From an uncultured Gemmatimonadales bacterium (lineage in GTDB: Bacteria > Gemmatimonadota > Gemmatimonadetes > Gemmatimonadales > GWC2-71-9), in contig CAWDYU010000002.1 of the NCBI GenBank assembly GCA_963806875.1, positions 145,426 through 209,425 on the forward strand: DNA of 64,000 bases, given 5' to 3'. The notes under the pieces are model-generated. The model saw nothing but the letters and a program-made list of their open reading frames with translations, did no database searches and had not been told where the DNA came from. Positions 1 to 64,000 of the stretch are shown here, one piece after another. Numbering within the stretch: the stretch's first letter is position 1; each line of letters begins with the position of its first letter. A program made the translations under genes and the position numbers.

Positions 1-234
1 CCGGGACGGCGGGGGGCGCCATCGATCAGGGATGGTCGATCACGCCCCCCGTTGCCCGCGCCCGCCGGTGCTGGTCGGGGCTCTCGCTGGCAGGGTGCCG
101 AAGTTCCCGCCGCAGGGCGGAACGGATAGCGGGACCGGACCGGCCCTCCGCCGCCGATCTTCGGCGCCGGCGCCCACCACCTACCGCGACAGGCCCCACT
201 CGACATCGAGTCGGGTCGCGCAGCAGAGACCTCC

Positions 235-1858
235 GTGAAGCGCGAGATCCTGATTTCCGGCACCCCGCGCGAGACGCGTGTTGCCATCCTCGAGGACGAC
301 CGTCTCGTCGAACTCCTCGTTGATCGACCCGACCAGCGGCGAACCGTAGGCGACGTCTACCTCGGCCGCGTCGAAGCTGTACTGCCTGGTATCCAGGCAG
401 CATTCGTGGATATCGGCCTCGAAAAGAGCGCCTTTCTTCACGCTTCGGACCTCCTCGAACCCGAGGATGACGACGATCCCGCCGACCACGAAGAAGTGGA
501 CGACGACGAGATCGCCGAAGCCGAAGAGGCCGCCGAGGAAGGTGCGATCGCCCCGGTGGCCAAGCGCCGCGGTGAGGGCGGCCGACGTGAGGTTGGTGCT
601 CGCCGGGCCATCCCCGACATCTCCGAGATCCTCAAGAAGGGTCAGACGATCCCGGTGCAGGTCACCAAGGAACCGATCTCGACGAAGGGCTGCCGGGTCA
701 CCGCGCAGATCTCGCTCGCCGGGCGCTTCCTGGTGTACATGCCGTACGCATCGAAGGTCGGGATCTCGCGCAAGATCGAAAGCCGTGAGCACCGCAGCCA
801 AGCTGCGTGAGATGGTATCGCGGCTGCTGCCTTCCGATGCTGGCGGCCTGATCGTCCGCACAGTTGCAGAAGGCGTCACCGAGGATCACTTCAGGCGCGA
901 GATCGCCACGCTCGTCGACACCTGGAGCAAGGTGAAGCGCAAGCAGGGGCAGGGGCGCCGAGCGCCGGCGCTGCTCCACCGCGAAGCGTCACTCACCCGA
1001 TCCCTCATCCGGGATGTCTTTTCGGACAAGGTCGACGCCCTCTGGGTTGACTCGAAAGAATTGCACCACGAAATCTGCCAGTACCTGGAGATGATCGATC
1101 CCGAGTTGATCGAGCGGGTGCACTTCTACGGCGACGCCGCGCCGCTGTTTGACACATTCCGCGTCGAGCAGGAGCTTCGCGACCTCTTCAAGCCGCGGGT
1201 CGACCTGCCGACCGGCGGTTACGTCATCATCCAGCCGACCGAGGCGCTGGTGTCGATCGACGTGAACACGGGCCGCTACACCGGCAAGCGGGACCCCGAG
1301 AAGACCATCCTGCGCACCAACGTCGAGGCCGCCCGGGAGATCGCCCGGCAGATCCGGCTTCGCGATGTCGGCGGCATCATCGTCTGCGACTTCATCGACA
1401 TGGAATCGAAGGGGAACCGCGACCGGGTCCTGCAGGAGCTCCGCACCCATCTCGGCCGCGATCGGGCGCGCACCCGCGCCTTCGCCGTCTCCGAGCTCGG
1501 CCTGATCGAGATGACCCGCCAGCGGGTGCGGCCATCGCTGTGGGCGTCGATGACCCGCGAGTGCGGTACCTGTCACGGCACCGGCCGGGTGTTCTCGCCC
1601 GAGGTGGTTTCGCGCCGGCTCGAGCGGGCCCTGACGCGGGCCGCCATGGAGAAGAAGGAGCGCCGCCTCGCGATTCGGCTCCACCCCGACGTGGCGCTCT
1701 ACCTGATGGAAGAGGAACCGAAGCTGGTGGCGATGCTCGGACGCCAGGGCAGTATCGAACTGGAGGTGCGCGACGATCCGATGCTCCGGCTCGACGAGTT
1801 CCGCCTGATGAGCCGCCCCGCTGGCCGCGACGTGACCGAACTGTATGCAGTGGCGTAG
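235..1858 (+). CDS. rng: Ribonuclease G/E-family endoribonuclease. The frame is broken by an apparent 1-nt insertion near 790-800: the frame of 235 stops at 810 and homology continues in the frame of ORF 467..1858.
   Basis: S1 region GDVYLGRVEAVLPGIQAAFVDIGLEKSAFLHASD. Core motifs SIDVNTGRYTG and RLRDVGGIIVCDFIDM, and Zn-link CGTCHGTG. Co-linear with E. coli RNase G as recalled. GTG start at 235. Confidence 0.85.
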
Positions 1859-1866
1859 GTTGGCCC

Positions 1867-1897
1867 TTGTCTCTGGCCGGACCCGGCACTATTCTTG
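1867..1897 (+). promoter_or_regulatory. Candidate promoter for rplU-rpmA (TTG-N20-TATTCTTG)
   Basis: TTG at 1867-1869, a 20-nt spacer, then the AT-rich octamer TATTCTTG at 1890-1897, 38 nt upstream of the rplU ATG. Part of a motif that recurs across the window. Confidence 0.35.
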
Positions 1898-1934
1898 GGG
1901 GCTGTAGTCCATGGACCACGACCAGAAGGGCACT

Positions 1935-2252
1935 ATGTACGCGATTTTCAAGGCACTCGGGAAGCAGTTCCGCGCCGTCAAGGGCGGTTCGATTCGGCTG
2001 CCCTACCAGGAAAAGGCCGTTGCCGGCGACAAGCTGACCTTCGACGAGGTCCTGCTGACGTCGAGCGGCGATGCCATCAAGACGGGCGCCCCGATGGTAT
2101 CGGGCGCGTCGGTGATGGCCGAGGTCGTGGGGCATGGCAAGGAAGACAAGATCTATGTGTTCAAGTTCAAGCGCCGGAAGGGCTACCGACGCAAGACCGG
2201 GCATCGGCAGAAGTACACCGAAGTCCGCATCACCGACGTTGTTCTCGGATAG
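1935..2252 (+). CDS. rplU: 50S ribosomal protein L21
   Basis: [12 protein letters not shown]... and [16 protein letters not shown] are typical L21. Lies immediately upstream of rpmA. Internal ATG at 1935 preferred over the ORF start at 1911. Confidence 0.93.
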
Positions 2253-2260
2253 GATGAATC

Positions 2261-2530
2261 ATGGCACATAAAAAGGGCGTCGGCTCCAGCCGCAACGGTC
2301 GCGATTCCAATCCGCAATACCTCGGCGTCAAGCACTTCGGTGGCGAGCGGGTCACGGCGGGCAGCATCCTGGTGAAGCAGCGCGGCACGAAGTTCCATCC
2401 GGGCCGCAATGTCTTCCGCGCCAAGGATGACTCGCTGCACACCTACATCGACGGCGTGGTGAAGTTCGAGCGCAAGGATCGCGATCGCCTCCGCATCTCG
2501 GTGTATCCGCAGGACGCAATCGCCAGCTGA
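2261..2530 (+). CDS. rpmA: 50S ribosomal protein L27
   Basis: [24 protein letters not shown]... and [15 protein letters not shown] are a canonical L27 N-terminus. Confidence 0.96.
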
Positions 2531-2553
2531 GGTCGATCGGCTGAAGAGTGTCA

Positions 2554-2582
2554 AAAGGGGCGCCGCATTGCGGTGCCCCTTT
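2554..2582. terminator. Bidirectional intrinsic terminator between convergent rpmA and the phosphodiesterase gene
   Basis: aaaggggcgccgc-att-gcggtgccccttt forms a ~12-13 bp GC-rich stem. It is flanked by a T-run on the + strand (tttgtgt) and on the - strand (ttttgac). Confidence 0.65.
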
Positions 2583-2606
2583 GTGTATCCGCCAACCGGG
2601 CGCCAC

Positions 2607-3335
2607 TCACGGTACAGGCGCGCGCAGCCGCTCCGGCCAGTTGCCGCACAGGCCGGCCACACCAAGCGCGGCGAGGCGTTCAGCGTCGCGTCGCGTGTTG
2701 ACCGTCCAGGCGATCACCCGACCACCAGCACCATGCACCGCCTGCAGCAGCGCCGCGTCGATCAGGTGGTGCTCCTGCCAGAGCGTGTTCGCGCCGGTAT
2801 CGCGTAGCGCCGACGCAGGATCGAGCGGATACGACGCCGACAACACGCCCAGCGACAGGTCGCCCCGCCGCGCGGCCAGCCGGGCGATGATGCGATGGTC
2901 AAATGCATGGACGTGCAGGTTCCCTGGCACCGGACTGCTGGCGATCACCTCGAGCAGTGCGTCGTCGGCGTCCTCGGGAAGTGACTTCGCCTCGATGAAG
3001 ATCTGGGTCGCCGCCCCGTAGCGCGCGACCACGGCGTCCAGGAGCGGCGGGGGCGAGTCATCCGCGAGGGCGGCGTCGAGCACCTGCTCGCGCGACGCCC
3101 CGGCGATCACGAGGCCACCGCGCAGCACCGCGTCATGATGGACGACCAGTGCGCCATCCCGGGTCGCGTGCACATCGATCTCCACCCCGTCGGACCCCAT
3201 GTCCACGGCGAGCCCGATTGCGCGCCACGAGTTCTCGACCGCATGACCCGAAGCTCCACGGTGGCCGATGACAAGCGGGGGCGGTGTCGCGACATTGCGC
3301 ACAGGGTACTCCTCGGGGTTCGGGTCGAATGCCAT
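2607..3335 (-). CDS. Glycerophosphodiester phosphodiesterase (GDPD family)
   Basis: VIGHRGASGHAVENSWRAIGLAVDMGSDGVEIDVHATRDGALVVHHD is the GDPD catalytic N-terminal motif. Only the C-terminal 242 codons of ORF 2607..4031 look coding. Start at ATG 3335 (alternative 3350). Confidence 0.8.
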   Translation of the reverse strand: MAFDPNPEEYPVRNVATPPPLVIGHRGASGHAVENSWRAIGLAVDMGSDGVEIDVHATRDGALVVHHDAVLRGGLVIAGASREQVLDAALADDSPPPLLDAVVARYGAATQIFIEAKSLPEDADDALLEVIASSPVPGNLHVHAFDHRIIARLAARRGDLSLGVLSASYPLDPASALRDTGANTLWQEHHLIDAALLQAVHGAGGRVIAWTVNTRRDAERLAALGVAGLCGNWPERLRAPVP

Positions 3336-3345
3336 CCCGCGCCTT

Positions 3346-3368
3346 AACATCTTCAGTCGTCCCGCGTC
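3346..3368 (+). promoter_or_regulatory. Possible ECF-type autoregulated promoter (AAC-N16-CGTC)
   Basis: ttAAC (3346-3348), a 16-nt spacer, then CGTCt (3365-3368), just upstream of the ECF sigma ATG at 3378. It sits so close to the ATG that the gggag RBS would be excluded from the transcript, so the call is uncertain. Confidence 0.25.
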
Positions 3369-3377
3369 TGGGGAGCA

Positions 3378-3923
3378 ATGGCAGCCATCGCCTTCGATCT
3401 CACTTCCGACGAGGATCTCGTCGCTGCATGGCGTCGGGGCGACGAACTCGCGGCATCGGAGCTCGTGCACCGGCACGCGCCGCCGCTCGGACGCTACCTC
3501 GTCGCGCTCGGCGCCGCCAGCAGCGAGGTGGAGGACATTCTCCAGGACGCGTTCTTCCGGGCGTTCCGCCGGGTCGACAGCTGGACGGGACGGGGCAGTT
3601 TCAGGGGCTGGCTTTTCCGGATCGGCGCAAATGTGCTCCGCGACAGGTTCCGCCAGGGCAAGGGACGCACGGTGCTCTCCCTGGACGGGCATGATGTGGC
3701 TCACCACGCAGACCCCGCGGCCGAGCTTGCCGCCTCCGATATCGAGGGCCGCCTGGGCGCCGCTCTGCAGCGCCTTCCGCCGATGCAGCGCGCCGTCTTT
3801 CTCCTCCGGGCGCAGCAGGGCATGGACTACGATGAGGCGGCACGCGCCGCGGGAACGACACCGGGCGCCGCGCGCGTCCATTACCACCACGCAGTGCGAC
3901 AGCTCAAGGAGTGGATCCTGTGA
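3378..3923 (+). CDS. ECF (group IV) RNA polymerase sigma factor
   Basis: Region 2 motifs (DILQDAFFRAF, FRGWLFRIGANVLRDRFR) and region 4 HTH (LPPMQRAVFLLRAQQGMDYDEAARAAGTTPGAARVHYHHAVRQL). Confidence 0.9.
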   Translation: MAAIAFDLTSDEDLVAAWRRGDELAASELVHRHAPPLGRYLVALGAASSEVEDILQDAFFRAFRRVDSWTGRGSFRGWLFRIGANVLRDRFRQGKGRTVLSLDGHDVAHHADPAAELAASDIEGRLGAALQRLPPMQRAVFLLRAQQGMDYDEAARAAGTTPGAARVHYHHAVRQLKEWIL

Positions 3924-4435
3924 ACAATTGCGAACGCCTGCTCGATGCGATGCCCGATGTGGCCGCCCGTCGGACGACGTGGAGTGATCACGATGCCGCC
4001 CACATCTCGGATTGCGCCGAGTGTGGCGCAAGCTGGACCATCATCGCGGCAGCGGGTTCGGTTGGCACGGGCACGACGATCGATGTCAGCCTCGTCGCGA
4101 CAACGCTGCAGCGCCGACTGCACGCCGCGCCCGTCGCCGCACCGTTGAATCGCTGGAGCCGGATCGCCCTCGGTGCCGCGGCGGCTGCGCTCATCGGAGT
4201 TGGGCTGTCGTCGTCCTTTGCGGGCAACGTCGCGCCGCGAGATGATGCTGCCGCCATCGAGACGGCGGTGATGTTCCCGGAACTCGAGGCGCTCTCCGAG
4301 CCACAACTCGAGGTGATCCTCGCAACCGTCGCCGAGCCGGATTCGGTGATCGATGGCGGCGCCGGGCTCCCCCGCCTGGGCGACCTGAATGACGCGCAAC
4401 TCGAAGAACTGATTCTTTCCGTGGAGGGTGAGTGA
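3911..4435 (+). CDS. Putative zinc-binding anti-sigma factor (ZAS type, single transmembrane helix)
   Basis: Overlaps the sigma gene stop. Has the H-x3-C-x2-C motif (HISDCAEC) and one hydrophobic helix (IALGAAAAALIGVGL) followed by a periplasmic tail. Confidence 0.65.
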   Translation: MDPVNNCERLLDAMPDVAARRTTWSDHDAAHISDCAECGASWTIIAAAGSVGTGTTIDVSLVATTLQRRLHAAPVAAPLNRWSRIALGAAAAALIGVGLSSSFAGNVAPRDDAAAIETAVMFPELEALSEPQLEVILATVAEPDSVIDGGAGLPRLGDLNDAQLEELILSVEGE

Positions 4436-4932
4436 TGCGAACGACTTTCTGCGCGCTGGTGCTGCTCTCGGTTGGCGCCCTGCCGGCATTGGCACAGCAG
4501 CAGCCCCCACGCGTCAACCAGCGGGCACCGATGCTGCGGGCGCGCGTCGAAGAAGCCTTCATCAAGCGTGCCCGTCAGGAGATGGCGCTCAGCGATGACC
4601 AGGCAGCGCGGCTGGGACGAGTGCTCGAGTCGTCCGGCAGCCGGCGTGCCGACCTCGACGAAGCCGACCGCCGGGCGCGGCTGGCGCTGATGGCGCAGCT
4701 CCGTCCGGGCATCGCTGCGAACGCGGATAGCGTCGCCAGGCTCGTCGACGCGATAACCTCGAACCGGGTCGCCCACGCGGAAACCTTCCGCGGGGAGATG
4801 CGGGAGCTCAGCGACATCCTCTCGCCCGTCCAGCGGGGGCAGTTCCTGCTGCTCCGCGACCGCATGCTGAATCAGGTCCGCACCATGCTGAACAACCCGG
4901 AGGCTGCTGGCGGACGCACCCGGGTGCCCTGA
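4432..4932 (+). CDS. Periplasmic Spy/CpxP-family (LTXXQ-motif) protein
   Basis: Signal peptide MMRTTFCALVLLSVGALPALAQQ. Two LTXXQ-like motifs (LSDDQ, LSPVQ) in a helical, Arg/Glu-rich protein. 4-nt overlap with the anti-sigma gene. Confidence 0.6.
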   Translation: MMRTTFCALVLLSVGALPALAQQQPPRVNQRAPMLRARVEEAFIKRARQEMALSDDQAARLGRVLESSGSRRADLDEADRRARLALMAQLRPGIAANADSVARLVDAITSNRVAHAETFRGEMRELSDILSPVQRGQFLLLRDRMLNQVRTMLNNPEAAGGRTRVP

Positions 4933-5047
4933 CCCCGATGGCGACGTAAGTCTCCGTGGTACCGGGTGCGGGCTGGACAAGCTCGCACCCCGCCTGCGCT
5001 TGCCGGAGCGGCTCGGGGCGCCCATTCTTCCGCGCGACAGCCTACCC

Positions 5048-5131
5048 GCCGGGGTGGCGAAACTGGTAGACGCGAACGACTCAAAATCGTTTGCCGGCAA
5101 CGGCTTGCGGGTTCGAATCCCGCCCTCGGCA
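5048..5131 (+). tRNA. tRNA-Leu (anticodon CAA), type II with a long variable arm
   Basis: Manual cloverleaf. Acceptor stem GCCGGGG/CCTCGGC. Anticodon stem-loop aacga-CTCAAAA-tcgtt. 15-nt variable arm. T-arm gcggg-TTCGAAT-cccgc. Discriminator A. No encoded CCA. Confidence 0.9.
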
Positions 5132-5198
5132 TTGCTGGCGCGGCCCTCACGGCGCGACCCTCGTGAGGCTTGAACTCTCTCATCACACCGGGACTGCC

Positions 5199-6675
5199 AT
5201 GGGGCTCTCCGTCGTTTGTCGTTCGAAACAGCTCGCGGACATCGAGACGCCACTCCTCATCATTCCGGTGCCAAAAGGTTCCATGCCCGCGGGGCTGGCA
5301 TCGCTCGATGATGCACTGTGGTGGTGCGCTGGCACGATGCTGGACGTCGGGTGACTTCGGCGGCAAGAAGAACGAGACCTCGCTCATCTATCCGGCGGGC
5401 AAGGTGCAGCGCATCCTCCTCGTCGGTCTCGACGCAGAGCCCGACGCCGGCGCGGTTCGACGCGCGGCGATGATCGGCGGGAAGCGCGCCCGCACCTTGT
5501 GCGTGCCGTCGGCAACGATTTTCTGGATGAGCGAGAACTCCAACCTCCCGGCTGAACGCGCCGGCCAGGCCCTGGCCGAAGGCCTGCCGTACGGTGCGTG
5601 GCATTATCCCGACCTGAAGCGACCCCAGGAAGACCCCAAGCCGCCGTTCGAGCATGCCGAGATCATCACGGCCGACGCCGACAAGGCGTTCAGCCGCGGT
5701 GTCGAGCGCGGCAATGGCATCGGCGCCGGTCAGGCGTACACGCGCCGTCTCCAGATGCTCCCCGGGAACACCTGCACTCCCGAGTACCTCGGCGATCGTG
5801 CGCGCGAACTGGCCGATCGGCACGGCTTCACCGTCACGGTGATGGATCGCGCTGCGATCGAGGCCGAGGGGATGCACGCCCTGATCGCGGTCGGGCAGGG
5901 CAGCGCGAATGAGCCACGCTTCATCGTGCTCGAATACAAGGGCAGCGCGGATGCTCCGATGGTGCTGGTCGGCAAGGGCGTGACGTTCGATACCGGCGGG
6001 ATCTCGATCAAGCCGGCGCCGTCGATGGAAGACATGAAGTACGACATGTCGGGCGCAGCCGCCGTGCTCGGAACCTTCGAAATGCTCGGCCACCTGAAGC
6101 CGAACCTGCATGTGATCGGGCTGGTACCGTCGGCGGAGAACATGCCGTCGAGTACCGCGTACAAACCGGGCGACGTGGTGAACTCCCATTTTGGCAAGAC
6201 GATCGAGGTCCAGAACACCGACGCCGAAGGTCGGCTGATTCTCTGCGACGCACTTTCGTGGGCGCGTCGGCTGAAGCCGGCTGCGGTCGTGGACTGCGCC
6301 ACGCTCACCGGCGCGGTCGTGATCGGGCTGGGACATTCCGCCACGGCGGTGATGGGAACGGACGACGCACTCATCGCGTCGCTCATCGAGGCCGGTGAGA
6401 CGGCCGGCGAGCGCCTCTGGGAGTTGCCGCTCTGGGACGACTACCGCGACCTGATCAAGTCGGATATCGCCGACGTCAAGAACACCGGCGGCCGGCCGGC
6501 CGGGAGCATCACCGCCGGTTGGTTCCTTCGCGAGTTCGTCGAGGGGTATCCGTGGGCGCACCTCGATATCGCGGGCACCGCGTACACCGACCGCGAGACA
6601 CCGACGCAGGTCCGCGGACCGACGGGTGTGCTGGTACGCCTCTTTTCCGAGTTCCTGCTCGCCCGCAGCGCCTGA
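5199..6675 (+). CDS. pepA: Leucyl aminopeptidase (M17, PepA). The N-terminal ~40 codons are in a different frame, with an apparent 1-nt insertion at about 5319.
   Basis: M17 signature NTDAEGRLILCDAL and VGKGVTFDTGGISIKP. N-terminal domain MGLSVV...LDDAL (frame of 5199) continues as GGALAR..GDFGGKKNE in the frame of ORF 5170..6675. Confidence 0.85.
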
Positions 6676-6677
6676 TC

Positions 6678-8561
6678 ATGCGATGGCCCGGCGCCTCATT
6701 CGCGCTGGTCGCGTTGTCGTGCATCGTATCCGGCGTTTCCGCGCAGGATCGTCTGCCCCCCGCGGATTCAGCGCGGACCGATACCCTGCGCACCACGCCC
6801 GACACGATGTCATCGACCGATCGCCTGCTGGAGGTCGAAGGGCAGCGTCGCGTGCAACTCACCCCCATGCCGTCAGTGGGCATCGACGGATTGCTTCCCG
6901 CCACGTCGCGGATCGTCCTCACTCGCGACTCGATCGACTGGGCAGCCGCGCGTACGCTGGGCGATTTGCTCGACCGGGTTCCGGGCGTCTTCATGTGGCG
7001 CGGCGGATGGCTCGGACGCGTCGAGCAACCCAACCTGCTTGGTCGGGGCGCCTCCTCGGTTGAGTACTACCTCGACGGCATGCCGTACCTGCCGCTCGGT
7101 CCGGACAGCGTCACGGTCGATGCATCATTGCCCGCGCTGTCACTGCTCGAGCGCGTCGAGGTCGAGCGGTCCCCGGTCGGCCTGGTGGTGCATCTCTTCA
7201 CGCGCCGCCACGACCGGCAGGCCCCCCGGACACGCATCGGTGTATCGTCGGGCGATCGGGCGCTCGCGACCTACCTCGCCACGTTCGAGCGCCGCTATCC
7301 GAGTGGCATCGGGCTGAGCGTGGGCGCGGAATACTTTGGCGTCAACGCACCGCAGGGCGGCAGTGGCGGCGCAAACGTCACCAATGGGTGGGTACAGTTC
7401 GGCTGGATTCCGTCACCCCGGTTCGGCGTGCAGGTACAGGGCGTGATCACGGCGGCGGACCGCGACAGCCTCTCTGGCGGGAGCGACGAAACAACCGTCA
7501 ATTTGTTGAGCCCGGCGATCCGGGGTACGCGGTCCGACATCCAGTTGCGCGCGATGTGGCGAGCGCGTGACGACGGAACGGGACCGGGCGCCGACGGATT
7601 CATCGGACGGGCTCGGTGGAACAGCACCGACGATCCGGTGTTGATCCCGGGCGACGGCGCCGGCGTCCCCGATTCGGTCGTCACACCCCCGTCGCACGAC
7701 ATCGGCATCTTCGGCGCGACGATCGCGTGGCGCGAGCCCACCTGGTCGGCCACGATGCGCGCGTTTCACCTGACCGAATGGACGCCGCTCGACGCTCGCA
7801 TGTCTGTCGGATGGAGTCCGCACGCGCGGGTCACGGGTGCGATCGACCATGTCGTGCAGCAGCATGAGCACGAACGCAGCAGCGGCTGGACCACGGCGCG
7901 GCTCGGCGTCATCGTGCCCCTGCTGCAGGTGTCGATAACCGGGACGGTGGCGGCGGGGCATCGCGTTGCATCTCCGATGATCGCGGACGACCCCGAGCAG
8001 CGATTCACCGACCTGCAGGTGACCGCCGCGTTCGAACGCAGTCGGCTCGGCCTCGAGGCGAGTTGGCTGCGCACCGATGGATGGCAGCCACGAGCCTTTT
8101 CGCAGTTCCTCGCCGTGCCCTCGCTCGCTCCGGTGGGTGAGGTGGAGTGGGCGGTCGCGCGGGCCCGCGTGGCGCCGCTGCGCTGGCTGACGCTCGAGTC
8201 GCGCTATGAACATCCGATCCGGCTCGGCAGCCCCGATGGAGCACCACCGCACCACGCGCTCACCAGCGCCACCGTGCGCTCCAAGTTCCTCCGGAATTTT
8301 CCGTCCGGAATCTTCGACCTCAAGGCCCAGATGCTGGTGGAGAGCTGGAGCCCCGGGGTCGTGGGCCGCGACGCCACCGGGGAGCCGATCTCGATGCCCG
8401 GGAGGACCTTCATCCGTGGAATCCTGCAGCTCCAGATCGGGCCATTCATCGCGTACTACGACCGGGTGAACTTCCAGGCCAATCGTGCCGGCAACATCCC
8501 GGGATACCCGTTCCCCACGGTGGCCTCCAGCTTCGGGGTTCGGTGGGAATTCGCCAATTGA
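6678..8561 (+). CDS. Outer-membrane beta-barrel protein with a TonB-dependent-receptor plug domain
   Basis: Signal peptide MRWPGASFALVALSCIVSGVSAQ. Plug-like segment (LGDLLDRVPGVFMWRGG..., VEYYLDGMPY, LERVEVERSP). Long Gly/aromatic-rich beta-strand region. ATG 6678 lies just after the pepA stop. Confidence 0.6.
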   Translation: MRWPGASFALVALSCIVSGVSAQDRLPPADSARTDTLRTTPDTMSSTDRLLEVEGQRRVQLTPMPSVGIDGLLPATSRIVLTRDSIDWAAARTLGDLLDRVPGVFMWRGGWLGRVEQPNLLGRGASSVEYYLDGMPYLPLGPDSVTVDASLPALSLLERVEVERSPVGLVVHLFTRRHDRQAPRTRIGVSSGDRALATYLATFERRYPSGIGLSVGAEYFGVNAPQGGSGGANVTNGWVQFGWIPSPRFGVQVQGVITAADRDSLSGGSDETTVNLLSPAIRGTRSDIQLRAMWRARDDGTGPGADGFIGRARWNSTDDPVLIPGDGAGVPDSVVTPPSHDIGIFGATIAWREPTWSATMRAFHLTEWTPLDARMSVGWSPHARVTGAIDHVVQQHEHERSSGWTTARLGVIVPLLQVSITGTVAAGHRVASPMIADDPEQRFTDLQVTAAFERSRLGLEASWLRTDGWQPRAFSQFLAVPSLAPVGEVEWAVARARVAPLRWLTLESRYEHPIRLGSPDGAPPHHALTSATVRSKFLRNFPSGIFDLKAQMLVESWSPGVVGRDATGEPISMPGRTFIRGILQLQIGPFIAYYDRVNFQANRAGNIPGYPFPTVASSFGVRWEFAN

Positions 8562-8658
8562 GCCCGACGCGTGCGCGGTCGGCCCAGGGGGCCATTTCGG
8601 GCGCGTCCCTGCTATATTTCAGGGCTACCCACCGACCGGAGTTGTCGTGGTCCTGAGC

Positions 8659-9528
8659 ATGACCGGGTTCGGCGCGGCGGAGGGTGATATCGGCTCCCGC
8701 AGGGTGCGGGTCGAGATCCGGACGGTGAACCACCGGTACTTCAACCTCTCGATCCGCCTGCCCGGCGAGCTGGCGGCGCTCGAGGCCGAATGCCGCGAAG
8801 CGCTTCGCCGTGATTTCGAACGGGGGCATCTGTCGGTATCGGTGCGGTGGACCGAGGCTGCTGCCGCGGCGAACATCACCGACCAGGTCGATTGGGAACG
8901 CGCCGGTGAGATCGTGGCGATGCTTCGCGCTGTGCAGTCACGCTTCGCGCTCGCCGGGGATGTGACGGCAGAGATGGTGATGCGGCATCCCGATGCACTG
9001 CGTCGCACCGCCGACGAGGCGGTCGCCGAGGATGCCTGGGCGCAACTTGCACCAGTGGTTGCCGGGGCGGCATTGGAGTGTCGGACCGCTCGGCGTCGCG
9101 AAGGCGCCGTGCTGGCCGCCGACCTTGGCGCGAGGCTCGACGGGATTCACGCCGGCGCAGCGCTGGTCGCTGAGCAGATGGGCGGTCGCCTGGTGCGCGA
9201 GCGCGATCGGCTTCGCGCCAACGTCGAACAGCTGCTCGATGGCCGGTCAGTCGATGACCAGCGCCTGGCACACGAGCTCGCGATGATGGCCGACCGGGTC
9301 GATATCGCCGAGGAACTGGTGCGGCTGCACGCGCACCTGGCTGCGGCACGCGATGCCATCGGCCGGGGTGGTCCGGTCGGAAAATCGCTCGGTTTTCTCG
9401 CCCAGGAGATCGGCCGCGAGGTCAACACCATCGGTTCGAAGGCCAACGATGCAACGATCGCGCATCACGTGGTGGACATGAAGGGTGAGCTCGAGAAGTT
9501 TCGCGAGCAGCTGGAGAACGTCGAGTGA
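8659..9528 (+). CDS. yicC: YicC-family stress-induced protein
   Basis: MTGFGAAEG...EIRTVNHRYFNLSIRLP N-terminus and C-terminal EIGREVNTIGSKAND motif. Conserved yicC-gmk-rpoZ synteny. Confidence 0.85.
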   Translation: MTGFGAAEGDIGSRRVRVEIRTVNHRYFNLSIRLPGELAALEAECREALRRDFERGHLSVSVRWTEAAAAANITDQVDWERAGEIVAMLRAVQSRFALAGDVTAEMVMRHPDALRRTADEAVAEDAWAQLAPVVAGAALECRTARRREGAVLAADLGARLDGIHAGAALVAEQMGGRLVRERDRLRANVEQLLDGRSVDDQRLAHELAMMADRVDIAEELVRLHAHLAAARDAIGRGGPVGKSLGFLAQEIGREVNTIGSKANDATIAHHVVDMKGELEKFREQLENVE

Positions 9529-10160
9529 CACCGTTGGTCGTCGTGCTGTCGTCGCCATCGGGGGGCGGCAAGTCGTCGATCACCCAGCGACTCCTGACGG
9601 AGCGGGCCGACGCCGGATATTCGGTGTCTGCGACGACGCGCGCGGCGCGGGCAGGCGAGACCGACGGTGAGGCGTACCACTTCCTGTCGGCCGACGAGTT
9701 TGCGCGGCGGGTAGAGGCTGGTGACTTTCTCGAGCACGCGACGTACAACGGGCACTCGTACGGGTCGCTGGTCGAGGAGGTGCGCACGGTCACTCGCTCA
9801 GGTCGGCACGTGCTGCTCGACATCGAAGTGGTCGGGGCGCGCCTGGTGCGCGAGCGATTCCCCGATGCCGTGCTGATCTTCGTGGTGCCGCCGAGCGGGG
9901 CGGTGCTCGCCGAACGGCTGCGGGGGCGGGGCACCGAGGCCACCGATGTCGTCCGGGCGCGGCTGGAGCGGGCGCTGCACGAACTCGACGCGGCGCCGGG
10001 GTATGATTACGTCGTGGTGAATGACAACCTCGACGACGCGGTGCGGGCGGTGCATTCGATCATCGATGCCGAGTCGCGTCGCACAAGTCGGCAGCGGGAA
10101 GCAACGGTCCTGCTCGACCGGCTGCGGTCCGAGATCAGCGCGGAGCTGGCACGGGATTGA
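9525..10160 (+). CDS. gmk: Guanylate kinase
   Basis: P-loop SSPSGGGKSS, SVSATTRAAR, and YHFLSADEFARRVEAGDFLEHA. Confidence 0.92.
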   Translation: MTPLVVVLSSPSGGGKSSITQRLLTERADAGYSVSATTRAARAGETDGEAYHFLSADEFARRVEAGDFLEHATYNGHSYGSLVEEVRTVTRSGRHVLLDIEVVGARLVRERFPDAVLIFVVPPSGAVLAERLRGRGTEATDVVRARLERALHELDAAPGYDYVVVNDNLDDAVRAVHSIIDAESRRTSRQREATVLLDRLRSEISAELARD

Positions 10161-10191
10161 TTCAGGCAGTACTCACACGCAGGAGGGAAGC

Positions 10192-10419
10192 ATGGAAGTA
10201 TTCACGCCGCACGAAGTCGCCGAGCACACCGGGTCGAAGTACCGGGGCATTCTCGTTGCCGCGAAGTTCGCGCGGTACCTGAATGAGTTCCCGCGTGACG
10301 CAGTCGAGCGCTGGGAGCGCACCGAGGGCGTCAAGAAGCTCACCACGCTCGCGCTGACGAAGCTCACCAGTGGTGAGTTGACCTTCCGCGAGCTCCGCCG
10401 GCGCCGCACCGAGACCTGA
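10192..10419 (+). CDS. rpoZ: DNA-directed RNA polymerase omega subunit
   Basis: Small protein (75 aa) after gmk, with SKYRGILVAAKFARYLN. AGGAGGG RBS 6 nt upstream of the ATG at 10192. Confidence 0.8.
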   Translation: MEVFTPHEVAEHTGSKYRGILVAAKFARYLNEFPRDAVERWERTEGVKKLTTLALTKLTSGELTFRELRRRRTET

Positions 10420-10420
10420 G

Positions 10421-11614
10421 ATGTGGGAGGGCCGCCGCGTCGTCCTGGGCGTCACTGGCGGTGTCGCGGCGTACAAGGCCGTCCTCCTCGCCCGTGAGCT
10501 CTCGCTGCGCGGTGCGCTCGTCGACGTGATCATGACCCGTGGCGCCCGCGAGTTCGTGGGCGCTGCGACGTTCGAGGCAGTGACCCGGCGGCCGGTGCGC
10601 ACCTCGCTGTGGGAGCGTGACGCCGCGCTCGATCATGTGACGGTCGCCGATCGTGCCGATCTCGTACTCATCGCACCAGCCACCGCGCACGTGATCGCTC
10701 GGCTCGCTGCCGGGATCGCGGACGATCTCCTCACGGCGTTGGTGCTCGCGGCGCCGGGCCCCATCGTGATCGCGCCGGCAATGAACGACGAGATGCACGC
10801 CGATCCCGTCACGGCGTCCAACATCGCGATGCTCCGCGATCGTGGCTGGGAGATTGTGGGGCCAGCGGTCGGGCCACTCGCCGAGGGGCCGTCTGCACGC
10901 CCGGGTCGGATGGTCGAACCCAACGAGATCATCGCGCGCGCTGAGCGGGTCCTGTACGGGCCCGGTCCGATGCACGGCCTCAATGTGGTCATCACCGCCG
11001 GTCCAACGCGTGAGCCGATTGATCCCGTTCGGTTCGTTTCCAACAGGTCGAGCGGAAAGATGGGGTACCGACTCGCCGAGGCCGCGTGGCGCCGGGGAGC
11101 GGAGGTGACCCTGGTGTCCGGTCCGTCCAGCGAGGTGCCCCCAGCCGGCGTCAGGACGGTGTTTGTGGAGACCACCGCGGAGATGGCTGCGGCGGTGCTC
11201 GCGGAGATCGAAGACGCCGATGTGCTGGTGATGGCTGCGGCGCCATCGGATTTCCGCCCGTCGGTGGTGCGGGACGCCAAGGTGCCCCGGGCTGCCGGCG
11301 GCTTCACCCTGGCTTTCGATTCCACCGACGACATTCTCGAGATGACGCTGCCCCATCGGCACGCTGGCCTGACCACGGTCGGGTTCGCGCTGGAGACCGG
11401 TGCCGCCCTCGAGCGTGGACGGGCCAAGTTGTCGCGGAAGCAGCTCGACATGATCGTCATCAACGATGCGCTCGAGAAAGGTGCCGGTTTCGACGTCGAC
11501 ACCAACGCGGTCACGATCCTTGATTGCCTGGGCGGCGAGCAGCACGTGTCGATCCGGTCAAAAGCGGCAGTCGCGAATGCGATCCTCGATGCAGTCGAGG
11601 CCTACCGTGAATGA
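10421..11614 (+). CDS. coaBC: Bifunctional phosphopantothenoylcysteine decarboxylase / phosphopantothenate-cysteine ligase
   Basis: N-terminal flavoprotein motif VVLGVTGGVAAYKAVLLAREL and PAMNDEMH. C-terminal ligase domain (ITAGPTREPIDPVRFVSNRSSGKMG). Confidence 0.92.
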   Translation: MWEGRRVVLGVTGGVAAYKAVLLARELSLRGALVDVIMTRGAREFVGAATFEAVTRRPVRTSLWERDAALDHVTVADRADLVLIAPATAHVIARLAAGIADDLLTALVLAAPGPIVIAPAMNDEMHADPVTASNIAMLRDRGWEIVGPAVGPLAEGPSARPGRMVEPNEIIARAERVLYGPGPMHGLNVVITAGPTREPIDPVRFVSNRSSGKMGYRLAEAAWRRGAEVTLVSGPSSEVPPAGVRTVFVETTAEMAAAVLAEIEDADVLVMAAAPSDFRPSVVRDAKVPRAAGGFTLAFDSTDDILEMTLPHRHAGLTTVGFALETGAALERGRAKLSRKQLDMIVINDALEKGAGFDVDTNAVTILDCLGGEQHVSIRSKAAVANAILDAVEAYRE

Positions 11615-12497
11615 CGCCACTCGGCGATGGATCGAATTGCAGCGCGACCTCGGCGGCGATGAGGTGATCTTCGAGCGTCCATTGCCGGCGCATGCGCAGG
11701 TGACGCTCGGCAAGGTGCCGGAGAGGCCGAAGTCGCCGTCCCCCGCGCGATCGGCGCGGCCGGCGGCCCGAGCCCCGGATTCGCCGGCGCCACCAGTCGG
11801 TGATGCCCCGCAGCCACTTCCCGCCGTATGGCAGTTCAAGCCGACGGGAGATCCGGCGGCAGCGTGGCGCGAGGGCGCTCCCGAGATCCCGGGACCGGGG
11901 TTGTCGGTGACCGTGCCCCCGCAGCGTGCCGGCAACCCGGCCTGGGCAACGTTGGACGAAGTGGCGGCGATCGTGTCGGGGTGCGTCAAATGCCCCCTCG
12001 CCGCGGGACGTACGCTCACCGTCCCGGGCGAGGGGAATCCCGCTGCCGGCCTGTTCTGCGTGGGAGAGGGGCCCGGCGAGGCAGAGGACAAGTCCGGGCG
12101 TCCATTCGTGGGCCGAGCGGGCGGTATGCTCGACAAGATTCTCGCCGCCATCGAGGCTCCGCGCCCAACGGTCTACATTGGGAACGTGGTGAAGTGCCGC
12201 CCGCCTGGAAACCGGGCACCGTTGCCAGACGAGCGGGAGGCGTGCATGCCGTATCTTCATCGGCAGATCGCGCTGGTGCGCCCGAAGGTGTTGCTTGCCC
12301 TCGGGACGTCCGCCGCCGAGGCGCTCCTCGGCGTCCGGAAACCGCTCGGAGAGCTCCGGCTCAAGGTCCACCGTTACAATGGCATTCCGCTCATCGTGAC
12401 GTATCACCCCGCGGCATTGCTGCGAAACCCCAACTGGAAGCGGCCCGCCTGGGATGACGTCCGTATCGCTCGCCAACTCCTCGACGCAATCGACTGA
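11607..12497 (+). CDS. Uracil-DNA glycosylase, family 4
   Basis: Motif A GEGPGEAEDKSGRPFVGRAG and motif B TYHPAALLRN. The N-terminal ~110 aa is Pro/Ala-rich. GTG 11607 chosen as start and uncertain. Confidence 0.8.
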   Translation: MNDATRRWIELQRDLGGDEVIFERPLPAHAQVTLGKVPERPKSPSPARSARPAARAPDSPAPPVGDAPQPLPAVWQFKPTGDPAAAWREGAPEIPGPGLSVTVPPQRAGNPAWATLDEVAAIVSGCVKCPLAAGRTLTVPGEGNPAAGLFCVGEGPGEAEDKSGRPFVGRAGGMLDKILAAIEAPRPTVYIGNVVKCRPPGNRAPLPDEREACMPYLHRQIALVRPKVLLALGTSAAEALLGVRKPLGELRLKVHRYNGIPLIVTYHPAALLRNPNWKRPAWDDVRIARQLLDAID

Positions 12498-13851
12498 TCC
12501 GTTCCAGGGCCGCAGTGTGCCCTGGAGCCAGGAAGCCGAGCAGGCCGTGCTTGGCGCCATGGTCATCGACAACGAGGCCGCGCTTCGTGGTGCCGAACTC
12601 CTCGACGACGGGATGTTCTACCGCGAGGGTCACCGGCGCCTGTTCCGGGCCATCCGTGCGCTGGTCGAGCAGCGCATGATGATCGACTACGTCACCCTCC
12701 GTGACGAGCTGCAGCGGCGTGGCGATCTCGAGCTCTCGGGCGGGATCGACTATCTCGACGAACTCGTCAACGCCGTCCCCACCGCGGCAAACCTCGAGTA
12801 CCACGCCCGGATCCTCAAGGAAAAGGCGATCTCGCGCAGGCTGATCGAGGCCGCGACGCAGATCATCACCGAGACCTACGAGGGTGCGGCCAAGGCCACG
12901 GAACTGCTCGACAGCGCCGAAGGCAAGATCTTCCGGATCGCCCAGCAGCGGGGCGAGGAGAAGTTCATCCGGATCAAGGAACTCCTGTACCCGGCAATGG
13001 ATCGCATTGATGCGCTCCAGAAGGGGAAAGGAACGATCACCGGTGTACCCAGCGGCTTCACCAAGCTGGATGACATGACGACCGGGTTCCAGCCTTCGGA
13101 GTTGATCATCGTGGCGGCGCGACCGTCGATGGGCAAGACGGCGTTCTGCCTCAACCTGGCGACGCACGCGGCCCACGAGGGTCATGGCGTGGCCGTCTTC
13201 TCGCTCGAGATGTCGAAGGACTCGCTGGTGCAGCGCATGCTCTGCGCCGAGGCACGGGTGGATTCGCAGGCAGTGCGACGCGGCACGCTCAAGCCGCCCG
13301 ACTGGACCAGCCTCGCGCGCGCTGCGGGCATCCTGCAGACCTGTCCTGTGTGGATCGACGACACGCCGGCGCTCACGCTGCTCGAGATGCGCTCAAAGGC
13401 TCGCCGACTCAAGGCCGAGAACGACGTGCGGCTGGTGATCGTCGACTACCTGCAGTTGATGCGGAGCCCGGAGTATTCCGAGAACCGCGTGCAGGAGATC
13501 TCGGATATCTCGCGATCACTCAAGCAACTCGCCCGCGAGCTCGAGCTTCCCGTGATCGCATTGTCGCAGCTCTCTCGCGCATCCGAGCAGCGCGGCGGCG
13601 ATCGGTTGCCGCTGCTTTCCGACCTGCGTGATTCCGGTGCGATCGAGCAGGACGCCGACCTGGTGATGTTCATCCATCGTCCCGAGATGTACCGGGACCT
13701 TCGCGAGAAGGCCGAGCAGGCCGGCGAGACGCTCGAGGGCCGCACCGACGTGATCCTGGCCAAGCACCGCAACGGCCCGACCGGCCAGATCGATCTCTAC
13801 TTCCACAAGCAGTTCACCCGGTTCGACAACCTCAGCGATCGCGAGAACTGA
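12454..13851 (+). CDS. dnaB: Replicative DNA helicase DnaB
   Basis: PWSQEAEQAVLGAM N-terminus, Walker A ARPSMGKTAF, and IVDYLQLM, SQLSR, DSGAIEQDAD motifs. Confidence 0.95.
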   Translation: MTSVSLANSSTQSTDPFQGRSVPWSQEAEQAVLGAMVIDNEAALRGAELLDDGMFYREGHRRLFRAIRALVEQRMMIDYVTLRDELQRRGDLELSGGIDYLDELVNAVPTAANLEYHARILKEKAISRRLIEAATQIITETYEGAAKATELLDSAEGKIFRIAQQRGEEKFIRIKELLYPAMDRIDALQKGKGTITGVPSGFTKLDDMTTGFQPSELIIVAARPSMGKTAFCLNLATHAAHEGHGVAVFSLEMSKDSLVQRMLCAEARVDSQAVRRGTLKPPDWTSLARAAGILQTCPVWIDDTPALTLLEMRSKARRLKAENDVRLVIVDYLQLMRSPEYSENRVQEISDISRSLKQLARELELPVIALSQLSRASEQRGGDRLPLLSDLRDSGAIEQDADLVMFIHRPEMYRDLREKAEQAGETLEGRTDVILAKHRNGPTGQIDLYFHKQFTRFDNLSDREN

Positions 13852-13852
13852 G

Positions 13853-15206
13853 GTGGCACGGGTGCGTTCGGTGTGGCGCTGCGCCGAGTGTGGTCACCAG
13901 CATGCCAAGTGGGCGGGGCAGTGCGAGGGGTGCAGTGCGTGGAACAGCGTCGCCGAGGAGCTTGCAGGCGACCGGGTGAGCAAGGGCGGCGCCTCGGTCG
14001 CCACGGCGTCGGCGCCGATCCGACTCCGCGAAGTCGAGGGCGCCCGGCTCGAGCGGTGGAGCAGCGGGCTGCCCGAGCTCGATTTCGTCCTTGGCGGAGG
14101 GCTCGTGCCGGGGTCGATGACCCTCATCGGCGGCGAACCGGGGATCGGCAAGTCCACGTTGTTGCTGCAAGCCGCGGCGCGACTCGAGGCGGGCGGCCGG
14201 ACGGTGCTGTACGCCAGCGGTGAGGAATCTCCCGAGCAGCTCCGGTTGCGCGCCGATCGGATCGGCGAGGAGAGCGGCGGCGTGCAGGTCATCGGGGAGA
14301 CGCGTCTCGAGGCGATCCTGCGGGCCACCCACGCGGTTGGTGCGTCGGTGCTGATCCTCGACTCGATCCAGACCGTCTACACCGATGCCCTCGAGAGCGC
14401 GCCAGGCAACGTGGGCCAGGTGCGCGAGTGCGCCGGCCTGCTTGATGCGTTACGCGAAGGACAGCGGTGTCGCCGTGATCGTGGTGGGCCACGTGACGAA
14501 AGGCGGTGCCATCGCCGGTCCCAAGACGCTCGAGCACATCGTCGACACCGTGCTCTACTTCGAGGGCGAGACCACCCTCGACTATCGGCTCCTGCGCGCC
14601 ACCAAGAATCGGTTCGGTTCGGTCGACGAGCTCGGCGTGTTCACGATGACCGAACGGGGGCTCATCCCGGTAGCGAATCCGTCCGCGGTGTTCCTCGCGG
14701 CACGTGCGGCGGGAACTCCTGGCAGCGCCGTCACCGCGCTGATGGAGGGCACCAGGCCGGTGCTGGTGGAGGTGCAGGCGCTCGCGGCTCCATCGGGGTA
14801 TGGCACGCCGCAGCGCGTGGCGACCGGGATCGATCCGAAGCGTCTGGCCGTGTTGCTCGCCGTTCTCGAGCGGCGGGGCGGCACATCGTTCGCCGGACTC
14901 GATGTCTTCGTGCAGGTGACCGCGGGTGTACGGCTCAACGAGCCTGGCGCCGACCTCGCCGTGGCGGCGGCGCTCCTGTCCTCGGCCCACAACCGTGCCA
15001 CCCCTGCCGATGCGATGTACCTCGGGGAGCTGGGGCTCGGCGGCGAGATCCGGCCGATCGGTGGCGTCGAGCGGCGCCTCTCGGAGGCCGCTCGACTGGG
15101 GTTCCAGCAGGCATTCGGCTCGGCCCGCTCCAAGGTGACGGTCGCGGGGATTCGACATCGCGGCCTCGATCACGTCGACCAGCTGGTGCGCACCCTTGCC
15201 GCGTGA
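13853..15206 (+). CDS. radA: DNA repair protein RadA/Sms. The frame is broken by an apparent extra G at 14444.
   Basis: Zn finger CAECGHQHAKWAGQCEGC, Walker A GGEPGIGKST, KNRFG motif, and a Lon-like C-terminal domain. ...VRECAGLL (frame of 13853) continues as MRYAKDSGVAVIVVGHVTKGG in the frame of ORF 14385..15206. Confidence 0.88.
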
Positions 15207-15882
15207 TTGCGGGGTCGTGATCGTGGCCGCCGGACGCGGCACCCGGGTCGGCGGGACGGTTCCCAAGCAGTTCGTCGAGATCGCCGGTGCCCCGGTGCTG
15301 CTCCACGCGATCCGCCCCTTCGCGTCGCATCCCGACGTGCTGCAGGTGGTCGTCGTACTCGCCGCCGACGACGCGGCAACGCCACCGGCGTGGCTTGCGT
15401 CGCACCTGGGCGACCGCCTCAGCGTCGTGTCCGGCGGTGCCGAGCGGAGTGCATCAGTCGCGGCCGGCCTCGCGGCACTCTGTCCGGAGTGTGCCATCGT
15501 CCTGGTACACGACGGCGCCCGTCCGTTTCCACCGCGCAAGGTGATCGATGACGGGATCGCGATCGCCCGCAGCGGTCATGGTGCGGTGCCGGCCATCCCG
15601 GTTGGCGATACCATCAAGCGCGCCGACGAATACGGACAGATCCTCACCACGGTGTCCCGCGAAGGGCTCTGGCAGGCGCAAACGCCCCAGGTCTTCCCTC
15701 GTGAGGTGCTCGTGCGGGCACACGCCGCAGCGCAGGCCGAAGGCCTGTGCAGCACCGACGACGCCGGCCTGGTCGAGCGGATCGGCGAGCGGGTGCAGCT
15801 GATCCCGGGGTCGCCCCGCAACCTCAAGATCACGACGCCCGATGATGTCGCCATGGCGGGGTGGCTGGCGGCACAGCCATGA
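15196..15882 (+). CDS. ispD: 2-C-methyl-D-erythritol 4-phosphate cytidylyltransferase
   Basis: VIVAAGRGTRVGGTVPKQF, VLVHDGARPF, and QTPQVF motifs. Start is TTG 15196 or GTG 15217. Confidence 0.9.
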   Translation: MPRDCGVVIVAAGRGTRVGGTVPKQFVEIAGAPVLLHAIRPFASHPDVLQVVVVLAADDAATPPAWLASHLGDRLSVVSGGAERSASVAAGLAALCPECAIVLVHDGARPFPPRKVIDDGIAIARSGHGAVPAIPVGDTIKRADEYGQILTTVSREGLWQAQTPQVFPREVLVRAHAAAQAEGLCSTDDAGLVERIGERVQLIPGSPRNLKITTPDDVAMAGWLAAQP

Positions 15883-16530
15883 TCGTCCCGTTTCACGATG
15901 ACGCCGACGTCGATGCGATCGCGGCGCAGGTTGCCGACCATCTCCGGAGCGGGAAGCTGCTGGCGTATCCCACCGAGACTGTCTACGGGCTCGGGTCCGA
16001 TGCGTCCGATGCCGGACTCGACGCGTTGGCCCGGCTCAAGCGTCGCGCACCAACCAAGCCGTTCCTGCTGCTCGTCTCGGGCCTCGACATGCTCGCCGCC
16101 TCGGGACTCGCCATGACCCCCGCTGCGCGCGTGATGGCGCGCGAGTTCTGGCCGGGCCCGCTCACGCTCGTGTTGCGGGGCGGTGAAGGGCGCCTTCCGG
16201 ATCGGCTGCGTGGTCCCGAAGGTGGTATCGCGGTGCGCTGGACATCGCACGCATTGCTCGCGCGGCTCGATCGCGGCTTTCGGCGAACCGATCACGTCGA
16301 CATCTGCCAATATCCCCGGTGCGGCGCCGTCGGCGGGCGCGATCGGCGTGCCGGGACTGTTTCCCGACGCCGTGAGGTCGGGTGAGCTGCTGGTGCTCGA
16401 CGGCGGCGTCCTCGGAAACGTGCCGCCGTCGACGCTGGTCGACTGCACCGCACCGGTCGCGCGGCTGGTTCGCGAGGGCGCGATCCCGCGTACCGAACTG
16501 CGTGCGCGCGCCGGATCGCTGGCGCCGTGA
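15879..16530 (+). CDS. tsaC: L-threonylcarbamoyladenylate synthase (TsaC/YrdC family). The frame is broken by an apparent extra G at 16269.
   Basis: YPTETVYGLG and KPFLLLV motifs. ...TSHALLARL (frame of 15861) continues as IAAFGEPITSTSANIPG in the frame of ORF 16183..16530. Confidence 0.82.
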
Positions 16531-16532
16531 CG

Positions 16533-17006
16533 ATGCGCATCCTTGTCGTGTGCTCCGGCAACACCTGCAGGTCGCCGCTGGCGGCAGCGATGCTCGCGAA
16601 TCGGATCGCCCGCCACCCCGATCTGGCCGGCACGGAGGTGGCATCGGCCGGCACATCTGCGTGGCCGGGCGCCCCGGCGTCCGATGGGTCACTGCTGGTT
16701 GCGCTCGAACGCGGGATCGACCTTTCGGCTCACCGGTCACGACTCGTCACCGCGGAGTTGGTCCAGGTCGCCGACATGATCCTCGTCATGGGCGAGTCGC
16801 ATCGCCGTCGCGTCGCCGACCTGGGAGGTGCCAATCGGGTGCACCTGTTGTCGGATTTCGACCCGGACAGCGATGGCAGCGACGTGCCTGACCCATTCGG
16901 CGGGAGCGTGGAGGCGTACCGTGCCACCGCGGAGGCGTTCGACGTGATGCTCGGTGGAGTGATCGAGCAATTGAGGGCCGAATCTCCCGACCGGCGTGCA
17001 CCGTGA
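16533..17006 (+). CDS. Low-molecular-weight protein tyrosine/arginine phosphatase
   Basis: Active site VCSGNTCRSP (C-x5-R-S) and downstream DVPDPFG. Sits after tsaC, as in the Bacillus ywlC-ywlE arrangement. Confidence 0.88.
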   Translation: MRILVVCSGNTCRSPLAAAMLANRIARHPDLAGTEVASAGTSAWPGAPASDGSLLVALERGIDLSAHRSRLVTAELVQVADMILVMGESHRRRVADLGGANRVHLLSDFDPDSDGSDVPDPFGGSVEAYRATAEAFDVMLGGVIEQLRAESPDRRAP

Positions 17007-17809
17007 AAATCTCGGCCAGTACCCGAACGTTTGCGCTGCTGGGCGATCCGGTGGGGCACTCGCTGTCGCCAAGGATGCAGAATGCCGGATTTCACGCGGC
17101 CGGCATCGACGCGGTGTACGTCGCGCTGCGGTGCGAGGCGGATGCCGTCGTACCGACCATGCGGTTGCTCGCTGGCGCCAACGGCGGCGGTAACGTCACC
17201 ATTCCGCACAAGCGCGTCGCCGCGAGCTGCGCGCCGGCTGTTGCCATCGGGATCGAAACCGGGGCGGCCAATACCTTTGCGGGCACTGCAGATGGATTGC
17301 TCGTCGCGAACACCGACATCGAGGCCATCGCGCACGCTGTCGATTTGCTGGGTGGCCCCGACGGTGCCTGGCTCATCCATGGTACCGGTGGCAGTGCCCG
17401 CAGCGCCGTGGCCGCGGCCGTGTCGCGCGGGTGCGCCGTGGCGGTGTCGTCGCGGGACGACGCCCGAGCCGATGACTTCGCCCGCTGGTGCCGGTCGGTC
17501 GGTGCGGAGGTGGTGCCCGCGTCACAAGCGGTGACTGCCATCAACGCGACTCCGCTCGGCCTCTCCGATGACGACGCGCTGCCGTCGGACCCGACGGGGC
17601 TTCCCGCGGTGCGCACTGCGCTGGACCTGACCTACCGCCACCGCGGGACGACAGCGTGGTGCCGCGCCTGGGACGCGCAGGGTGTGGCGTCGGTCGATGG
17701 TCGCGAGCCACTGCTGTGGCAGGGGGTGGCGGCCTGGCAGCACTGGTTTCCCGGTGTCGCCGTGCCGGTCGATGTGATGCGCGCGGCGCTAACACATGCC
17801 GTGGACTGA
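17003..17809 (+). CDS. aroE: Shikimate dehydrogenase
   Basis: LLGDPVGHSLSPRMQNAGF and NVTIPHK motifs. GTG start overlaps the preceding stop. Confidence 0.88.
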   Translation: MKISASTRTFALLGDPVGHSLSPRMQNAGFHAAGIDAVYVALRCEADAVVPTMRLLAGANGGGNVTIPHKRVAASCAPAVAIGIETGAANTFAGTADGLLVANTDIEAIAHAVDLLGGPDGAWLIHGTGGSARSAVAAAVSRGCAVAVSSRDDARADDFARWCRSVGAEVVPASQAVTAINATPLGLSDDDALPSDPTGLPAVRTALDLTYRHRGTTAWCRAWDAQGVASVDGREPLLWQGVAAWQHWFPGVAVPVDVMRAALTHAVD

Positions 17810-18560
17810 CGTCGTTCGCGCCGCCGAGAGGTGGCTGCTGGTGCCGGAGTGCATGACGTGCGGTGCGGTGGTGGGCGAGGCGGGTGAACCGCTCGTGTGC
17901 GCGGTTTGCCGGATGCGGTGGCGTGCGCTGCCGTCACCGGTGTGCGTCACCTGTGGTGAGCCTGCAGACCTCGGTCTGTCTTGTCGACTGTGCGTGGGCT
18001 GGCCCGACGGATTCAGCGGCGTCCGCAGTGCAGTGCGGCTGGATGCGCCGGTGCGCGAACTGATCCATGCGTTCAAGTACGACGGCTGGTGGCGCCTGGC
18101 GGAAGCATTTGCCACCCGCATGGAGCCGTTTGTCGCGTCGAGCCTGGACGGTGCCGACCTCATCCCGATTCCGCTCTCGCCGGGCCGCCAGATGAAGCGG
18201 GGCTATAATCAGGCAGCATGCATCGCGGATGCGCTCGGACGATTGACGTCCATGCCGGTCGCCGGCGCGCGGCTATCACGGCGGCGTGATACCGGCACGC
18301 AGACACGGCTCACGCCGGCGATGCGACTCGTCAACCTCGCCGGCGCGTTTTCCGCCACCCCCAGTGGTCGGCGCGCGGTGCTGGTGGACGATGTGTTCAC
18401 CACCGGGGCCACGTTATGTTCGGCGGCCACGGCGCTTCTCGAAGCGGGCGCAGAAGCCGTGACTGCCCTGACCTTTGCCCGGGCCGCCCCGCCGCTCACC
18501 GACGCGGCGTTCCGGATCGACAACATCACCCTACTTCGTTCAAGTGAGGCTTCAGCATGA
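17796..18560 (+). CDS. comF: ComF-family protein (amidophosphoribosyltransferase-like)
   Basis: N-terminal double Cys pairs (CMTCG..CAVC, CVTCG..CRLC), RGYNQA, and PRTase motif [13 protein letters not shown]. Confidence 0.82.
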
Positions 18561-19567
18561 GCATTCGTGTCGGCATCAATGGTTTCGGACGCATCGGCAG
18601 GAACGTGGTTCGCGCAGCCAAGGCGGCCGGGATCACCGACATCGACTTCGTCGCGGTCAACGACCTCACCGACACGAAGACCCTCGCGCACCTGCTCAAG
18701 TACGATTCGGTGCATGGGCGCTTCCCGTTCGAAGTGTCCGCGGTCGATGGTGGACTCGACGTCGGCGGCGACCTGATGAAGGTGTTTTCCGAGCGTGACC
18801 CATCGAAGCTGCCGTGGGGTGACGTGGGGGTGGACATCGTGCTCGAGAGCACCGGCATCTTCACCGATCGTGACAAGGCAGCAATGCACCTGAGCGCGGG
18901 CGCGAAGAAGGTCGTGATCTCGGCGCCGGCCAAGGGCGAGGACAAGACGTTCGTGTACGGGGTGAACCACCTCGACTACGACCCGGCCAAGCATCACGTC
19001 ATCTCGAACGCATCGTGCACCACCAACTGCCTGGTGCCGGTGGTGAAGGTCATCCGTGAGCAGTTCGGGTTCGTGCGCGGCTTCATGACGACCGTCCACA
19101 GCTATACCAACGACCAGAGCATTCTCGACCTGCCGCACAAGGACCTGCGCCGCGCGCGCGCCGCGGCCTTGTCGATCATCCCGACCAGCACCGGTGCGGC
19201 CAAGGCCACCTCGCTGGTGATCCCCGAGGTCAAGGGAAAGATCGACGGCATCGCGCTCCGGGTCCCGACTGCCGACGTCTCGCTCGTCGACCTCACCTGC
19301 ACGGTGGAGCGGGGCACGACGGTCGACGAGGTCAACGCCGCATTCCGCGCGGCGGCCGACGGTCCGCTCAAGGGCGTGCTGTTCGTGAATGACGAGCCGC
19401 TGGTCTCCGTTGACTACATCGGCAATCAGGCATCGAGCACCGTGGATTCGCTGTCGACATCGGTGGTCGATGGCACGCTGGTTCACGTGTCGTCGTGGTA
19501 CGACAACGAGATGGGCTACTCGGCGCGGTGCGTCGACATGATCCGGCACATCGGCGCCCAGCTGTGA
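18557..19567 (+). CDS. gap: Glyceraldehyde-3-phosphate dehydrogenase (type I)
   Basis: [11 protein letters not shown] and active site [10 protein letters not shown]; WYDNEMGYS. Confidence 0.96.
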
Positions 19568-20760
19568 GCAAGCGGACGCTCGCCCAGCTCGACGCCGCGC
19601 ATCTCGACGGGCAGCGGGTGGTGGTGCGCGTCGACCTCAATGTCCCGATCACCGACGGTGTGATCGGGGATGACACGCGGATCCGCGCATCGCTTCCCAC
19701 CATCCGGTTCCTGCGGGAGCACGGTGCGCGGGTGGTGCTGCTATCGCACCTCGGCCGGCCGAAGGGAAAGTCCGACCCGGCGTTCTCCCTCAAGCCCGTG
19801 GCCCGCGAGCTGGAAAAGCAGCTGGGGATCCCGGTGACCTTCCTCGCGGATCCTGCAAGCGAAGCGGCGGCGGCCGAGGTTCGCCACCTGCCGCGTGGCG
19901 GGGTGGCCCTCGCCGAGAACACGCGGTTCTACCCGGGCGAAGAGAAGAACGATGCCGACCTGGGGGCCAAGTTCGCCGCGCTCGGGGACATCTACGTGAA
20001 TGACGCGTTCGGTTCGGCGCACCGCGCCCACGCGAGCACCGAGGCGATTGCGCACAAGCTCAAGCCCGCGGTGTCCGGCTTCCTGATGGAGCGGGAACTG
20101 CGCTTCCTCGGTGATGCCATCGAGCAGCCCGAGCGGCCGTTCGTGGCGATTCTCGGTGGCGCCAAGATCAGCGGCAAGATCGACCTCATCGAGGCGCTGC
20201 TGCCAAAGGTCGATCACATCCTCATCGGCGGCGCGATGGCGTGCACGTTCTTTCGTGCGATGGGACATGAGACCGGAAAGTCACTGGTGGAAGAGGACCG
20301 CGTCGAGATGGCGAAGCGGTTGATCGAGACCGCCGGCGACAAGCTGGTGTTGCCTGCGGGTGCGGTGATCGCCGAGCGTCTCGAGGAAGGCGTGGACACG
20401 CGGGAGGTGCCTCGTGATGCGATCCCCGCCGGCTGGGCGATGTTCGATATCGATCGCGAGAGCGTGCGTCACTTTGCGGCGCTCATCGAGAAGGCCCGCA
20501 CGGTCATCTGGAACGGGCCGATGGGGGTGTTCGAGATGCCGCCATTCGACGCCGGGACGCTGGGTGTCGCGCATGCCATGGCGGCTGCGACCGACAAGGG
20601 TGCGACCACCATCATCGGCGGGGGCGATTCCGCGGCGGCCGTGACGGCAGCTGGACTCGACGATCGTGTCACGCACGTCTCGACCGGTGGTGGCGCGTCG
20701 CTGGAGTTTCTCGAGGGCAAGCCGCTTCCGGGCGTCGCCGCGCTGGACGACGCAACGTGA
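19564..20760 (+). CDS. pgk: Phosphoglycerate kinase
   Basis: [27 protein letters not shown], and [16 protein letters not shown] 19564 overlaps the gap stop. Confidence 0.95.
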
Positions 20761-21500
20761 GCCGCCCCCTTCTCTTCGCCGCCAACTGGAAGATGCACGT
20801 GACGCCCGGCGAGGCGCGTACCTACATGGACCGCTTTCTCGCCGTCGACGCGCCTCGCCCTGATCGCAGCTTGACTTTCTTCCCGCCGGCCGTGTCGATC
20901 GACGCCGTTGCGCGTGCGCTGGCTGGCCACGATCACGCCACCGTCGGGGCCCAGGACGTGTACTGGGAGCCGAAAGGAGCCTTCACGGGTGCCACGTCGG
21001 TGTCCCTTGCTCGCGGCGCCGGCGCGGCCGCGGTGCTGGTCGGTCACAGCGAGCGGCGGCATGTCTTCGGTGATACCGACGCAGAAACCAGGCTGAAACT
21101 TGATGCCGTGGTTGCGGGCGGACTCCAGGTGATGTTGTGCGTCGGCGAGACGCTGGCCGATCGCGAGGCAGGACGTACCGATGCAACGACGGCGCGGCAG
21201 CTGACGAGCGCCCTGGAAGGGGTCGATCCCGCGATCGACCTGGTGATCGCCTATGAGCCCGTCTGGGCCATCGGTACGGGACGCAACGCCACCCCCGACG
21301 ACGCCGCCCGGGCACACCGTGGCATCCGGAATGTTCTCCAGGACGTGGGATTTCCGGCCGCGACCCGCGTGCTCTACGGCGGATCGGTCAACGCCGGCAA
21401 CGTCGCCGACCTGCTCGCGCAGCGAGAGCTGGATGGGGTGCTGGTCGGGGGCGCCTCGCTCGACCCCGATGGATGGGCTGCCATCTGTACTCAGGGCTGA
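20757..21500 (+). CDS. tpiA: Triosephosphate isomerase
   Basis: AANWKMH, VGHSERR, and IAYEPVWAIGTG motifs. Confidence 0.95.
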   Translation: MSRPLLFAANWKMHVTPGEARTYMDRFLAVDAPRPDRSLTFFPPAVSIDAVARALAGHDHATVGAQDVYWEPKGAFTGATSVSLARGAGAAAVLVGHSERRHVFGDTDAETRLKLDAVVAGGLQVMLCVGETLADREAGRTDATTARQLTSALEGVDPAIDLVIAYEPVWAIGTGRNATPDDAARAHRGIRNVLQDVGFPAATRVLYGGSVNAGNVADLLAQRELDGVLVGGASLDPDGWAAICTQG

Positions 21501-21540
21501 CCCGATTATCTTTGATGGCTAGACTCAACCTGGGAATACC

Positions 21541-21915
21541 ATGTTCACGTTCCTGCTCGTGCTGCTGCTCATCGATGGAATCATCCTCTCCGTGGTCGTG
21601 CTGCTCCAGGCCGGCCAGGGTGGTGGCCTCGCCTCGCTCGGCGGCGGCGGAACCGGTCAGGTGCTCGGCGGCCGTCAGGCGACCACCCTGCTGACCCGCC
21701 TCACGTGGTGGACCGGCGGCATCTTCATGGGCCTCGCGTTGATCCTGTCGACCATCTCCGGCCGCGGCACCAGCACGAGCGACGTGCAGCGTCGCCTGCA
21801 GCAGGGCGCTGCACCGGCAACGGCTCCGCTTCCCACCGCGCCGCTCCCCGGAACGGTGGTACCGACACCTGCGCCGACCCCGGTCGATCCGACGCCCGGT
21901 ACGCCTCAGCAGTGA
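21541..21915 (+). CDS. secG: Preprotein translocase subunit SecG with a Pro/Thr/Ala-rich C-terminal extension
   Basis: Two transmembrane helices flank LLQAGQGGGLASLGGGG. Follows tpiA, which is conserved synteny. The ~45-aa PTAP-rich tail is not part of canonical SecG. Confidence 0.85.
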   Translation: MFTFLLVLLLIDGIILSVVVLLQAGQGGGLASLGGGGTGQVLGGRQATTLLTRLTWWTGGIFMGLALILSTISGRGTSTSDVQRRLQQGAAPATAPLPTAPLPGTVVPTPAPTPVDPTPGTPQQ

Positions 21916-23049
21916 GCGGGGCGGCCGACGCTGGCGCTTCGCGTCCCGGCTTCGTTCTTCTCGAGGATGGCGAATGGTTCGCCGGTACGCTCGTCGGTGC
22001 CGGCGCGCCTGCGTTTGGTGAGGTCGTCTTCACCACGAACATGACCGGCTATCAGGAGACGTTCACCGACCCCAGCTACATGGGGCAGATCGTGGTGATG
22101 ACCGCTCCGATGATCGGCAACTACGGCGTGACCCCGGGCGACGACGAATCCGATCGACCCCAGGTTCGCGGCGTCGTCGTGCGGGAACTCTCCGGCCGAC
22201 ACTCCAATTGGCAGGCAACGCAATCGCTCGCCGACTGGCTCGGCGAGGCAGGGATCGCCGATCCTGACCGGGGTCGACACCCGCCGTCTCACCAGGCACA
22301 TTCGCGAGCGTGGCGCGATGCGAGGCGTGATTGCGGCCGGGGAAGGCCCGGACGATGCCCTCAAGGTCGATCTTGCGGCCTCACCGTCGATGGACGGGCT
22401 CGATCTCGCGACCGTCGCGACCACCCCGCAGAGCTACTCGCGCGGCGATGGGCCGCTCGTGGTTGCCTACGACTTCGGGATGAAGCGGAACATCGTTCGA
22501 ATGCTCGAGGCCACGGGCCTCCGCGTCGAGGTCGTGCCCGCCGAAACCACAGCCGCCGAAGTCCTCGCCATGAAACCGGACGGCGTGTTCCTGTCGAACG
22601 GCCCGGGCGATCCGGCGGCAGTCGCGTACGCCCCGGCGGCGATCCGCGAGATCAGCGAGAGCGGCGTGCCGACCTTCGGGATCTGCCTCGGGCATCAGCT
22701 GCTCGGCCTCGCCTTCGGGGCGGGGACGACGAAGCTCGCATACGGGCACCGCGGCGGGAACCACCCCGTCAAGGACCTGGAAAGCGGCAAGGTGATCATC
22801 ACCACCCAGAACCATGGCTTCGCGGTTCAGGGCGGCCCTGACGGCGTCCCTGGGGCCCCAGACCTCATGGTGACCCACCTGAACCTCAACGACGGCACGG
22901 TCGAGGGCCTCAGGCATCGGTCGCTTCCGGTCTTCGCCGTCCAGTACCACCCGGAGGCCGCTCCGGGACCCCACGACGCCTTCCCGCACTTCGGCCAGTT
23001 CCTCGACGCGATCCGCCTCAGGCGGGGTGAAAGGGACGCAACCTCTTGA
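21912..23049 (+). CDS. carA: Carbamoyl-phosphate synthase small (glutaminase) subunit. The frame is broken by an apparent extra G at 22260.
   Basis: [18 protein letters not shown], then ...GEAGIA (frame of 21912) continues as [18 protein letters not shown] in the frame of ORF 22318..23049. GATase triad region GICLGHQ and HGFAV...YHPE. Confidence 0.88.
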
Positions 23050-23077
23050 CAGACAACACTTAAGCGTCGTACATATC
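23046..23077 (+). promoter_or_regulatory. Candidate promoter for the HU-like/moa operon
   Basis: TTGACA at 23046-23051, then TACATATC at 23070-23077 (18 nt after the hexamer, 21 nt after its TTG), about 50 nt upstream of the ATG at 23128. Confidence 0.35.
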
Positions 23078-23127
23078 GGCCCGAATGGTGGGGTCAAGGA
23101 CGACCCCGGCCGCCTCCCGAGGGACCG

Positions 23128-23469
23128 ATGACCAAGGCCGATCTCGTCGAACAGGTGACTGCAGCAATCGCCCGCACTTCCGGGCCGATGATCTCGAAAA
23201 AGGATTGCGCGCGTGTCGTCGACGCGTTCCTTGACGCGGTCAAGCAGGCGCTGCGCGACCAGCACAACATCGAGGTTCGTGGTTTTGGCACGTTCAAGAT
23301 CCGGCGCCGCAAGACCCGCATGGCGCGCAATCCGCGCACCGGCGAGCCCGTCGAGGTAGCAGCACGCCCGGTCCCGGTGTTCAAGCCCAGCAAGGAGTTA
23401 CGGGCTCTCGTGGCCAATGAGGAATTCGACCCGGCCGATGACGACGACGATGATACGGACGACGAATGA
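23128..23469 (+). CDS. HU/IHF-family DNA-binding protein with a poly-acidic C-terminal tail
   Basis: MTKADLVEQV..., RGFGTFKIRRRKTRMARNPRTGEPVEV and PVFKPSKELR are the typical DNA-binding arm. Ends in DPADDDDDDTDDE. Confidence 0.88.
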   Translation: MTKADLVEQVTAAIARTSGPMISKKDCARVVDAFLDAVKQALRDQHNIEVRGFGTFKIRRRKTRMARNPRTGEPVEVAARPVPVFKPSKELRALVANEEFDPADDDDDDTDDE

Positions 23470-23711
23470 CCGCCTTCCGCATTGAGCTCTTCGCGCGGTA
23501 CGCGGAATTGCTTGGTGCGGAAGAAGTTGCGGTCGAACTGCAGCCGCCCGTCACCGTCCTGATGGTGACCAACGCCCTCCGCGCCTTGCCGGGGGGCGAC
23601 TTGCTTCCGCTCGCCCCGGTGCTCGCCCGCAACCTCCGGATAGCCGCGGCCACCGACCCGGTCTGCCCCGGCGACGTCCTTGCCCTCCTCCCGCCGCTTG
23701 CCGGCGGCTGA
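23466..23711 (+). CDS. moaD: Molybdopterin synthase sulfur-carrier subunit (MoaD/ThiS fold)
   Basis: 81 aa ending in GG. Lies directly upstream of moaE. ATGA overlap with the HU-like gene. Confidence 0.8.
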   Translation: MTAFRIELFARYAELLGAEEVAVELQPPVTVLMVTNALRALPGGDLLPLAPVLARNLRIAAATDPVCPGDVLALLPPLAGG

Positions 23712-23714
23712 GCG

Positions 23715-24155
23715 ATGACCTCGCTCACCGCCGACCCGATCGACGTGTCGGGCCTCGGCGCACTGGTCCTGCGGCCGGCGCATGGCGCGGTGACCAGTTT
23801 CGTGGGCCACGTGCGCGATCATCACGGCGGCCGGGCGGTGGCGCGCCTGACCTACTCCGCCTACGCGGCGATGGCCGAGGCAGAATGTGCGGCGATCACG
23901 ACCGAGGCAATGCGCCGATGGGACGTCGTCGTGGTGATTCGTCATCGGCTCGGTGATCTCGTGGTCGGCGACGTCGCGGTCGCCGTCGCCGTCGGCAGCG
24001 CACACCGCGCCGAGGGATTCGACGCATGCCGGTTCGTGATCGAGGAGGTCAAGCGCCGCGTCCCCATCTGGAAGCACGAGCACTATGCCGACGGGAGCGC
24101 CGAGTGGGTCGATCCGACTGCGCCCCCGGCGCGTATGGTGTCGGAGGGACCATGA
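23715..24155 (+). CDS. moaE: Molybdopterin synthase catalytic subunit
   Basis: GAVTSFVGHVRDHHGGR and AVAVGSAHRAEGFDACRFVIEEVKRRVPIWKHE are typical MoaE. Confidence 0.88.
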   Translation: MTSLTADPIDVSGLGALVLRPAHGAVTSFVGHVRDHHGGRAVARLTYSAYAAMAEAECAAITTEAMRRWDVVVVIRHRLGDLVVGDVAVAVAVGSAHRAEGFDACRFVIEEVKRRVPIWKHEHYADGSAEWVDPTAPPARMVSEGP

Positions 24156-25180
24156 TCGTCGACACGCTGCAGCGCCCGCTGCAGTCGCTCCGGATTTCGG
24201 TGACCGATCGCTGCAACCTGCGATGCAACTACTGCATGCCGGAAGAGCATTACACGTGGTTACCCCGCGAGTCGCTCCTTTCATTCGAGGAGATCGTTCG
24301 CGCCGCAACCGCGTTCGCGCAGGTCGGGGTCCGGAAGCTGCGCCTCACCGGCGGGGAACCGTTGCTGCGGCGCGACCTGCCGGAACTGGTGACGATGCTT
24401 CGCGGGATCAACGGGATCGAGGAGATTGCGCTCACCACCAACGGCGTCCTGCTCGCACCAGTCGCGCGGGCGCTGCGTGACGCCGGCCTCGATCGGGTCA
24501 CTGTGAGCATCGACACGCTGCGTCCCGAGCGGATGGCAGCATTCGCGAGAAGCACCCGACACGCCGACGTGGTGGCGGGGATCGATGCCGTGCGTGACGC
24601 GGGCTTCACGGGGACCAAGTTGAACGCCGTGGTCGTGCGAGGTTACAACGACGATGAACTGGTCGATCTCGTGCGGTTCGCGGCCGGGCGCGGTGCCGAG
24701 ATGCGATTCATCGAGTACATGGACGTGGGCGGCGCGACCCGCTGGCGCGACGACCGGGTGGTCGGGAGGGATGCGATCATCGACACGCTGGCGGAGGCCT
24801 TCGGGCGATCCGCGCCGGGCCAGCGGCCGGACGATCCGCATGCACCGGCCGAGTCGTTCGTCGTGCCGGGAATCGGCAGCGTTGGTGTCATCGCGTCGAC
24901 CACGACGCCGTTCTGCCGGGCTTGCGACCGTGCCCGTCTCACTGCCGATGGCACGCTGTTCACCTGCCTGTACGCGACGGACGGACACGATCTCCGCGCA
25001 CTGCTGCGGAACCCCGCACTCGACGGGTCGGCCCTGGAGGATGCGATTGCGGGCATCTGGCTGATGCGCACCGACCGCGGCGCCGAGGAACGCCTGGGCG
25101 AGACGGATCGACAGCCATTGGTTGCGCTGGGCGATCTACGCGCCGACCCACGCCGGGAGATGCACGTCCGGGGCGGCTGA
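24152..25180 (+). CDS. moaA: GTP 3',8-cyclase (radical SAM, MoaA)
   Basis: LRISVTDRCNLRCNYCMP (C-x3-C-x2-C), LTGGEPLLR, and C-terminal cluster FCRACDRARLTADG. Confidence 0.94.
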   Translation: MIVDTLQRPLQSLRISVTDRCNLRCNYCMPEEHYTWLPRESLLSFEEIVRAATAFAQVGVRKLRLTGGEPLLRRDLPELVTMLRGINGIEEIALTTNGVLLAPVARALRDAGLDRVTVSIDTLRPERMAAFARSTRHADVVAGIDAVRDAGFTGTKLNAVVVRGYNDDELVDLVRFAAGRGAEMRFIEYMDVGGATRWRDDRVVGRDAIIDTLAEAFGRSAPGQRPDDPHAPAESFVVPGIGSVGVIASTTTPFCRACDRARLTADGTLFTCLYATDGHDLRALLRNPALDGSALEDAIAGIWLMRTDRGAEERLGETDRQPLVALGDLRADPRREMHVRGG

Positions 25181-25241
25181 CGAAACATCCCTGGCAGCGA
25201 GGGCGTACATCGCCTGTCCCCTCTCTTGCACAGGATGCATC

Positions 25242-26967
25242 ATGAAGCTCCAGCTTTTCCTCGGCGGCCTGCTGGCCGTCGCCAGCGCCACCCCGGCCCT
25301 CTCGCAGGGTCCACTCCCGATCAAGTATTCCGGCCCACCCACGGTTGCGGCGATCACCGCCGGCGACCTGATGACCCGGCTCTACGTCTTTGCCGACGAC
25401 TCGATGATGGGCCGGCAGGTGGGCACCGTGTACAACCTCATGGGTACCGCCTACATCGAGCGGGAGGTCCGCCGGATGGGCCTGCTGCCAGCCGGCGACG
25501 ACGGCTTCTACCAGGACATCGGCCTCGCGGCCCGCGCCTTCGACACCACGGCGGCGACGCTCACTGTCGATGGCGTCAGTTTCCGGCCGGGCGTCGATTT
25601 CCTCTCCGCCAGCGGCGGCAAGGCGATGCCGATCAACGGCGCGACGGTCGTGATGTGGGGGAGCGTGCTCGACACCATCGGCAACCCGACTCCCGAGCAG
25701 TACCGCGGAAAGTTCGTGGTGGTCCGCACGCCGGTGATCCCACCGGGCTTCAACCAGGCGGCGTTCACCAAGTCGGCGGGGTATGCGCGCTTCCTGGCGA
25801 TGCAGCAATCGACCGATGTCGCGGGACGCGTTTCGGTCGCCAACGGTGACTTCACGCCCGCGATCGTTGCGCGCGCCGTGTCCGGTTCGCGTGTTGGCAT
25901 GGTGTCCCCCGATGCGGCGCCCATCGACCTCACCGTCACGGCCAAGGTGGCGGATGCGATGCTCGGTACGTCGCTCGCCACGGCCGCCCCGGGCGCGATC
26001 GGGAAGACCGTGAGTACGTCGGCCACGTTCATCGACACGCCCCGTGGCGGTCGCAACGTGATCGCGCGGCTCGAGGGCAGTGACCCGAAGCTGCGCGGCG
26101 AGTACGTCGTGATTGGCGCCCACAACGATCACGTCGGCTTCAACAACCGTCCCGCCGATCACGATTCGCTCAAGCTCTACAACATGGCATTCCGGCCGCA
26201 GGGCGCCGACACGCGCAACACGCTGGAACTGATCAAGGATGCGTCGAAGTGGGCGGCCCTCAACACCGAGCTGGCCGGCATCAGGGCTTCGCGGGCGGGG
26301 CGCGCCGACTCGATCTTCAACGGTGCCGACGACGACGGATCCGGCAGCGTGGCGCTGCTCGAGATCGCCGAAGCGTATGCACTCGGCAAGGTCAAGCCAA
26401 AGCGGTCGATGATCTTCATCTGGCACACCGGTGAGGAATCAGGGCATGTACGGCTCGGGGTTCTTCGCCCGGCATCCGACCGTTGCCCGGGATTCGATCG
26501 TGGCGGCGCTCAACATCGACATGATCGGTCGTGGCGGGCCCGGTGACATCACCGGACAGGAGGCATCCGGGGCGCTGGTGCGCGGGGATGAGAAGTATGT
26601 GCAACTCATCGGCTCCCGCCGCCTGTCCCGCGAACTCGGCGACCTGATCGAGACCGCGAACAAGGATGACGATTTCGAGTTCCGGCTGGATTATGCGCTG
26701 GATGCCAATGGCCATCCGCAGAACATCTACTGCCGGAGCGATCACGCGAGCTACGCGGCGTACGGGATCCCGGTTGCGTTCTTCACCACCGGCGGGCACG
26801 CCGACTATCACCAGGTGACCGACGAACCGCAGTACATCCGCTACGATCACACGGCGAACCTCACGCGCCTGATCTTCGACGTGTCGTTGCGCGTCGCCAA
26901 CCTCGGCCACCGCGTGAAGGTCGACAGTCCGGGGCCGTTCGACCCGCGGGCGACCTGCCAGCAGTAG
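25242..26967 (+). CDS. Secreted M28-family aminopeptidase. The frame is broken by an apparent extra T at 26439.
   Basis: Signal peptide MKLQLFLGGLLAVASATPALSQ. GAHNDHVG and NGADDDGSGSVALLE. ...WHTGEE (frame of 25242) continues as QGMYGSGFF in the frame of ORF 26431..26967. CRSDHASY. Confidence 0.82.
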
Positions 26968-26999
26968 GCCAGACGCACGCCGGCGGCTGACGCCACTGC

Positions 27000-27041
27000 G
27001 CCCTCTTCCGCCCGGATAGTTGCCCCGGCGCGGGGGAGGGC
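27000..27041 (+). terminator. Probable terminator hairpin after the M28 peptidase gene
   Basis: gccctcttccgc pairs with gcgggggagggc (12 bp including 2 G-U pairs) around an 18-nt loop, followed by gtatgtctt. There is no clean U-tract. Confidence 0.35.
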
Positions 27042-27080
27042 GTATGTCTTCGCGACCCCGCCCTCACCACGACGGATGCC

Positions 27081-27566
27081 ATGGCCCTCCACGTTGCCCT
27101 GCTCGAGGCACTCCCCGCACCAGTGACCGCCGCTGTTGCCCGGCACTGCGCCGCGGCCGACGCGCCGTTGCACCTCATCGGACCAGTCGGCTCTCCCGAC
27201 GGCGTCCGGATGGATGCCCACGGACCCGACGCCGGCGGTACTGCGGATGTCTGGGTGCACGCGGGCTGGCGCGATTTCCGTGAAGCGATGAGCCGGGAGC
27301 GTTGCCTCTACTTCGGCACCGAGGGCGAGCGCGATGCGCGGGACGCGCCGTACCGCCCGAACTCCGTGCTCGTGTTCGGCGACGAGGCGGGGAGCATGCC
27401 AGAACGCATCCGGGAGAAGTATCCCGACCGTCTCTTCCGGCTTCCGGTGCAGGGCCGTCGGAAAACCGTGGCGCTGGCGGACGCTGTCGGGGCGATCCTG
27501 GAGATCGCCGCACCCCGGATCAGTGATGCGCCGGCGCGTCCGCCGCGGAAGCGCCGCCACCGCTGA
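27081..27566 (+). CDS. SPOUT-fold TrmL-like (SpoU family) methyltransferase homologue with degenerate motifs
   Basis: Co-linear with E. coli TrmL as recalled: MALHVALLEALPAPV..ARHCAA..LHLIGPVG versus [35 protein letters not shown], plus VLVFGDEAGSMP and FRLPV...TVALADAVGAILEI. Basic C-terminal tail. Confidence 0.55.
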   Translation: MALHVALLEALPAPVTAAVARHCAAADAPLHLIGPVGSPDGVRMDAHGPDAGGTADVWVHAGWRDFREAMSRERCLYFGTEGERDARDAPYRPNSVLVFGDEAGSMPERIREKYPDRLFRLPVQGRRKTVALADAVGAILEIAAPRISDAPARPPRKRRHR

Positions 27567-27573
27567 GGAAAAC

Positions 27574-27604
27574 TTGGGCCAACCCACTGCCCGGTATAAC
27601 TTTG
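27574..27604 (+). promoter_or_regulatory. Candidate promoter for the mdh-sdhCAB operon (TTG-N20-TAACTTTG)
   Basis: TTG at 27574-27576, a 20-nt spacer, then an exact TAnnTTTG octamer at 27597-27604, 68 nt upstream of the mdh ATG. Confidence 0.45.
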
Positions 27605-27671
27605 CAGCCATGGAATGCACGGCGACGCGCCGCGCTCACGGCGTTCACCCTCCTCGCGGGCCACATCACGC

Positions 27672-28595
27672 ATGTTCGAGAAGATCACGGTAGTTGGCGC
27701 GGGCAATGTCGGCGCCACGGCTGCACAGCGGATCGCCGAGAAGCACCTCGCCCGCACCGTCGTCATGGTCGATGTCGCCGAAGGCGTGCCGCAGGGCAAG
27801 GCCCTCGATCAGTGGCAGTCCGGTCCGGTGGAAGGCTTCGACGCGCGCGTGGTCGGCGCCAACGACTACTCGCTCTCCAAGGGATCCGAGCTGTTCGTGG
27901 TCACCGCCGGCATTGCCCGCAAGCCGGGGATGAGCCGCGACGACCTGGTGCGTACCAACGCCGGGATCGTCAAGTCGGTCGGCGCCGAGATCAAGCGGGC
28001 GGCCCCGGACGCAATCGTCATCGTGGTGTCGAACCCGCTCGACGCAATGTGCTACGTGATGCGTGAAGCCACCGGTTTCCCCCGGGAGCGCGTGATCGGC
28101 ATGGCCGGGGTACTCGACACCGCCCGGTACCGGATGTTCCTGTCGGAGGCGATGGGCGTGTCGGTGGAGGACATCCAGGCGATGGTGCTCGGCGGACACG
28201 GCGACACGATGGTGCCGCTGATTTCCTACACCACCGTATCCGGCATTCCGGTGACCCAGCTCCTCGACCAGGCGACACTCGACGGCATCGTGACCCGCGC
28301 GCGAAACGGTGGCGCCGAGATCGTGGCGCACCTCAAGACCGGCTCGGCGTACTACGCACCGAGCGCCGCCGCCGTGCAGATGGTCGAGGCGATCGTGCTC
28401 GACAAGAAGCGGATCCTCCCGTGCTCGGCGTGGCTGCAGGGCGAGTTTGACCTCAGCGACGTGTACTGCGGTGTCCCGTGCCTGCTCGGTCGCACTGGAC
28501 TCGAGCGGATCATCCCGATCACGCTGACGGACGAGGAGAAGGCCGCGTTGCACGCCTCGGCCGAGGCAGTGCGATCGATCCAGGCGATCGTCTGA
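27672..28595 (+). CDS. mdh: Malate dehydrogenase (LDH-like family)
   Basis: [30 protein letters not shown], and [11 protein letters not shown]. Confidence 0.94.
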
Positions 28596-28602
28596 GCCGG
28601 CG

Positions 28603-29259
28603 ATGAACGCGATCCTCGGGTTGTGGCATTCGACGATCGGGAAGAAGATCGCGATGGCCTTCACGGGCCTGCTGATGGTGGGCTTCCTGATTTCGCACAT
28701 GATCTCGAACGTGATGGTATTCGTCGATGCCCAGGCGCTGGACGCCTACGCGGCGTGGCTTCATGGCTTCGGGCCATTGCTCTGGATCCCCCGCCTGATC
28801 CTCCTCGCGGCCATCGGCATCCACGTCACCGCCGCGTGGCAGCTCACGATGGCCGCTCGCGCCGGACGGGGCGGCGCGTATCGGGACCACGACCGGCCGG
28901 CGAGCACCTATGCCTCCCGCACGATGCGATGGGGCGGGGTGCTCGTGCTGGTGTTCCTCGTCTTTCACATCCTGCATTACACCATCGGCATCGTCCATCC
29001 CGATTTCCGTGCGGGCGAAGTCGGTCGCAACCTGGTGCGCGGGATGCAGTCGACACCGGTCGCGCTCTTCTACCTCGTGTCGATGATCGCCCTCGGCGCG
29101 CATTTCCTGCACGGTGTCTGGTCGGTGTTCCAGACGCTCGGCATCAACCATCCAACCTGGAATCGCTGGCGTCGGGGCATCGCCATCGGACTCACCGTGC
29201 TCGTGGCGGGTGGGTTCGCGACGATCCCGACGGCCGCGCTTCTCGGGTGGCTTCAGTGA
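28603..29259 (+). CDS. sdhC: Succinate dehydrogenase / fumarate reductase cytochrome b subunit (b558 family)
   Basis: Five predicted transmembrane helices with conserved His residues ([29 protein letters not shown]). Directly upstream of sdhA. Confidence 0.85.
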
Positions 29260-29294
29260 GCGGCGCGGGCGATGACGCGCCGCGCGGACCGGCC

Positions 29295-31208
29295 ATGAAT
29301 CTCGACGACAAGATCCCCGACGGTCCGATCGACGAGAAATGGGCTCGTCACCGGTCTGCGCTGCGCCTCGTGTCGCCCGCCAACAAGCGCAAGTACCACG
29401 TGATCGTGGTCGGCTCCGGACTCGCCGGCGCATCGGCGGCCGCGTCGCTGGCAGAGCTGGGCTACAACGTCTCGTGCTTCTGCTTCCAGGATTCGCCGCG
29501 CCGCGCGCACTCGATCGCCGCGCAGGGCGGCATCAACGCCGCCAAGAACTACCAGAACGACGGCGACTCGGTCGAGCGGCTCTTCAAGGACACCATCAAG
29601 GGCGGCGACTTCCGGTCGCGCGAGGGCAACGTCTACCGCCTGTCGCAGGTATCGGCCGACATCATCGATCAGTGCGTGGCGCAAGGTGTACCGTTCGCGA
29701 GGGAGTACGGCGGAACGCTCGCCAATCGCTCCTTCGGAGGCGCGCAGGTGTCGCGCACGTTCTACGCGCGCGGGCAGACCGGCCAGCAGCTGCTGATCGG
29801 CGCCTATCAGGCACTCGAACGGCAGATCGCGCGGGGCGCGGTCACCATGTACACCCGGCACGAGATGCTCGACCTGGTGGTGGTCGACGGGCGTGCCCGC
29901 GGGATCGTCGTGCGCGACATGGTGAGCGGTGCGATCGAGTCCCACGCCGGTCACGACGTGGTGCTCGCCACGGGCGGGTACGGCAACGTGTTCTACCTTT
30001 CCACCAACGCCAAGGGTTGCAACGTCACGGCGGCGTTCCGGGCGTGGAAGCGAGGGGCCGGTTTCGCCAATCCGTGCTTCACGCAGATCCACCCGACCTG
30101 CATCCCGGTGAGCGGCGAGTACCAGTCGAAGCTCACGCTGATGTCGGAGTCGCTGCGGAACGACGGCCGCGTATGGGTCCCGGTCAGGCAGGGCGACGAC
30201 CGCCGTCCCCGCGACATTCCCCACGCCGAACGCGATTACTACCTCGAGCGCAAGTATCCGAGCTTCGGCAACCTTGCCCCCCGTGACATCGCCTCCCGTG
30301 CCGCCAAGGAGGCCTGCGACGAGGGACGGGGCGTGGGCCGTGGCGGACTGGGTGTCTACCTCGATTTCTCGACCGCCATTGAGCGCCTCGGCGAGGACGT
30401 GATTCGCGAGCGCTACGGCAACCTGTTCGACATGTACGAGCGGATCACCGGTGAGAATCCGTACCAGACGCCGATGCGGATCTACCCGGCGGTGCACTAC
30501 ACCATGGGCGGCACGTGGGTCGACTACAACCTGATGAGCACGCTGCCGGGGCTGCACGTCATCGGCGAGGCCAACTTCTCCGATCACGGGGCCAATCGAC
30601 TCGGGGCGTCGGCCCTGATGCAGGGGCTTGCGGACGGCTACTTCGTGCTGCCGTACACCATCGGTGATTACATCGCCGGGACCACCTTTGCCGAGGTGGA
30701 CACCTCGCACCCGGCGTTCGCCGAGGCGGAGCAGCAGGTGCGCGCACGCACGGAGCGCCTGCTTTCGATCAACGGCACCCGGTCGGTGGATTCCTTTCAC
30801 AAGGAACTCGGCAAGCTGATGTGGGACCATTGCGGCATGGCCCGCTCGAGGGAGGGGCTGGAGTTCGCCTTGCGCCGCATTCCCGAGCTCCGCGCCGAGT
30901 TCTGGGCCGACGTGCGGGTACTGGGTGGGGCCGACAGCCTCAACCAGTCGCTCGAGAAGGCGGGACGCGTGGCCGACTTCATGGAGTTCGCCGAGCTGAT
31001 GTGCCGCGACGCTCTCGAGCGCGAGGAGTCGTGCGGTGGGCATTTCCGGGTCGAGTACCAGACGCCGGATGGCGAGGCGCTGCGCAATGACAGCCAGTTT
31101 GCACACGTCGCGGTGTGGGAGTATCGCGGTGAGGGAGTGCCCGCGCGGCGCAATGTCGAGCAGCTCGAGTTCGAGTTCGTGCAGCTAGCGACGAGGAGCT
31201 ACAAATGA
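29295..31208 (+). CDS. sdhA: Succinate dehydrogenase / fumarate reductase flavoprotein subunit
   Basis: [12 protein letters not shown], covalent-FAD His region [20 protein letters not shown], and [18 protein letters not shown]. The N-terminal part of ORF 28623..31208 overlaps sdhC out of frame and was discarded. Confidence 0.94.
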
Positions 31209-31989
31209 GCACGATGCGACTCACGCTCAAGGTCTGGCGCCAGGCATCACCAGACGCGGCAGGCGAGTTCCGTACCTACCCGGTTGATGCCGACGAGCAC
31301 ATGTCGTTCCTGGAGATGCTCGATGTGGTCAACGAGGGCCTCATCGCGACAGGGGGAGGAGCCGATCGCGTTCGATCACGACTGTCGTGAGGGGATCTGC
31401 GGCACCTGCGGCATGATGATCAACGGGATGGCCCACGGCCCGCGCTCGGCGACCACGGCGTGCCAGCTCCACATGCGATCGTTCAACGACGGCGACCACA
31501 TCCTGATCGAACCGTTCCGGGCCAGCGCGTTTCCGGTGATCCGCGACCTGGTCGTGGACCGTTCGTCGCTCGACCGCGTGATCCAGGCGGGTGGGTTCGT
31601 CTCCGTGGGCACGGGTGCCGCTCCGGACGGCAATGCGATCCTGGTGCCGAAGGAGATGGCCGATCGCGCGATGGACGCCGCCCAGTGCATCGGGTGTGGT
31701 GCCTGCGTCGCAGCGTGCCCCAACGCGTCGGCCATGCTGTTCACGAGTGCCAAGGTGAGTCATCTCGCCCTGCTCCCGCAGGGACAGCCCGAACGGTATC
31801 GCCGCGTGCTGGGGATGGTCGAGCAGATGGACGCTGAGGGATTCGGCGGGCTGCACCAACTTCGCCGAATGCGAAGCGGCGTGTCCGAAGGAGATCTCGA
31901 TCGAGAACATCGCGCGGATGAACCGCGACTTCTTCAAGGCTTCGTTGAAGGAACGCGAAGAGACCGGGGCAGGCGCGACGTCCGCCTGA
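31205..31989 (+). CDS. sdhB: Succinate dehydrogenase / fumarate reductase iron-sulfur subunit. It reads through three frames because of two apparent 1-nt insertions, in the G-run 31352-31356 and in GGG 31848-31850.
   Basis: Three cluster motifs: [22 protein letters not shown], and, in the third frame, [12 protein letters not shown]. Stop TGA at 31987-31989. Confidence 0.85.
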
Positions 31990-33244
31990 ACCTCCGCGGG
32001 TTCGTTCTCGGCATGGTCCTGCTGGGCGGGTGCGCGCTTGCGTTGCCCGCCCAGACGCGTATCCGGGTCACCCCCATGGCCCATGGCATCGCCAGCGTGA
32101 CGCAGGATGTCGCCATCTCCGCTCCTCCGCGACGTGGCGGAGGTGCGGCTGGTGCAGCCGATGGTGATGCTCGATATCGGCATACGGCGACCGGATCGGT
32201 GCGACGATCGCCCTCAACGGAGAGGGACTCACCATCCCGGATGGCCAGTTGACGGCCGGGGGATGGGGCGAGGGATTTGTCGACCGCCGTCACCCGCACA
32301 CCTACCTGCACGAACTGATGCTATCCGCGCGGGATATCCTCGGCACGGTTGATGGCAGCGCCCGACTCGGTGCTGCTGTCGGCAAGGGGTTCGTGGCGTT
32401 CGGCACCGATGACCCGATGTCACGCCCGCTGTTGATGTACCCGGTGAACCACCACTTGTCGCAGATCCTCGAGCGCGCAGTGGCCATTGCCCAGCTCCAC
32501 GTGGGGCCTGTGGTCGGAGAGGTGTCGTTGTTCAATGGTGATGAGCCCACCGAGCCCGGCGACTGGCCGCTGTTGCGCGGGGACGGCGGCAACTGGCGAT
32601 TCGGCGATTCGTGGGCGGGGCGGGTCACGATACATCCTGCCGCAGCCGTTGAAGCGCAGGTGTCATATGCCGACGTCCATTCTCCCGAGCACCGGCCTGG
32701 TGCCGGCGGCGAGGCGCGCAAGATGTCGGCGTCGGCGCGCTGGCATGATGCGCCCTCGTGGGGAGAGCGGTATGCGTTGGTCGAATGGGCGCGGACATCG
32801 GAGCTGGACGGATTCTTCGTGTTCCACTCGCTGCTGGGCGAAGCAATGGTCCGCCGCGGTCGGCTTGCAGCCGCGTACCGGTTCGAGCGCACCGAGCGTC
32901 CGGAAGAGGAGCGGCTCGCCGATCCCTTCCGGTCCCGTCGTCCGCATCTCGAGAACGCGATACTGGGCATCACTCGGTGGACGTTGCACTCGATCCGCGT
33001 CGGGTTCGACGCCACTGATCCCGACGGGCGCGTGAAGCTGGCGCCGTTCGTCGAGCTGACGATCGGGCGTGTCGCCGAGGTCTCTGGAGGGGTCTTCGAC
33101 GTGGAGTCCACCTACGGGTCGAACCGTGCGGGCACCCTCAGCGTTGGAGTGGCGATGGGGTGGAGCAGCAGGAACCACCGGATGGGACGGTACGGGGTGC
33201 TCGCGCCCGATCACTCAGCGATGATGCCCGGACACGGGCACTGA
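31986..33244 (+). CDS. Hypothetical secreted or lipoprotein of unknown function. The 5' part passes through three frames (apparent insertions near 32121 and 32182), and the start codon is unresolved.
   Basis: Signal/lipobox-like [17 protein letters not shown], then ...[17 protein letters not shown] (frame of 32107), then [46 protein letters not shown] (frame of ORF 32249..33244). No family recognised. Confidence 0.45.
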
Positions 33245-33282
33245 CACGATGGGGCGCCCCGGCGCCCGGAGCAATAACGTTC

Positions 33283-34746
33283 ATGCCCAGTTTCCGCCTC
33301 ACACCACTGCTCGTCGCTGCTGCCCTCGTGGCCTGCGGCACGACGCCGACCGAACCACCTGCCGATACAATCACGGCCACTGCCGTGGCGGGGCAAGGCC
33401 AGTTTGGCTTGCCGACCACACTGCTGCCGGTGGACCTCAAGATCCGCGTTGTTGCGAACGGGACGCCCGCTGCCGATCGAATGGTGACGTGGGCGGTCGC
33501 GACAGGTGGGGGCACGATCCAGCCCGCGAGCGCCATGACCGACGCCGCAGGCGAGGTGAGCGCTCGTTGGACACTCGGTGGCACGCTCGGTCAACAGTCG
33601 GTGACCGCCAGCGTCGCCGGTGTGACCACGCCGGTCACGTTCACCGCGACGACGCTGACTCCGCAGCTCGTCACCCCGACAGTCGTCGCCACCGTGCCGA
33701 TCCCGGCCAACTACGGAATCCACGACACCTTTGTCCGCGACGGCCTGGCGTTCGTGATGGCGTGGAACAACGGCATCCGCATCTACGATGTCGGCAATGG
33801 CGTGCGAAACGGATCGCCCGCCACCCCGCAGCTGGTGTCGAGCCTCGTCACCAATGCCAATGGTGTGCCGGGCGGTCCGCAGGCGCACAACGCATGGTGG
33901 TTCCACAATCCGGTGACGCAGGAGAAGCGCTACCTCTTCGTCGGACAGGAGGGCCCAGCAAACATCGGTACCACGTCGTCGGGCGACATCCACATCGTCG
34001 ATGTCTCCAACCTCGCGGCGCCGGTGGAAGTAGGCTTCATCCGGGTGCCCGGCGCGGGAGCGCACAACTTCTGGATGGATGAGGCTCGGCAGGTTCTGTA
34101 TGCGGCGTTCTACAATGGCGGCGTCGCAGCGATCGATGTGTCGGGCACCCTCAGCGGCGACATGTCGAGCCGGATCATTGCCCGGGTGCAACCGGGCGGT
34201 GGCTCGACGTATGTGTGGGGCGTGATGCAACTCGGCTCCACGCTGTACGCATCCGACATGGTGAGCGGGTTCTGGGCACTCGATGCGGTCACGCTGGCGA
34301 CGAAGGGTGGCGGCTTCAACGTCGACGAGCGATTCACGTCCGATCTGTGGGCCGTGGGATCCTGGGCATACAGCGGGACCTGGGGCACGCGCTCCGGCAA
34401 TCGGGGCAACGCGATCAAGGTCTGGTCGCTCGCTGCGAACGGCGTGCCGACCCTCGCCAACCAGATCCTGGTCGACAATGTCGGCACCATCAGCGACGTG
34501 GCGGTTACAGCCGACGGAAAGGCGTTGGTCGCCACCGCGGAGAATTTCGCGTCGCCCGGGCTCCTGGTGTATGATCGGGTGGACCCTGCCAACCCATCGT
34601 TGCGAGGGCGTGTCATCGTGCCCGAGGGCCTGCACACCGGTGAACTTGCCGTCATCAACGGCCGCTCATACGTGTTTGCAGCGCGCAACCCGGGCGGTGC
34701 AGGGCCCGCCCTGGTCATCTATGACATCACCGGAGTCGTGCCGTGA
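33283..34746 (+). CDS. Lipoprotein with an Ig-like (Big) domain and an LVIVD-repeat beta-propeller
   Basis: Lipobox LVACG. Ig-like segment (VTWAVATGGGTI...TDAAGEVSARWTLG). Repeated LVIVD-type units (IRIYDVGN, IHIVDVSNLAAP, LLVYDRVDPANP, LVIYDITG). Confidence 0.65.
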   Translation: MPSFRLTPLLVAAALVACGTTPTEPPADTITATAVAGQGQFGLPTTLLPVDLKIRVVANGTPAADRMVTWAVATGGGTIQPASAMTDAAGEVSARWTLGGTLGQQSVTASVAGVTTPVTFTATTLTPQLVTPTVVATVPIPANYGIHDTFVRDGLAFVMAWNNGIRIYDVGNGVRNGSPATPQLVSSLVTNANGVPGGPQAHNAWWFHNPVTQEKRYLFVGQEGPANIGTTSSGDIHIVDVSNLAAPVEVGFIRVPGAGAHNFWMDEARQVLYAAFYNGGVAAIDVSGTLSGDMSSRIIARVQPGGGSTYVWGVMQLGSTLYASDMVSGFWALDAVTLATKGGGFNVDERFTSDLWAVGSWAYSGTWGTRSGNRGNAIKVWSLAANGVPTLANQILVDNVGTISDVAVTADGKALVATAENFASPGLLVYDRVDPANPSLRGRVIVPEGLHTGELAVINGRSYVFAARNPGGAGPALVIYDITGVVP

Positions 34747-36851
34747 ACGTTGCTCGCAGCTGGATGCTCACGTTGTTGGTGTCCCCCTGCGCGGCGAGCA
34801 TGCTCGTCGCGCAGGATCGCATCACCGGGTTCGCACCCGCTCACGTCGCGGCCGAATTGCGGCTCGAGGAGCAGTTGCGTTCGGTCCCGGATACTGCGTC
34901 GGCGCGTCGCCACGCCCGCACGCTTGCGGGTTCACCGCATGTCGCGGGCACCCCCGCGCAAGCCGCCACCGCCGACTATGTCCTGCAGCAGATGCAGGCG
35001 TGGGGTCTCGATACCGCCCGGGTGCCCTTCCGGGTCTATCTCCCGTATCACGACTCGACCATCGTGGAGCGGATCACTCCACGGCGCGTACGCCTCGACC
35101 TCGACGAGCCGCCAGTGCCTGGCGATCCCACGACGGAGCAGCGTCGGTGGACGGCAATGAACGGCAACTCCGGCGCCGGCGATGTGACCGCGCCGCTGGT
35201 GTACGTCAACTACGGGCTGCCCAGCGACTATGCGAGCCTCGACTCGATGGGCATCAGCGTGAAGGGCCGCGTCGCCATTGCCCGCTATGGGCGATCGTTC
35301 CGGGGCATCAAGGCGCGGGAGGCCGAGTTGCACGGCGCGGCGGCGCTGATCATCTACAGCGATCCGCTCGACGATGGCTTCGCGCAGGGAGATGTATATC
35401 CTGCCGGCCCGATGCGGCCGCCGGAAGGCGTACAACGCGGCTCGATCTTCAACAGTCAGGGTGACCCGACCACGCCGGGGTGGCCGTCGACGGCCGATGC
35501 GCGGCGGCTGCCGTTCGATTCGCTCGCGGTCGCGAAGATTCCCGTGGTGCCGATGTCCTACGGCAACGCCGAGCAGCTGCTGGGCGGACTGGACGGCGCA
35601 TCGGTACCCTCGGGGTGGCAGGGTGGACTTCCGTTTCGTTACCACGTCGGCAATGGCGCAGTGCGGGTGCGCGTGGCGGTGTTTCCGGAACGGGGAGACC
35701 GCGCCTTCAAGACGATCTACAACACGATGGGTACGATCCGCGGCAGTGAGTTTCCCGACGAACTCGTGATCGTGGGAGGCCACCGTGATTCGTGGGGGCC
35801 GGGCGCCGCCGACAATGTTTCCGGCGTGGTCACGATCCTCGAGGCCGCGCGCGCGTGGGGGCAGGCGCTGGCGCGCGGCGAGCGTCCGCGGCGCACCCTG
35901 GTGTTCGCGACCTGGGACGCCGAGGAGTGGGGGCTGGTGGGCTCGACGGAGTGGGTCGAGCTAATGCGCAATGAATTGAGCGCGCAGGCCGTAGCGTATC
36001 TCAATGTCGATGTGTCGGCGTCGGGGCGCCTCTTCGGCTCCAGCGGTACCGCGTCGCTGCACGCATTGATGCGCGATGCGACCCGCACGATCCGGCAGCC
36101 CGGCGACACTGTCTCGGTGTATCGCGATTGGGAACGCCGCACGGTGACGTCGCAGCGACCAGTTCCGCCCATGGGCGACCTCGGTGGCGGCTCCGACTTC
36201 GGACCGTTCTACAACGGACTTGGAATCCCGTCCTTCGATTTCGGTTTCGGTGGACCAGGAGGCGTGTACCACTCGGCGTACGACACGTGGAGCTGGATGG
36301 AGAAGTTCGGCGACCCCGGATACCTGAGCCATGCCGCAGCAGGGCAACTGGCGGCTGTCCTGTTGGCCCGCCTCGCCAACGCCGATGTGGTGGCACTCGA
36401 CTATCACGCGCTCGGCCGGCATATCGTCGACCTGGCTGCCAGGCTGGGACGCGACACCACCTCGACCGGTGCGATCAAGGCTGAACTCGACGACCTCAGG
36501 GACGCAGCCGAAGCGTTCGCCCGTGCTGGCGAGCGGTTCAACGAGGCGCGCGATTCGCGGCTGGCGAAGGGCGGCGACATCCCGCTGGCCCGCATCAACG
36601 AAGCGTTGCGATCGGTCGAGCGACAGCTGATTCGTCCGTCGGGCCTGGTAGGTCGTCCCGGGTTGCGGAACCTGATCTTCGCGGCCGACCGCGACAACGG
36701 TTACTCTAATGTCGCCCTTCCGGGTATCGCAGAGGCGCTCCGGGATCGCGACTCGGCCCGGGCCCGCTCGGAAGTGATCGAACTCACCCGACGCATCGAG
36801 GCAGCCGCTGCGGCCGTGCTGGCCGCCACCAAAGCGGCTCGAGCGAGTTGA
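34743..36851 (+). CDS. M28B peptidase (glutamate carboxypeptidase II / PSMA-like) with PA and transferrin-receptor-like dimerisation domains
   Basis: Signal peptide. PA-domain region VYVNYGLPSDY...GRVAIARYG. Zn ligand motifs GGHRDSWGPGAADNVSG and WDAEEWGLVGSTEW. Helical C-terminal domain. Confidence 0.85.
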   Translation: MNVARSWMLTLLVSPCAASMLVAQDRITGFAPAHVAAELRLEEQLRSVPDTASARRHARTLAGSPHVAGTPAQAATADYVLQQMQAWGLDTARVPFRVYLPYHDSTIVERITPRRVRLDLDEPPVPGDPTTEQRRWTAMNGNSGAGDVTAPLVYVNYGLPSDYASLDSMGISVKGRVAIARYGRSFRGIKAREAELHGAAALIIYSDPLDDGFAQGDVYPAGPMRPPEGVQRGSIFNSQGDPTTPGWPSTADARRLPFDSLAVAKIPVVPMSYGNAEQLLGGLDGASVPSGWQGGLPFRYHVGNGAVRVRVAVFPERGDRAFKTIYNTMGTIRGSEFPDELVIVGGHRDSWGPGAADNVSGVVTILEAARAWGQALARGERPRRTLVFATWDAEEWGLVGSTEWVELMRNELSAQAVAYLNVDVSASGRLFGSSGTASLHALMRDATRTIRQPGDTVSVYRDWERRTVTSQRPVPPMGDLGGGSDFGPFYNGLGIPSFDFGFGGPGGVYHSAYDTWSWMEKFGDPGYLSHAAAGQLAAVLLARLANADVVALDYHALGRHIVDLAARLGRDTTSTGAIKAELDDLRDAAEAFARAGERFNEARDSRLAKGGDIPLARINEALRSVERQLIRPSGLVGRPGLRNLIFAADRDNGYSNVALPGIAEALRDRDSARARSEVIELTRRIEAAAAAVLAATKAARAS

Positions 36852-36905
36852 CGACGCCGACAGATCGGTTCGCCACCATTCCATCATTCGACCTGGACGT
36901 CAGCC

Positions 36906-37277
36906 ATGCACCTCGGCGCTTTTTCCGTCAGCCTCGCCGTCAAGGATCTCGCCGCATCACGGGCATTCTATGAGAAGCTTGGATTCTCGCTTTTTGGCGG
37001 GGAGCCGGCCAATGGATGGGCGATCATGAAGGCCGGTACAACCGTGATCGGCCTCTTCCAGGGGATGTTCGAAGCCAACATCCTGACGTTCAACCCGGGT
37101 TGGGACAGCGACGCACAGCCGATCTCCGCCTTCACCGACGTCCGGGAGATCCAGGGCCGACTGAGGTCCGACGGGATCGCGTTACTGACCGCGGCCGACG
37201 AAAACACGACGGGACCCGCGAGCATCACGCTGGCGGATCCCGACGGGAACATCATCCTGATTGACCAGCACCTCTGA
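36906..37277 (+). CDS. VOC-family protein (glyoxalase / bleomycin-resistance fold)
   Basis: FSVSLAVKDLAASRAFYEKLGF ... ITLADPDGNIILIDQ is the typical beta-alpha-beta-beta-beta module. Confidence 0.75.
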   Translation: MHLGAFSVSLAVKDLAASRAFYEKLGFSLFGGEPANGWAIMKAGTTVIGLFQGMFEANILTFNPGWDSDAQPISAFTDVREIQGRLRSDGIALLTAADENTTGPASITLADPDGNIILIDQHL

Positions 37278-37285
37278 ACATCTGA

Positions 37286-37308
37286 CTCACCTGAGGGCTC
37301 AGGGTGAG
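37286..37308. terminator. Hairpin between the convergent VOC and DUF1499 genes
   Basis: ctcacctgag-gg-ctcagggtgag forms a ~10-bp stem with one bulge. It overlaps the minus-strand stop codon at 37299-37301. No U-tract. Confidence 0.3.
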
Positions 37309-38066
37309 GGAGCGCTCGTACCGGCTGCGGACACCTGCTCGATGAAGTCCCGGATCCGACGGGCGTTGGTCCCGACGTCGCCGCCGCCAACCCTAGATAC
37401 CGAGCGGACGTCGACCCTGGCACGGCTCCCATCCTGGACGATGCGAATCACCACGTCGTCCTTGAAGCCGAACCACCGCGTCGTGGCGACAGCCTCGATG
37501 CGCCCGCGCGACGAATCAGCGGTGATGACTTCCCAACCCATCCCCCGCGCGACGTCGAGTGACCGCGTGAAAGCAGCCCCCGCAGTGGCATCGAGATAGA
37601 GCGGCGCGATCTCCGGATATGCGGCACGCTGCTGGGCCGCCACCTCCGCACCACCATACTCAGCCTGATTGGGAGCATCGGCGCGGAGCGGCAGGATCGC
37701 CTCGAACGCCGGTGGGTCGCCCATGTCGGTGGTGATGTCGTGGATGGGCGGTACGGTGCGGGCGATCCGCCGCCACTGCCACGGTAGCGCCACGACCGCG
37801 AGGCCGATTGCCGTCGACACCAGCAGCAATCCGAGGAGTCGTCCGCTCGGACGGAGGACTGCGAGCAGCGCAAGCGACGCCACTGCGGTTGCCACGCCAA
37901 TGTACGCCGCCCATTTCACCATGCCGAGCCCCGTGCGAAAGTCCCACAACCCGATCCGAGTGCCGGTCCCAGCCATGAACAGCACCAGCACAGCAAGCAG
38001 TGCGAGGCCGATTGCGATCCAGCGAGCAGTGTTCAGGCGTTGCATCGGGCCGTCCCGGAGTTGCAT
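37299..38066 (-). CDS. DUF1499-family membrane protein
   Basis: Three to four N-terminal transmembrane helices, then a C-terminal module (WFGFKDDVVIRI...VDVRSVSRVGGGDVGTNARRIRDF) typical of DUF1499. Start is ATG 38066 or 38045. Confidence 0.6.
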   Translation of the reverse strand: MQLRDGPMQRLNTARWIAIGLALLAVLVLFMAGTGTRIGLWDFRTGLGMVKWAAYIGVATAVASLALLAVLRPSGRLLGLLLVSTAIGLAVVALPWQWRRIARTVPPIHDITTDMGDPPAFEAILPLRADAPNQAEYGGAEVAAQQRAAYPEIAPLYLDATAGAAFTRSLDVARGMGWEVITADSSRGRIEAVATTRWFGFKDDVVIRIVQDGSRARVDVRSVSRVGGGDVGTNARRIRDFIEQVSAAGTSAPSP

Positions 38067-38103
38067 GGTGGTGACAACGTGCCGCGTCGAAAGACGGGTA
38101 CGG

Positions 38104-39375
38104 TCAGGAATGTAGTGGGGCGCGGGACATGGCCCGGTCCACCCGATCGACATACACGCTTGCAGAAATGTCCCCGCTCACGTTCAGGGTCGTGCGGGCC
38201 ATGTCGAGGATCCGGTCGACGCCAAGAATGATGGCGATGCCTTCCGGGGGTACGCCCACCGTGGCCATCACCAGCATCATCAGCGGCAGCGATCCGCCCG
38301 GCACCCCGGCCGCGCCAATGGCCGTCATCACCGAAAGCACGACCACGATGATCTGGCTGCCGATACTGAGATCCACACCAAAAACCTGCGCCAGGAAGAG
38401 AACGGTCACGCCCTCGAACAGCGCAGTCCCGTTCATGTTCATCGTCGCGCCGAGCGGGAGGACAAAGCCGGCGATCTTGGGCTGCACCCCCAGCTCGCGC
38501 TCGGCCGTCGCGATCGATGTTGGCAGGGTCGCCATGCTCGAGCTGGTCGAGAAGGCGGTCACCACGGGAGCCGTGATCGCCTTCCAGAAGGCAACCGGGT
38601 TCATCCTGCCGAACACCCGTACCAGCGTCGATATACCGATGATCGCGTGCAGCGCCAGCCCGACGAGCACCACCACCACATACATGCTGAGCTGCTGGAG
38701 AATGCTCCAGCCGAACTGCGACGTGATCACGAACACCAACGCGAAGACGCCATACGGGGCCAGCTTCATCGCCCAGTTGATGATGGCGATGATCGCGTCA
38801 CCGATGCCCTCGAGCAGCGCGATGACCGGCTGGGCACGCGCCTTGGGAATGATGGTCAGGGCGGCGCCAAAGACGAGTGAAAAGAAGATCAGCGCCAGCA
38901 TGTCCATGCCAGCCGCCGCGGCGACCGGATTGCGCGGCACGATGTTGACGAACGTCGAGACACCGAACTCCACAGCCCCCGACTGGGCGAGTCCATCGGC
39001 GCCGCTCGAGAACTGTGCCATCAGCGCGTCACGCGTCTCCGGTGCCAGGCCGGCGCCCGGCCGAATCGTGTTGACCAGCGTGATGCCGATCAGGGCGGCA
39101 ATCAGCGTGGACATCGCGAAATACCCCATCGTCCGGCCGCCCAGTCGCCCGAGGGTCTTGACGTCACCAATCCCCGCGACCCCGAGGGTGATCGACGTGA
39201 ACACGATCGGCACCACGGTCATGAAGAGCAGGCGCAGGAACACCTGGCCAACCGGGTAGGCGATGTTGTCGCTCGCGAAGGACAGCCACGCCGCGTCGGC
39301 GAAATATCGATTGCCAAGGCCGCCAACGACAGCGCCAAGCACGAGCCCGATCGCGATCTTGGTGTGCAGTTTCAC
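38104..39375 (-). CDS. Dicarboxylate/amino acid:cation symporter (DAACS, GltP/DctA-like)
   Basis: Typical DAACS features: LRLLFMTVVPIVF, SSSMATLP, TMNMNGTAL, and ILDMARTTLNVSGD. GTG start at 39375. Confidence 0.88.
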   Translation of the reverse strand: MKLHTKIAIGLVLGAVVGGLGNRYFADAAWLSFASDNIAYPVGQVFLRLLFMTVVPIVFTSITLGVAGIGDVKTLGRLGGRTMGYFAMSTLIAALIGITLVNTIRPGAGLAPETRDALMAQFSSGADGLAQSGAVEFGVSTFVNIVPRNPVAAAAGMDMLALIFFSLVFGAALTIIPKARAQPVIALLEGIGDAIIAIINWAMKLAPYGVFALVFVITSQFGWSILQQLSMYVVVVLVGLALHAIIGISTLVRVFGRMNPVAFWKAITAPVVTAFSTSSSMATLPTSIATAERELGVQPKIAGFVLPLGATMNMNGTALFEGVTVLFLAQVFGVDLSIGSQIIVVVLSVMTAIGAAGVPGGSLPLMMLVMATVGVPPEGIAIILGVDRILDMARTTLNVSGDISASVYVDRVDRAMSRAPLHS

Positions 39376-39466
39376 CGGTCTCCCTCCATGGGGTCGCTCA
39401 CGGGTGGTGAGGTCTCAAGAACGGAGCGCGCACCCCGCAATCGGATGCACGCTCCGTCAGTCCATT

Positions 39467-39889
39467 CTAGCAGTCGCCGGGCAAGCGGGCGAGCACGGGC
39501 TCGAGCTTTCTGGCGTGGTCCACCCATTTCGACACGGTCCGGACGGGAGGAACGACACGGGTGAGATGCTTCTCCTCGTTGACCCGGGTCATCGCAGACA
39601 CCAGGTTCTCCGGCTTGCGTGCGCCCAGTTCCGTGACGTTCTGGGTGCCGGACGACTCGAGGAGCTGGCCGAACTCCGACCCGACGCCGGGCACCCGCAT
39701 CAGGTCCGCCTGGCGAGTCCACGTGAGCAGCTGCTTTCCGGAGATGCCCGTTGCCCGCTCCAGCTGGAGCCGTCCTTCGTCGGTTGCACATCGACCGAGG
39801 AGGTCGCCTGTCGTCTTGACGCCTGAAGCCGCCAGGCGAGTCGCGAAATGTTCACCAACGCCCTCGATTTCCTGAATCTTGTAAGTCAT
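39467..39889 (-). CDS. DUF4332 domain protein (helix-hairpin-helix-like)
   Basis: IQEIEGVGEHFATRLAASGVKTTGDLL and LMRVPGVGSEFGQLLESSG repeats, as in DUF4332. Confidence 0.6.
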   Translation of the reverse strand: MTYKIQEIEGVGEHFATRLAASGVKTTGDLLGRCATDEGRLQLERATGISGKQLLTWTRQADLMRVPGVGSEFGQLLESSGTQNVTELGARKPENLVSAMTRVNEEKHLTRVVPPVRTVSKWVDHARKLEPVLARLPGDC

Positions 39890-39941
39890 GCTGTGCCTCC
39901 AGCGCTACGGGTGAGTAGGGTGCCTCGTTGGGGGTTGAAGG

Positions 39942-39974
39942 GTGAAATATAACACAAATGACTTTAGATGGCAA
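39942..39974 (-). promoter_or_regulatory. Candidate promoter for the DUF4332 gene (TTG-N20-TATATTTC, minus strand), overlapping a palindrome-like site GTGAAATATAACAC
   Basis: Read on the minus strand: TTG (39974-39972), a 20-nt spacer, then TATATTTC (39951-39944), 55 nt upstream of the ATG at 39889. It lies in the only markedly AT-rich island of the window. Confidence 0.4.
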
Positions 39975-40142
39975 CACTTAACTGATTGCAGCATATTAGT
40001 TTACGTCGATCGCCCTATTCCGCCAGCGCACCGGCCAAGTGCTCTGGTTTGCAGCCGTTCGTTCGGCGGCCGCTCTGGCGGCTACCTTCCAGCGCCTCGC
40101 TCCTTCCAGGGATCACCGGTCGCTGCGCCACCCCGAGGGCCC

Positions 40143-40505
40143 ATGTCAGTCAGTCCGGAGTTCCGCAGTTTCGTCATCGAGCAGTTCGGGAGGGTTGCGC
40201 CGTCGATCCGGGCCCGCAGCATGTTCGGAGGGGTTGGTGTCTACTCGAGCGATCGGTTTTTTGCCCTGATCGCGGGCGACCAGGTCTACCTGAAGGTCGA
40301 CGACGACAACCGACCCACCTTTGAGGCGATCGGGATGGGGCCATTCCGGCCTTTCGGGCCCGATGGCGAAGCGATGCAGTATTACGAGTTGCGGGGGGAT
40401 CTTCTCGAGGATGCCGAGGCGCTCGAGCCGTGGGTGTCGGCCGCCATCGACGTGGCCGTACGCGCAAAATCGGGACGTCGTGGTAGGCGATCGGGAAGTG
40501 GTTGA
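40143..40505 (+). CDS. TfoX/Sxy N-terminal-domain protein
   Basis: SPEFRSFVIEQFGRVAPSIRARSMFGGVGVYSSDRFFALIAGDQVYLKVDD matches the TfoX_N pattern. The upstream in-frame extension from 39942 is AT-rich or compositionally odd and was rejected. Confidence 0.7.
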   Translation: MSVSPEFRSFVIEQFGRVAPSIRARSMFGGVGVYSSDRFFALIAGDQVYLKVDDDNRPTFEAIGMGPFRPFGPDGEAMQYYELRGDLLEDAEALEPWVSAAIDVAVRAKSGRRGRRSGSG

Positions 40506-41121
40506 CCCGCTGTCGGCCGACGCCGATCGATGGGCCCGCGTCAACGCCCTGTGTGAAGCCGGTTGGGCGGTGTGGGACGAGTTCGCCGCGGGTGAGGCCG
40601 AGCGACCATTCCATCCTTTCGTGGCCGCGGACTATGACGTGGTCCGCGATGCCCTGTGGCCGTACCGCGGCCGTTCGCTGCGGTTTCTGGAGTGGGGATC
40701 GGCAACCGGTGTGATCACCGTGATGGCCGATCTCATCGGCTTCCGGGCTGCCGGGATCGAACTCGATTCGAACCTGGTCGGCATGGCCCGGACGCTCGCC
40801 GAACGTTTCGGTTCCCGCGCCACCTTCGCGCACGGAAGCTTCCTGCCGGATGGGTACCGGTGGCGCAGCGCCGACGGCGACACGCGTACCGGTACCATCG
40901 GTAGTGGCCGTTCGGGCTACCAGATCCTGGGTCAGTCACTCGACGAGTTCGACATCATCTTCGGCTACCCGTGGGACGGCGAGGCATCGATGATGCACGA
41001 TCTCATGAACCGGTATGGGCGGTCCAGCGCCGTGTTGTTGCTCCACGGCGCAGGCACCGGTGTGCGAGCATTCCGCGCCGGGAGTGAGATCACCGCCGGT
41101 CCGTGGATGCCGCCCGCGTGA
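40480..41121 (+). CDS. Class I SAM-dependent methyltransferase-like protein
   Basis: Motif I-like RFLEWGSATGVITVMA followed by acidic GIELD. The start (GTG 40480 or 40498) overlaps the TfoX-like gene. Family not recognised. Confidence 0.5.
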   Translation: MVGDREVVDPLSADADRWARVNALCEAGWAVWDEFAAGEAERPFHPFVAADYDVVRDALWPYRGRSLRFLEWGSATGVITVMADLIGFRAAGIELDSNLVGMARTLAERFGSRATFAHGSFLPDGYRWRSADGDTRTGTIGSGRSGYQILGQSLDEFDIIFGYPWDGEASMMHDLMNRYGRSSAVLLLHGAGTGVRAFRAGSEITAGPWMPPA

Positions 41122-41564
41122 CCCGCGCGTGGGCGGTATCCATCACGGTGATTGCCGCGTTCGGGCTCCACGGATGCGCGTCGGTGCAGGGCGGATCCGG
41201 TCATGATCGAGTGCCCGCCGGTCTCAGCGGCGCTTTCGAGGATGACTACTCCCAGCGTTACGTGATCAACGACACCCTGTGGCAGCAGGGTGGCGCCGCC
41301 CGGTATCACGTGGTGCGGTGGGACGCCGCCGGGCGGTTTGCGATCGCCCGCAACGACTCGCGCAACCCTGGTGACGGCGGCATGTGGACCCGAATCGACT
41401 GGGTGCAGCTTCCGCTGCAGGTTCCTTTCACATGGGGTTACTGCTACACCGTTTACCGGGCGAAATCGGCAGCGGAGGCAAGCGCCGCACCGCCCGCCGA
41501 TGGCGCCAATCCCCGAACGGGATGCAATGGATTCCCGTTCACCAGGATGCGTCAGATACGGTGA
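41103..41564 (+). CDS. Hypothetical lipoprotein
   Basis: Signal plus lipobox AWAVSITVIAAFGLHGC. No recognisable domain. The GTG start overlaps the methyltransferase-like gene by 19 nt. Confidence 0.5.
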   Translation: MDAARVTRAWAVSITVIAAFGLHGCASVQGGSGHDRVPAGLSGAFEDDYSQRYVINDTLWQQGGAARYHVVRWDAAGRFAIARNDSRNPGDGGMWTRIDWVQLPLQVPFTWGYCYTVYRAKSAAEASAAPPADGANPRTGCNGFPFTRMRQIR

Positions 41565-41607
41565 ACCATCCCGCACGCCGCACGGTTTTCCGGGATGCGC
41601 GTTCTGG

Positions 41608-42267
41608 TCAGCTGCACCCGGACCCGGTGTTGCACGCGTACAGGTACGCGCCGTACACCCCGAGCAGGGCGATGGCATCGGCGAGGATTGCGAACCGCCC
41701 CGGCTTGCTGCCCAGGCGCACGCCGGCGAAGACTGCGATGCGATCAAACTCCTGGTACTCGAACTCTTCGGGAAAGTTGGGGCCGGCCACGTGATGTCGG
41801 TAACCGCCGAACCGCAAGCTCCCGCCGATGCGATCTTTGTGCATCACCGCCAGTTCGACCGTGACCGGACTTGGCCCGGGCCCACTTCTGCTGAGGAGAT
41901 ACTGCGGGGTGACGTCGACCGACACCGTTGGCGTCGCGTCCCACTTCAGCCGCGGCCCGATCCCGAAAAAGAACTCCGAGTCCAGCCCCGCCGTCCCGAT
42001 GATGCCCACCCCGACGCGGGGGGTGACCGGGGTCAGGAATCCGAGGGAGGCGGTGATGTTTCCCCACGGCGGTCCGCCGAAACTGGTGCGGCCGTTGGTG
42101 CTGTTGGTCAGGCGAAGGCCATAGGTTCCCTCGGTGACGAACTCGACCTGACGCTCCGCCTGGGCGGAGACCTGCGGAGCCCATCCGGCGAGCAGCGCCG
42201 CGGCAACGAATACAGCGGCGCGCCGGGCGGGCCGCCAACGCGCAAGCATCAAGGCTGACAGCGACAT
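41608..42267 (-). CDS. Hypothetical secreted protein (beta-rich) with a C-terminal hydrophobic helix and a Cys-containing tail
   Basis: Signal peptide ending APQVSAQA. Alternating beta-strand-like segments. C-terminus FAILADAIALLGVYGAYLYACNTGSGCS. Confidence 0.45.
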   Translation of the reverse strand: MSLSALMLARWRPARRAAVFVAAALLAGWAPQVSAQAERQVEFVTEGTYGLRLTNSTNGRTSFGGPPWGNITASLGFLTPVTPRVGVGIIGTAGLDSEFFFGIGPRLKWDATPTVSVDVTPQYLLSRSGPGPSPVTVELAVMHKDRIGGSLRFGGYRHHVAGPNFPEEFEYQEFDRIAVFAGVRLGSKPGRFAILADAIALLGVYGAYLYACNTGSGCS

Positions 42268-42336
42268 GTCACCTCACCAGTCTGGAATGAACCACCCAAC
42301 CTGCACCCAACTCTAGTCATACAGGGAGGCGTCGTC

Positions 42337-43872
42337 ATGATGCGCACCGTGGGCCAATCGTCTCTCCTCCTCGTCCTCGTCCTGATCGCACCCGGCAAGC
42401 CGGGCGTGGCCCAGAACCCGACGGGGGACGTGATCGCGCGGATTCGTGCGGAGGGGCTGCAGCATTCCCGCGTGATGGACATCGAGAGTTACATGACGGA
42501 TGTGCTCGGTGCCCGGCTCACGCTGTCGCGGGACATGCAGCGCGCCCAGGTGTGGGCCCGCGCCGAGATGGGACGAATCGGCCTCGTGAACATCGTCGCC
42601 GAACCGTTCATGGACTTCGGCGTCACATGGGACAACGAGTACGTGTCAGTACACATGATCGAGCCGGACTACTCGCCGATGGTGGCCTATCCGATTGCGC
42701 ACACACCCGGGACGGACGGCCGTCAGTCCGGACGCGCCGTGATCGTCGATATCGCCACCCGTGCCGACATGGAGCGAGTGCGCGGCACGCTTCGCGGGTT
42801 GGTGGCGCTCACCACGCCGCCGGTCGCGATCGACATTGCTGCCATGACCCGGGGCGTGCCCCGCCGCACCGAGGCGGAACTCAGGGAACTGGAGCGCACG
42901 GTGATCGCACCTGCGCGGCCCGCTGCAGCGCGAACCGTGCGCAACGCCGAGTTGGTGACGGCGGAGGAACGAATGGCATTTCTGCGCGCCGAAGGTGTGC
43001 TCGCCGTGCTCCAGAGCGAGAGCGGTTGGCTCGGCGCGGTTCGGGGTTTCTCGCGACCCGGCTCGCGCGGCGACCAGTGGTCCCGTGCAGGCAACCTCGC
43101 CGCGCCCGTCATCATTGCGGTCACCCCCGAGCACTACAACCGGATGTACCGGATCCTGAAGCGGGATATCGCGGTGACGGTCGAGGTCGAGGTGCGCAAC
43201 CGGATGGGCGACGCCGTCGAATCGGCGGTGAACCTGACCGGAGAGATCACCGGCACCGACCTGCGCGATGAAGTGGTGATGATCGGTGCGCACTTCGACA
43301 CCTGGCACGCGTCCCCGAACGCCAGCGACAACACATCGGGTGTGGCCGTCGTGCTCGAGGCGATGCGAATCCTGAAAGCGGTGGGCGCCACGCCGCGTCG
43401 CACCATTCGGGTCGCGCTCTGGGCGGGCGAGGAGCAGGGGCTCTTCGGGTCGCGGGCGTATGTCGCGAGACATTTCGGCAGCAGCTCGAACCCGAAGCCC
43501 GGCCACGCCAGGCTGTCGGCGTACTTCAACCAGGACTACGGATCGGGCCAGTACCTCGGGATCTACCTGCAAGGGAATGAAGCCGCCCGGTCGATGTTCA
43601 CCGCGTGGATGGAGCCATTCCGTGACATGGGCATGACGACGATCTCGAACCAGGGCGTCGGGAGTACCGATCACATCGCATTCGACGAGGCTGGGCTGCC
43701 CGGTTTCCAGTTCCTGCAGGACCGCACGCCCGGTCAGGGCGGCCATACCAATCTCGACTTCTTCGATACGATCCAGGCCGAGGACCTGATGAAGAATGCA
43801 GTCATCATGGCTGCGTTCGCGTATCAGGCAGCCATGACCGACTCGCCCGTCCCCCGCAAATCCTCGCGCTGA
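42337..43872 (+). CDS. Secreted M28-family peptidase with a PA-like insert
   Basis: AGGGAGG RBS and a signal peptide. GAHFDTWH, ASDNTSGVAVVLE, WAGEEQGLFGS, and GSTDHIAF motifs. Confidence 0.85.
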   Translation: MMRTVGQSSLLLVLVLIAPGKPGVAQNPTGDVIARIRAEGLQHSRVMDIESYMTDVLGARLTLSRDMQRAQVWARAEMGRIGLVNIVAEPFMDFGVTWDNEYVSVHMIEPDYSPMVAYPIAHTPGTDGRQSGRAVIVDIATRADMERVRGTLRGLVALTTPPVAIDIAAMTRGVPRRTEAELRELERTVIAPARPAAARTVRNAELVTAEERMAFLRAEGVLAVLQSESGWLGAVRGFSRPGSRGDQWSRAGNLAAPVIIAVTPEHYNRMYRILKRDIAVTVEVEVRNRMGDAVESAVNLTGEITGTDLRDEVVMIGAHFDTWHASPNASDNTSGVAVVLEAMRILKAVGATPRRTIRVALWAGEEQGLFGSRAYVARHFGSSSNPKPGHARLSAYFNQDYGSGQYLGIYLQGNEAARSMFTAWMEPFRDMGMTTISNQGVGSTDHIAFDEAGLPGFQFLQDRTPGQGGHTNLDFFDTIQAEDLMKNAVIMAAFAYQAAMTDSPVPRKSSR

Positions 43873-44004
43873 CCCCGGCGGTACGTCGATTGCAAGGAAA
43901 CGGGGCAGCACGGCTGCTCTGCCGTCGGGCGGTGCCACGCGTGGCGCCCGACCGGAAGCCGGGTGGGGGTTCGGTTCGCAAACTGCGATATCTGCGAGGC
44001 GCCG

Positions 44005-45105
44005 GTGAGCAACGTGGCAATTTTCAACTCAGTGCTGAAGAAGGCGCTCGAGATCGGAGCCTCCGACGTCCATGTCTCGGCCGGGGGACCTTTCCGGATG
44101 CGGATCCGCGGACGGATGACGCCAGTCGCGGGAGTCGAGCTGTTGACTGCCGTCGAGACGGCGGAGATCACGGCGATGATCGTCGCCGCCGCTCGAAAGA
44201 TCAGCCTCGAGGACGCGACCCAGGTCGTGAACAGCCTGAAGGACTATGACTGTTCCTACTCGGTTCCGGCTGTCGGACGGTTCCGGGTGAATCTGTGCAG
44301 CCAGCGGGGTTCGCTCTCTGTGGTGCTCCGGAGCATCGCCGCCGAGATCCCGTCGTTCGGCGATCTCGGCCTGCCGGAGGTGATGCAGGAGATCGCCATG
44401 GAGGAGCGCGGGCTCGTGCTGCTCACGGGGACCACCGGGTCGGGCAAGTCGTCCACGCTTGCGGCGCTGATCGGGTATGTCAACTCCCAGAAGGCCGGAA
44501 AGATCGTGACCATCGAGGACCCGATCGAGTTCCTCCACCGCGACAATCTGTCGAACGTCATCCAGCGCGAGATCGGCGGTGACACGGATTCCTTCGACGC
44601 GGCGTTGCGCGCGGCGCTGCGGCAGGACCCCGACATCATCCTCGTGGGCGAGATGCGGGACCGCGCCACCATCGACATCGCCCTCAAGGCGGCCGAAACC
44701 GGTCACCTCGTCTTCAGCACGGTGCACACCACCGATGCCCAGCGTACCATCGCCCGGCTGGTGTCGGTGTTCGATGCCACGGAGCAGGCCGGTACCCGCC
44801 TCAGGCTCTCGGAGTCGCTCCGTGCCGTGGTGTCGCAGCGATTGTTGCCGCGGAAGGATGGGGCGGGGCGCGTGGTGGCCGTCGAGGTCATGCGGAACAC
44901 GGCCACGATCGCCGACTGCATCGCCAACACCGAGCGCTCGTCGGAAATCCGGGATCACATCGCGGAGGGCAGGGCGCAATACGGGATGCAGACCTTCGAC
45001 CAGCACCTGATGGAGTTGTACACCTCGGACCAGCTGACCCTGGAGGTGGCACGGGGCGCGGCCACGAGTCCGGCGGACTTCGAGAGGAATCTGGCGTTTC
45101 AGTGA
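44005..45105 (+). CDS. pilT: Type IV pilus retraction ATPase PilT (twitching motility)
   Basis: GASDVHVSAG, Walker A GTTGSGKSST, DPIEF, Walker B/Asp box ILVGEMRD, and His box TGHLVFSTVHT. Start is GTG 44005 or 44014. Confidence 0.88.
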   Translation: MSNVAIFNSVLKKALEIGASDVHVSAGGPFRMRIRGRMTPVAGVELLTAVETAEITAMIVAAARKISLEDATQVVNSLKDYDCSYSVPAVGRFRVNLCSQRGSLSVVLRSIAAEIPSFGDLGLPEVMQEIAMEERGLVLLTGTTGSGKSSTLAALIGYVNSQKAGKIVTIEDPIEFLHRDNLSNVIQREIGGDTDSFDAALRAALRQDPDIILVGEMRDRATIDIALKAAETGHLVFSTVHTTDAQRTIARLVSVFDATEQAGTRLRLSESLRAVVSQRLLPRKDGAGRVVAVEVMRNTATIADCIANTERSSEIRDHIAEGRAQYGMQTFDQHLMELYTSDQLTLEVARGAATSPADFERNLAFQ

Positions 45106-45124
45106 GTGGGTGGGTCTGGGTGCA

Positions 45125-45233
45125 ACTGGGTGACAGGTAACAGGTAACAGTCACGTGGGCGAAGGCGGCCGACATCCCATCGATGTCGGCCGCCTTGCTT
45201 GGCGCCGCTGTCACCTGTCACCTGTCACCCAGT
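45125..45233. repeat. Nested inverted-repeat element: 26-nt arms made of three tandem heptads, flanking a 14-bp-stem hairpin
   Basis: Left arm 45125-45150 (GTGACAG GTAACAG GTAACAG). Right arm 45208-45233 (CTGTCAC x3). The arms are 24/26 complementary. Inner hairpin at 45162-45196: aaggcggccgacat-cccatcg-atgtcggccgcctt. Confidence 0.8.
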
Positions 45234-45268
45234 TCGGGTGTGACTGGCCGGAGGAACAACGGGTGTCC

Positions 45269-45829
45269 CTACAACCTCGGCAACGTCACCCCGCGCTGCT
45301 TCTGGTACTTCCCCTTCTTGTCGGCGTAACTCACTTCGCAGTTGTCGTCGTCATCCGCCTCGAAGAACAACACCTGACAGATCCCCTCGTTGGCATAGAT
45401 CCGCGCCGGGAGCGGCGTCGTGTTGCTGATCTCGAGCGTCACGTGTCCCTCCCACTCCGGCTCGAACGGCGTGACGTTGGTGATGATGCCGCACCGCGCA
45501 TAGGTCGACTTGCCGACACAGATCGTGAGCACGTTGCGCGGGATGCGGAAATACTCGACGGAGCGAGCCAGCGCGAAGGAGTTGGGCGGAACGATGCAGA
45601 CCTCTCCCTGGAACTCGACGAGGCTGCGATTGTCGAACTTCTTCGGGTCGACCACGGCCGACAGCACGTTCGTGAAGATCTGGAACTCATCCGCCACCCG
45701 CATGTCGTAGCCATACGAGGAGACGCCGTAGGAGATGGCGCCGTCCCGCACCTGACCGTCAACGAACGGCTCGATCATGCCCTTTTCGGTGGCCATCCGG
45801 CGAATCCAGCGGTCCGACTTGATCGACAT
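45269..45829 (-). CDS. dcd: dCTP deaminase
   Basis: [13 protein letters not shown]..., [24 protein letters not shown], and [23 protein letters not shown]. Start at ATG 45829 inside the longer ORF. Confidence 0.92.
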
Positions 45830-45972
45830 GCAGCCTTCCGGGAGGAGGTGGAGCGGTGGGGTGATCGGGGCGCAATATACCGGCAGCCCCCCACCGGCGC
45901 ACCCGGTCGATCCGGGCCTCAAGTTGGCGCAGGTACGATGGTTATCCGGCTTGCCGGGAGTGGGCTGGCGAG

Positions 45973-46003
45973 TTGAAATCACCCTCGTCCGGCGGTAGGT
46001 TTG
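45973..46003 (+). promoter_or_regulatory. Candidate nuo operon promoter (TTG-N20-TAGGTTTG)
   Basis: TTG at 45973-45975, a 20-nt spacer, then an exact TAnnTTTG octamer at 45996-46003, 31 nt upstream of the nuoA GTG. Confidence 0.45.
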
Positions 46004-46010
46004 CCGAGGT

Positions 46011-46026
46011 TGTGAAATATTTCACG
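46011..46026. promoter_or_regulatory. Candidate operator: CRP/FNR-like palindrome TGTGAAATATTTCACG
   Basis: Perfect 14-bp palindrome GTGAAATATTTCAC at 46012-46025. It matches TGTGA-N6-TCACA at 9 of 10 positions. It lies between the promoter octamer and the GAGGA RBS of nuoA. Confidence 0.45.
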
Positions 46027-46033
46027 AGGATGG

Positions 46034-46405
46034 GTGACCGTGCTGCAGCCCTACATCCCGGTGCTCATGCTGCTGGTCTTCGCGGCAGCCAATGCCGTGC
46101 TGATTCTCGGAATTTCCGCGGTCTTCTCCAATTACCGTCCGACCGCCGTCAAGAGTGCCCCGTATGAGTCCGGGATGCCGGTGCTGGGCGACGCCCGTGA
46201 GCGGTTTTCGGTCAAGTTCTACCTCGTCGCCATGCTGTTCATCATCTTCGATATCGAGACGGTGTACATGATCCCGTGGGCGGTGGCGTTCAGCCAGCTT
46301 CCCGAGATGAGCGGCGTCCTGCTGCTCGAGATGCTGACCTTCGTCGGGATCCTTGGCGTCGGGTATGTCTACATCTGGAAACGGGGTGCACTGCAATGGG
46401 ACTGA
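46034..46405 (+). CDS. nuoA: NADH-quinone oxidoreductase subunit A
   Basis: Three transmembrane helices, with [32 protein letters not shown]. Confidence 0.93.
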
Positions 46406-47010
46406 CGCCGCCGCCCGATGATGCCTCCATCGAGTCGATGTCACCCAACTGGGTGACCACCCGGCTCGACTCCCTCACCGGGTGGGCGCGCTCGAGTTCG
46501 CTCTGGCCGATGCCGTTCGGCACGGCGTGCTGCGCCATCGAGTTCATGGCGACCGCGGCGTCGCGATTCGACATCGCCCGCTTCGGAATGGAGCGGATGA
46601 GTTTCTCGCCCCGGCAGGCCGATGTCCTGATCTGCGCCGGCCGTCTGCCGTTCAAGCTGGCCCCGGTGATCCGTCGGATCTGGGACCAGATGCCGCAGCC
46701 CAAGTGGGCAATCTCGATGGGCGCCTGCGCGTCCACGGGCGGCATTTTCGACAACTACTCGATGGTGCAGGGCATCGACACCATCATCCCGGTCGATGTC
46801 TACGTGCCCGGCTGCCCCCCACGGCCGGAAGGGCTGCTGTACGGGATCATGTTGCTGCACAAGAAAATTTCCGGGGAATCGCTCTTCGACCCGACGCTGC
46901 GCGTGGAACACCTGATGGGCCCGGACGGCCTCTTCCGTCGCCCCGAGCAGATCGACGAAGTCTCCGAACCTTTCGGCAACTCGGTGCACCAGACCCGGTC
47001 GTCGTCGTGA
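46396..47010 (+). CDS. nuoB: NADH-quinone oxidoreductase subunit B
   Basis: [19 protein letters not shown], and VPGCPPRPE (N2 cluster ligands). Confidence 0.95.
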
Positions 47011-47699
47011 CAGTGCCTGCGGGCGCGCCGATCGCGGCCGTGGCCGGGACCGCCAATCAGTCGCCGACCGCCCGGTATCAGGGTGTGGTGCCCGATGCCA
47101 CGCTGTCGCCGATGCGGGAGCGGTTCGGTGCCGCGATCGAGCGCGTCGTGCTGTCGTGCGGACAATCATCGGTGTACGTCGCTGCCCACGCCGCACACGC
47201 GGTGCTGGAATGGCTCCGCGATGACCCCGACCAGCATTTCGACTACCTGACCGACCTGACGTGCGTCGAGTATCGCGATCTCGAGTTGCCATTCGAGGTG
47301 GTGTACCAGCTCCGCTCGTTGACCCGCCGGGCGGATTTGCGCATCAAGATCGCGCTGGACGGTGACGGCCCCCTCGAGGTGGCGAGCGTCGTCGACCTGT
47401 GGATCGGCGCCAACTGGCTCGAACGCGAGGCGTACGACATGTTCGGGGTGGTGTTTCGTGGGCATCCCGATCCCCGCCGGATCCTGATGTGGGACACCTA
47501 CCAGGAGGGGCATCCGCTGCGGAAGTCGTTTCCCCTCCGGGGCCGGTTTTCCCGCGCCGAACAGACGCGACAGGCACTCGCCGCCAATCCCGAAGCGCAC
47601 TATTCGATGGAGGAGCTGTCGATCGCCGAGGCGTACGGCGACCTCCCGCGCGACATGCAGGAGCGTCTCGACGCCGGCGAGCGTGGGGTGGTGCGGTGA
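47007..47699 (+). CDS. nuoC: NADH-quinone oxidoreductase subunit C
   Basis: [30 protein letters not shown], and RKSFPLRG. Confidence 0.92.
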
Positions 47700-48979
47700 G
47701 CCGGCTGGTCGAGATGCAGCTGAGCACGCCGGGCGTCGACCGTCGGGGCGAGATCCGCCAGGTGCCGCTCGGCGTGCAGCGCCGCCCCAGCGAGTCGGTG
47801 CACGACGATTTCGGCGCGGAGCACATGCTGATCAACATCGGCCCGCAGCACCCGGCCACGCATGGCGTGCTCCGGCTCGTCGTTGAACTCGAGGGCGAGA
47901 CGGTGAAGCGGGTGATCCCGCACATCGGCTACCTGCATTCCGGCTTCGAGAAACTGGGCGAGTACCGGCACTACAACCAGATCATCCCGCTCACCGATCG
48001 CACCGACTACCTGTCACCGATGGCGAACAACGTCGCCTTCGCCCTCGCGGTCGAGGCGCTGCTCGGCATCGAGGTGACCGAGCGGTGCCGGCTGCTCCGC
48101 GTGATCGCGTGCGAGCTGTCCCGGATCATCTCCCACCTCGTGTGGGCCGGCACCACCGGGATCGATCTCGGCGCGATGACGCCGTTCCTGTGGATGTTCG
48201 AGCAGCGCGAACGCGTGTACAATCTCCAGGAAGCCTGGACGGGCGCGCGCCTGACGACGAGCATGACCCGCGTGGGCGGTCTCATGGCCGACATTCCCGA
48301 CGGCTGGGAAAAGGGGCTGCGCGAGTTCCTCCGTGACTTCCCGCGCACGTTGCGCGAGGTCGACACGATGTTCTCGCGCAACGGGATCTGGGTGGGCCGC
48401 ACGCAGGGCGTAGGCGTCATCTCCGCAGCCGACGCCATCAACTTCTCGCTCTCCGGCCCGATGCTCCGCGCCAGTGGCGTTGCGTACGACGTCCGCAAGG
48501 ACCGTCCGTACCTCGGTTATGACGAGTTCGACTTCGACGTTCCGGTTGGCGAGCACGGCGACATCTATGATCGCTACATCGTGCGCCTCGAGGAGATGTT
48601 CCAGTCGGTCAGGATCCTCGAGCAGGCGATCGATCGCCTGCGCCCGGGCCCGATCAACGTTGCCGACCCCCGGTTGGTGCTGCCCGGCAAGTCCGCGGCA
48701 ATGAGCGACATGGAGGCGATGATCTTCCACTTCAAGCAGGTGATGGAAGGCATCCGCCCGCCGGCGGGCGAGGTCTACTTCGGGGTGGAAAACCCCAAGG
48801 GTGAGCTGGGGTACTACCTGGTGTCCGACGGCACCGCCAAACCGGTGCGCTGGCGCATTCGCCCGCCATCGTTCCTGAACCTTGCGGCGCTGCCGCAGTT
48901 GTGCGAGGGAGCCCTGTTGTCCGACGTGATCGCCATCAACGCCAGCGTGGATATCGTGATGGGAGAGATCGACCGGTGA
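47696..48979 (+). CDS. nuoD: NADH-quinone oxidoreductase subunit D
   Basis: NIGPQHPATHGVLRL, GYLHSGFEKL, and a C-terminus ending VMGEIDR. Confidence 0.95.
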   Translation: MSRLVEMQLSTPGVDRRGEIRQVPLGVQRRPSESVHDDFGAEHMLINIGPQHPATHGVLRLVVELEGETVKRVIPHIGYLHSGFEKLGEYRHYNQIIPLTDRTDYLSPMANNVAFALAVEALLGIEVTERCRLLRVIACELSRIISHLVWAGTTGIDLGAMTPFLWMFEQRERVYNLQEAWTGARLTTSMTRVGGLMADIPDGWEKGLREFLRDFPRTLREVDTMFSRNGIWVGRTQGVGVISAADAINFSLSGPMLRASGVAYDVRKDRPYLGYDEFDFDVPVGEHGDIYDRYIVRLEEMFQSVRILEQAIDRLRPGPINVADPRLVLPGKSAAMSDMEAMIFHFKQVMEGIRPPAGEVYFGVENPKGELGYYLVSDGTAKPVRWRIRPPSFLNLAALPQLCEGALLSDVIAINASVDIVMGEIDR

Positions 48980-49476
48980 ACGCCGAACCGACCGAGACGT
49001 ACCAGCCGGTGTTCGTGGGCGCGGTGCGCGACCGACTGGAGGCGCTGCAGGAGAGCTATCCCACGAGAATGGCGCTGCTTCTCCCGGCGCTCTGGATGGT
49101 GCAGGAAGAGCGTGGCTGGATCGGCGACCCCGCCGTGCACGAGGTCGCCACGGTCCTCGAGCTGACACCCGCCTACGTCCGCGGCGTGCTCACGTTCTAC
49201 ACGATGTATCACCAGCATCCCGTCGGCCGACATTTCATCCAGGTCTGCACCACGTCACCGTGCAACATCTGCGGCGCAGAGGATGTCGTTGCCGCGGTTC
49301 TCGCCGAGAGCGGATGTGGCGAGCTGGGTGCCACGTCCCCCGACGGACGGTTCACGGTGATCGAGGTCGAATGCCTCGGTGCGTGCGGCTTCGCGACGCC
49401 GATGCTGATCGATGATGACTTCATCGAGTCGGTGACGCCCGACACCGTGTCGGCCCTGCTTGCGCGGTATCCCTGA
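48976..49476 (+). CDS. nuoE: NADH-quinone oxidoreductase subunit E
   Basis: 2Fe-2S ligands in VCTTSPCNICGA ... VECLGACG. Confidence 0.93.
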   Translation: MNAEPTETYQPVFVGAVRDRLEALQESYPTRMALLLPALWMVQEERGWIGDPAVHEVATVLELTPAYVRGVLTFYTMYHQHPVGRHFIQVCTTSPCNICGAEDVVAAVLAESGCGELGATSPDGRFTVIEVECLGACGFATPMLIDDDFIESVTPDTVSALLARYP

Positions 49477-50783
49477 TGGGATTCCCGCACCCGATCCATC
49501 CCCGCGAGACACCGGTGCTGTCGACCCACTTCGGCGATCCCGGTGCGCGCACCTTCGCCGGCTGGACCGAGCGCGGCGGCTACGCGGCGCTGCGGAGCGC
49601 GCTCGGCATGGCGCCAGAAGCGATCGTGGACGAGGTCAAGGCATCCGGGCTCCGCGGCAGGGGAGGGGCAGGTTTCCCGACCGGGCTCAAGTGGTCGTTC
49701 ATGCCGAAGGACACGTCGCGCACCCACTATCTGTGCTGCAATGCCGACGAATCGGAGCCCGGCACGTTCAAGGACCGCGAGATCCTCCGCTGGACGCCGC
49801 ACGCCCTGATCGAGGGGTGCGCGATTGCCGCACTCGCGATCCGCGCCGAGACGACCTACATCTACATCCGCGGCGAATACACGGAACCGCACCGGATCCT
49901 CCAGGCCGCGGTCGAGGAGGCCTACGCCGCCGGTGCGCTCGGTGCGGACGCATTCGGATCGGGCAAGCGACTGGATGTCGTGGTGCATCGCGGCGCGGGT
50001 GCGTACATCTGCGGTGAGGAAACCGCGATGATGAACTCGCTCGAGGGCCGCCGCGGCAACCCGCGGATCAAGCCGCCGTTCCCCGCCGTGGCCGGCCTCT
50101 TCGGCATGCCGACGACGATCAACAATGTCGAGACGCTCGCGGCCGTGCCCCACATCATCACGCGTGGCGCGGCGTGGTACAGTTCACTCTGCCTCGGCAA
50201 TCCCAAGAGCACCGGTACGAAGCTGATCTCGGTGTGCGGTCACGTGCAGCGCCCTGGGACCTATGAGATCACGCTCGGTTTCCCGATGCGCGACCTGATC
50301 TTCGACCTCTGCGGCGGAATGCGCCCCGGGCGCACGCTCAAGGCGGTGATCCCCGGGGGCTCCTCGGTGCCGATCATGACACCCGAGGAGGTCGACGGCT
50401 GCGCCACCGACTATGAGGGAATCGTCGCAGCGGGGTCGTTGCTCGGCTCCGGCGGGATGATTGTCATGGACGATTCCACCGACCTGGTCTACCAGGTGAT
50501 GCGTCTGGCGCGCTTCTATGCGCACGAGAGCTGCGCACAGTGTACCAACTGCCGCGAGGGCACCGCCTGGACGACCCGCATTCTCGAGCGGATCCTTCGG
50601 GGGGAGGGAAAGGAATCCGATCTTGCGCTGCTCATGGACCTCGCCGACAACATGACCGGGAAGACGATCTGCGTGCTGAGCGATTCGTGTGCGACCCCCG
50701 TGGTGAGCGGGATCCAGAAGTTCCGCGCCGACTTCGACGCCTACTTGACCGGTGCCGCGGCACCGATCGCGATCGGGGCCTGA
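49476..50783 (+). CDS. nuoF: NADH-quinone oxidoreductase subunit F
   Basis: GLRGRGGAGFPTGLKW, CNADESEPGTFKDR, and ESCAQCTNCREG. Confidence 0.96.
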   Translation: MGFPHPIHPRETPVLSTHFGDPGARTFAGWTERGGYAALRSALGMAPEAIVDEVKASGLRGRGGAGFPTGLKWSFMPKDTSRTHYLCCNADESEPGTFKDREILRWTPHALIEGCAIAALAIRAETTYIYIRGEYTEPHRILQAAVEEAYAAGALGADAFGSGKRLDVVVHRGAGAYICGEETAMMNSLEGRRGNPRIKPPFPAVAGLFGMPTTINNVETLAAVPHIITRGAAWYSSLCLGNPKSTGTKLISVCGHVQRPGTYEITLGFPMRDLIFDLCGGMRPGRTLKAVIPGGSSVPIMTPEEVDGCATDYEGIVAAGSLLGSGGMIVMDDSTDLVYQVMRLARFYAHESCAQCTNCREGTAWTTRILERILRGEGKESDLALLMDLADNMTGKTICVLSDSCATPVVSGIQKFRADFDAYLTGAAAPIAIGA

Positions 50784-50784
50784 C

Positions 50785-52352
50785 ATGGTGACCGATGAGA
50801 CAGTCTCGGTCACGGTCGACGGTGCCGTGGTGCAGGTGCCGCGAGGCATCACCATCATCGAAGCGGCCAAGCAGGCCGGCGTGCTGGTGCCCCACTATTG
50901 CTACCATCCGTCACTGTCGTCGCCAGCCGTCTGTCGCATGTGCCTGGTGCACGTGGAGAAGATGCCGAAGCTGGTGCCCGCATGCGTGACGCCGGTGGCC
51001 GAGGGCCAGGTGATCTCGGTCCACGCACCGGAGGCCCGCAAGGCGCGCGAGGGGGTGCTCGAGTTCCTGCTGATCAATCATCCGCTCGACTGCCCGATCT
51101 GCGACCAGGCCGGGGAGTGCGAACTCCAGGACTTCGTCTTCCAGGAGGGGCAAGCCCGCACCCGATACAGCGAGTATGCCAAGCGGTACAATCCCGTGGA
51201 AGACTTCGGGGACGACGTGTTGTACGTCCCGAATCGCTGCATCCTGTGCACCCGATGCGTGCGCTTCATGGATGAGATGGCCGAAGAGCCGGTTCTCGCC
51301 GTGGCCGAGCGGGGCGACAGGGCCTACATCGCGATCGACCCGCACGAGCGGCTCGACCATCCATGGTCGGGCAACGTGGTCGACCTCTGTCCCGTCGGAT
51401 CGCTGGTTTCGCGCGACTTCCTGCACCGGGCGCGCGCGTGGGACCTCGACAAGTCGGCATCGATCTGTCCGGGGTGCACGCAGGGGTGCAACATCACCAT
51501 CGAGACCCGTGACGAGGCGGTGGTGCGGCTTCGTCCACGGCCCAACCTCGAGGTGAACCGCCACTTCATGTGCGATACGGGACGTCTCGACTATCGATGG
51601 ATGAACCATGGTGACCGTATCGAGGCGCCGCTCGTCCGCGACCATGACGGACTCGTCGCCGCCGACTGGGACGCCGCGGTGGCCCGCCTCCATCTCCTGG
51701 TGCATGACACCACGGGGCCGGTGGTCGTGCTCACCAGCGGCCGCGCGTCGAGTGAATCACTCGGGTGGCTGATGAGGATGCTGGAAGCGCGCTCGACCGT
51801 GGCGGCGATGAAAGTGCCAATGGGCGATGAGGCGCCACTGCCCGGCGTGCCCGGGCTGGCACTCCGCGCCGAACGCGCCGGCAATCTCTTCGGCGGCCGG
51901 ATGGTTGGCGTGCGTGACGCCTGGTCCGACGCGATCGGCAGGGTCGGGACCGCCGGGCTGGTGATCCTCCACGACGTCGACCTCAACGATGCCGAGGCCG
52001 CCGCGATTGCGGGCGCCACGACCTGGTGCACTTCGCGACTTCGAGCGACGATCGCCTTCGCACTGCTGACCTGGTGCTGCCGGTGACGATGATGACGGAG
52101 GAGCAGGGCGTGTATGTGAACCGTGATCACCGTGCGCAGCGCTACCTGCCTGCCCGCAATGCGCCCGCCATGGCACGCCCGGCGTGGTGGGTCGCTTCGC
52201 GGGTGTGGCAGCATGCCGGCGCGGGCCGGACGGTGCCGGCGACCACGTCCGAGGCGTTCGCGGCGCTGCCCGCGTTTGGTGGCCTGACCCACCGTGACCT
52301 CGGCTATGGCGGCAGGGTGCTCGACGTGGCGTCTGCCAGGGCGGGCCGATGA
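50785..52352 (+). CDS. nuoG: NADH-quinone oxidoreductase subunit G (short form). The frame is broken by an apparent 1-nt deletion near 52021-52023.
   Basis: CYHPSLSSPAVCRMCLV, HPLDCPICDQAGECELQD, and CILCTRCVRF. ...AIAGAT (frame of 50785) continues as LVHFATSSDDRLRTADLVLPVTMMTEEQGVYVN in the frame of ORF 52026..52352. Confidence 0.88.
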
Positions 52353-53587
52353 CGCCGGACATGAAGGGATTCCTGCTCTTCAGCGCGATCAAGCTTGTCG
52401 TGATCTTCACCGCGTTGATGGTGGGCGTCGCGATGATCACGCTGATGGAACGCAAGGTTGCGGGGCTGATCCAGAACCGTCCCGGCCCGAATCGCGCAGG
52501 CCCGGGCGGGCTGTTGCAGCCGGTGGCCGACGGCATCAAGAACTTCATCAAGGAAGAGACGCGGCCGGCCGGTGCCAACGGCGCCCTCTTCATGCTGGCA
52601 CCGGCGCTCTCGTTCGTGCCTGCGGTGATGCTGCTCGCCGTGATCCCGCTGGCGGCACCCCTCCCGCTCGATGTCGACTGGAACCTCCCGCTGATCGGCG
52701 CTGTGTCCTACCACGGCGCGTTGCCGATTTCGGTGGCCGACCTGCCGATCGGTTTTCTCTTCGTCCTCGCGGTCTCTTCCCTGGGCGTCTACGGCGTCGC
52801 CCTCGCGGGCTGGTCGTCGAACAGCAAGTACTCGCTCCTCGGCGGGCTCCGCGCGAGCGCGCAGATGGTCTCGTACGAAGTGGCGATGGGGCTCTCCCTG
52901 ATCCCGATCCTGCTGCTCACCGGCAACGTCTCGTTCAGCGAGATCGTGCGGACGCAGCAGGCCGGACTCTGGTTCGTCGGGCCGCTCTTCCTGTCGTTCT
53001 TCATTTTCCTCGTGTCGGGATTTGCAGAAACCAACCGCTTGCCGTTCGACCTCCCGGAGGCCGAGGCGGAGCTGGTGGCCGGGTACCACTCGGAATACAG
53101 CGCGATGAAGTTCTCGCTGTTCATGATCGCCGAATTCGCGCATGTGGTCACCATCTCGGCGATGGTCGCCACGCTCTTCTTCGGCGGGTGGGACATTCCG
53201 TTCACGAGCTGGGATGAACAAGGCGGGTTGCTGCAGACCATTGCCACCCACGCGATGTTCTTCGCCAAGATGTTCTTCTGGATCTTCTTCGTGATGTGGA
53301 TTCGCTGGACGCTGCCGCGGTTTCGTTATGACCAGCTCATGGCGCTGGGATGGAAGGTGCTGCTGCCGCTCGCGCTGGTGTACATCATGGTGACCGCCGT
53401 CGCGATCTGGGCAGCCGACCGCCTTCTCGGCTGGGGGGCACCGAGGCCCCTCGCCTTCTTCCTGCTGGCGGTCAATGTCGTCGTCGCGTGGCTGGTCTTC
53501 TTCGTCCTCGACCGGGGCCGAGTCATCCGGGGAAGCGATCGGCGGCTGCGCAGCGCAATGGCGGCTGATGCCGCGGTGGGGTCCTGA
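52349..53587 (+). CDS. nuoH: NADH-quinone oxidoreductase subunit H
   Basis: MERKVAGLIQNRPGPNR, GWSSNSKYSLLGGLRASAQMVSYE, and ETNRLPFDLPEAEAELV. Confidence 0.96.
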   Translation: MTPDMKGFLLFSAIKLVVIFTALMVGVAMITLMERKVAGLIQNRPGPNRAGPGGLLQPVADGIKNFIKEETRPAGANGALFMLAPALSFVPAVMLLAVIPLAAPLPLDVDWNLPLIGAVSYHGALPISVADLPIGFLFVLAVSSLGVYGVALAGWSSNSKYSLLGGLRASAQMVSYEVAMGLSLIPILLLTGNVSFSEIVRTQQAGLWFVGPLFLSFFIFLVSGFAETNRLPFDLPEAEAELVAGYHSEYSAMKFSLFMIAEFAHVVTISAMVATLFFGGWDIPFTSWDEQGGLLQTIATHAMFFAKMFFWIFFVMWIRWTLPRFRYDQLMALGWKVLLPLALVYIMVTAVAIWAADRLLGWGAPRPLAFFLLAVNVVVAWLVFFVLDRGRVIRGSDRRLRSAMAADAAVGS

Positions 53588-54093
53588 TGGCAATCGGCGT
53601 GAAGGTGATGAAGCGGCCGGGGTCGGGTGTGTCGTACGTGCGCGCCACGCTCAAGGGCATGGCGCTGACGTTCAAGCACCTTCTCCAGCCGCAGGTCACG
53701 ATGGAGTACCCGGAAGAGAAGCACACGGCCGAGTGGCGGATCGCAACGCGTTGGCGCGGCACCCACCGCATGATGACCGACGAGCAGGGCCGCTCGAAGT
53801 GCGTGGCGTGTGGGCTGTGCCCACAGGTGTGTCCCGCCAACTGCATCAAGCTCGTGCCGGGTGAGGACGAGGACGGCAACCGCTACCCGTTGATCTACGA
53901 AATCGACGAGTTTCGGTGCGTGTTCTGCGGGTACTGCCAGGAGGTCTGCCCGGAAGAGGCGATCCACGTCGGCGTGCACTATGAGAACTCGGAGTATTCG
54001 CGCGAACGATTCGTCTACGACCTCGAACGCCTGTCGGCGCAGACCCATCCGGTGTCGACGCTCTGGGATCCGTCCGATCCCCGAGGCCAGTAG
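53587..54093 (+). CDS. nuoI: NADH-quinone oxidoreductase subunit I
   Basis: Two 4Fe-4S motifs, CVACGLCPQVCP and CVFCGYCQEVCP. Confidence 0.95.
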   Translation: MAIGVKVMKRPGSGVSYVRATLKGMALTFKHLLQPQVTMEYPEEKHTAEWRIATRWRGTHRMMTDEQGRSKCVACGLCPQVCPANCIKLVPGEDEDGNRYPLIYEIDEFRCVFCGYCQEVCPEEAIHVGVHYENSEYSRERFVYDLERLSAQTHPVSTLWDPSDPRGQ

Positions 54094-54657
54094 GTGGACG
54101 TCGTCACGGTCGTCTTCGGGGTGTTTGCCGCGTGGGCGGTGGTCTCCGCGCTGATCTGCGTCACCCGTCGCAGCCCGATCTCATCGGCACTCTGGCTCGT
54201 ATCCACGATGTTCGCCCTGGCAGGGATCTACGTCCTGCTCAACGCGGAGTTCATCGCTGCGATCCAGGTCCTGGTGTACGCGGGCGCCGTGATGGTGCTC
54301 TTCCTCTTCGTGATCATGCTCCTGAACGTCGATGCCGAGATCGGCCCCACCCGGCGACGATACGGGTGGCTCGTCGGCGTCGGGGCAGCGGCGGTCCTCG
54401 GCGCCCAGCTTCTCATGATGCGTGGCTATACCGTACAGCGCCTCGCTGATGAAGTCTCGACCATGCCATCGGGCGTCGACCCGGCGCTGGTGTTTCCCGA
54501 GGGGGCAGCTGCCCGGGCCGCGACGGCGAGTCGTGGCGTGGTGGGCGGCATCGCGGAGCCACTCTTCCAGGCCTACCTGATACCGTTCGAGATCACCTCC
54601 GTGCTCCTGCTCGCCGCGGCGATTGGCGCGGTCGTCCTCGCGAAGAAGAGGCTCTGA
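54094..54657 (+). CDS. nuoJ: NADH-quinone oxidoreductase subunit J
   Basis: Hydrophobic protein with [27 protein letters not shown]. Position in the operon. GTG start. Confidence 0.9.
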
Positions 54658-54953
54658 TGCTTCTCGGACCGTCGCTGGCCCTGTCTGCGGTGCTCTTCGC
54701 CATCGGTGTCGGCGGGGTGCTGGTACGGCGCAACGCGATTGTGCTGTTCATGTGCATCGAGCTGATGCTCAACGCCGTGAACCTGACGTTCATCGCCCTC
54801 GCCCAGGTCCACGGGATGAGTGGGCAGATCATGGTGTTCTTCGTGATGACGGTGGCGGCCGCGGAAGCCGCGGTGGGCCTGGCGATCATCCTGGCGATCT
54901 TCCGGCATGCGCAGACGGTCGATCTCACCCAGCTCAACCTGCTGAAGGGCTGA
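54657..54953 (+). CDS. nuoK: NADH-quinone oxidoreductase subunit K
   Basis: 98 aa with three transmembrane helices, and [13 protein letters not shown] ... [11 protein letters not shown]. Confidence 0.93.
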
Positions 54954-54957
54954 CCGC

Positions 54958-56928
54958 GTGACCGATTTCGTGTGGCTCGCGGTGGCACTCCCGCTGCTCG
55001 GGGCGATCATCAACGGCGTGATCGCGGTGGTCCGGCCCTCCGCGAAGTCGGCGGTCTCATTGGTCGGGGTCGGGACGCTGGTCGCAGCATTCGGCGTCGC
55101 CGTGATGGTGGCCCTCGAATCCGCGCGCGGCGATGGCGCCGCCACGATCGTCCACCTCTGGCGATGGATGCCGGTTACCGAGCGCCTCGACATCGACCTG
55201 GCGCTGGTCGTCGATCGACTGTCGGTGGTGATGCTGCTGGTGATCACCGGCGTCGGCTCGTTGATCCATCTCTTCTCCGTGGGCTACATGCGCGCGGATG
55301 CCGGTTACGCCCGCTACTTCGCATACCTGAATCTCTTCGTCGCGTTCATGCTGGTGCTCGTGCTCGGCGCATCCCTTCCGGTCTCGTTCATCGGGTGGGA
55401 GGGGGTGGGGCTGTGCTCCTACCTGCTCATCGGGTTCTGGTTCGACGACAAGGCGAACGCCGACGCCGGCAAGAAGGCATTCCTCGCCAACCGGATCGGC
55501 GACTTCGGCGTGTTGATGGCGATGTTCCTCCTCTGGTGGCATGTGGGGACCCTCGACTTTGCGGAGATCGCCGAGCGCGCACCGGCGCTGCTCCCGCTCG
55601 GTGGTGCGGTAGTGACCGGGATCACCCTGTTCCTCTTCCTCGGCTGCACCGGCAAGTCGGCGCAGATCCCGCTCTTCGTCTGGCTGCCCGACGCGATGGC
55701 GGGCCCGACACCGGTGTCGGCACTGATCCACGCCGCGACGATGGTGACCGCTGGTGTCTTCCTCGTGGTCAGGATGGGCGTGCTCTTCACGATGTCGCCG
55801 GTGACCCAACTCGTGGTGACCCTTACCGGCGCCCTCACGGCGTTCCTGGCCGCGACCATCGCGCTGCGTCAATACGACATCAAGAAGGTGCTGGCGTACT
55901 CGACCGTGTCCCAGCTTGGCTACATGTTCATCGGCGTGGGCACCGGCGCGTATACCGCCGGCGTCTTCCACCTCGTCACGCACGCATTCTTCAAGGCGCT
56001 GCTCTTCCTCGGTGCCGGTAGCGTCATTCACGCGATGCACCACGCGCAGCATGCGGCCCACTCGGAACTCGACAGTCAGGACATGCGCAACATGGGTGGC
56101 CTGCGGCGCGCGATGCCCTGGACGTTCCTCCTGATGGGGCTGGCGACGCTCGCGATCGCCGGTGTGCCGCCGTTCGCGGGGTTCTTTTCCAAGGACGAGA
56201 TACTCGCGGCGGCCTTTGCCCGCGGCGACGTGAACATTGCATACCTGGCGAGTTGGGCGCTCGGTCTTGCCGCAGCGCTGATGACGGCGTTCTACATGGC
56301 TCGCCTGATGGCCATGACGTTCATGGGGCGGTTCCGCGGCGGGCCGGCGATGGAGCCGCACCTGCACGAGGCACCGTGGATCATGACCGCACCGCTGGTG
56401 GTGCTCGGTGTCCTCAGCGTCACCGGTGGCGGCCTGAACCTGCCGGGATTCGCCGGAGGTTCCCACTTCCTCGAGCACTGGCTCGAGCCGGTGCTGGCGC
56501 CCGCTGCCGCGCTCGCGACGCCACTGTCCCATCCGCATGGCATGACCGAATGGCTCCTGATCGGCGGTGCGATCGCAGCCGCACTGATCGGCCTGGTCGC
56601 CGGCGTGCGGACCACGCTCGGCCGACCGATTGCGCTCCCCGCCGAACAACCCGCCGAGCGTGGGCTCGCCGGGCTGCTCGCCGCGAAGTATCACGTCGAC
56701 GAGATCTACGATGCGCTCATCGTGCGGCCCCTCCTCTGGTTCTCGACCACGGTGCTGTGGCGGGGGGTCGACCAGTTCATCGTCGACCGCATCGCCGTGG
56801 GTGGAACCGCACGAGTCACCAAGGGACTCGGCTGGCTCGGATCGCGGTTGCAGAACGGTCAGGTTGCGTTCTACGTCGCGATGTTTGCGGTCGGCGCGGT
56901 CATCATCCTTCGCACGCTGGCCCGGTAG
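54958..56928 (+). CDS. nuoL: NADH-quinone oxidoreductase subunit L
   Basis: Antiporter-like subunit with GWEGVGLCSYLLIGFW, KSAQIPLFVWLPDAMAGPTPVSALIHAATMV, and a long C-terminal lateral-helix region. Confidence 0.95.
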   Translation: MTDFVWLAVALPLLGAIINGVIAVVRPSAKSAVSLVGVGTLVAAFGVAVMVALESARGDGAATIVHLWRWMPVTERLDIDLALVVDRLSVVMLLVITGVGSLIHLFSVGYMRADAGYARYFAYLNLFVAFMLVLVLGASLPVSFIGWEGVGLCSYLLIGFWFDDKANADAGKKAFLANRIGDFGVLMAMFLLWWHVGTLDFAEIAERAPALLPLGGAVVTGITLFLFLGCTGKSAQIPLFVWLPDAMAGPTPVSALIHAATMVTAGVFLVVRMGVLFTMSPVTQLVVTLTGALTAFLAATIALRQYDIKKVLAYSTVSQLGYMFIGVGTGAYTAGVFHLVTHAFFKALLFLGAGSVIHAMHHAQHAAHSELDSQDMRNMGGLRRAMPWTFLLMGLATLAIAGVPPFAGFFSKDEILAAAFARGDVNIAYLASWALGLAAALMTAFYMARLMAMTFMGRFRGGPAMEPHLHEAPWIMTAPLVVLGVLSVTGGGLNLPGFAGGSHFLEHWLEPVLAPAAALATPLSHPHGMTEWLLIGGAIAAALIGLVAGVRTTLGRPIALPAEQPAERGLAGLLAAKYHVDEIYDALIVRPLLWFSTTVLWRGVDQFIVDRIAVGGTARVTKGLGWLGSRLQNGQVAFYVAMFAVGAVIILRTLAR

Positions 56929-56931
56929 ACG

Positions 56932-58494
56932 ATGACTGCATTCCTCGCCTCGATCGGCTACGAGCACTGGATCCTGCAGGTCCTGCTGGGCCTGCCCCTG
57001 CTTGGCATGCCGCTGATCCTGGTATTTCCACGTCACATGGCGCGATGGATCGCGCTCACGGTTGCCCTCACCGAACTGGTACTCGGGCTCGGCATCTGGT
57101 GGGCATTCGATCCGGCGAACCCGGCGTTGCAGTTCGTCACCGACGTCGACTGGATCGGACGATTCGGGATCGGCTACCGAGTCGGCATTGACGGATTGTC
57201 GGTGCTGATGGTGCTCCTCTCCGTCATCATGATGCCGCTGGTGGTGTGGGGAAGCTGGCGGGGGATCGACCAGAAACAGCGGGGCTTCTACACCCTCCTG
57301 CTCGCGCTCAAGACCGGGATGCTGGGCGTCTTCGTATCGACCGACCTCTTCCTCTTCTATTTCTTCTGGGAACTGCTCCTGATCCCGATGTATTTCCTGA
57401 TCGGCATCTGGGGCAGCAACAACCGGCTCTACGCCGCCACGAAGTTCGTGATCTACACCTTCGTGGGCTCGTTGCTGATGCTGGTGGCGATCGTCTGGAT
57501 GGTGTGGACCGTGGGGAAGGGAACCGGTACCTACTCCTTTGCCTACGAACACCTGCTGGAACACGCCGCCCTGATGCAGCCGTGGGCGGGCTGGTTGTTC
57601 GTCGCGTTCGCCCTGGCCTTTGCGGTGAAGGTGCCGCTCTTCCCGTTCCACACCTGGCTGCCCGATGCGCACACCGAGGCGCCGACCGCAGGGTCGGTCG
57701 ACCTCGCGGTGATCCTGCTGAAGATGGGCACGTACGGCTTCCTGCGGTTTGCGATTCCGTTCTTTCCCTCATTTGCGCTTTCGGAAACCGTCGGACTGGT
57801 GATGGCAACGCTTGCCGTCACGGGGATCGTGTACGCAGCGCTCGTCGCGATGGTGCAGCCGGACCTCAAGCGGCTCATCGCGTATTCGTCGGTGAGTCAC
57901 CTCGGGTTCGTGATGCTGGGGATCTGGGGGAGTACCGTCGAGAGCGTGCAGGGCGCGATCCTCGTGATGGTCTCGCACGGCCTGTCGACCGGCGCCCTCT
58001 TTTTCGTGATCGGCATGCTCTATGAACGGCGTCACACACGGAACATCGCCGACTTCGGGGGACTCGCGAAGGCCGCGCCGTTGATGGCGGCCGCGTTCAC
58101 CATCACGGCGTTCTCATCCATCGGCCTCCCCGGCCTCAACGGCTTCATCGGCGAGTTCCTGGTGCTGATCGGATCGTTCGGTCGCTACCCGGTGTTGGTG
58201 GGCATTGCGACCACGGTCGTGGTCTTCTCGGCAGCTTACATGCTGTGGGCCACCCAGCGCGTCTTCTTCAATCGGATGACCAACCCGCTCAACGAATCGA
58301 TCGGCGATCTCACCCGCCGTGAGATCGCGGTGCTCGTGCCGCTCATCCTGGCGATGTTCTGGATCGGGCTGTATCCCGGTCCGCTGCTGCGCCGCACCGA
58401 GGGCGCGGCACGCCGCTATATCGAGATGGTGCAGCCGCACCTTCCACCGGCCAGGATGCAGCAGCCCGGCGCCACCGCGGCGGGGTCGCACTGA
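56932..58494 (+). CDS. nuoM: NADH-quinone oxidoreductase subunit M
   Basis: FYFFWELLLIPMYFLIGIWG, FPFHTWLPDAHTEAPTAGSV, and YSSVSHLGFV. Confidence 0.95.
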   Translation: MTAFLASIGYEHWILQVLLGLPLLGMPLILVFPRHMARWIALTVALTELVLGLGIWWAFDPANPALQFVTDVDWIGRFGIGYRVGIDGLSVLMVLLSVIMMPLVVWGSWRGIDQKQRGFYTLLLALKTGMLGVFVSTDLFLFYFFWELLLIPMYFLIGIWGSNNRLYAATKFVIYTFVGSLLMLVAIVWMVWTVGKGTGTYSFAYEHLLEHAALMQPWAGWLFVAFALAFAVKVPLFPFHTWLPDAHTEAPTAGSVDLAVILLKMGTYGFLRFAIPFFPSFALSETVGLVMATLAVTGIVYAALVAMVQPDLKRLIAYSSVSHLGFVMLGIWGSTVESVQGAILVMVSHGLSTGALFFVIGMLYERRHTRNIADFGGLAKAAPLMAAAFTITAFSSIGLPGLNGFIGEFLVLIGSFGRYPVLVGIATTVVVFSAAYMLWATQRVFFNRMTNPLNESIGDLTRREIAVLVPLILAMFWIGLYPGPLLRRTEGAARRYIEMVQPHLPPARMQQPGATAAGSH

Positions 58495-59993
58495 TGCCCA
58501 TCGACCTCTCGACACCGGGCGGCGCCTTGCTCGCCCTGCTCCCGGAGCTCGTGCTCACCGGCTGGGCACTCGTCGTATTGCTGGTGGTCGCGTGGCGGCA
58601 CCGGACGGCTCGCGATTCCCGGTTCGTCGGCGTGTTGTCGATCGTGGGATACGTGCTCGCCCTGCTCGCGACCTCCTGGCTCGCCTGGCGCGGAGCGCGT
58701 GCCGATGGCTTGTCGCTGATGATCGCGCTCGACGGTTTCCGGTTCGCGAGCGATGCGCTCCTGCTCTGGATTGCCGGCGCCGTCGCCGTGCTGTCGTTGC
58801 GGTGGCTCGAGCGGCAGGGAATCCTGGCGCCAGAGTACTACGTGCTGCTGATGCTCGCGACCGTGGGCATGATGCTGCTCGCCGGCGCCGCCGACCTGAT
58901 CACGCTCTTTCTCGGCCTCGAGGTCATGTCGATCTCGGTGTACGTGCTCGCCGGGTATGACCGCACCCGGCGCTCATCCGCGGAGGCCGCACTCAAGTAC
59001 TTCCTGATCGGGTCGTTTGCGACCGGCTTCCTGCTGTACGGCATCGCACTCATCTATGGCGCCACGGGACAGTTCAATCTCTCCCTCATCGGTGCCCAGT
59101 TTGCCGCCACGGAGCCGACACTCATGGCGAAGCTCGGGATGGGCCTGCTGCTGATCGGCTTCGCGTTCAAGGTGGCGGCGGTGCCCTTTCACGCGTGGGC
59201 GCCTGACGTCTACGAGGGCTCGCCCACACCGGTCACCACCTACATGGCGAGCGGCGTCAAGGCAGCGGCGTTCCTCGCACTGACTCGTGTGCTTGCCGAG
59301 GCGTTCCCGGCATACGTCGATCTCTGGCGACCGATCATCTGGTGGCTGGCGGTCATCACCATCCTCGTCGGCAACCTCGTCGCCCTGGCACAGACGTCGA
59401 TCAAGCGCATGCTCGCGTACAGTGCCGTGGCGCACGCCGGCTACCTCTTCCTCGCACTCTGGGCTCACTCGGATGAGGGCACCGCGGCCGTGCTGGTGTA
59501 TCTCCTCGCCTACTCGGTGACCACCGTGGCGGCTTTCGGGATACTCGCGTCGATCGAACGGGCCGGTGCACGCACGGTGCTGATCACCGACCTCGAGGGG
59601 CTGTATTCGGTCCGTCCATTCGCATCGCTGGGGCTCAGCGTCTGCATGCTCTCGCTGCTGGGGTTCCCCGGAACCTTCGGGTTCATCGGCAAGTGGTACC
59701 TCATTTCCGCCACGCTGGGGCAGGGCGAGGTGCTGCTTGCTGTCGTGGCGATGATCGGCAGCGGCATCTCGATCGGCTACTACCTCCCCATCGTGCTGGC
59801 AATGACGCTCAAGCCGACCCGAACCCGCCAGGCGCACCAGACGATCCGCTTTCCACGCCCGGCCAAGATCGCCGTCGCCATCTGCGTGGTCGCCATCCTG
59901 GTGCTCGGCATCTGGCCCAATACCGTGCTCGACTTCGCGACGCAGGAGGCCGTGCAGCTTCGCCGGATCGCGACGCCGATCATGACCCGCTGA
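58494..59993 (+). CDS. nuoN: NADH-quinone oxidoreductase subunit N
   Basis: LGLEVMSISVYVLAG, FKVAAVPFHAWAPDVYEGSPTPV, and AYSAVAHAGY. Confidence 0.94.
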   Translation: MPIDLSTPGGALLALLPELVLTGWALVVLLVVAWRHRTARDSRFVGVLSIVGYVLALLATSWLAWRGARADGLSLMIALDGFRFASDALLLWIAGAVAVLSLRWLERQGILAPEYYVLLMLATVGMMLLAGAADLITLFLGLEVMSISVYVLAGYDRTRRSSAEAALKYFLIGSFATGFLLYGIALIYGATGQFNLSLIGAQFAATEPTLMAKLGMGLLLIGFAFKVAAVPFHAWAPDVYEGSPTPVTTYMASGVKAAAFLALTRVLAEAFPAYVDLWRPIIWWLAVITILVGNLVALAQTSIKRMLAYSAVAHAGYLFLALWAHSDEGTAAVLVYLLAYSVTTVAAFGILASIERAGARTVLITDLEGLYSVRPFASLGLSVCMLSLLGFPGTFGFIGKWYLISATLGQGEVLLAVVAMIGSGISIGYYLPIVLAMTLKPTRTRQAHQTIRFPRPAKIAVAICVVAILVLGIWPNTVLDFATQEAVQLRRIATPIMTR

Positions 59994-60006
59994 CGATGAC
60001 GGCATC

Positions 60007-61377
60007 GTGAACATCACCCGGACGATTTTTCGCGAGTACGACGTGCGTGGCCTCGTGGGCAGCCAGCTGAGCCCCGAGTTCGCCGAGCACCTTGGTCGTG
60101 CCATCGGTACGCTCGCGCACAGGCAACTCGGACGCGCCCCCCGGCTTGCGTTGGGTCGGGACAACCGCCCGTCGGGCGAGGCCCTCGCAGCCGCGCTCCG
60201 CCAGGGGCTGGTCGCGACCGGAGCCACGGTGGTCGACGTCGGCATGGTCCCCACGCCTGCGCTCTACTTCGCCATCGAGGCGCTGGGCACCGACGGCGGC
60301 GTACAGGTGACGGGGTCGCACAATCCCCCCGAGTTCAACGGCTTCAAGATGGTTGTGGGCGGTGATTCACTGCATGGCCCGGCCGTGCAGGAACTCTGGG
60401 AGCTGATCACCACCGAGCGGTATGTGTCGGGCGCGGGCGATCACAGCGCCGACGACTCGATCCTGCGCCGCTACCGCGATGCCATCGTCGCGCGCCACGA
60501 ACTGCAGCGCCCGGTCAAGGCAGTCGTCGACTGTGGCAACGGTGTGTCCTCGCTGATCGCGATCGAGACGCTGCGCGCGCTCGGCGCCGAGATCATTCCG
60601 TTGTTCGCCGAATCGGATGGCACGTTTCCGAACCATCACCCCGACCCCACGGTCGTGGAGAACCTCGTCGACCTGCAGGATGCGGTGCGGGCCCACGGTG
60701 CAGAGCTCGGGATCGCGTTCGACGGCGATGGTGATCGCATCGGCGCGGTCGACGAGATGGCAACGCCGGTTTGGGGCGATCAGCTGCTCGTGCTTTTCGG
60801 TCGCGATGCAGTGCAGCGCTTCGGCGCCGGCGTTCCAGTGATCTTTGACGTCAAGTGCTCCTCGGTGCTCTCGAACGCCCTCGATGCTGCCGGCGCGCGC
60901 CCTGTGATGTGGAAGACCGGCCACTCGCTCATCAAGGCGAAGATGAAGGCGGAGTCTGCACCGCTCGCGGGGGAGATGAGCGGCCACATTTTTTTTGGCG
61001 GCGACTGGTTTGGCTTCGACGACGCGCTGTTCGCGGCGGCCCGACTTCTCGAGATCGTCTCGCGTGCGCCCGGTGGGCTCGCCCCGCTGCTCGCCGATCT
61101 CCCCGCGACGTTCACCACGCCGGAGCTGCGGGTCGACTGTGCCGATGACCGGAAGTTTGCGCTGGTCGCGGCGGCGTCGGCGCATTTCGCCGAGCGCTAT
61201 CCGGTGAACACGATCGATGGTGTCCGGATCGAGTATCCGGATGGCTGGGGCCTGTTGAGAGCGTCGAACACCCAGCCGGTGCTCGTGCTCCGCTTCGAGG
61301 CCACGACCGCCGCGGGCCGCGACGCGCATCACGACGAGGTCATGGCCTGGCTGCGCGCACAGGGTGCAACGGGGTGA
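60007..61377 (+). CDS. Phosphomannomutase / phosphoglucomutase (alpha-D-phosphohexomutase family)
   Basis: FREYDVRG, active-site loop TGSHNPPEFNGFK, metal loop FDGDGDRIGAVD, GEMSGHIFF, and sugar/phosphate loops. Confidence 0.9.
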   Translation: MNITRTIFREYDVRGLVGSQLSPEFAEHLGRAIGTLAHRQLGRAPRLALGRDNRPSGEALAAALRQGLVATGATVVDVGMVPTPALYFAIEALGTDGGVQVTGSHNPPEFNGFKMVVGGDSLHGPAVQELWELITTERYVSGAGDHSADDSILRRYRDAIVARHELQRPVKAVVDCGNGVSSLIAIETLRALGAEIIPLFAESDGTFPNHHPDPTVVENLVDLQDAVRAHGAELGIAFDGDGDRIGAVDEMATPVWGDQLLVLFGRDAVQRFGAGVPVIFDVKCSSVLSNALDAAGARPVMWKTGHSLIKAKMKAESAPLAGEMSGHIFFGGDWFGFDDALFAAARLLEIVSRAPGGLAPLLADLPATFTTPELRVDCADDRKFALVAAASAHFAERYPVNTIDGVRIEYPDGWGLLRASNTQPVLVLRFEATTAAGRDAHHDEVMAWLRAQGATG

Positions 61378-61381
61378 CGCG

Positions 61382-63742
61382 GTGAACCCGCGCACCCGAC
61401 GGATCATCGTCGGGGCAATCCTCGTGATAGCAGTGCTGGTGATCGGGCGCTGGACCGTGGCGGCGGTCGCGGAGCGCTGGTGGGCAATGTCGATTTCACC
61501 CACCGCTGCTTCATTCGTCACACGATGGCAGATCCTCGGCCTCGCCCTCGACGCCGCAGCGATCGTCATTGCCAGTGGCTGGTTCGCGGCGCAGGCGCTG
61601 CTGGTGGCCCGCTCGATCGCAGCGGTCGAAGTGGAGCGCGACCTCGGCAACCTGAGGGTGCGCGAGGCGGTGCCGGGGCGATTGCTCGCGCTCGCCGCCG
61701 TCGCGACGGGTGTCCTGCTCGGCGTGCTCACGGGAGCAGGCGCACGCGCGTGGCGAGTGCCATTGGCGCTCGCGTGGGAGGGTGTGACGTACGGGGTCCG
61801 TGATCCCGTGCTGGGTGTCGATGTCGGCACGTACGTCGCGGAGCTCCCGCTGTGGGTCGTCGCGCACCGATTTGCGTTCACGCTGGTCACCCTTGGCCTG
61901 GCGATCACGGCGGTGCTGTATTTCGCCGTGGGGGCGATTCGCCGCGTCGACGGGGCGCTCGACGTCCACGCCGATGCGCGTCGCCACCTCGGTGCACTGC
62001 TCGCCCTCCTCGCGCTCGTGATTGGTGCGGGATACCTCATTGCGCCGTATGGACTGGCTGATGGCGGCAACACGCTGAGCCAGGTCGCGATCGCGACCCG
62101 GGTGACTGCAATGCAGGCGATGGCTGGCGCGTCGCTCGCCGTCGCGGCAATGTGCCTCACGTGGGTCGTGCGAGGGCGTAATTCATTGGTCGCGTCGGGC
62201 TGGATCGTCCTCGGATTTGGCGCACTCATCGAGCGTGTGGTGATCCCCGCACTCGCAACGGAAGCCCCAGCGGCACCGGCACGGCACGATGCGTTGAGGG
62301 CGCTGGACGCTGTCGCCTGGGGACTCGCCGTCGACTCCAGTTCACCCGCGCGCACTGACACCGTTCCGGCAATCGCGGGGGTGTGGGATGAGTCAGCGCT
62401 CGCGCTCGCTGCGGAGCGGCAAGACGGATTGCTGCTCGCCGCGACGCCTCGCACGCCCGACGCTGCGAATCCCGCCACGTGGCTGGCGGCGGTGTCCCGC
62501 GGCGAGGCCGGTGCGCTGCAGGTCCGGTTCATCGCCGAACCGGGCTCGGGCGCATCGGTCCCGTCGAGGCAGTGGCAGGGACTCGGGTCCGCACGAATTC
62601 GGCCCGACGCACCAGCGTGGCGACCAGCGAACGCTGTTCCGTCGGGTGGATTTGCTTCGCGCCTCGTCCTCGCGTGGGCACGTCAGGCCGCGGGCATGCT
62701 CACGCCGCAGCAGGAGGGCGGCGTCGACTGGCACCTCGACCCCGTCGAGCGGGCGGCGGCGCTCGTGCCGATGGCGACGTGGGGATCGGCCGACATCGTC
62801 CCGATCGATGGACGAATCACCTGGATGGTGCCCGGATTCGTCACGATGTCGAAGTTCCCACTGACCCGTCGAACCACATGGGATGGTGAGTCGGTGGCGG
62901 GCGTGGTGCCCGCTTTCCTCGCCCTGATCGACCTGGAGTCCGGAAACACCCGAATCTTCAGTGACCCTGCCGCCGACTCGTTGGGCCTGGCGTGGTCCCG
63001 TTACATCGGACCGTTGGTCGAGCCCGCGGCCGCAATCCCGGCGGCGGCGAGAGCCTCGTTGCTCTACCCGCGCCAATGGTTCGAGGCCCAGCTGTCGGTG
63101 CTGTCACTCGAGCGCTGGGGAGCCGGCGTGAGACCGGGGCGACGGAGTCCCGACGACTCACCCGAGGCGCCAGTCGTGGTATGGGACGGCTCGCGGCCAA
63201 CACGTCAGGCTGTGTTCGAGGACCCTGCGCGTCGCACCATTTCCGCAATCGTCGACGCCCAACGAGTCGGAGGGATGCCACGCCTCCGGCTCACCCGTCC
63301 GGGACCGCAGGCGGCCCCGCCGAACTCGCGCGAACTCGAGCGCATCTGGTCGCGGTTCATCCCCGTTCAGCAGCTACGGGATTCGACCCGGGCGGTTGGC
63401 GACACGGTGCACGCCGGCGCAGTGCGCTGGCACGCCGGACCGGCTGGATTCGTGGCGTGGCAACCGGTGGTCGCAGTGCCCGCCGACGGCGACCCCGGTC
63501 TCCTCTGGATCGGCACGGCCCTTGGTACCCAATTCGGCGGCGGGCGATCGACCGACGAGGCGTGGATCACGGTCCTGACTGGTCCGGGTCGGCGAGGAGA
63601 CAACCCGGCCGACGCCGTTTCGCTCGATGCCGCGCGGAGATGGATGCATCGCGCCGACTCCGCCCTCGCACGACGCGATCTCGTCGGCTTCGGCCGCGCC
63701 CTGGATGCGCTCCGCGACGCGCTCGGCGATCCGCGTCCTTAG
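61382..63742 (+). CDS. Large polytopic membrane protein, UPF0182-like
   Basis: About seven N-terminal transmembrane helices, then a large soluble C-terminal region with LLYPRQWFEAQLSV (resembles the UPF0182 YPxDLFxxQ motif). Family assignment is tentative. Start is GTG 61382 or 61364. Confidence 0.45.
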   Translation: MNPRTRRIIVGAILVIAVLVIGRWTVAAVAERWWAMSISPTAASFVTRWQILGLALDAAAIVIASGWFAAQALLVARSIAAVEVERDLGNLRVREAVPGRLLALAAVATGVLLGVLTGAGARAWRVPLALAWEGVTYGVRDPVLGVDVGTYVAELPLWVVAHRFAFTLVTLGLAITAVLYFAVGAIRRVDGALDVHADARRHLGALLALLALVIGAGYLIAPYGLADGGNTLSQVAIATRVTAMQAMAGASLAVAAMCLTWVVRGRNSLVASGWIVLGFGALIERVVIPALATEAPAAPARHDALRALDAVAWGLAVDSSSPARTDTVPAIAGVWDESALALAAERQDGLLLAATPRTPDAANPATWLAAVSRGEAGALQVRFIAEPGSGASVPSRQWQGLGSARIRPDAPAWRPANAVPSGGFASRLVLAWARQAAGMLTPQQEGGVDWHLDPVERAAALVPMATWGSADIVPIDGRITWMVPGFVTMSKFPLTRRTTWDGESVAGVVPAFLALIDLESGNTRIFSDPAADSLGLAWSRYIGPLVEPAAAIPAAARASLLYPRQWFEAQLSVLSLERWGAGVRPGRRSPDDSPEAPVVVWDGSRPTRQAVFEDPARRTISAIVDAQRVGGMPRLRLTRPGPQAAPPNSRELERIWSRFIPVQQLRDSTRAVGDTVHAGAVRWHAGPAGFVAWQPVVAVPADGDPGLLWIGTALGTQFGGGRSTDEAWITVLTGPGRRGDNPADAVSLDAARRWMHRADSALARRDLVGFGRALDALRDALGDPRP

Positions 63743-63757
63743 TGGCGTCAGGCCACT
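63741..63757 (+). terminator. Weak terminator-like hairpin after the UPF0182-like gene
   Basis: agtggc-gtcag-gccact forms a 6-bp stem overlapping the TAG stop. A T-run (ctacttttc) lies only 8 nt downstream. Confidence 0.25.
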
Positions 63758-63858
63758 CGCTGCGCTACTTTTCAGGGCTGTACCGTGTTCCTGCCGGACC
63801 GTCGCACGCCTGTCGGCATGCCCGGTCCGGGCCCGTTCCTGCAACTCGCCGAGGCGTG

Positions 63859-64000
63859 CGTGAACCTGCATGAATACCAGGCCCGTGACCTGCTCAAGGT
63901 CGCCGGCATTCCGATGTTCGACGGCGATGTCGCCTCCACGCCGACCGAGGCCGAGGCGATTGCCCGGCGTATTGGCGGGACGGTTGTCGTCAAGGCGCAG
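63859..64000 (+). CDS. sucC: Succinyl-CoA synthetase beta subunit, 5' end (runs off the window)
   Basis: [48 protein letters not shown] is a canonical SucC N-terminus. GTG start at 63859. Confidence 0.88.

Follow-up and report, generated by a model that had tools for sequence, protein, structure and literature searches.

Candidate housekeeping promoters of a Gemmatimonadales bacterium pair a TTGACA-like -35 box with a TAnnTT -10 element

The closest described relatives of the promoters considered here belong to several lineages. High-GC Actinobacteria have a TAnnnT -10 element with a weak -35 box, and the Gemmatimonadota, the phylum of interest here, group with the FCB superphylum. The SigABfr promoter of Bacteroidetes consists of a -7 TAnnTTTG and a -33 TTTG element (Bayley 2000 and Vingadassalom 2005, as cited in PMC7366714 and PMC9723704); in Flavobacterium the TAnnTTTG box sits at -12 to -5 (PMC9723704), and the -33 element of Bacteroidetes is weak or undetectable (PMC7366714). 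For RpoD of Chlorobaculum tepidum, dRNA-seq yielded the motif TTG-N17-23-TA[ATC][ATC][AT]T (bioRxiv 10.1101/172254). No promoter consensus for Gemmatimonadota was found in open-access papers and preprints, which agrees with a preliminary description of the DNA studied here that had proposed Bacteroidetes-style promoters and was aware of no account of them for this lineage.

We analyzed a 64,000-nt window from a Gemmatimonadales genome (67% G+C) alongside 101 related loci, for a total of 899 kb. The closest relative of the window's mdh gene lies in a Gemmatimonadales MAG (87% identity), bearing out the Gemmatimonadota-like affiliation suspected earlier. Eight octamers equal or close to TAnnTTTG had been singled out upstream of genes that Pfam identifies as rplU, yicC, secG, HU, mdh, DUF4332, nuoA and sucC; all eight read as described, and the four accompanying TTG triplets (at 1867, 27574, 45973 and, on the minus strand, 39974) are each exactly 20 nt upstream of their octamer. 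Exact TAnnTTTG is not enriched over the whole window, where the four occurrences on both strands compare with about five expected from composition, as few as had been anticipated. Three of the four fall in gene-oriented intergenic DNA; the other, at 17272, lies within aroE and lacks a -35 box. Across the 24 oriented intergenic regions (2243 nt), 5000 dinucleotide-preserving shuffles gave a mean of 0.18 exact octamers against the three observed (P=0.0008), so the claim of non-random placement holds. TAnnTTT[GC] occurs six times (shuffle mean 0.35) and TTG-N20/21-TAnnnT four times (shuffle mean 0.24), counts that none of the 5000 shuffles reached.

Motif discovery and pattern counts in these loci found TAnnTT enriched upstream of genes. 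ZOOPS EM, run de novo with random seeds, returned GnTAnnTT[T/C]C as its top motif. In 187 upstream regions, TAnnTT alone among 16 TAnnXY patterns exceeded expectation (63 sense, 35 antisense; observed/expected 2.3), and TATAAT had no occurrence in the 25 kb of upstream sequence in these regions. In 369 regions, TAnnTT occurred 130 times in sense and 54 times in antisense orientation, and TTG preceded it at 20 nt (n=17) or 21 nt (n=16), with 0-2 cases at each other spacing from 15 to 25. The combination of TTG and TAnnTT in co-directional regions was found 20 times in sense and never in antisense orientation (11 versus 0 with anchor genes excluded). These counts carry noise from home-made gene calls, which leave coding sequence in some "upstream regions". 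Furthermore, the distance from the end of TAnnTT to an ATG or GTG start is 5-9 nt in 24 cases, 0-4 nt in one, and 10-19 nt at about 1.2 per nt, a peak such as a -10 box ahead of leaderless mRNAs would give.

A two-block EM gave a matrix from about 99 sites in 310 regions, although the effectively independent promoters number perhaps 20-40 and not about 100, because many of those sampled are orthologs (yicC, mdh, HU, nuoA, secG). The resulting Gemmatimonadota -35 matrix is T.80, T.86, G.83, A.43/C.45, C.70, A.34/G.30, that is, TTG[A/C]C[A/G], which is TTGACA-like; only 4% of sites have a T directly 5' of TTG, and perfect TTGACA is common (HU in the window, nuoA in several loci). Spacers of 17 bp account for 62% of sites and those of 18 bp for 38%, with 15 and 16 bp receiving 0. 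The -10 hexamer is T.74, A.97, n, n, T.66, T.91, with 2.28 bit at A -11 and 1.92 bit at T -7; both positions were seeded at 0.7, which makes their frequencies partly circular, and an unseeded EM gave.89 and.91. At -8, T (.66) prevails over C (.24) and A (.07) and carries 0.94 bit. Octamer position 7 (-6) is T.40 or C.36, with 0.30 bit, and position 8 (-5) is G.32 or C.44, with 0.09 bit, where G in the background is.30; G and C are equally frequent there (18 each) in the conditional set, and TA..TTTC (28) is commoner than TA..TTTG (15) in the 369 regions. Because G at position 8 is at background and T at position 7 is weak, the three exact octamers match the lineage consensus no better than the near ones ending in TTTC.

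The signal is also retained at orthologous promoters, where TAnnTT with variable nn and diverged flanks is kept upstream of yicC (about 70 loci), mdh, HU and nuoA. In most of 80 metagenomic yicC loci TAnnTT-N4-GGCT stands at the same position while the flanks diverge. Upstream of mdh, TAnnTT is present in most of the 21 Gemmatimonadota regions, and several have TTGACA, TTGACC or TTGAGC at N17; HU orthologs with a recognisable promoter have TTGACA-N17/18 followed by TAGACT, TAAGTT, TATGTT, TAGAAT or TAGTAT. Five of seven nuoA orthologs keep TTGACA, TTGACC, TTGAAT or TTGCAG at N17/18 from TAnnTT; of the remaining two, locus L016 has TTGACA further from TAGCTT, and no such promoter was seen in L023. 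Enrichment tables, EM and orthologous footprints all converge on one putative signal, and by enrichment, spacing and footprints the octamers appear to be genuine -10 elements, as had been proposed.

Using a position-weight matrix (PWM) trained without window sequence, we found nine of the twelve top window matches in oriented intergenic DNA, which makes up 1.7% of the sequence; these nine cover six of the eight -10 sites described earlier, secG by way of an overlapping hexamer. The predicted promoters lie 20-130 nt before housekeeping genes (r-proteins, secG, HU, nuo, mdh-sdh) and one tRNA, in the same orientation. The best match in the whole window (19.9 bits) is the predicted promoter of the DUF4332 gene (39946..39974, minus strand), with -35 TTGCCA at 39974-39969, a 17-bp spacer, -10 TATATT at 39951-39946 and TG before the hexamer. 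The HU promoter (23046..23075, plus strand; 15.5 bits) has a perfect -35 TTGACA at 23046-23051 and an 18-bp spacer to -10 TACATA at 23070-23075, which lacks T at -7. These two sites contradict the statement that the window holds no good TTGACA-N17-TATAAT promoter, as HU has the perfect -35 box 18 bp from its -10 and a generic sigma-70 scan scores TTGCCA-N17-TATATT of the DUF4332 gene at 10/12. The nuoA-N operon (45973..46001, plus strand; 16.7 bits) has TTGAAA, 17 bp and TAGGTT, and mdh-sdh (27574..27602, plus strand; 13.6 bits) has TTGGGC, 17 bp and TAACTT. A promoter absent from the preliminary description (5000..5028, plus strand; 13.9 bits) combines TTGCCG at 5000-5005, a 17-bp spacer and CATTCT at 5023-5028 ahead of tRNA-Leu(CAA), which begins at 5048.

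The rplU-rpmA promoter (1867..1903, plus strand; 12.8 bits), upstream of the genes for L21 and L27, has TTGTCT at 1867-1872, a 17-bp spacer, TATTCT at 1890-1895 and GGCT at 1900-1903; rplU probably starts at ATG 1935 (MYAIF) and not at 1911, in which case the octamer would precede the start codon by about 38 nt. Predicted promoters without a TTG-type -35 precede the yicC operon (8613..8626, plus strand), with TATATT at 8613-8618, N4 and GGCT at 8623-8626, and sucC (63766..63779, plus strand; 9.9 bits), with TACTTT at 63766-63771, N4 and GGCT at 63776-63779, a TAnnTTTC-N2-GGCT layout as at yicC. An internal secG promoter after tpiA (21507..21525, plus strand) has TATCTT at 21507-21512 and GGCT at 21517-21520, or alternatively an overlapping -10 TAGACT at 21520-21525 (12.7 bits); the secG ortholog in locus L001 reads TTGAGC-N17-TATCTTtgggGGCTAGACT. 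Weaker candidates are TTGCCC-N17-TATGTC ahead of a SpoU-type methylase gene (27020..27048, plus strand; 11.2 bits) and a -10 TATATT with a poor -35 for the divergent dcd gene (45874..45879, minus strand; 9.4 bits).

A Rex-operator-like palindrome, TTGTGAAATATTTCACGA (46010..46027, unstranded), overlaps the predicted nuoA transcription start; it is an associated regulator site, outside the promoter motif. It has one mismatch to TTGTGAAnnnnTTCACAA, which we take to be the Rex consensus, with 0.02 chance matches expected. Half-sites of the GTGAAAnnTTTCAC type also occur upstream of nuoA in L004, L008, L012, L013, L018 and L023.

We interpret the octamers as parts of housekeeping promoters of a Gemmatimonadales bacterium, read by a group 1 (RpoD/SigA-type) sigma factor and with the consensus TTG[A/C]C[A/G]-N17/18-TAnnTT, and give this reading a probability of roughly 0.8; we infer both the sigma factor and the start sites. 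Sigma region 4 would bind the -35 box, region 2 would capture A -11 and T -7 of the melted non-template strand, and transcription would start some 6-8 nt beyond the hexamer. Neither the window nor any of the 160 loci yielded a sigma-70 family gene. The -10 element would depart from TATAAT by T (or C) at -8, a trait common to Bacteroidota and their allies. On sequence grounds, the Gemmatimonadota consensus is a standard -35 box and spacing joined to a Bacteroidetes/Chlorobi-like -10, a lineage variant and not a new kind of promoter.

Several other readings must be weighed against this one. Chance AT-rich words in the more AT-rich intergenic DNA would fit the whole-window count of exact octamers (four against about five expected), but we rejected this practically negligible possibility on the shuffles (P=0.0008 or lower), the strand bias of 20 versus 0, the sharp TTG spacing and the positions kept at orthologs across the phylum, including yicC. 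It is very unlikely that these are ordinary TTGACA-N17-TATAAT promoters, without any lineage preference, in which 67% G+C has eroded the -10 at its non-essential positions. Their geometry, -35 box, A -11 and T -7 are all canonical, the generic sigma-70 scan accepts the DUF4332 site, and a relaxed TAnnnT is familiar from high-GC Actinobacteria; however, G+C pressure cannot discriminate A from T, and a choice is made at -8, where T carries 0.94 bit. With the same pipeline, T:A at this position was 25:3 in Gemmatimonadota, against 12:16 in Acidobacteriota (58% GC; Fisher P=5e-4) and 3:7 in Chloroflexota (65% GC; Fisher P=9e-4), and was 12:3 in Bacteroidota/Ignavibacteria/Calditrichia/Marinimicrobia loci, a small comparison set of Bacteroidota and allies with 39 regions from five lineages. 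Similarly, TA.AAT was found 2 times in sense and 2 in antisense orientation in Gemmatimonadota versus 72 and 36 in Acidobacteriota. We consider it highly improbable, too, that these are true Bacteroidetes-type promoters, with -7 TAnnTTTG and -33 TTTG, a SigABfr-like sigma factor and canonical -35/-10 recognition lost. TA at -12/-11 and TT at -8/-7 do match the first six octamer positions in the register of the Flavobacterium box (-12 to -5; PMC9723704), three exact octamers lie in gene-oriented intergenic DNA of the window, TAnnTTT[GC] exceeds the shuffles (6 versus 0.35), and T at octamer position 7 in promoters without a -35 box is seen 10 times in sense and never in antisense orientation, though these are small numbers. 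Against this stand the near-uninformative position 8 (0.09 bit; TTTC outnumbering TTTG 28 to 15), the 0.30 bit at position 7, and a -35 box that is TTG[A/C]C[A/G], often a perfect TTGACA, in place of an element that is itself weak or undetectable in Bacteroidetes (PMC7366714). With T before TTG in 4% of sites, the proposed -33 TTTG fails, and no window site has it; TTG-N20-TA, put forward as a Bacteroidetes-style architecture, equals TTGnnn-N17-TAnnnT, the canonical sigma-70 spacing. What stands of the Bacteroidetes-style label is therefore TAnnTT with T at -8, the first six positions of the box, without TTTG at -33 or G at position 8.

The subset classed as lacking a -35 box (rplU, yicC, secG, sucC) would also have T at -6 and GGCT four bases after the hexamer, and might form a second promoter class: SigA would read TTGACA-N17/18-TAnnTT, while TAnnTT[T][C/G]-N2-GGCT would depend on another sigma factor or on an activator bound at the conserved CTACCA. 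TAnn[TC]T-N4-GGCT has four matches in the window and 67 (63 intergenic) in 1.8 Mb of strands, and these sites were counted as lacking TTG at -35. Moreover, in yicC promoters a conserved CTACCA occupies the -35 register where TTGACA would stand, and CTACC lies exactly 19 nt before TAnnTT (n=45) and at no other spacing, so that a different factor could act at yicC. Nevertheless, we regard two classes with different factors as unlikely, since both share the same -10 hexamer, secG in L001 and rplU in the window join a TTG-type -35 with GGCT, and, once the yicC and secG families and rplU and sucC of the window are set aside, GGCT is rare at this offset (one non-anchor, non-window case). One further gene family has CTACCG in place of TTGCCG at the equivalent position, suggesting a weak -35 variant and not a different factor. 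Returning to housekeeping promoters read by one SigA, we tentatively entertain, as a possibility we would not favor over its negation, that Gemmatimonadota SigA has its own -10 specificity, between the canonical and the Bacteroidetes one, requiring a pyrimidine (mostly T) at -8 and, in promoters without a -35 box, also T at -6 and an initiator-like GGCT. T at -8 would then come from a common ancestor with the FCB phyla, Bacteroidota later adding T at -6 and G at -5 and losing TTGACA, and CTACCA at yicC would mark a further factor.

Gemmatimonadota rank with the most abundant phyla of soils, yet have few isolates and almost no genetics. The consensus TTGaCa-N17/18-TAnnTT would improve the annotation of operons and start codons in thousands of MAGs, guide the design of expression tools and help to place regulator sites relative to promoters, as with the Rex-like box at nuoA. 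It also suggests that the Bacteroidetes promoter was assembled stepwise, with T at -8 older than the phylum, a proposal that a comparison of sigma sequences and start-site maps would put to the test.

Set beside the known systems, the lineage shares with canonical sigma-70/SigA promoters the TTGACA-like -35, the 17-18 bp spacer, A -11 (.97), T -7 (.91) and a frequent T -12; it differs in having T (.66) or C (.24) and not A (.07) at -8, no TATAAT in 25 kb of upstream sequence, and a weak T/C preference at -6. With SigABfr promoters of the Bacteroidetes, a related phylum, it has in common TA..TT in the same register (-12 to -7) and, on small numbers, a possible enrichment of T at -6 where the -35 box is missing, whereas it shows no G preference at -5, its -35 is TTGACA-like instead of TTTG or absent, and, unlike in Bacteroidetes, a Shine-Dalgarno-like GGAGG precedes genes. 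The actinobacterial TAnnnT has the same strong T -12, A -11 and T -7, but the lineage adds 0.94 bit at -8 and a clear -35 at many sites. Probably the closest described relative in overall form is the RpoD motif of the FCB-related Chlorobaculum tepidum, with its TTG -35 and a TAnn[A/T]T -10 without terminal TG; that motif accepts either A or T at -8 and a broader range of spacers, whereas in the Gemmatimonadota consensus, as deduced from sequence, T/C predominates at -8 and the spacer is strictly 17-18 bp.

All eight octamers listed in the preliminary description, which read TAnnTTTG as a Bacteroidetes-style element with TTG 20 nt upstream, are present letter for letter in the window sequence, and each of the four TTG triplets is exactly 20 nt upstream of its octamer. 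Pfam identifies the downstream genes as encoding L21 (rplU), YicC, SecG, HU, malate dehydrogenase (mdh), DUF4332, NuoA, and SucC. Exact TAnnTTTG occurs four times on both strands of the 64-kb window (66.9% G+C), about the composition expectation, with three of the four in gene-oriented intergenic DNA. The fourth, at 17272, has no -35, and we treat it as a chance occurrence because it lies inside aroE with the nearest TTG 25 nt or more away. When the 24 oriented intergenic regions (2243 nt) were subjected to 5000 dinucleotide-preserving shuffles, we observed 3 TAnnTTTG versus 0.18 in shuffles (P=0.0008), 6 TAnnTTT[GC] versus 0.35, and 4 TTG-N20/21-TAnnnT versus 0.24; the octamer observation is therefore real and non-random, as had been proposed. 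The accompanying statement that no good canonical promoter exists was wrong: the HU promoter carries TTGACA without mismatch, separated by 18 bp from its -10, and DUF4332 scores 10/12 in a generic scan. Moreover, TTG-N20-TA is identical to TTGnnn-N17-TAnnnT, the textbook sigma-70 geometry, so spacing cannot separate a Bacteroidetes-type from a canonical promoter. The Flavobacterium TAnnTTTG box spans -12 to -5 (PMC9723704), the same register as the -10 hexamer (-12 to -7) plus two bases. The discriminating features are the bases at -8, -6, and -5 and the nature of the -35.

We assembled comparison loci from two scans. With the mdh product as query, a scan of the genome collection recovered 21 loci from Gemmatimonadota, led by a Gemmatimonadales MAG at 87% identity, along with controls from Acidobacteriota, Chloroflexota, Desulfobacterota, and, in small numbers, Bacteroidota, Ignavibacteria, Calditrichia, and Marinimicrobia. 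Searching metagenomes with YicC added 80 loci (52-63% identity, 62-73% G+C), whose records carry no taxonomy and which we take as putatively Gemmatimonadota on that similarity. Genes were called by a self-trained codon model, and the non-coding stretch before each gene served as its upstream region.

In 187 upstream regions, TAnnTT was the sole enriched pattern among the 16 TAnnXY (63 sense, 35 antisense; observed/expected 2.3), and TATAAT was absent from the same regions. Among 369 regions, TAnnTT occurred 130 times in sense versus 54 in antisense, with TTG 20 nt (n=17) or 21 nt (n=16) upstream and only 0-2 cases at each other spacing from 15 to 25. TTG combined with TAnnTT in co-directional regions gave 20 sense versus 0 antisense, and 11 versus 0 after removal of the anchor genes. 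When seeded with nothing but TTG and TAnnnT, a two-block EM returned a -35 of T.80 T.86 G.83 [A.43/C.45] C.70 [A.34/G.30], a spacer of 17 bp (62%) or 18 bp (38%), and a -10 of T.74 A.97 n n T.66 (C.24, A.07) T.91, followed by T.40/C.36 at position 7 (0.30 bit) and C.44/G.32 at position 8 (0.09 bit); just 4% of sites had a T immediately 5' of TTG. The lineage consensus is TTGaCa-N17/18-TAnnTT; it lacks the defining G of the Bacteroidetes octamer, position 8 being at background.

Random-seed de novo EM gave GnTAnnTT[T/C]C as its best motif, a result that a palindrome close to nuoA had partly inflated. When the non-anchor set was enlarged and a zero-order background used, EM settled on pyrimidine/GC motifs of low information, which probably stem from short tandem repeats, and this result was dropped. 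Codon-like words (CT..CG, CTG..G) topped a sense-versus-antisense screen of gapped 4-mers because some "upstream regions" hold unrecognised coding sequence, and TA...TT (45:10) was still among the highest ratios. Given this contamination, we relied on hypothesis-driven tables, co-directional regions, and orthologous footprints.

A PWM trained only on non-window loci and run on both window strands placed 9 of its 12 top matches in oriented intergenic DNA, 1.7% of the searched sequence. The leading matches were DUF4332 (19.9 bits), nuoA (16.7), HU (15.5), a coding-sequence match (14.5), a new site 20 nt before tRNA-Leu (TTGCCG-N17-CATTCT; 13.9), mdh (13.6), rplU (12.8), and the secG region (12.7). 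The PWM missed yicC because it has no TTG-type -35; its standing as a putative promoter rests on its orthologous footprint, a TAnnTT about 36 nt before the start in ~70 of the 80 loci, with diverged flanks and variable hexamers (TAAATT, TACATT, TAACTT, TAGATT, TATCTT, and others). Upstream of mdh, TAnnTT lies 45-70 nt before the ATG in most of the 21 loci, with TTGACA, TTGACC, or TTGAGC at 17 bp in Longimicrobiales and Gemmatimonas, and most HU and nuoA orthologs keep TTGACA-N17/18-TAnnTT or TAnnnT. Together, these four footprints show that the signal is phylum-wide and under selection. As an independent promoter sample, tRNA genes were too few (2 in the 101 related loci), and an Rfam scan for 5' leaders that might anchor start sites found only the tRNA.

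The motif, its geometry, orientation, and conservation, and the lineage contrast are direct observations; the sigma factor we infer, the window sites most likely being SigA-holoenzyme promoters. A-11 and T-7 would be flipped into pockets of sigma region 2, as is established in E. coli and Thermus, and +1 would lie ~7 nt downstream of the hexamer. A regex applied to the window and all 160 loci in six-frame translation detected no sigma-70 gene. The predicted sigma factor would have a canonical region 4.2, in which R584, E585, and Q589 (E. coli numbering) read TTGACA, together with changes in region 2/1.2 that FCB phyla also have. TAnnTT ends 5-9 nt before an in-frame ATG/GTG start in 24 cases (~14 of them not yicC orthologs), versus 1 case at 0-4 nt and ~1.2 per nt at 10-19 nt. 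Such cases include comparison loci L130 (4513-4529) and L144 (1452-1480), the yicC starts of L146-L160, and ~14 other genes. This peak is the pattern expected of a -10 box before leaderless mRNAs, suggesting that these may be fairly common in Gemmatimonadota.

Four window sites (rplU, yicC, secG, and sucC) have little or no -35 and instead carry TAnnTT[T][C/G]-N2-GGCT; T at position 7 of sites without a -35 occurs 10 times in sense versus 0 in antisense. On these small numbers, the subset looks like the most Bacteroidetes-like part, and downstream contacts may make up for the lack of a -35. GGCT follows the -10 at a distance of exactly four bases (TAnn[TC]T-N4-GGCT) at 1890-1903, 8613-8626, 21507-21520, and 63766-63779, at 245-258 in L001, and upstream of yicC in L082-L151; 63 of the 67 matches to this pattern in 1.8 Mb of strands are intergenic. 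The GGCT may act as an initiator or discriminator, or may simply be the sequence around +1. Upstream of yicC in L083-L145 (for example, L093 4875-4906), CTACC precedes TAnnTT by exactly 19 nt in 45 cases and never by another distance, so that CTACCA occupies the -35 register and the spacer is 18 bp. A second gene family in L088 and L118 has CTACCG where relatives carry TTGCCG; the window's own yicC promoter lacks CTACCA. CTACCA would be either a conserved non-consensus -35 or the binding site of a further factor.

Several other features of the window emerged. The palindrome TTGTGAAATATTTCACGA (46010-46027), which follows the nuoA -10, covers the predicted +1, and precedes the start codon, has one mismatch to the Rex operator consensus TTGTGAAnnnnTTCACAA. 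The Rex pattern with a 4-nt spacer has this single match in the window, and six further Gemmatimonadota loci carry GTGAAAnnTTTCAC-type half-sites upstream of nuoA; this predicted site suggests that complex I may be under redox (NADH/NAD+) repression. Promoter-like sites occur only at the yicC and secG junctions of a very long, nearly gapless co-directional gene string at 8647-23049 (yicC, gmk, a small ORF, coaBC, UDG, dnaB, radA, ispD, tsaC, a low-molecular-weight phosphatase gene, aroE, comF-like, gap, pgk, tpiA, secG, carA), in which the N-terminal 590 nt of radA score as non-coding by the codon model. The coding sequence for an M28 peptidase is broken into two ORFs that overlap but use different frames (25242-26546 and 26446-26967) and match Pfam PF04389 positions 1-69 and 70-191, a frameshift reflecting either a pseudogene or an assembly error. 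The intergenic region where a PilT-like ATPase gene and dcd converge (45124-45234) contains 27-nt inverted arms of tandem heptamers (GGTGACA/GGTAACA), which enclose a perfect 15-bp GC-rich hairpin (45162-45196) without a T tract. L014, L083, L100, L146, and L149 have comparable short 6-7-mers in tandem in their intergenic DNA, and these may form a family of REP-like or terminator-associated repeats.

To compare phyla, we conditioned only on TTGnnn-N17/18-TAnnnT and used the same pipeline for all groups. At -8, Gemmatimonadota had T 25, C 13, A 3, and G 0, and Bacteroidota with allied loci had T 12 and A 3, versus T 12 and A 16 in Acidobacteriota (Fisher P=5e-4 against Gemmatimonadota) and T 3 and A 7 in Chloroflexota (P=9e-4). 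EM matrices gave TAnnTTT for Bacteroidota and allies, nAnAAT for Acidobacteriota, and TATnAT with an extended -10 G for Chloroflexota. The choice of T over A at -8 is beyond the reach of G+C pressure, and Gemmatimonadota and Bacteroidota with allies thus have a -10 flavour in common. The original interpretation is partly supported: TA..TT agrees with a Bacteroidetes-style promoter, including the T at -8, but G-5 and TTTG do not. We found no description of a promoter consensus for Gemmatimonadota in the open-access papers and preprints searched; the motif should be useful for annotation and for tracing the evolution of Bacteroidetes promoters, although it is not surprising in kind. Compared with the sigma-70 promoter, the window element has the same geometry and anchor bases and departs from TATAAT at -8. 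These mixed outcomes, against both sigma-70 and Bacteroidetes promoters, therefore identify it as a lineage-specific variant of the sigma-70 promoter. Its overall form is probably closest to that of the motif from Chlorobaculum dRNA-seq, TTG-N17-23-TA[ATC][ATC][AT]T (bioRxiv 10.1101/172254), which its -10 also resembles.

Follow-up and report, generated by a model that had tools for sequence, protein, structure and literature searches.

Across the Gemmatimonadales, the nuoA-N operon is preceded by a conserved 18-bp operator directly downstream of the -10 element of its promoter and, judging from its sequence, this operator is most likely bound by a Rex-type dimeric repressor that would control nuoA-N by NADH/NAD+. 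Complex I is the main NADH entry into the respiratory chain and, to our knowledge, the control of its level is known for few model bacteria only. The Gemmatimonadota are abundant in soil and have barely been studied genetically. An order-wide nuo operator represents a concrete regulatory circuit, which predicts a feedback of NADH/NAD+ on complex I.

In the window—i.e. the whole 64,000-nucleotide stretch of DNA analysed here, from an uncultured Gemmatimonadales bacterium—the operator is found among the following features:

45269-45829, - strand: dcd (dCTP deaminase; TIGR02274 match), a divergent neighbour and not the target of the site
45973-45978, + strand: -35-like hexamer TTGAAA of the nuo promoter (TTGAAw conserved across loci)
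45996-46001, + strand: -10-like hexamer TAGGTT, the first six bases of TAGGTTTG (TAnnTT conserved across loci)
46007-46010, + strand: predicted transcription start region, 6-9 nt past the -10-like hexamer by standard sigma-70 geometry
46010-46027, no strand assigned: Rex-operator-like operator TTGTGAAATATTTCACGA, delimited with a PWM of orthologous sites (core palindrome at 46012-46025)
46026-46030, + strand: Shine-Dalgarno GAGGA of nuoA, read from the sequence and overlapping the final two bases of the operator
46040-46405, + strand: nuoA, 121 aa (NADH-quinone oxidoreductase subunit A by NCBIfam and Pfam)
46040-59993, + strand: nuoA-N operon, encoding the 14-subunit complex I and presumed to be the regulated unit

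The core of the operator, GTGAAATATTTCAC, is a perfect 14-bp palindrome within the sequence ttGTGAAATATTTCACgagga (46010-46030). With one flanking base on each side (46011-46026) it reads TGTGA-AATATT-TCACG, which scores 9/10 against TGTGA-N6-TCACA. The original prediction had given this palindrome, its coordinates and the 9/10 match correctly, and it was also right that the palindrome starts 7 nt past TAGGTTTG (45996-46003) and ends at GAGGA, the palindrome abutting position 46026, the first G of that motif. It had further argued that an AT-rich palindrome would not be accidental in a background of ~70% GC. The measured GC content is lower, at 66.9% in the whole window and 58-59% locally around the site, and the argument fails for 14-bp palindromes overall: 12 perfect ones are found in the window vs 8.2 +/- 3.2 in shuffles, so that palindromy alone is unremarkable. 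It does stand for the AT-rich subclass, as GTGAAATATTTCAC is the sole perfect 14-bp palindrome with at least 10 A/T in the window (0.025 expected). Order-wide conservation is the decisive argument for a real, predicted site, and a stronger one than these chance statistics.

To describe this conservation, we used 80 Gemmatimonadales nuoA loci and the window, i.e. 81 sequences totalling 631,139 bases. The original prediction was staked on the site recurring upstream of nuoA in related genomes, and GTGA-N6-TCAC is indeed present there in 69 of the 81 sequences, while the surrounding intergenic DNA has diverged. Its carriers include the closed chromosome OY970263.1 and a MAG with the label Gemmatimonas (L038). 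This is the conservation upstream of orthologous targets in related genomes that is expected of a Rex operator. The pattern is also exclusive to nuoA in the sampled DNA. Specifically, it occurs 75 times in the 631,139 bases, 69 of them at nuoA, and the remaining six have GC-rich spacers and number about what we estimate for chance; likewise, a PWM scan of all 631 kb reveals no site of at least 18 bits other than the nuoA operators. The 12 sequences that lack the site belong mainly to two clades that keep the promoter (L024, L037, L043, L054, and L059; and L030, L031, L060, and L077), and another locus, L055, has a decayed copy of the operator, ggcaaaaattcacga; L023 and L057 are also among the 12. 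Loss in two clades suggests that the circuit is dispensable, and these clades are natural comparators for co-loss of the regulator.

The order-wide alignment of sites delimits a conserved block of exactly 18 bp, WWGTGAA-WWWW-TTCAC(G/T)A. As a PWM, the 69 orthologous sites (49 of them distinct) have the following composition:

Positions 1-2: always A or T
Positions 3-7: GTGAA, 100%
Positions 8-11: A/T-rich
Position 12: T in about 90% (TTCAC in ~91%)
Positions 13-16: TCAC, 100%
Position 17: G or T in ~96%, not the A of the Rex consensus
Position 18: A in 98%
Flanks on both sides: no conservation

With this PWM, the operator of the window scores 33.2 bits, and the runner-up in the window 12.8 bits. 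The latter is a look-alike, GGTGAAATATAACACA (39940-39957), which falls well below the true sites (at least 18.7 bits) and lies in an unusually A/T-rich spacer (39890-40142), flanked by genes for DUF4332 (39467-39889, - strand) and TfoX_N (40143-40505, + strand) proteins. We set it aside as probably a chance match.

Conservation extends to the sequences upstream of the operator. Of the 69 loci with the site, 68 have a TTGAAw hexamer followed by TAnnTT at a distance of 16-18 nt, and this pair is also found in loci that have lost the operator. The -10-like element varies among TAGGTT, TACGTT, TACCTT, TAATTT, TAGATT, and TACAAT, and bases 7-8 of the octamer vary across loci. In the window, TTGAA-N18-TANNTT occurs once vs 0.01 expected. 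Based on this conservation, TTGAAw-N17-TAnnTT probably functions as the nuo promoter and, together with the operator, it provides a first anchored promoter model for Gemmatimonadales. A promoter scan with the E. coli consensus did not call the nuo promoter, as TAGGTT shares just 3 of its 6 bases with TATAAT. For the octamer at 45996-46003, first taken for a -7 element, a better reading is a -10-like hexamer, TAnnTT, which has its -35 element, TTGAAw, 17 nt upstream. A Bacteroidetes-type promoter (-7 TAnnTTTG, -33 TTTG) was considered for the same sequence and rejected, as only TAnnTT is conserved and its pairing with TTGAAw 16-18 nt upstream is a sigma-70 arrangement.

The operator keeps its place relative to this promoter. 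In 64 of 68 loci, 9-14 nt separate the -10 element from GTGA, and the operator of the window begins 8 nt past the -10-like hexamer. By contrast, anywhere from 10 to 51 nt lie between the operator and the start codon across loci. Furthermore, the operator is retained at nuoA in six loci whose upstream DNA is free of dcd for at least 3.9 kb. The near-fixed distance to the -10 element, the variable distance to the start codon, and the retention of the site without dcd together indicate that the element belongs to the nuo promoter, and not to the ribosome-binding site or to dcd. Relative to the predicted transcription start, the operator would cover approximately +2 to +20. This is a repressor-type position, as had been proposed, and it implies direct transcriptional control of complex I, a further element of the original prediction that an operator-like site tied to the nuo promoter supports. 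The dyad symmetry of the site and its order-wide conservation similarly agree with the idea of a selected site for a dimeric regulator, i.e. a predicted protein-binding site.

The nuoA-N open reading frames tile contiguously on the + strand, with NCBIfam confirming NuoA, B, D, F, H, L, and N, and they presumably form a single transcript. The start codon of nuoA is probably the GTG at 46040 (9 nt after GAGGA), because most NuoA homologues are 121 aa long and an ATG or GTG (mostly ATG) aligns with 46040 in 75 of 80 loci. The in-frame GTG at 46034, which had been named as the start, is an alternative. In the window, NuoA shares 98% identity with its counterpart from a Gemmatimonadales MAG, and its close relatives all belong to this order; the MAG nearest to the window is JACDBX01. 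Upstream, the divergent dcd-nuoA pair is kept in about 70 of 80 loci with intergenic spacers of 113-422 bp, and pilT is the next gene beyond dcd in the window. Where these spacers are shortest, the nuo promoter and operator leave little room, so the dcd promoter must be very close. The sole RNA gene detected in the window is a tRNA-Leu(CAA) at 5048-5131. One locus in the comparison, L074 (DASXTD010000193.1), is labelled as a Chloroflexota MAG and has a Gemmatimonadales-type dcd-nuoA locus with the operator and a NuoA 73% identical; this contig is probably mis-binned.

Rex is an NADH/NAD+-sensing repressor, a winged-helix/Rossmann protein that does not belong to the CRP/FNR family. The operator of the window, TTGTGAAATATTTCACGA, matches the Rex consensus TTGTGAANNNNTTCACAA (TTGTGAA-N4-TTCACAA) at 13 of 14 positions, and the sole mismatch is the G at position 17. 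The order-wide site is accordingly an 18-bp inverted repeat of the Rex type that deviates at position 17. Half of the orthologous sites also start with AAGTGAA rather than TTGTGAA and, with G or T at position 17, this makes the outer positions of the operator asymmetric. The site moreover abuts the promoter, as predicted from conservation, of an operon for NADH re-oxidation and respiration, as would be expected of a Rex target. Under the Rex reading, a low NADH/NAD+ ratio would leave a repressor bound to the operator at the transcription start, and the bound protein would block RNA polymerase binding, open-complex formation, or promoter escape, which would keep complex I synthesis low. A build-up of NADH would release the repressor from DNA, and derepression of nuo would restore NADH oxidation, closing a homeostatic feedback loop.

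The Rex operator (ROP) was reportedly described at Streptomyces respiratory operons by Brekasis and Paget in 2003. The closest parallel to the Gemmatimonadales operator is found in this genus, where the ROP sites (nuoA1-N1, cydA1B1CD, atpI, and rex-hemAC1DB) are 18-bp inverted repeats of the TTGTGAA-N4-TTCACAA type, and where complex I genes are likewise a target, in a soil bacterium that is GC-rich and respires, and promoter or start are overlapped. Specifically, Rex of Streptomyces avermitilis binds and represses nuoA1-N1 according to EMSA, ChIP, and footprinting, with cydA1, atpI, and rex as further targets (PMC5355995). The cydA1 operator of this species covers -3 to +25, and the footprinted atpI operator has the right arm TTCACGA (PMC5355995), which is identical to that of the window operator. 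The 2 systems also differ. In Streptomyces, the operator of nuoA1 has a GC-rich spacer and lies across the -35 to -10 region, whereas the site in the window follows the -10 element and has a strictly A/T spacer; and Rex and its NADH response have been shown experimentally in Streptomyces, while our searches located no rex gene for Gemmatimonadales.

Half-sites and an A/T-only 4-bp spacer are shared with the Rex boxes of S. aureus and other Bacillales (e.g. the S. aureus consensus TTGTGAAW4TTCACAA; PMC2883068), from which the window differs at one base (G17). In these low-GC Firmicutes, however, the boxes serve fermentation and anaerobic genes and an A/T spacer carries little information, whereas the spacer in the window is kept A/T against a background of 67% GC.

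The regulator gene was sought near nuo and more widely. Using tblastn with Rex of B. subtilis and T. thermophilus (the latter query checked against PDB entry 1XCB) and with CRP and FNR of E. coli, we find neither rex nor crp or fnr, be it in the window or within +/-4 kb of nuoA in the 80 loci, and Pfam reveals no regulators among the small open reading frames neighbouring nuo. The window is therefore without such a gene, as had been noted from the start. Three protein searches and cluster look-ups retrieved no Rex labelled as Gemmatimonadota. For example, the protein search with Thermus Rex returned only Deinococcota-like matches, as well as a soil contig (L081, 58% GC) that is not Gemmatimonadales-like. 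A search for Rex among PLSDB plasmid records found it in Bacteroidales, namely Bacteroides and Parabacteroides, and in no Gemmatimonadota record. A search of cluster representatives gave 606 Rex clusters, and the labels obtained for ~20 GC-rich representatives were Planctomycetota, Poribacteria, and Bacillota, with no Gemmatimonadota among them. When a profile of three sequences was used for a protein search, the Eisenbacteria group alone received a label, which places Rex in Candidatus Eisenbacteria. In the literature searched, we found no description of Rex for Gemmatimonadetes or Gemmatimonadota. Since no Gemmatimonadota-labelled rex gene was retrieved, we can only infer the identity of the regulator.

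Relatives and other GC-rich bacteria do carry the gene together with the motif. The FCB group includes both Eisenbacteria and Gemmatimonadota. A Rex gene and a similar site have been reported in another member of this group, Caldithrix (PMC5317091). For seven of the GC-rich Rex representatives, we examined the contigs; L087 is the best tetranucleotide match to Gemmatimonadales. Two rex-bearing contigs of 70-73% GC have a perfect or near-perfect operator with an A/T spacer directly upstream of rex: in L089, the operator TTGTGAATGATTTCACAA overlaps a TAGGTT -10 element, and in L090 the operator is TTGTGAAAACATTCACAC. Only for L090 does the encoded Rex match Eisenbacteria.

A scan of metagenomes reveals how widely the motif occurs with such genes. 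The pattern, SSS-N3-TTGTGAAA-W3-TTCAC-N-A-Y-N3-SSS, has GC-rich flanks and was built so that nuoA sites of Gemmatimonadales would be passed over. We examined 80 of its 102 matches (L093-L172), nearly all on contigs of 55-72% GC. Among these 80, 43 sites sit 1-2 nt before the ATG of rex, in KsgA-rex synteny, and 5 lie upstream of nuo genes:

L111: nuoA
L101: nuoB
L132: nuoH-N
L147: nuoF
L164: nuoD

Other targets in the scan include nqrA (Na+-NQR), etfB, and a cupredoxin gene of the plastocyanin/azurin family. Sites at targets other than rex, on unrelated contigs, have the following coordinates:

L116: 5309-5339
L122: 2159-2189
L152: 3314-3344
L132: 3101-3131 (nuoH-N half-operon)

With 43 sites at rex, 5 at nuo, and others at nqrA and etfB, the motif with an A/T spacer is a marker of Rex regulons among GC-rich bacteria of the environment, in which NADH:quinone oxidoreductases recur as targets.

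Many of the rex sites come from a large family of GC-rich (66-71%) soil contigs, in which the operator TTGTGAAAT(T/A)ATTCACAA is found 1-2 nt before the rex ATG, just after a KsgA-like gene (e.g. L118:5736-5766 and L106:7589-7619). This arrangement suggests tight autoregulation of rex, possibly from a leaderless mRNA. The Rex proteins of this family are 64-77% identical to P0424 and 53-62% identical to Eisenbacteria Rex. The autoregulated rex genes of GC-rich (66-73%) bacteria, Eisenbacteria included, share with Gemmatimonadales the canonical operator with its A/T spacer, and their motif is also found at nuo. By contrast, the operator in these lineages (L089, L090, and L093-L172) precedes rex and abuts its start codon, and their composition separates them from Gemmatimonadales. 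A tetranucleotide PCA separates the autoregulated-rex lineage in this way, and consequently it lends no support to the presence of Rex in Gemmatimonadales themselves.

Given the half-site core, we considered whether a CRP/FNR-family dimer binds the site as a repressor at the transcription start, with cAMP, oxygen, or another molecule as effector. The GTGA-N6-TCAC core and the spacing of the half-sites are those of the classical CRP site, and the window copy differs from that site at one of ten positions. CRP/FNR-family genes are near-universal in bacteria, and a candidate protein is therefore very probably present in these genomes. Nevertheless, we regard this reading as unlikely. The core is invariant, but the outer T and A that are conserved in a CRP/FNR site are not: among 55 distinct orthologous sites, T precedes GTGA in ~49% and A follows TCAC in ~2%, while A7, T12, and A18 are conserved in the Rex pattern. 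The site lies downstream of the -10 element, away from the activator placements (~-41.5 or -61.5), and the single site in 631 kb is ill-suited to a global CRP-like regulon with many sites. Matches similar to TGTGA-N6-TCACA are even below chance in the window (6 vs 18.4 expected at 2 or fewer mismatches), homologues of crp or fnr did not turn up near nuo in the tblastn searches (window and 80 loci), and no case of nuo being controlled by CRP, on a par with that of Rex, is known to us. Rex thus fits better than CRP/FNR on account of the position, the single target, the invariant GTGAA/TTCAC half-sites, and the conserved A18. The original prediction had named a CRP/FNR-family or similar dimeric regulator; the CRP/FNR label does not agree with the outer bases, and the wider wording, which covers Rex, stands.

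Next in rank, and again improbable, is some other lineage-specific dimeric repressor, neither Rex nor CRP/FNR, that would be dedicated to nuo and whose motif would be merely Rex-like. The exclusivity of the site to nuoA in the sampled DNA and the outer positions that depart from those of the Rex box (half of the sites start with AAGTGAA, and position 17 is G/T) would suit such a protein, as would the failure to find a regulator in the window and 80 loci and the loss of the site in two clades that kept the promoter, as for a dispensable local circuit. Against it, we estimate that chance convergence on a 13/14 Rex match at a classical Rex target is very unlikely, and the same motif marks rex genes in other GC-rich bacteria. 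Taken together, the versions in which the binder is not a canonical Rex—i.e. a CRP/FNR paralogue that acts purely as a repressor, or a lineage-specific protein, with a regulon of roughly complex I alone and convergence on the Rex box—are possible, and we hold them doubtful. In a milder version, Rex may be present with its regulon reduced to one operon, in an aerobic phylum from which no Rex is known to have been described.

An RNA-level or intrinsic promoter element that needs no DNA-binding protein (an A/T-rich stretch transcribed first, or a hairpin at the 5' end of the nuo mRNA with an effect on its stability or translation) is the least credible explanation and very improbable: the sequence would lie at the extreme 5' end of the transcript, where a 7-bp hairpin is possible beside the Shine-Dalgarno, but its predicted fold is no stabler than shuffled sequences (z = -0.45), and an Rfam search gave no match. 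Among 55 distinct sequences, the four core pairs are invariant with no compensatory core changes, five sequences break the fifth pair, and between a quarter and half leave the outer pairs unpaired. Moreover, it is the distance to the -10 element that is fixed while that to the Shine-Dalgarno and start codon varies (10-51 nt). The covariation and above-background stability of a structured cis-regulatory RNA are thus both lacking, and strict base identity (e.g. position 7 is A and never T in an A/T-rich spacer) points to sequence-specific recognition by a protein. Among other known boxes, that of NrdR, considered because of the neighbouring dcd, was rejected, as its half-sites have a different order and the site stays with nuoA where dcd is missing. 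The motifs of Fur/PerR/Zur (7-1-7), LacI-type cre (central CG), and LexA do not fit either.

If the binder is Rex, as we favour, a well-known regulon would be extended to a new phylum, which is useful rather than surprising. If it is not, the operator would represent convergent evolution at the same metabolic control point. The nuo operator itself is single and placed past the -10 element, unlike a CRP site within a dense regulon, and it conserves A7/T12 and A18 in place of the outer T/A of the classical CRP sequence.

One site from the metagenomes has the same core as that of the window. It is found in L166 (524-554; TTGTGAAATATTTCACAA), ~140 nt upstream of a truncated gene of unknown function on the minus strand. 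This contig has the highest tetranucleotide similarity to Gemmatimonadales among the metagenome contigs (r = 0.97, 71% GC), and the site could be a second member of the regulon in a relative.
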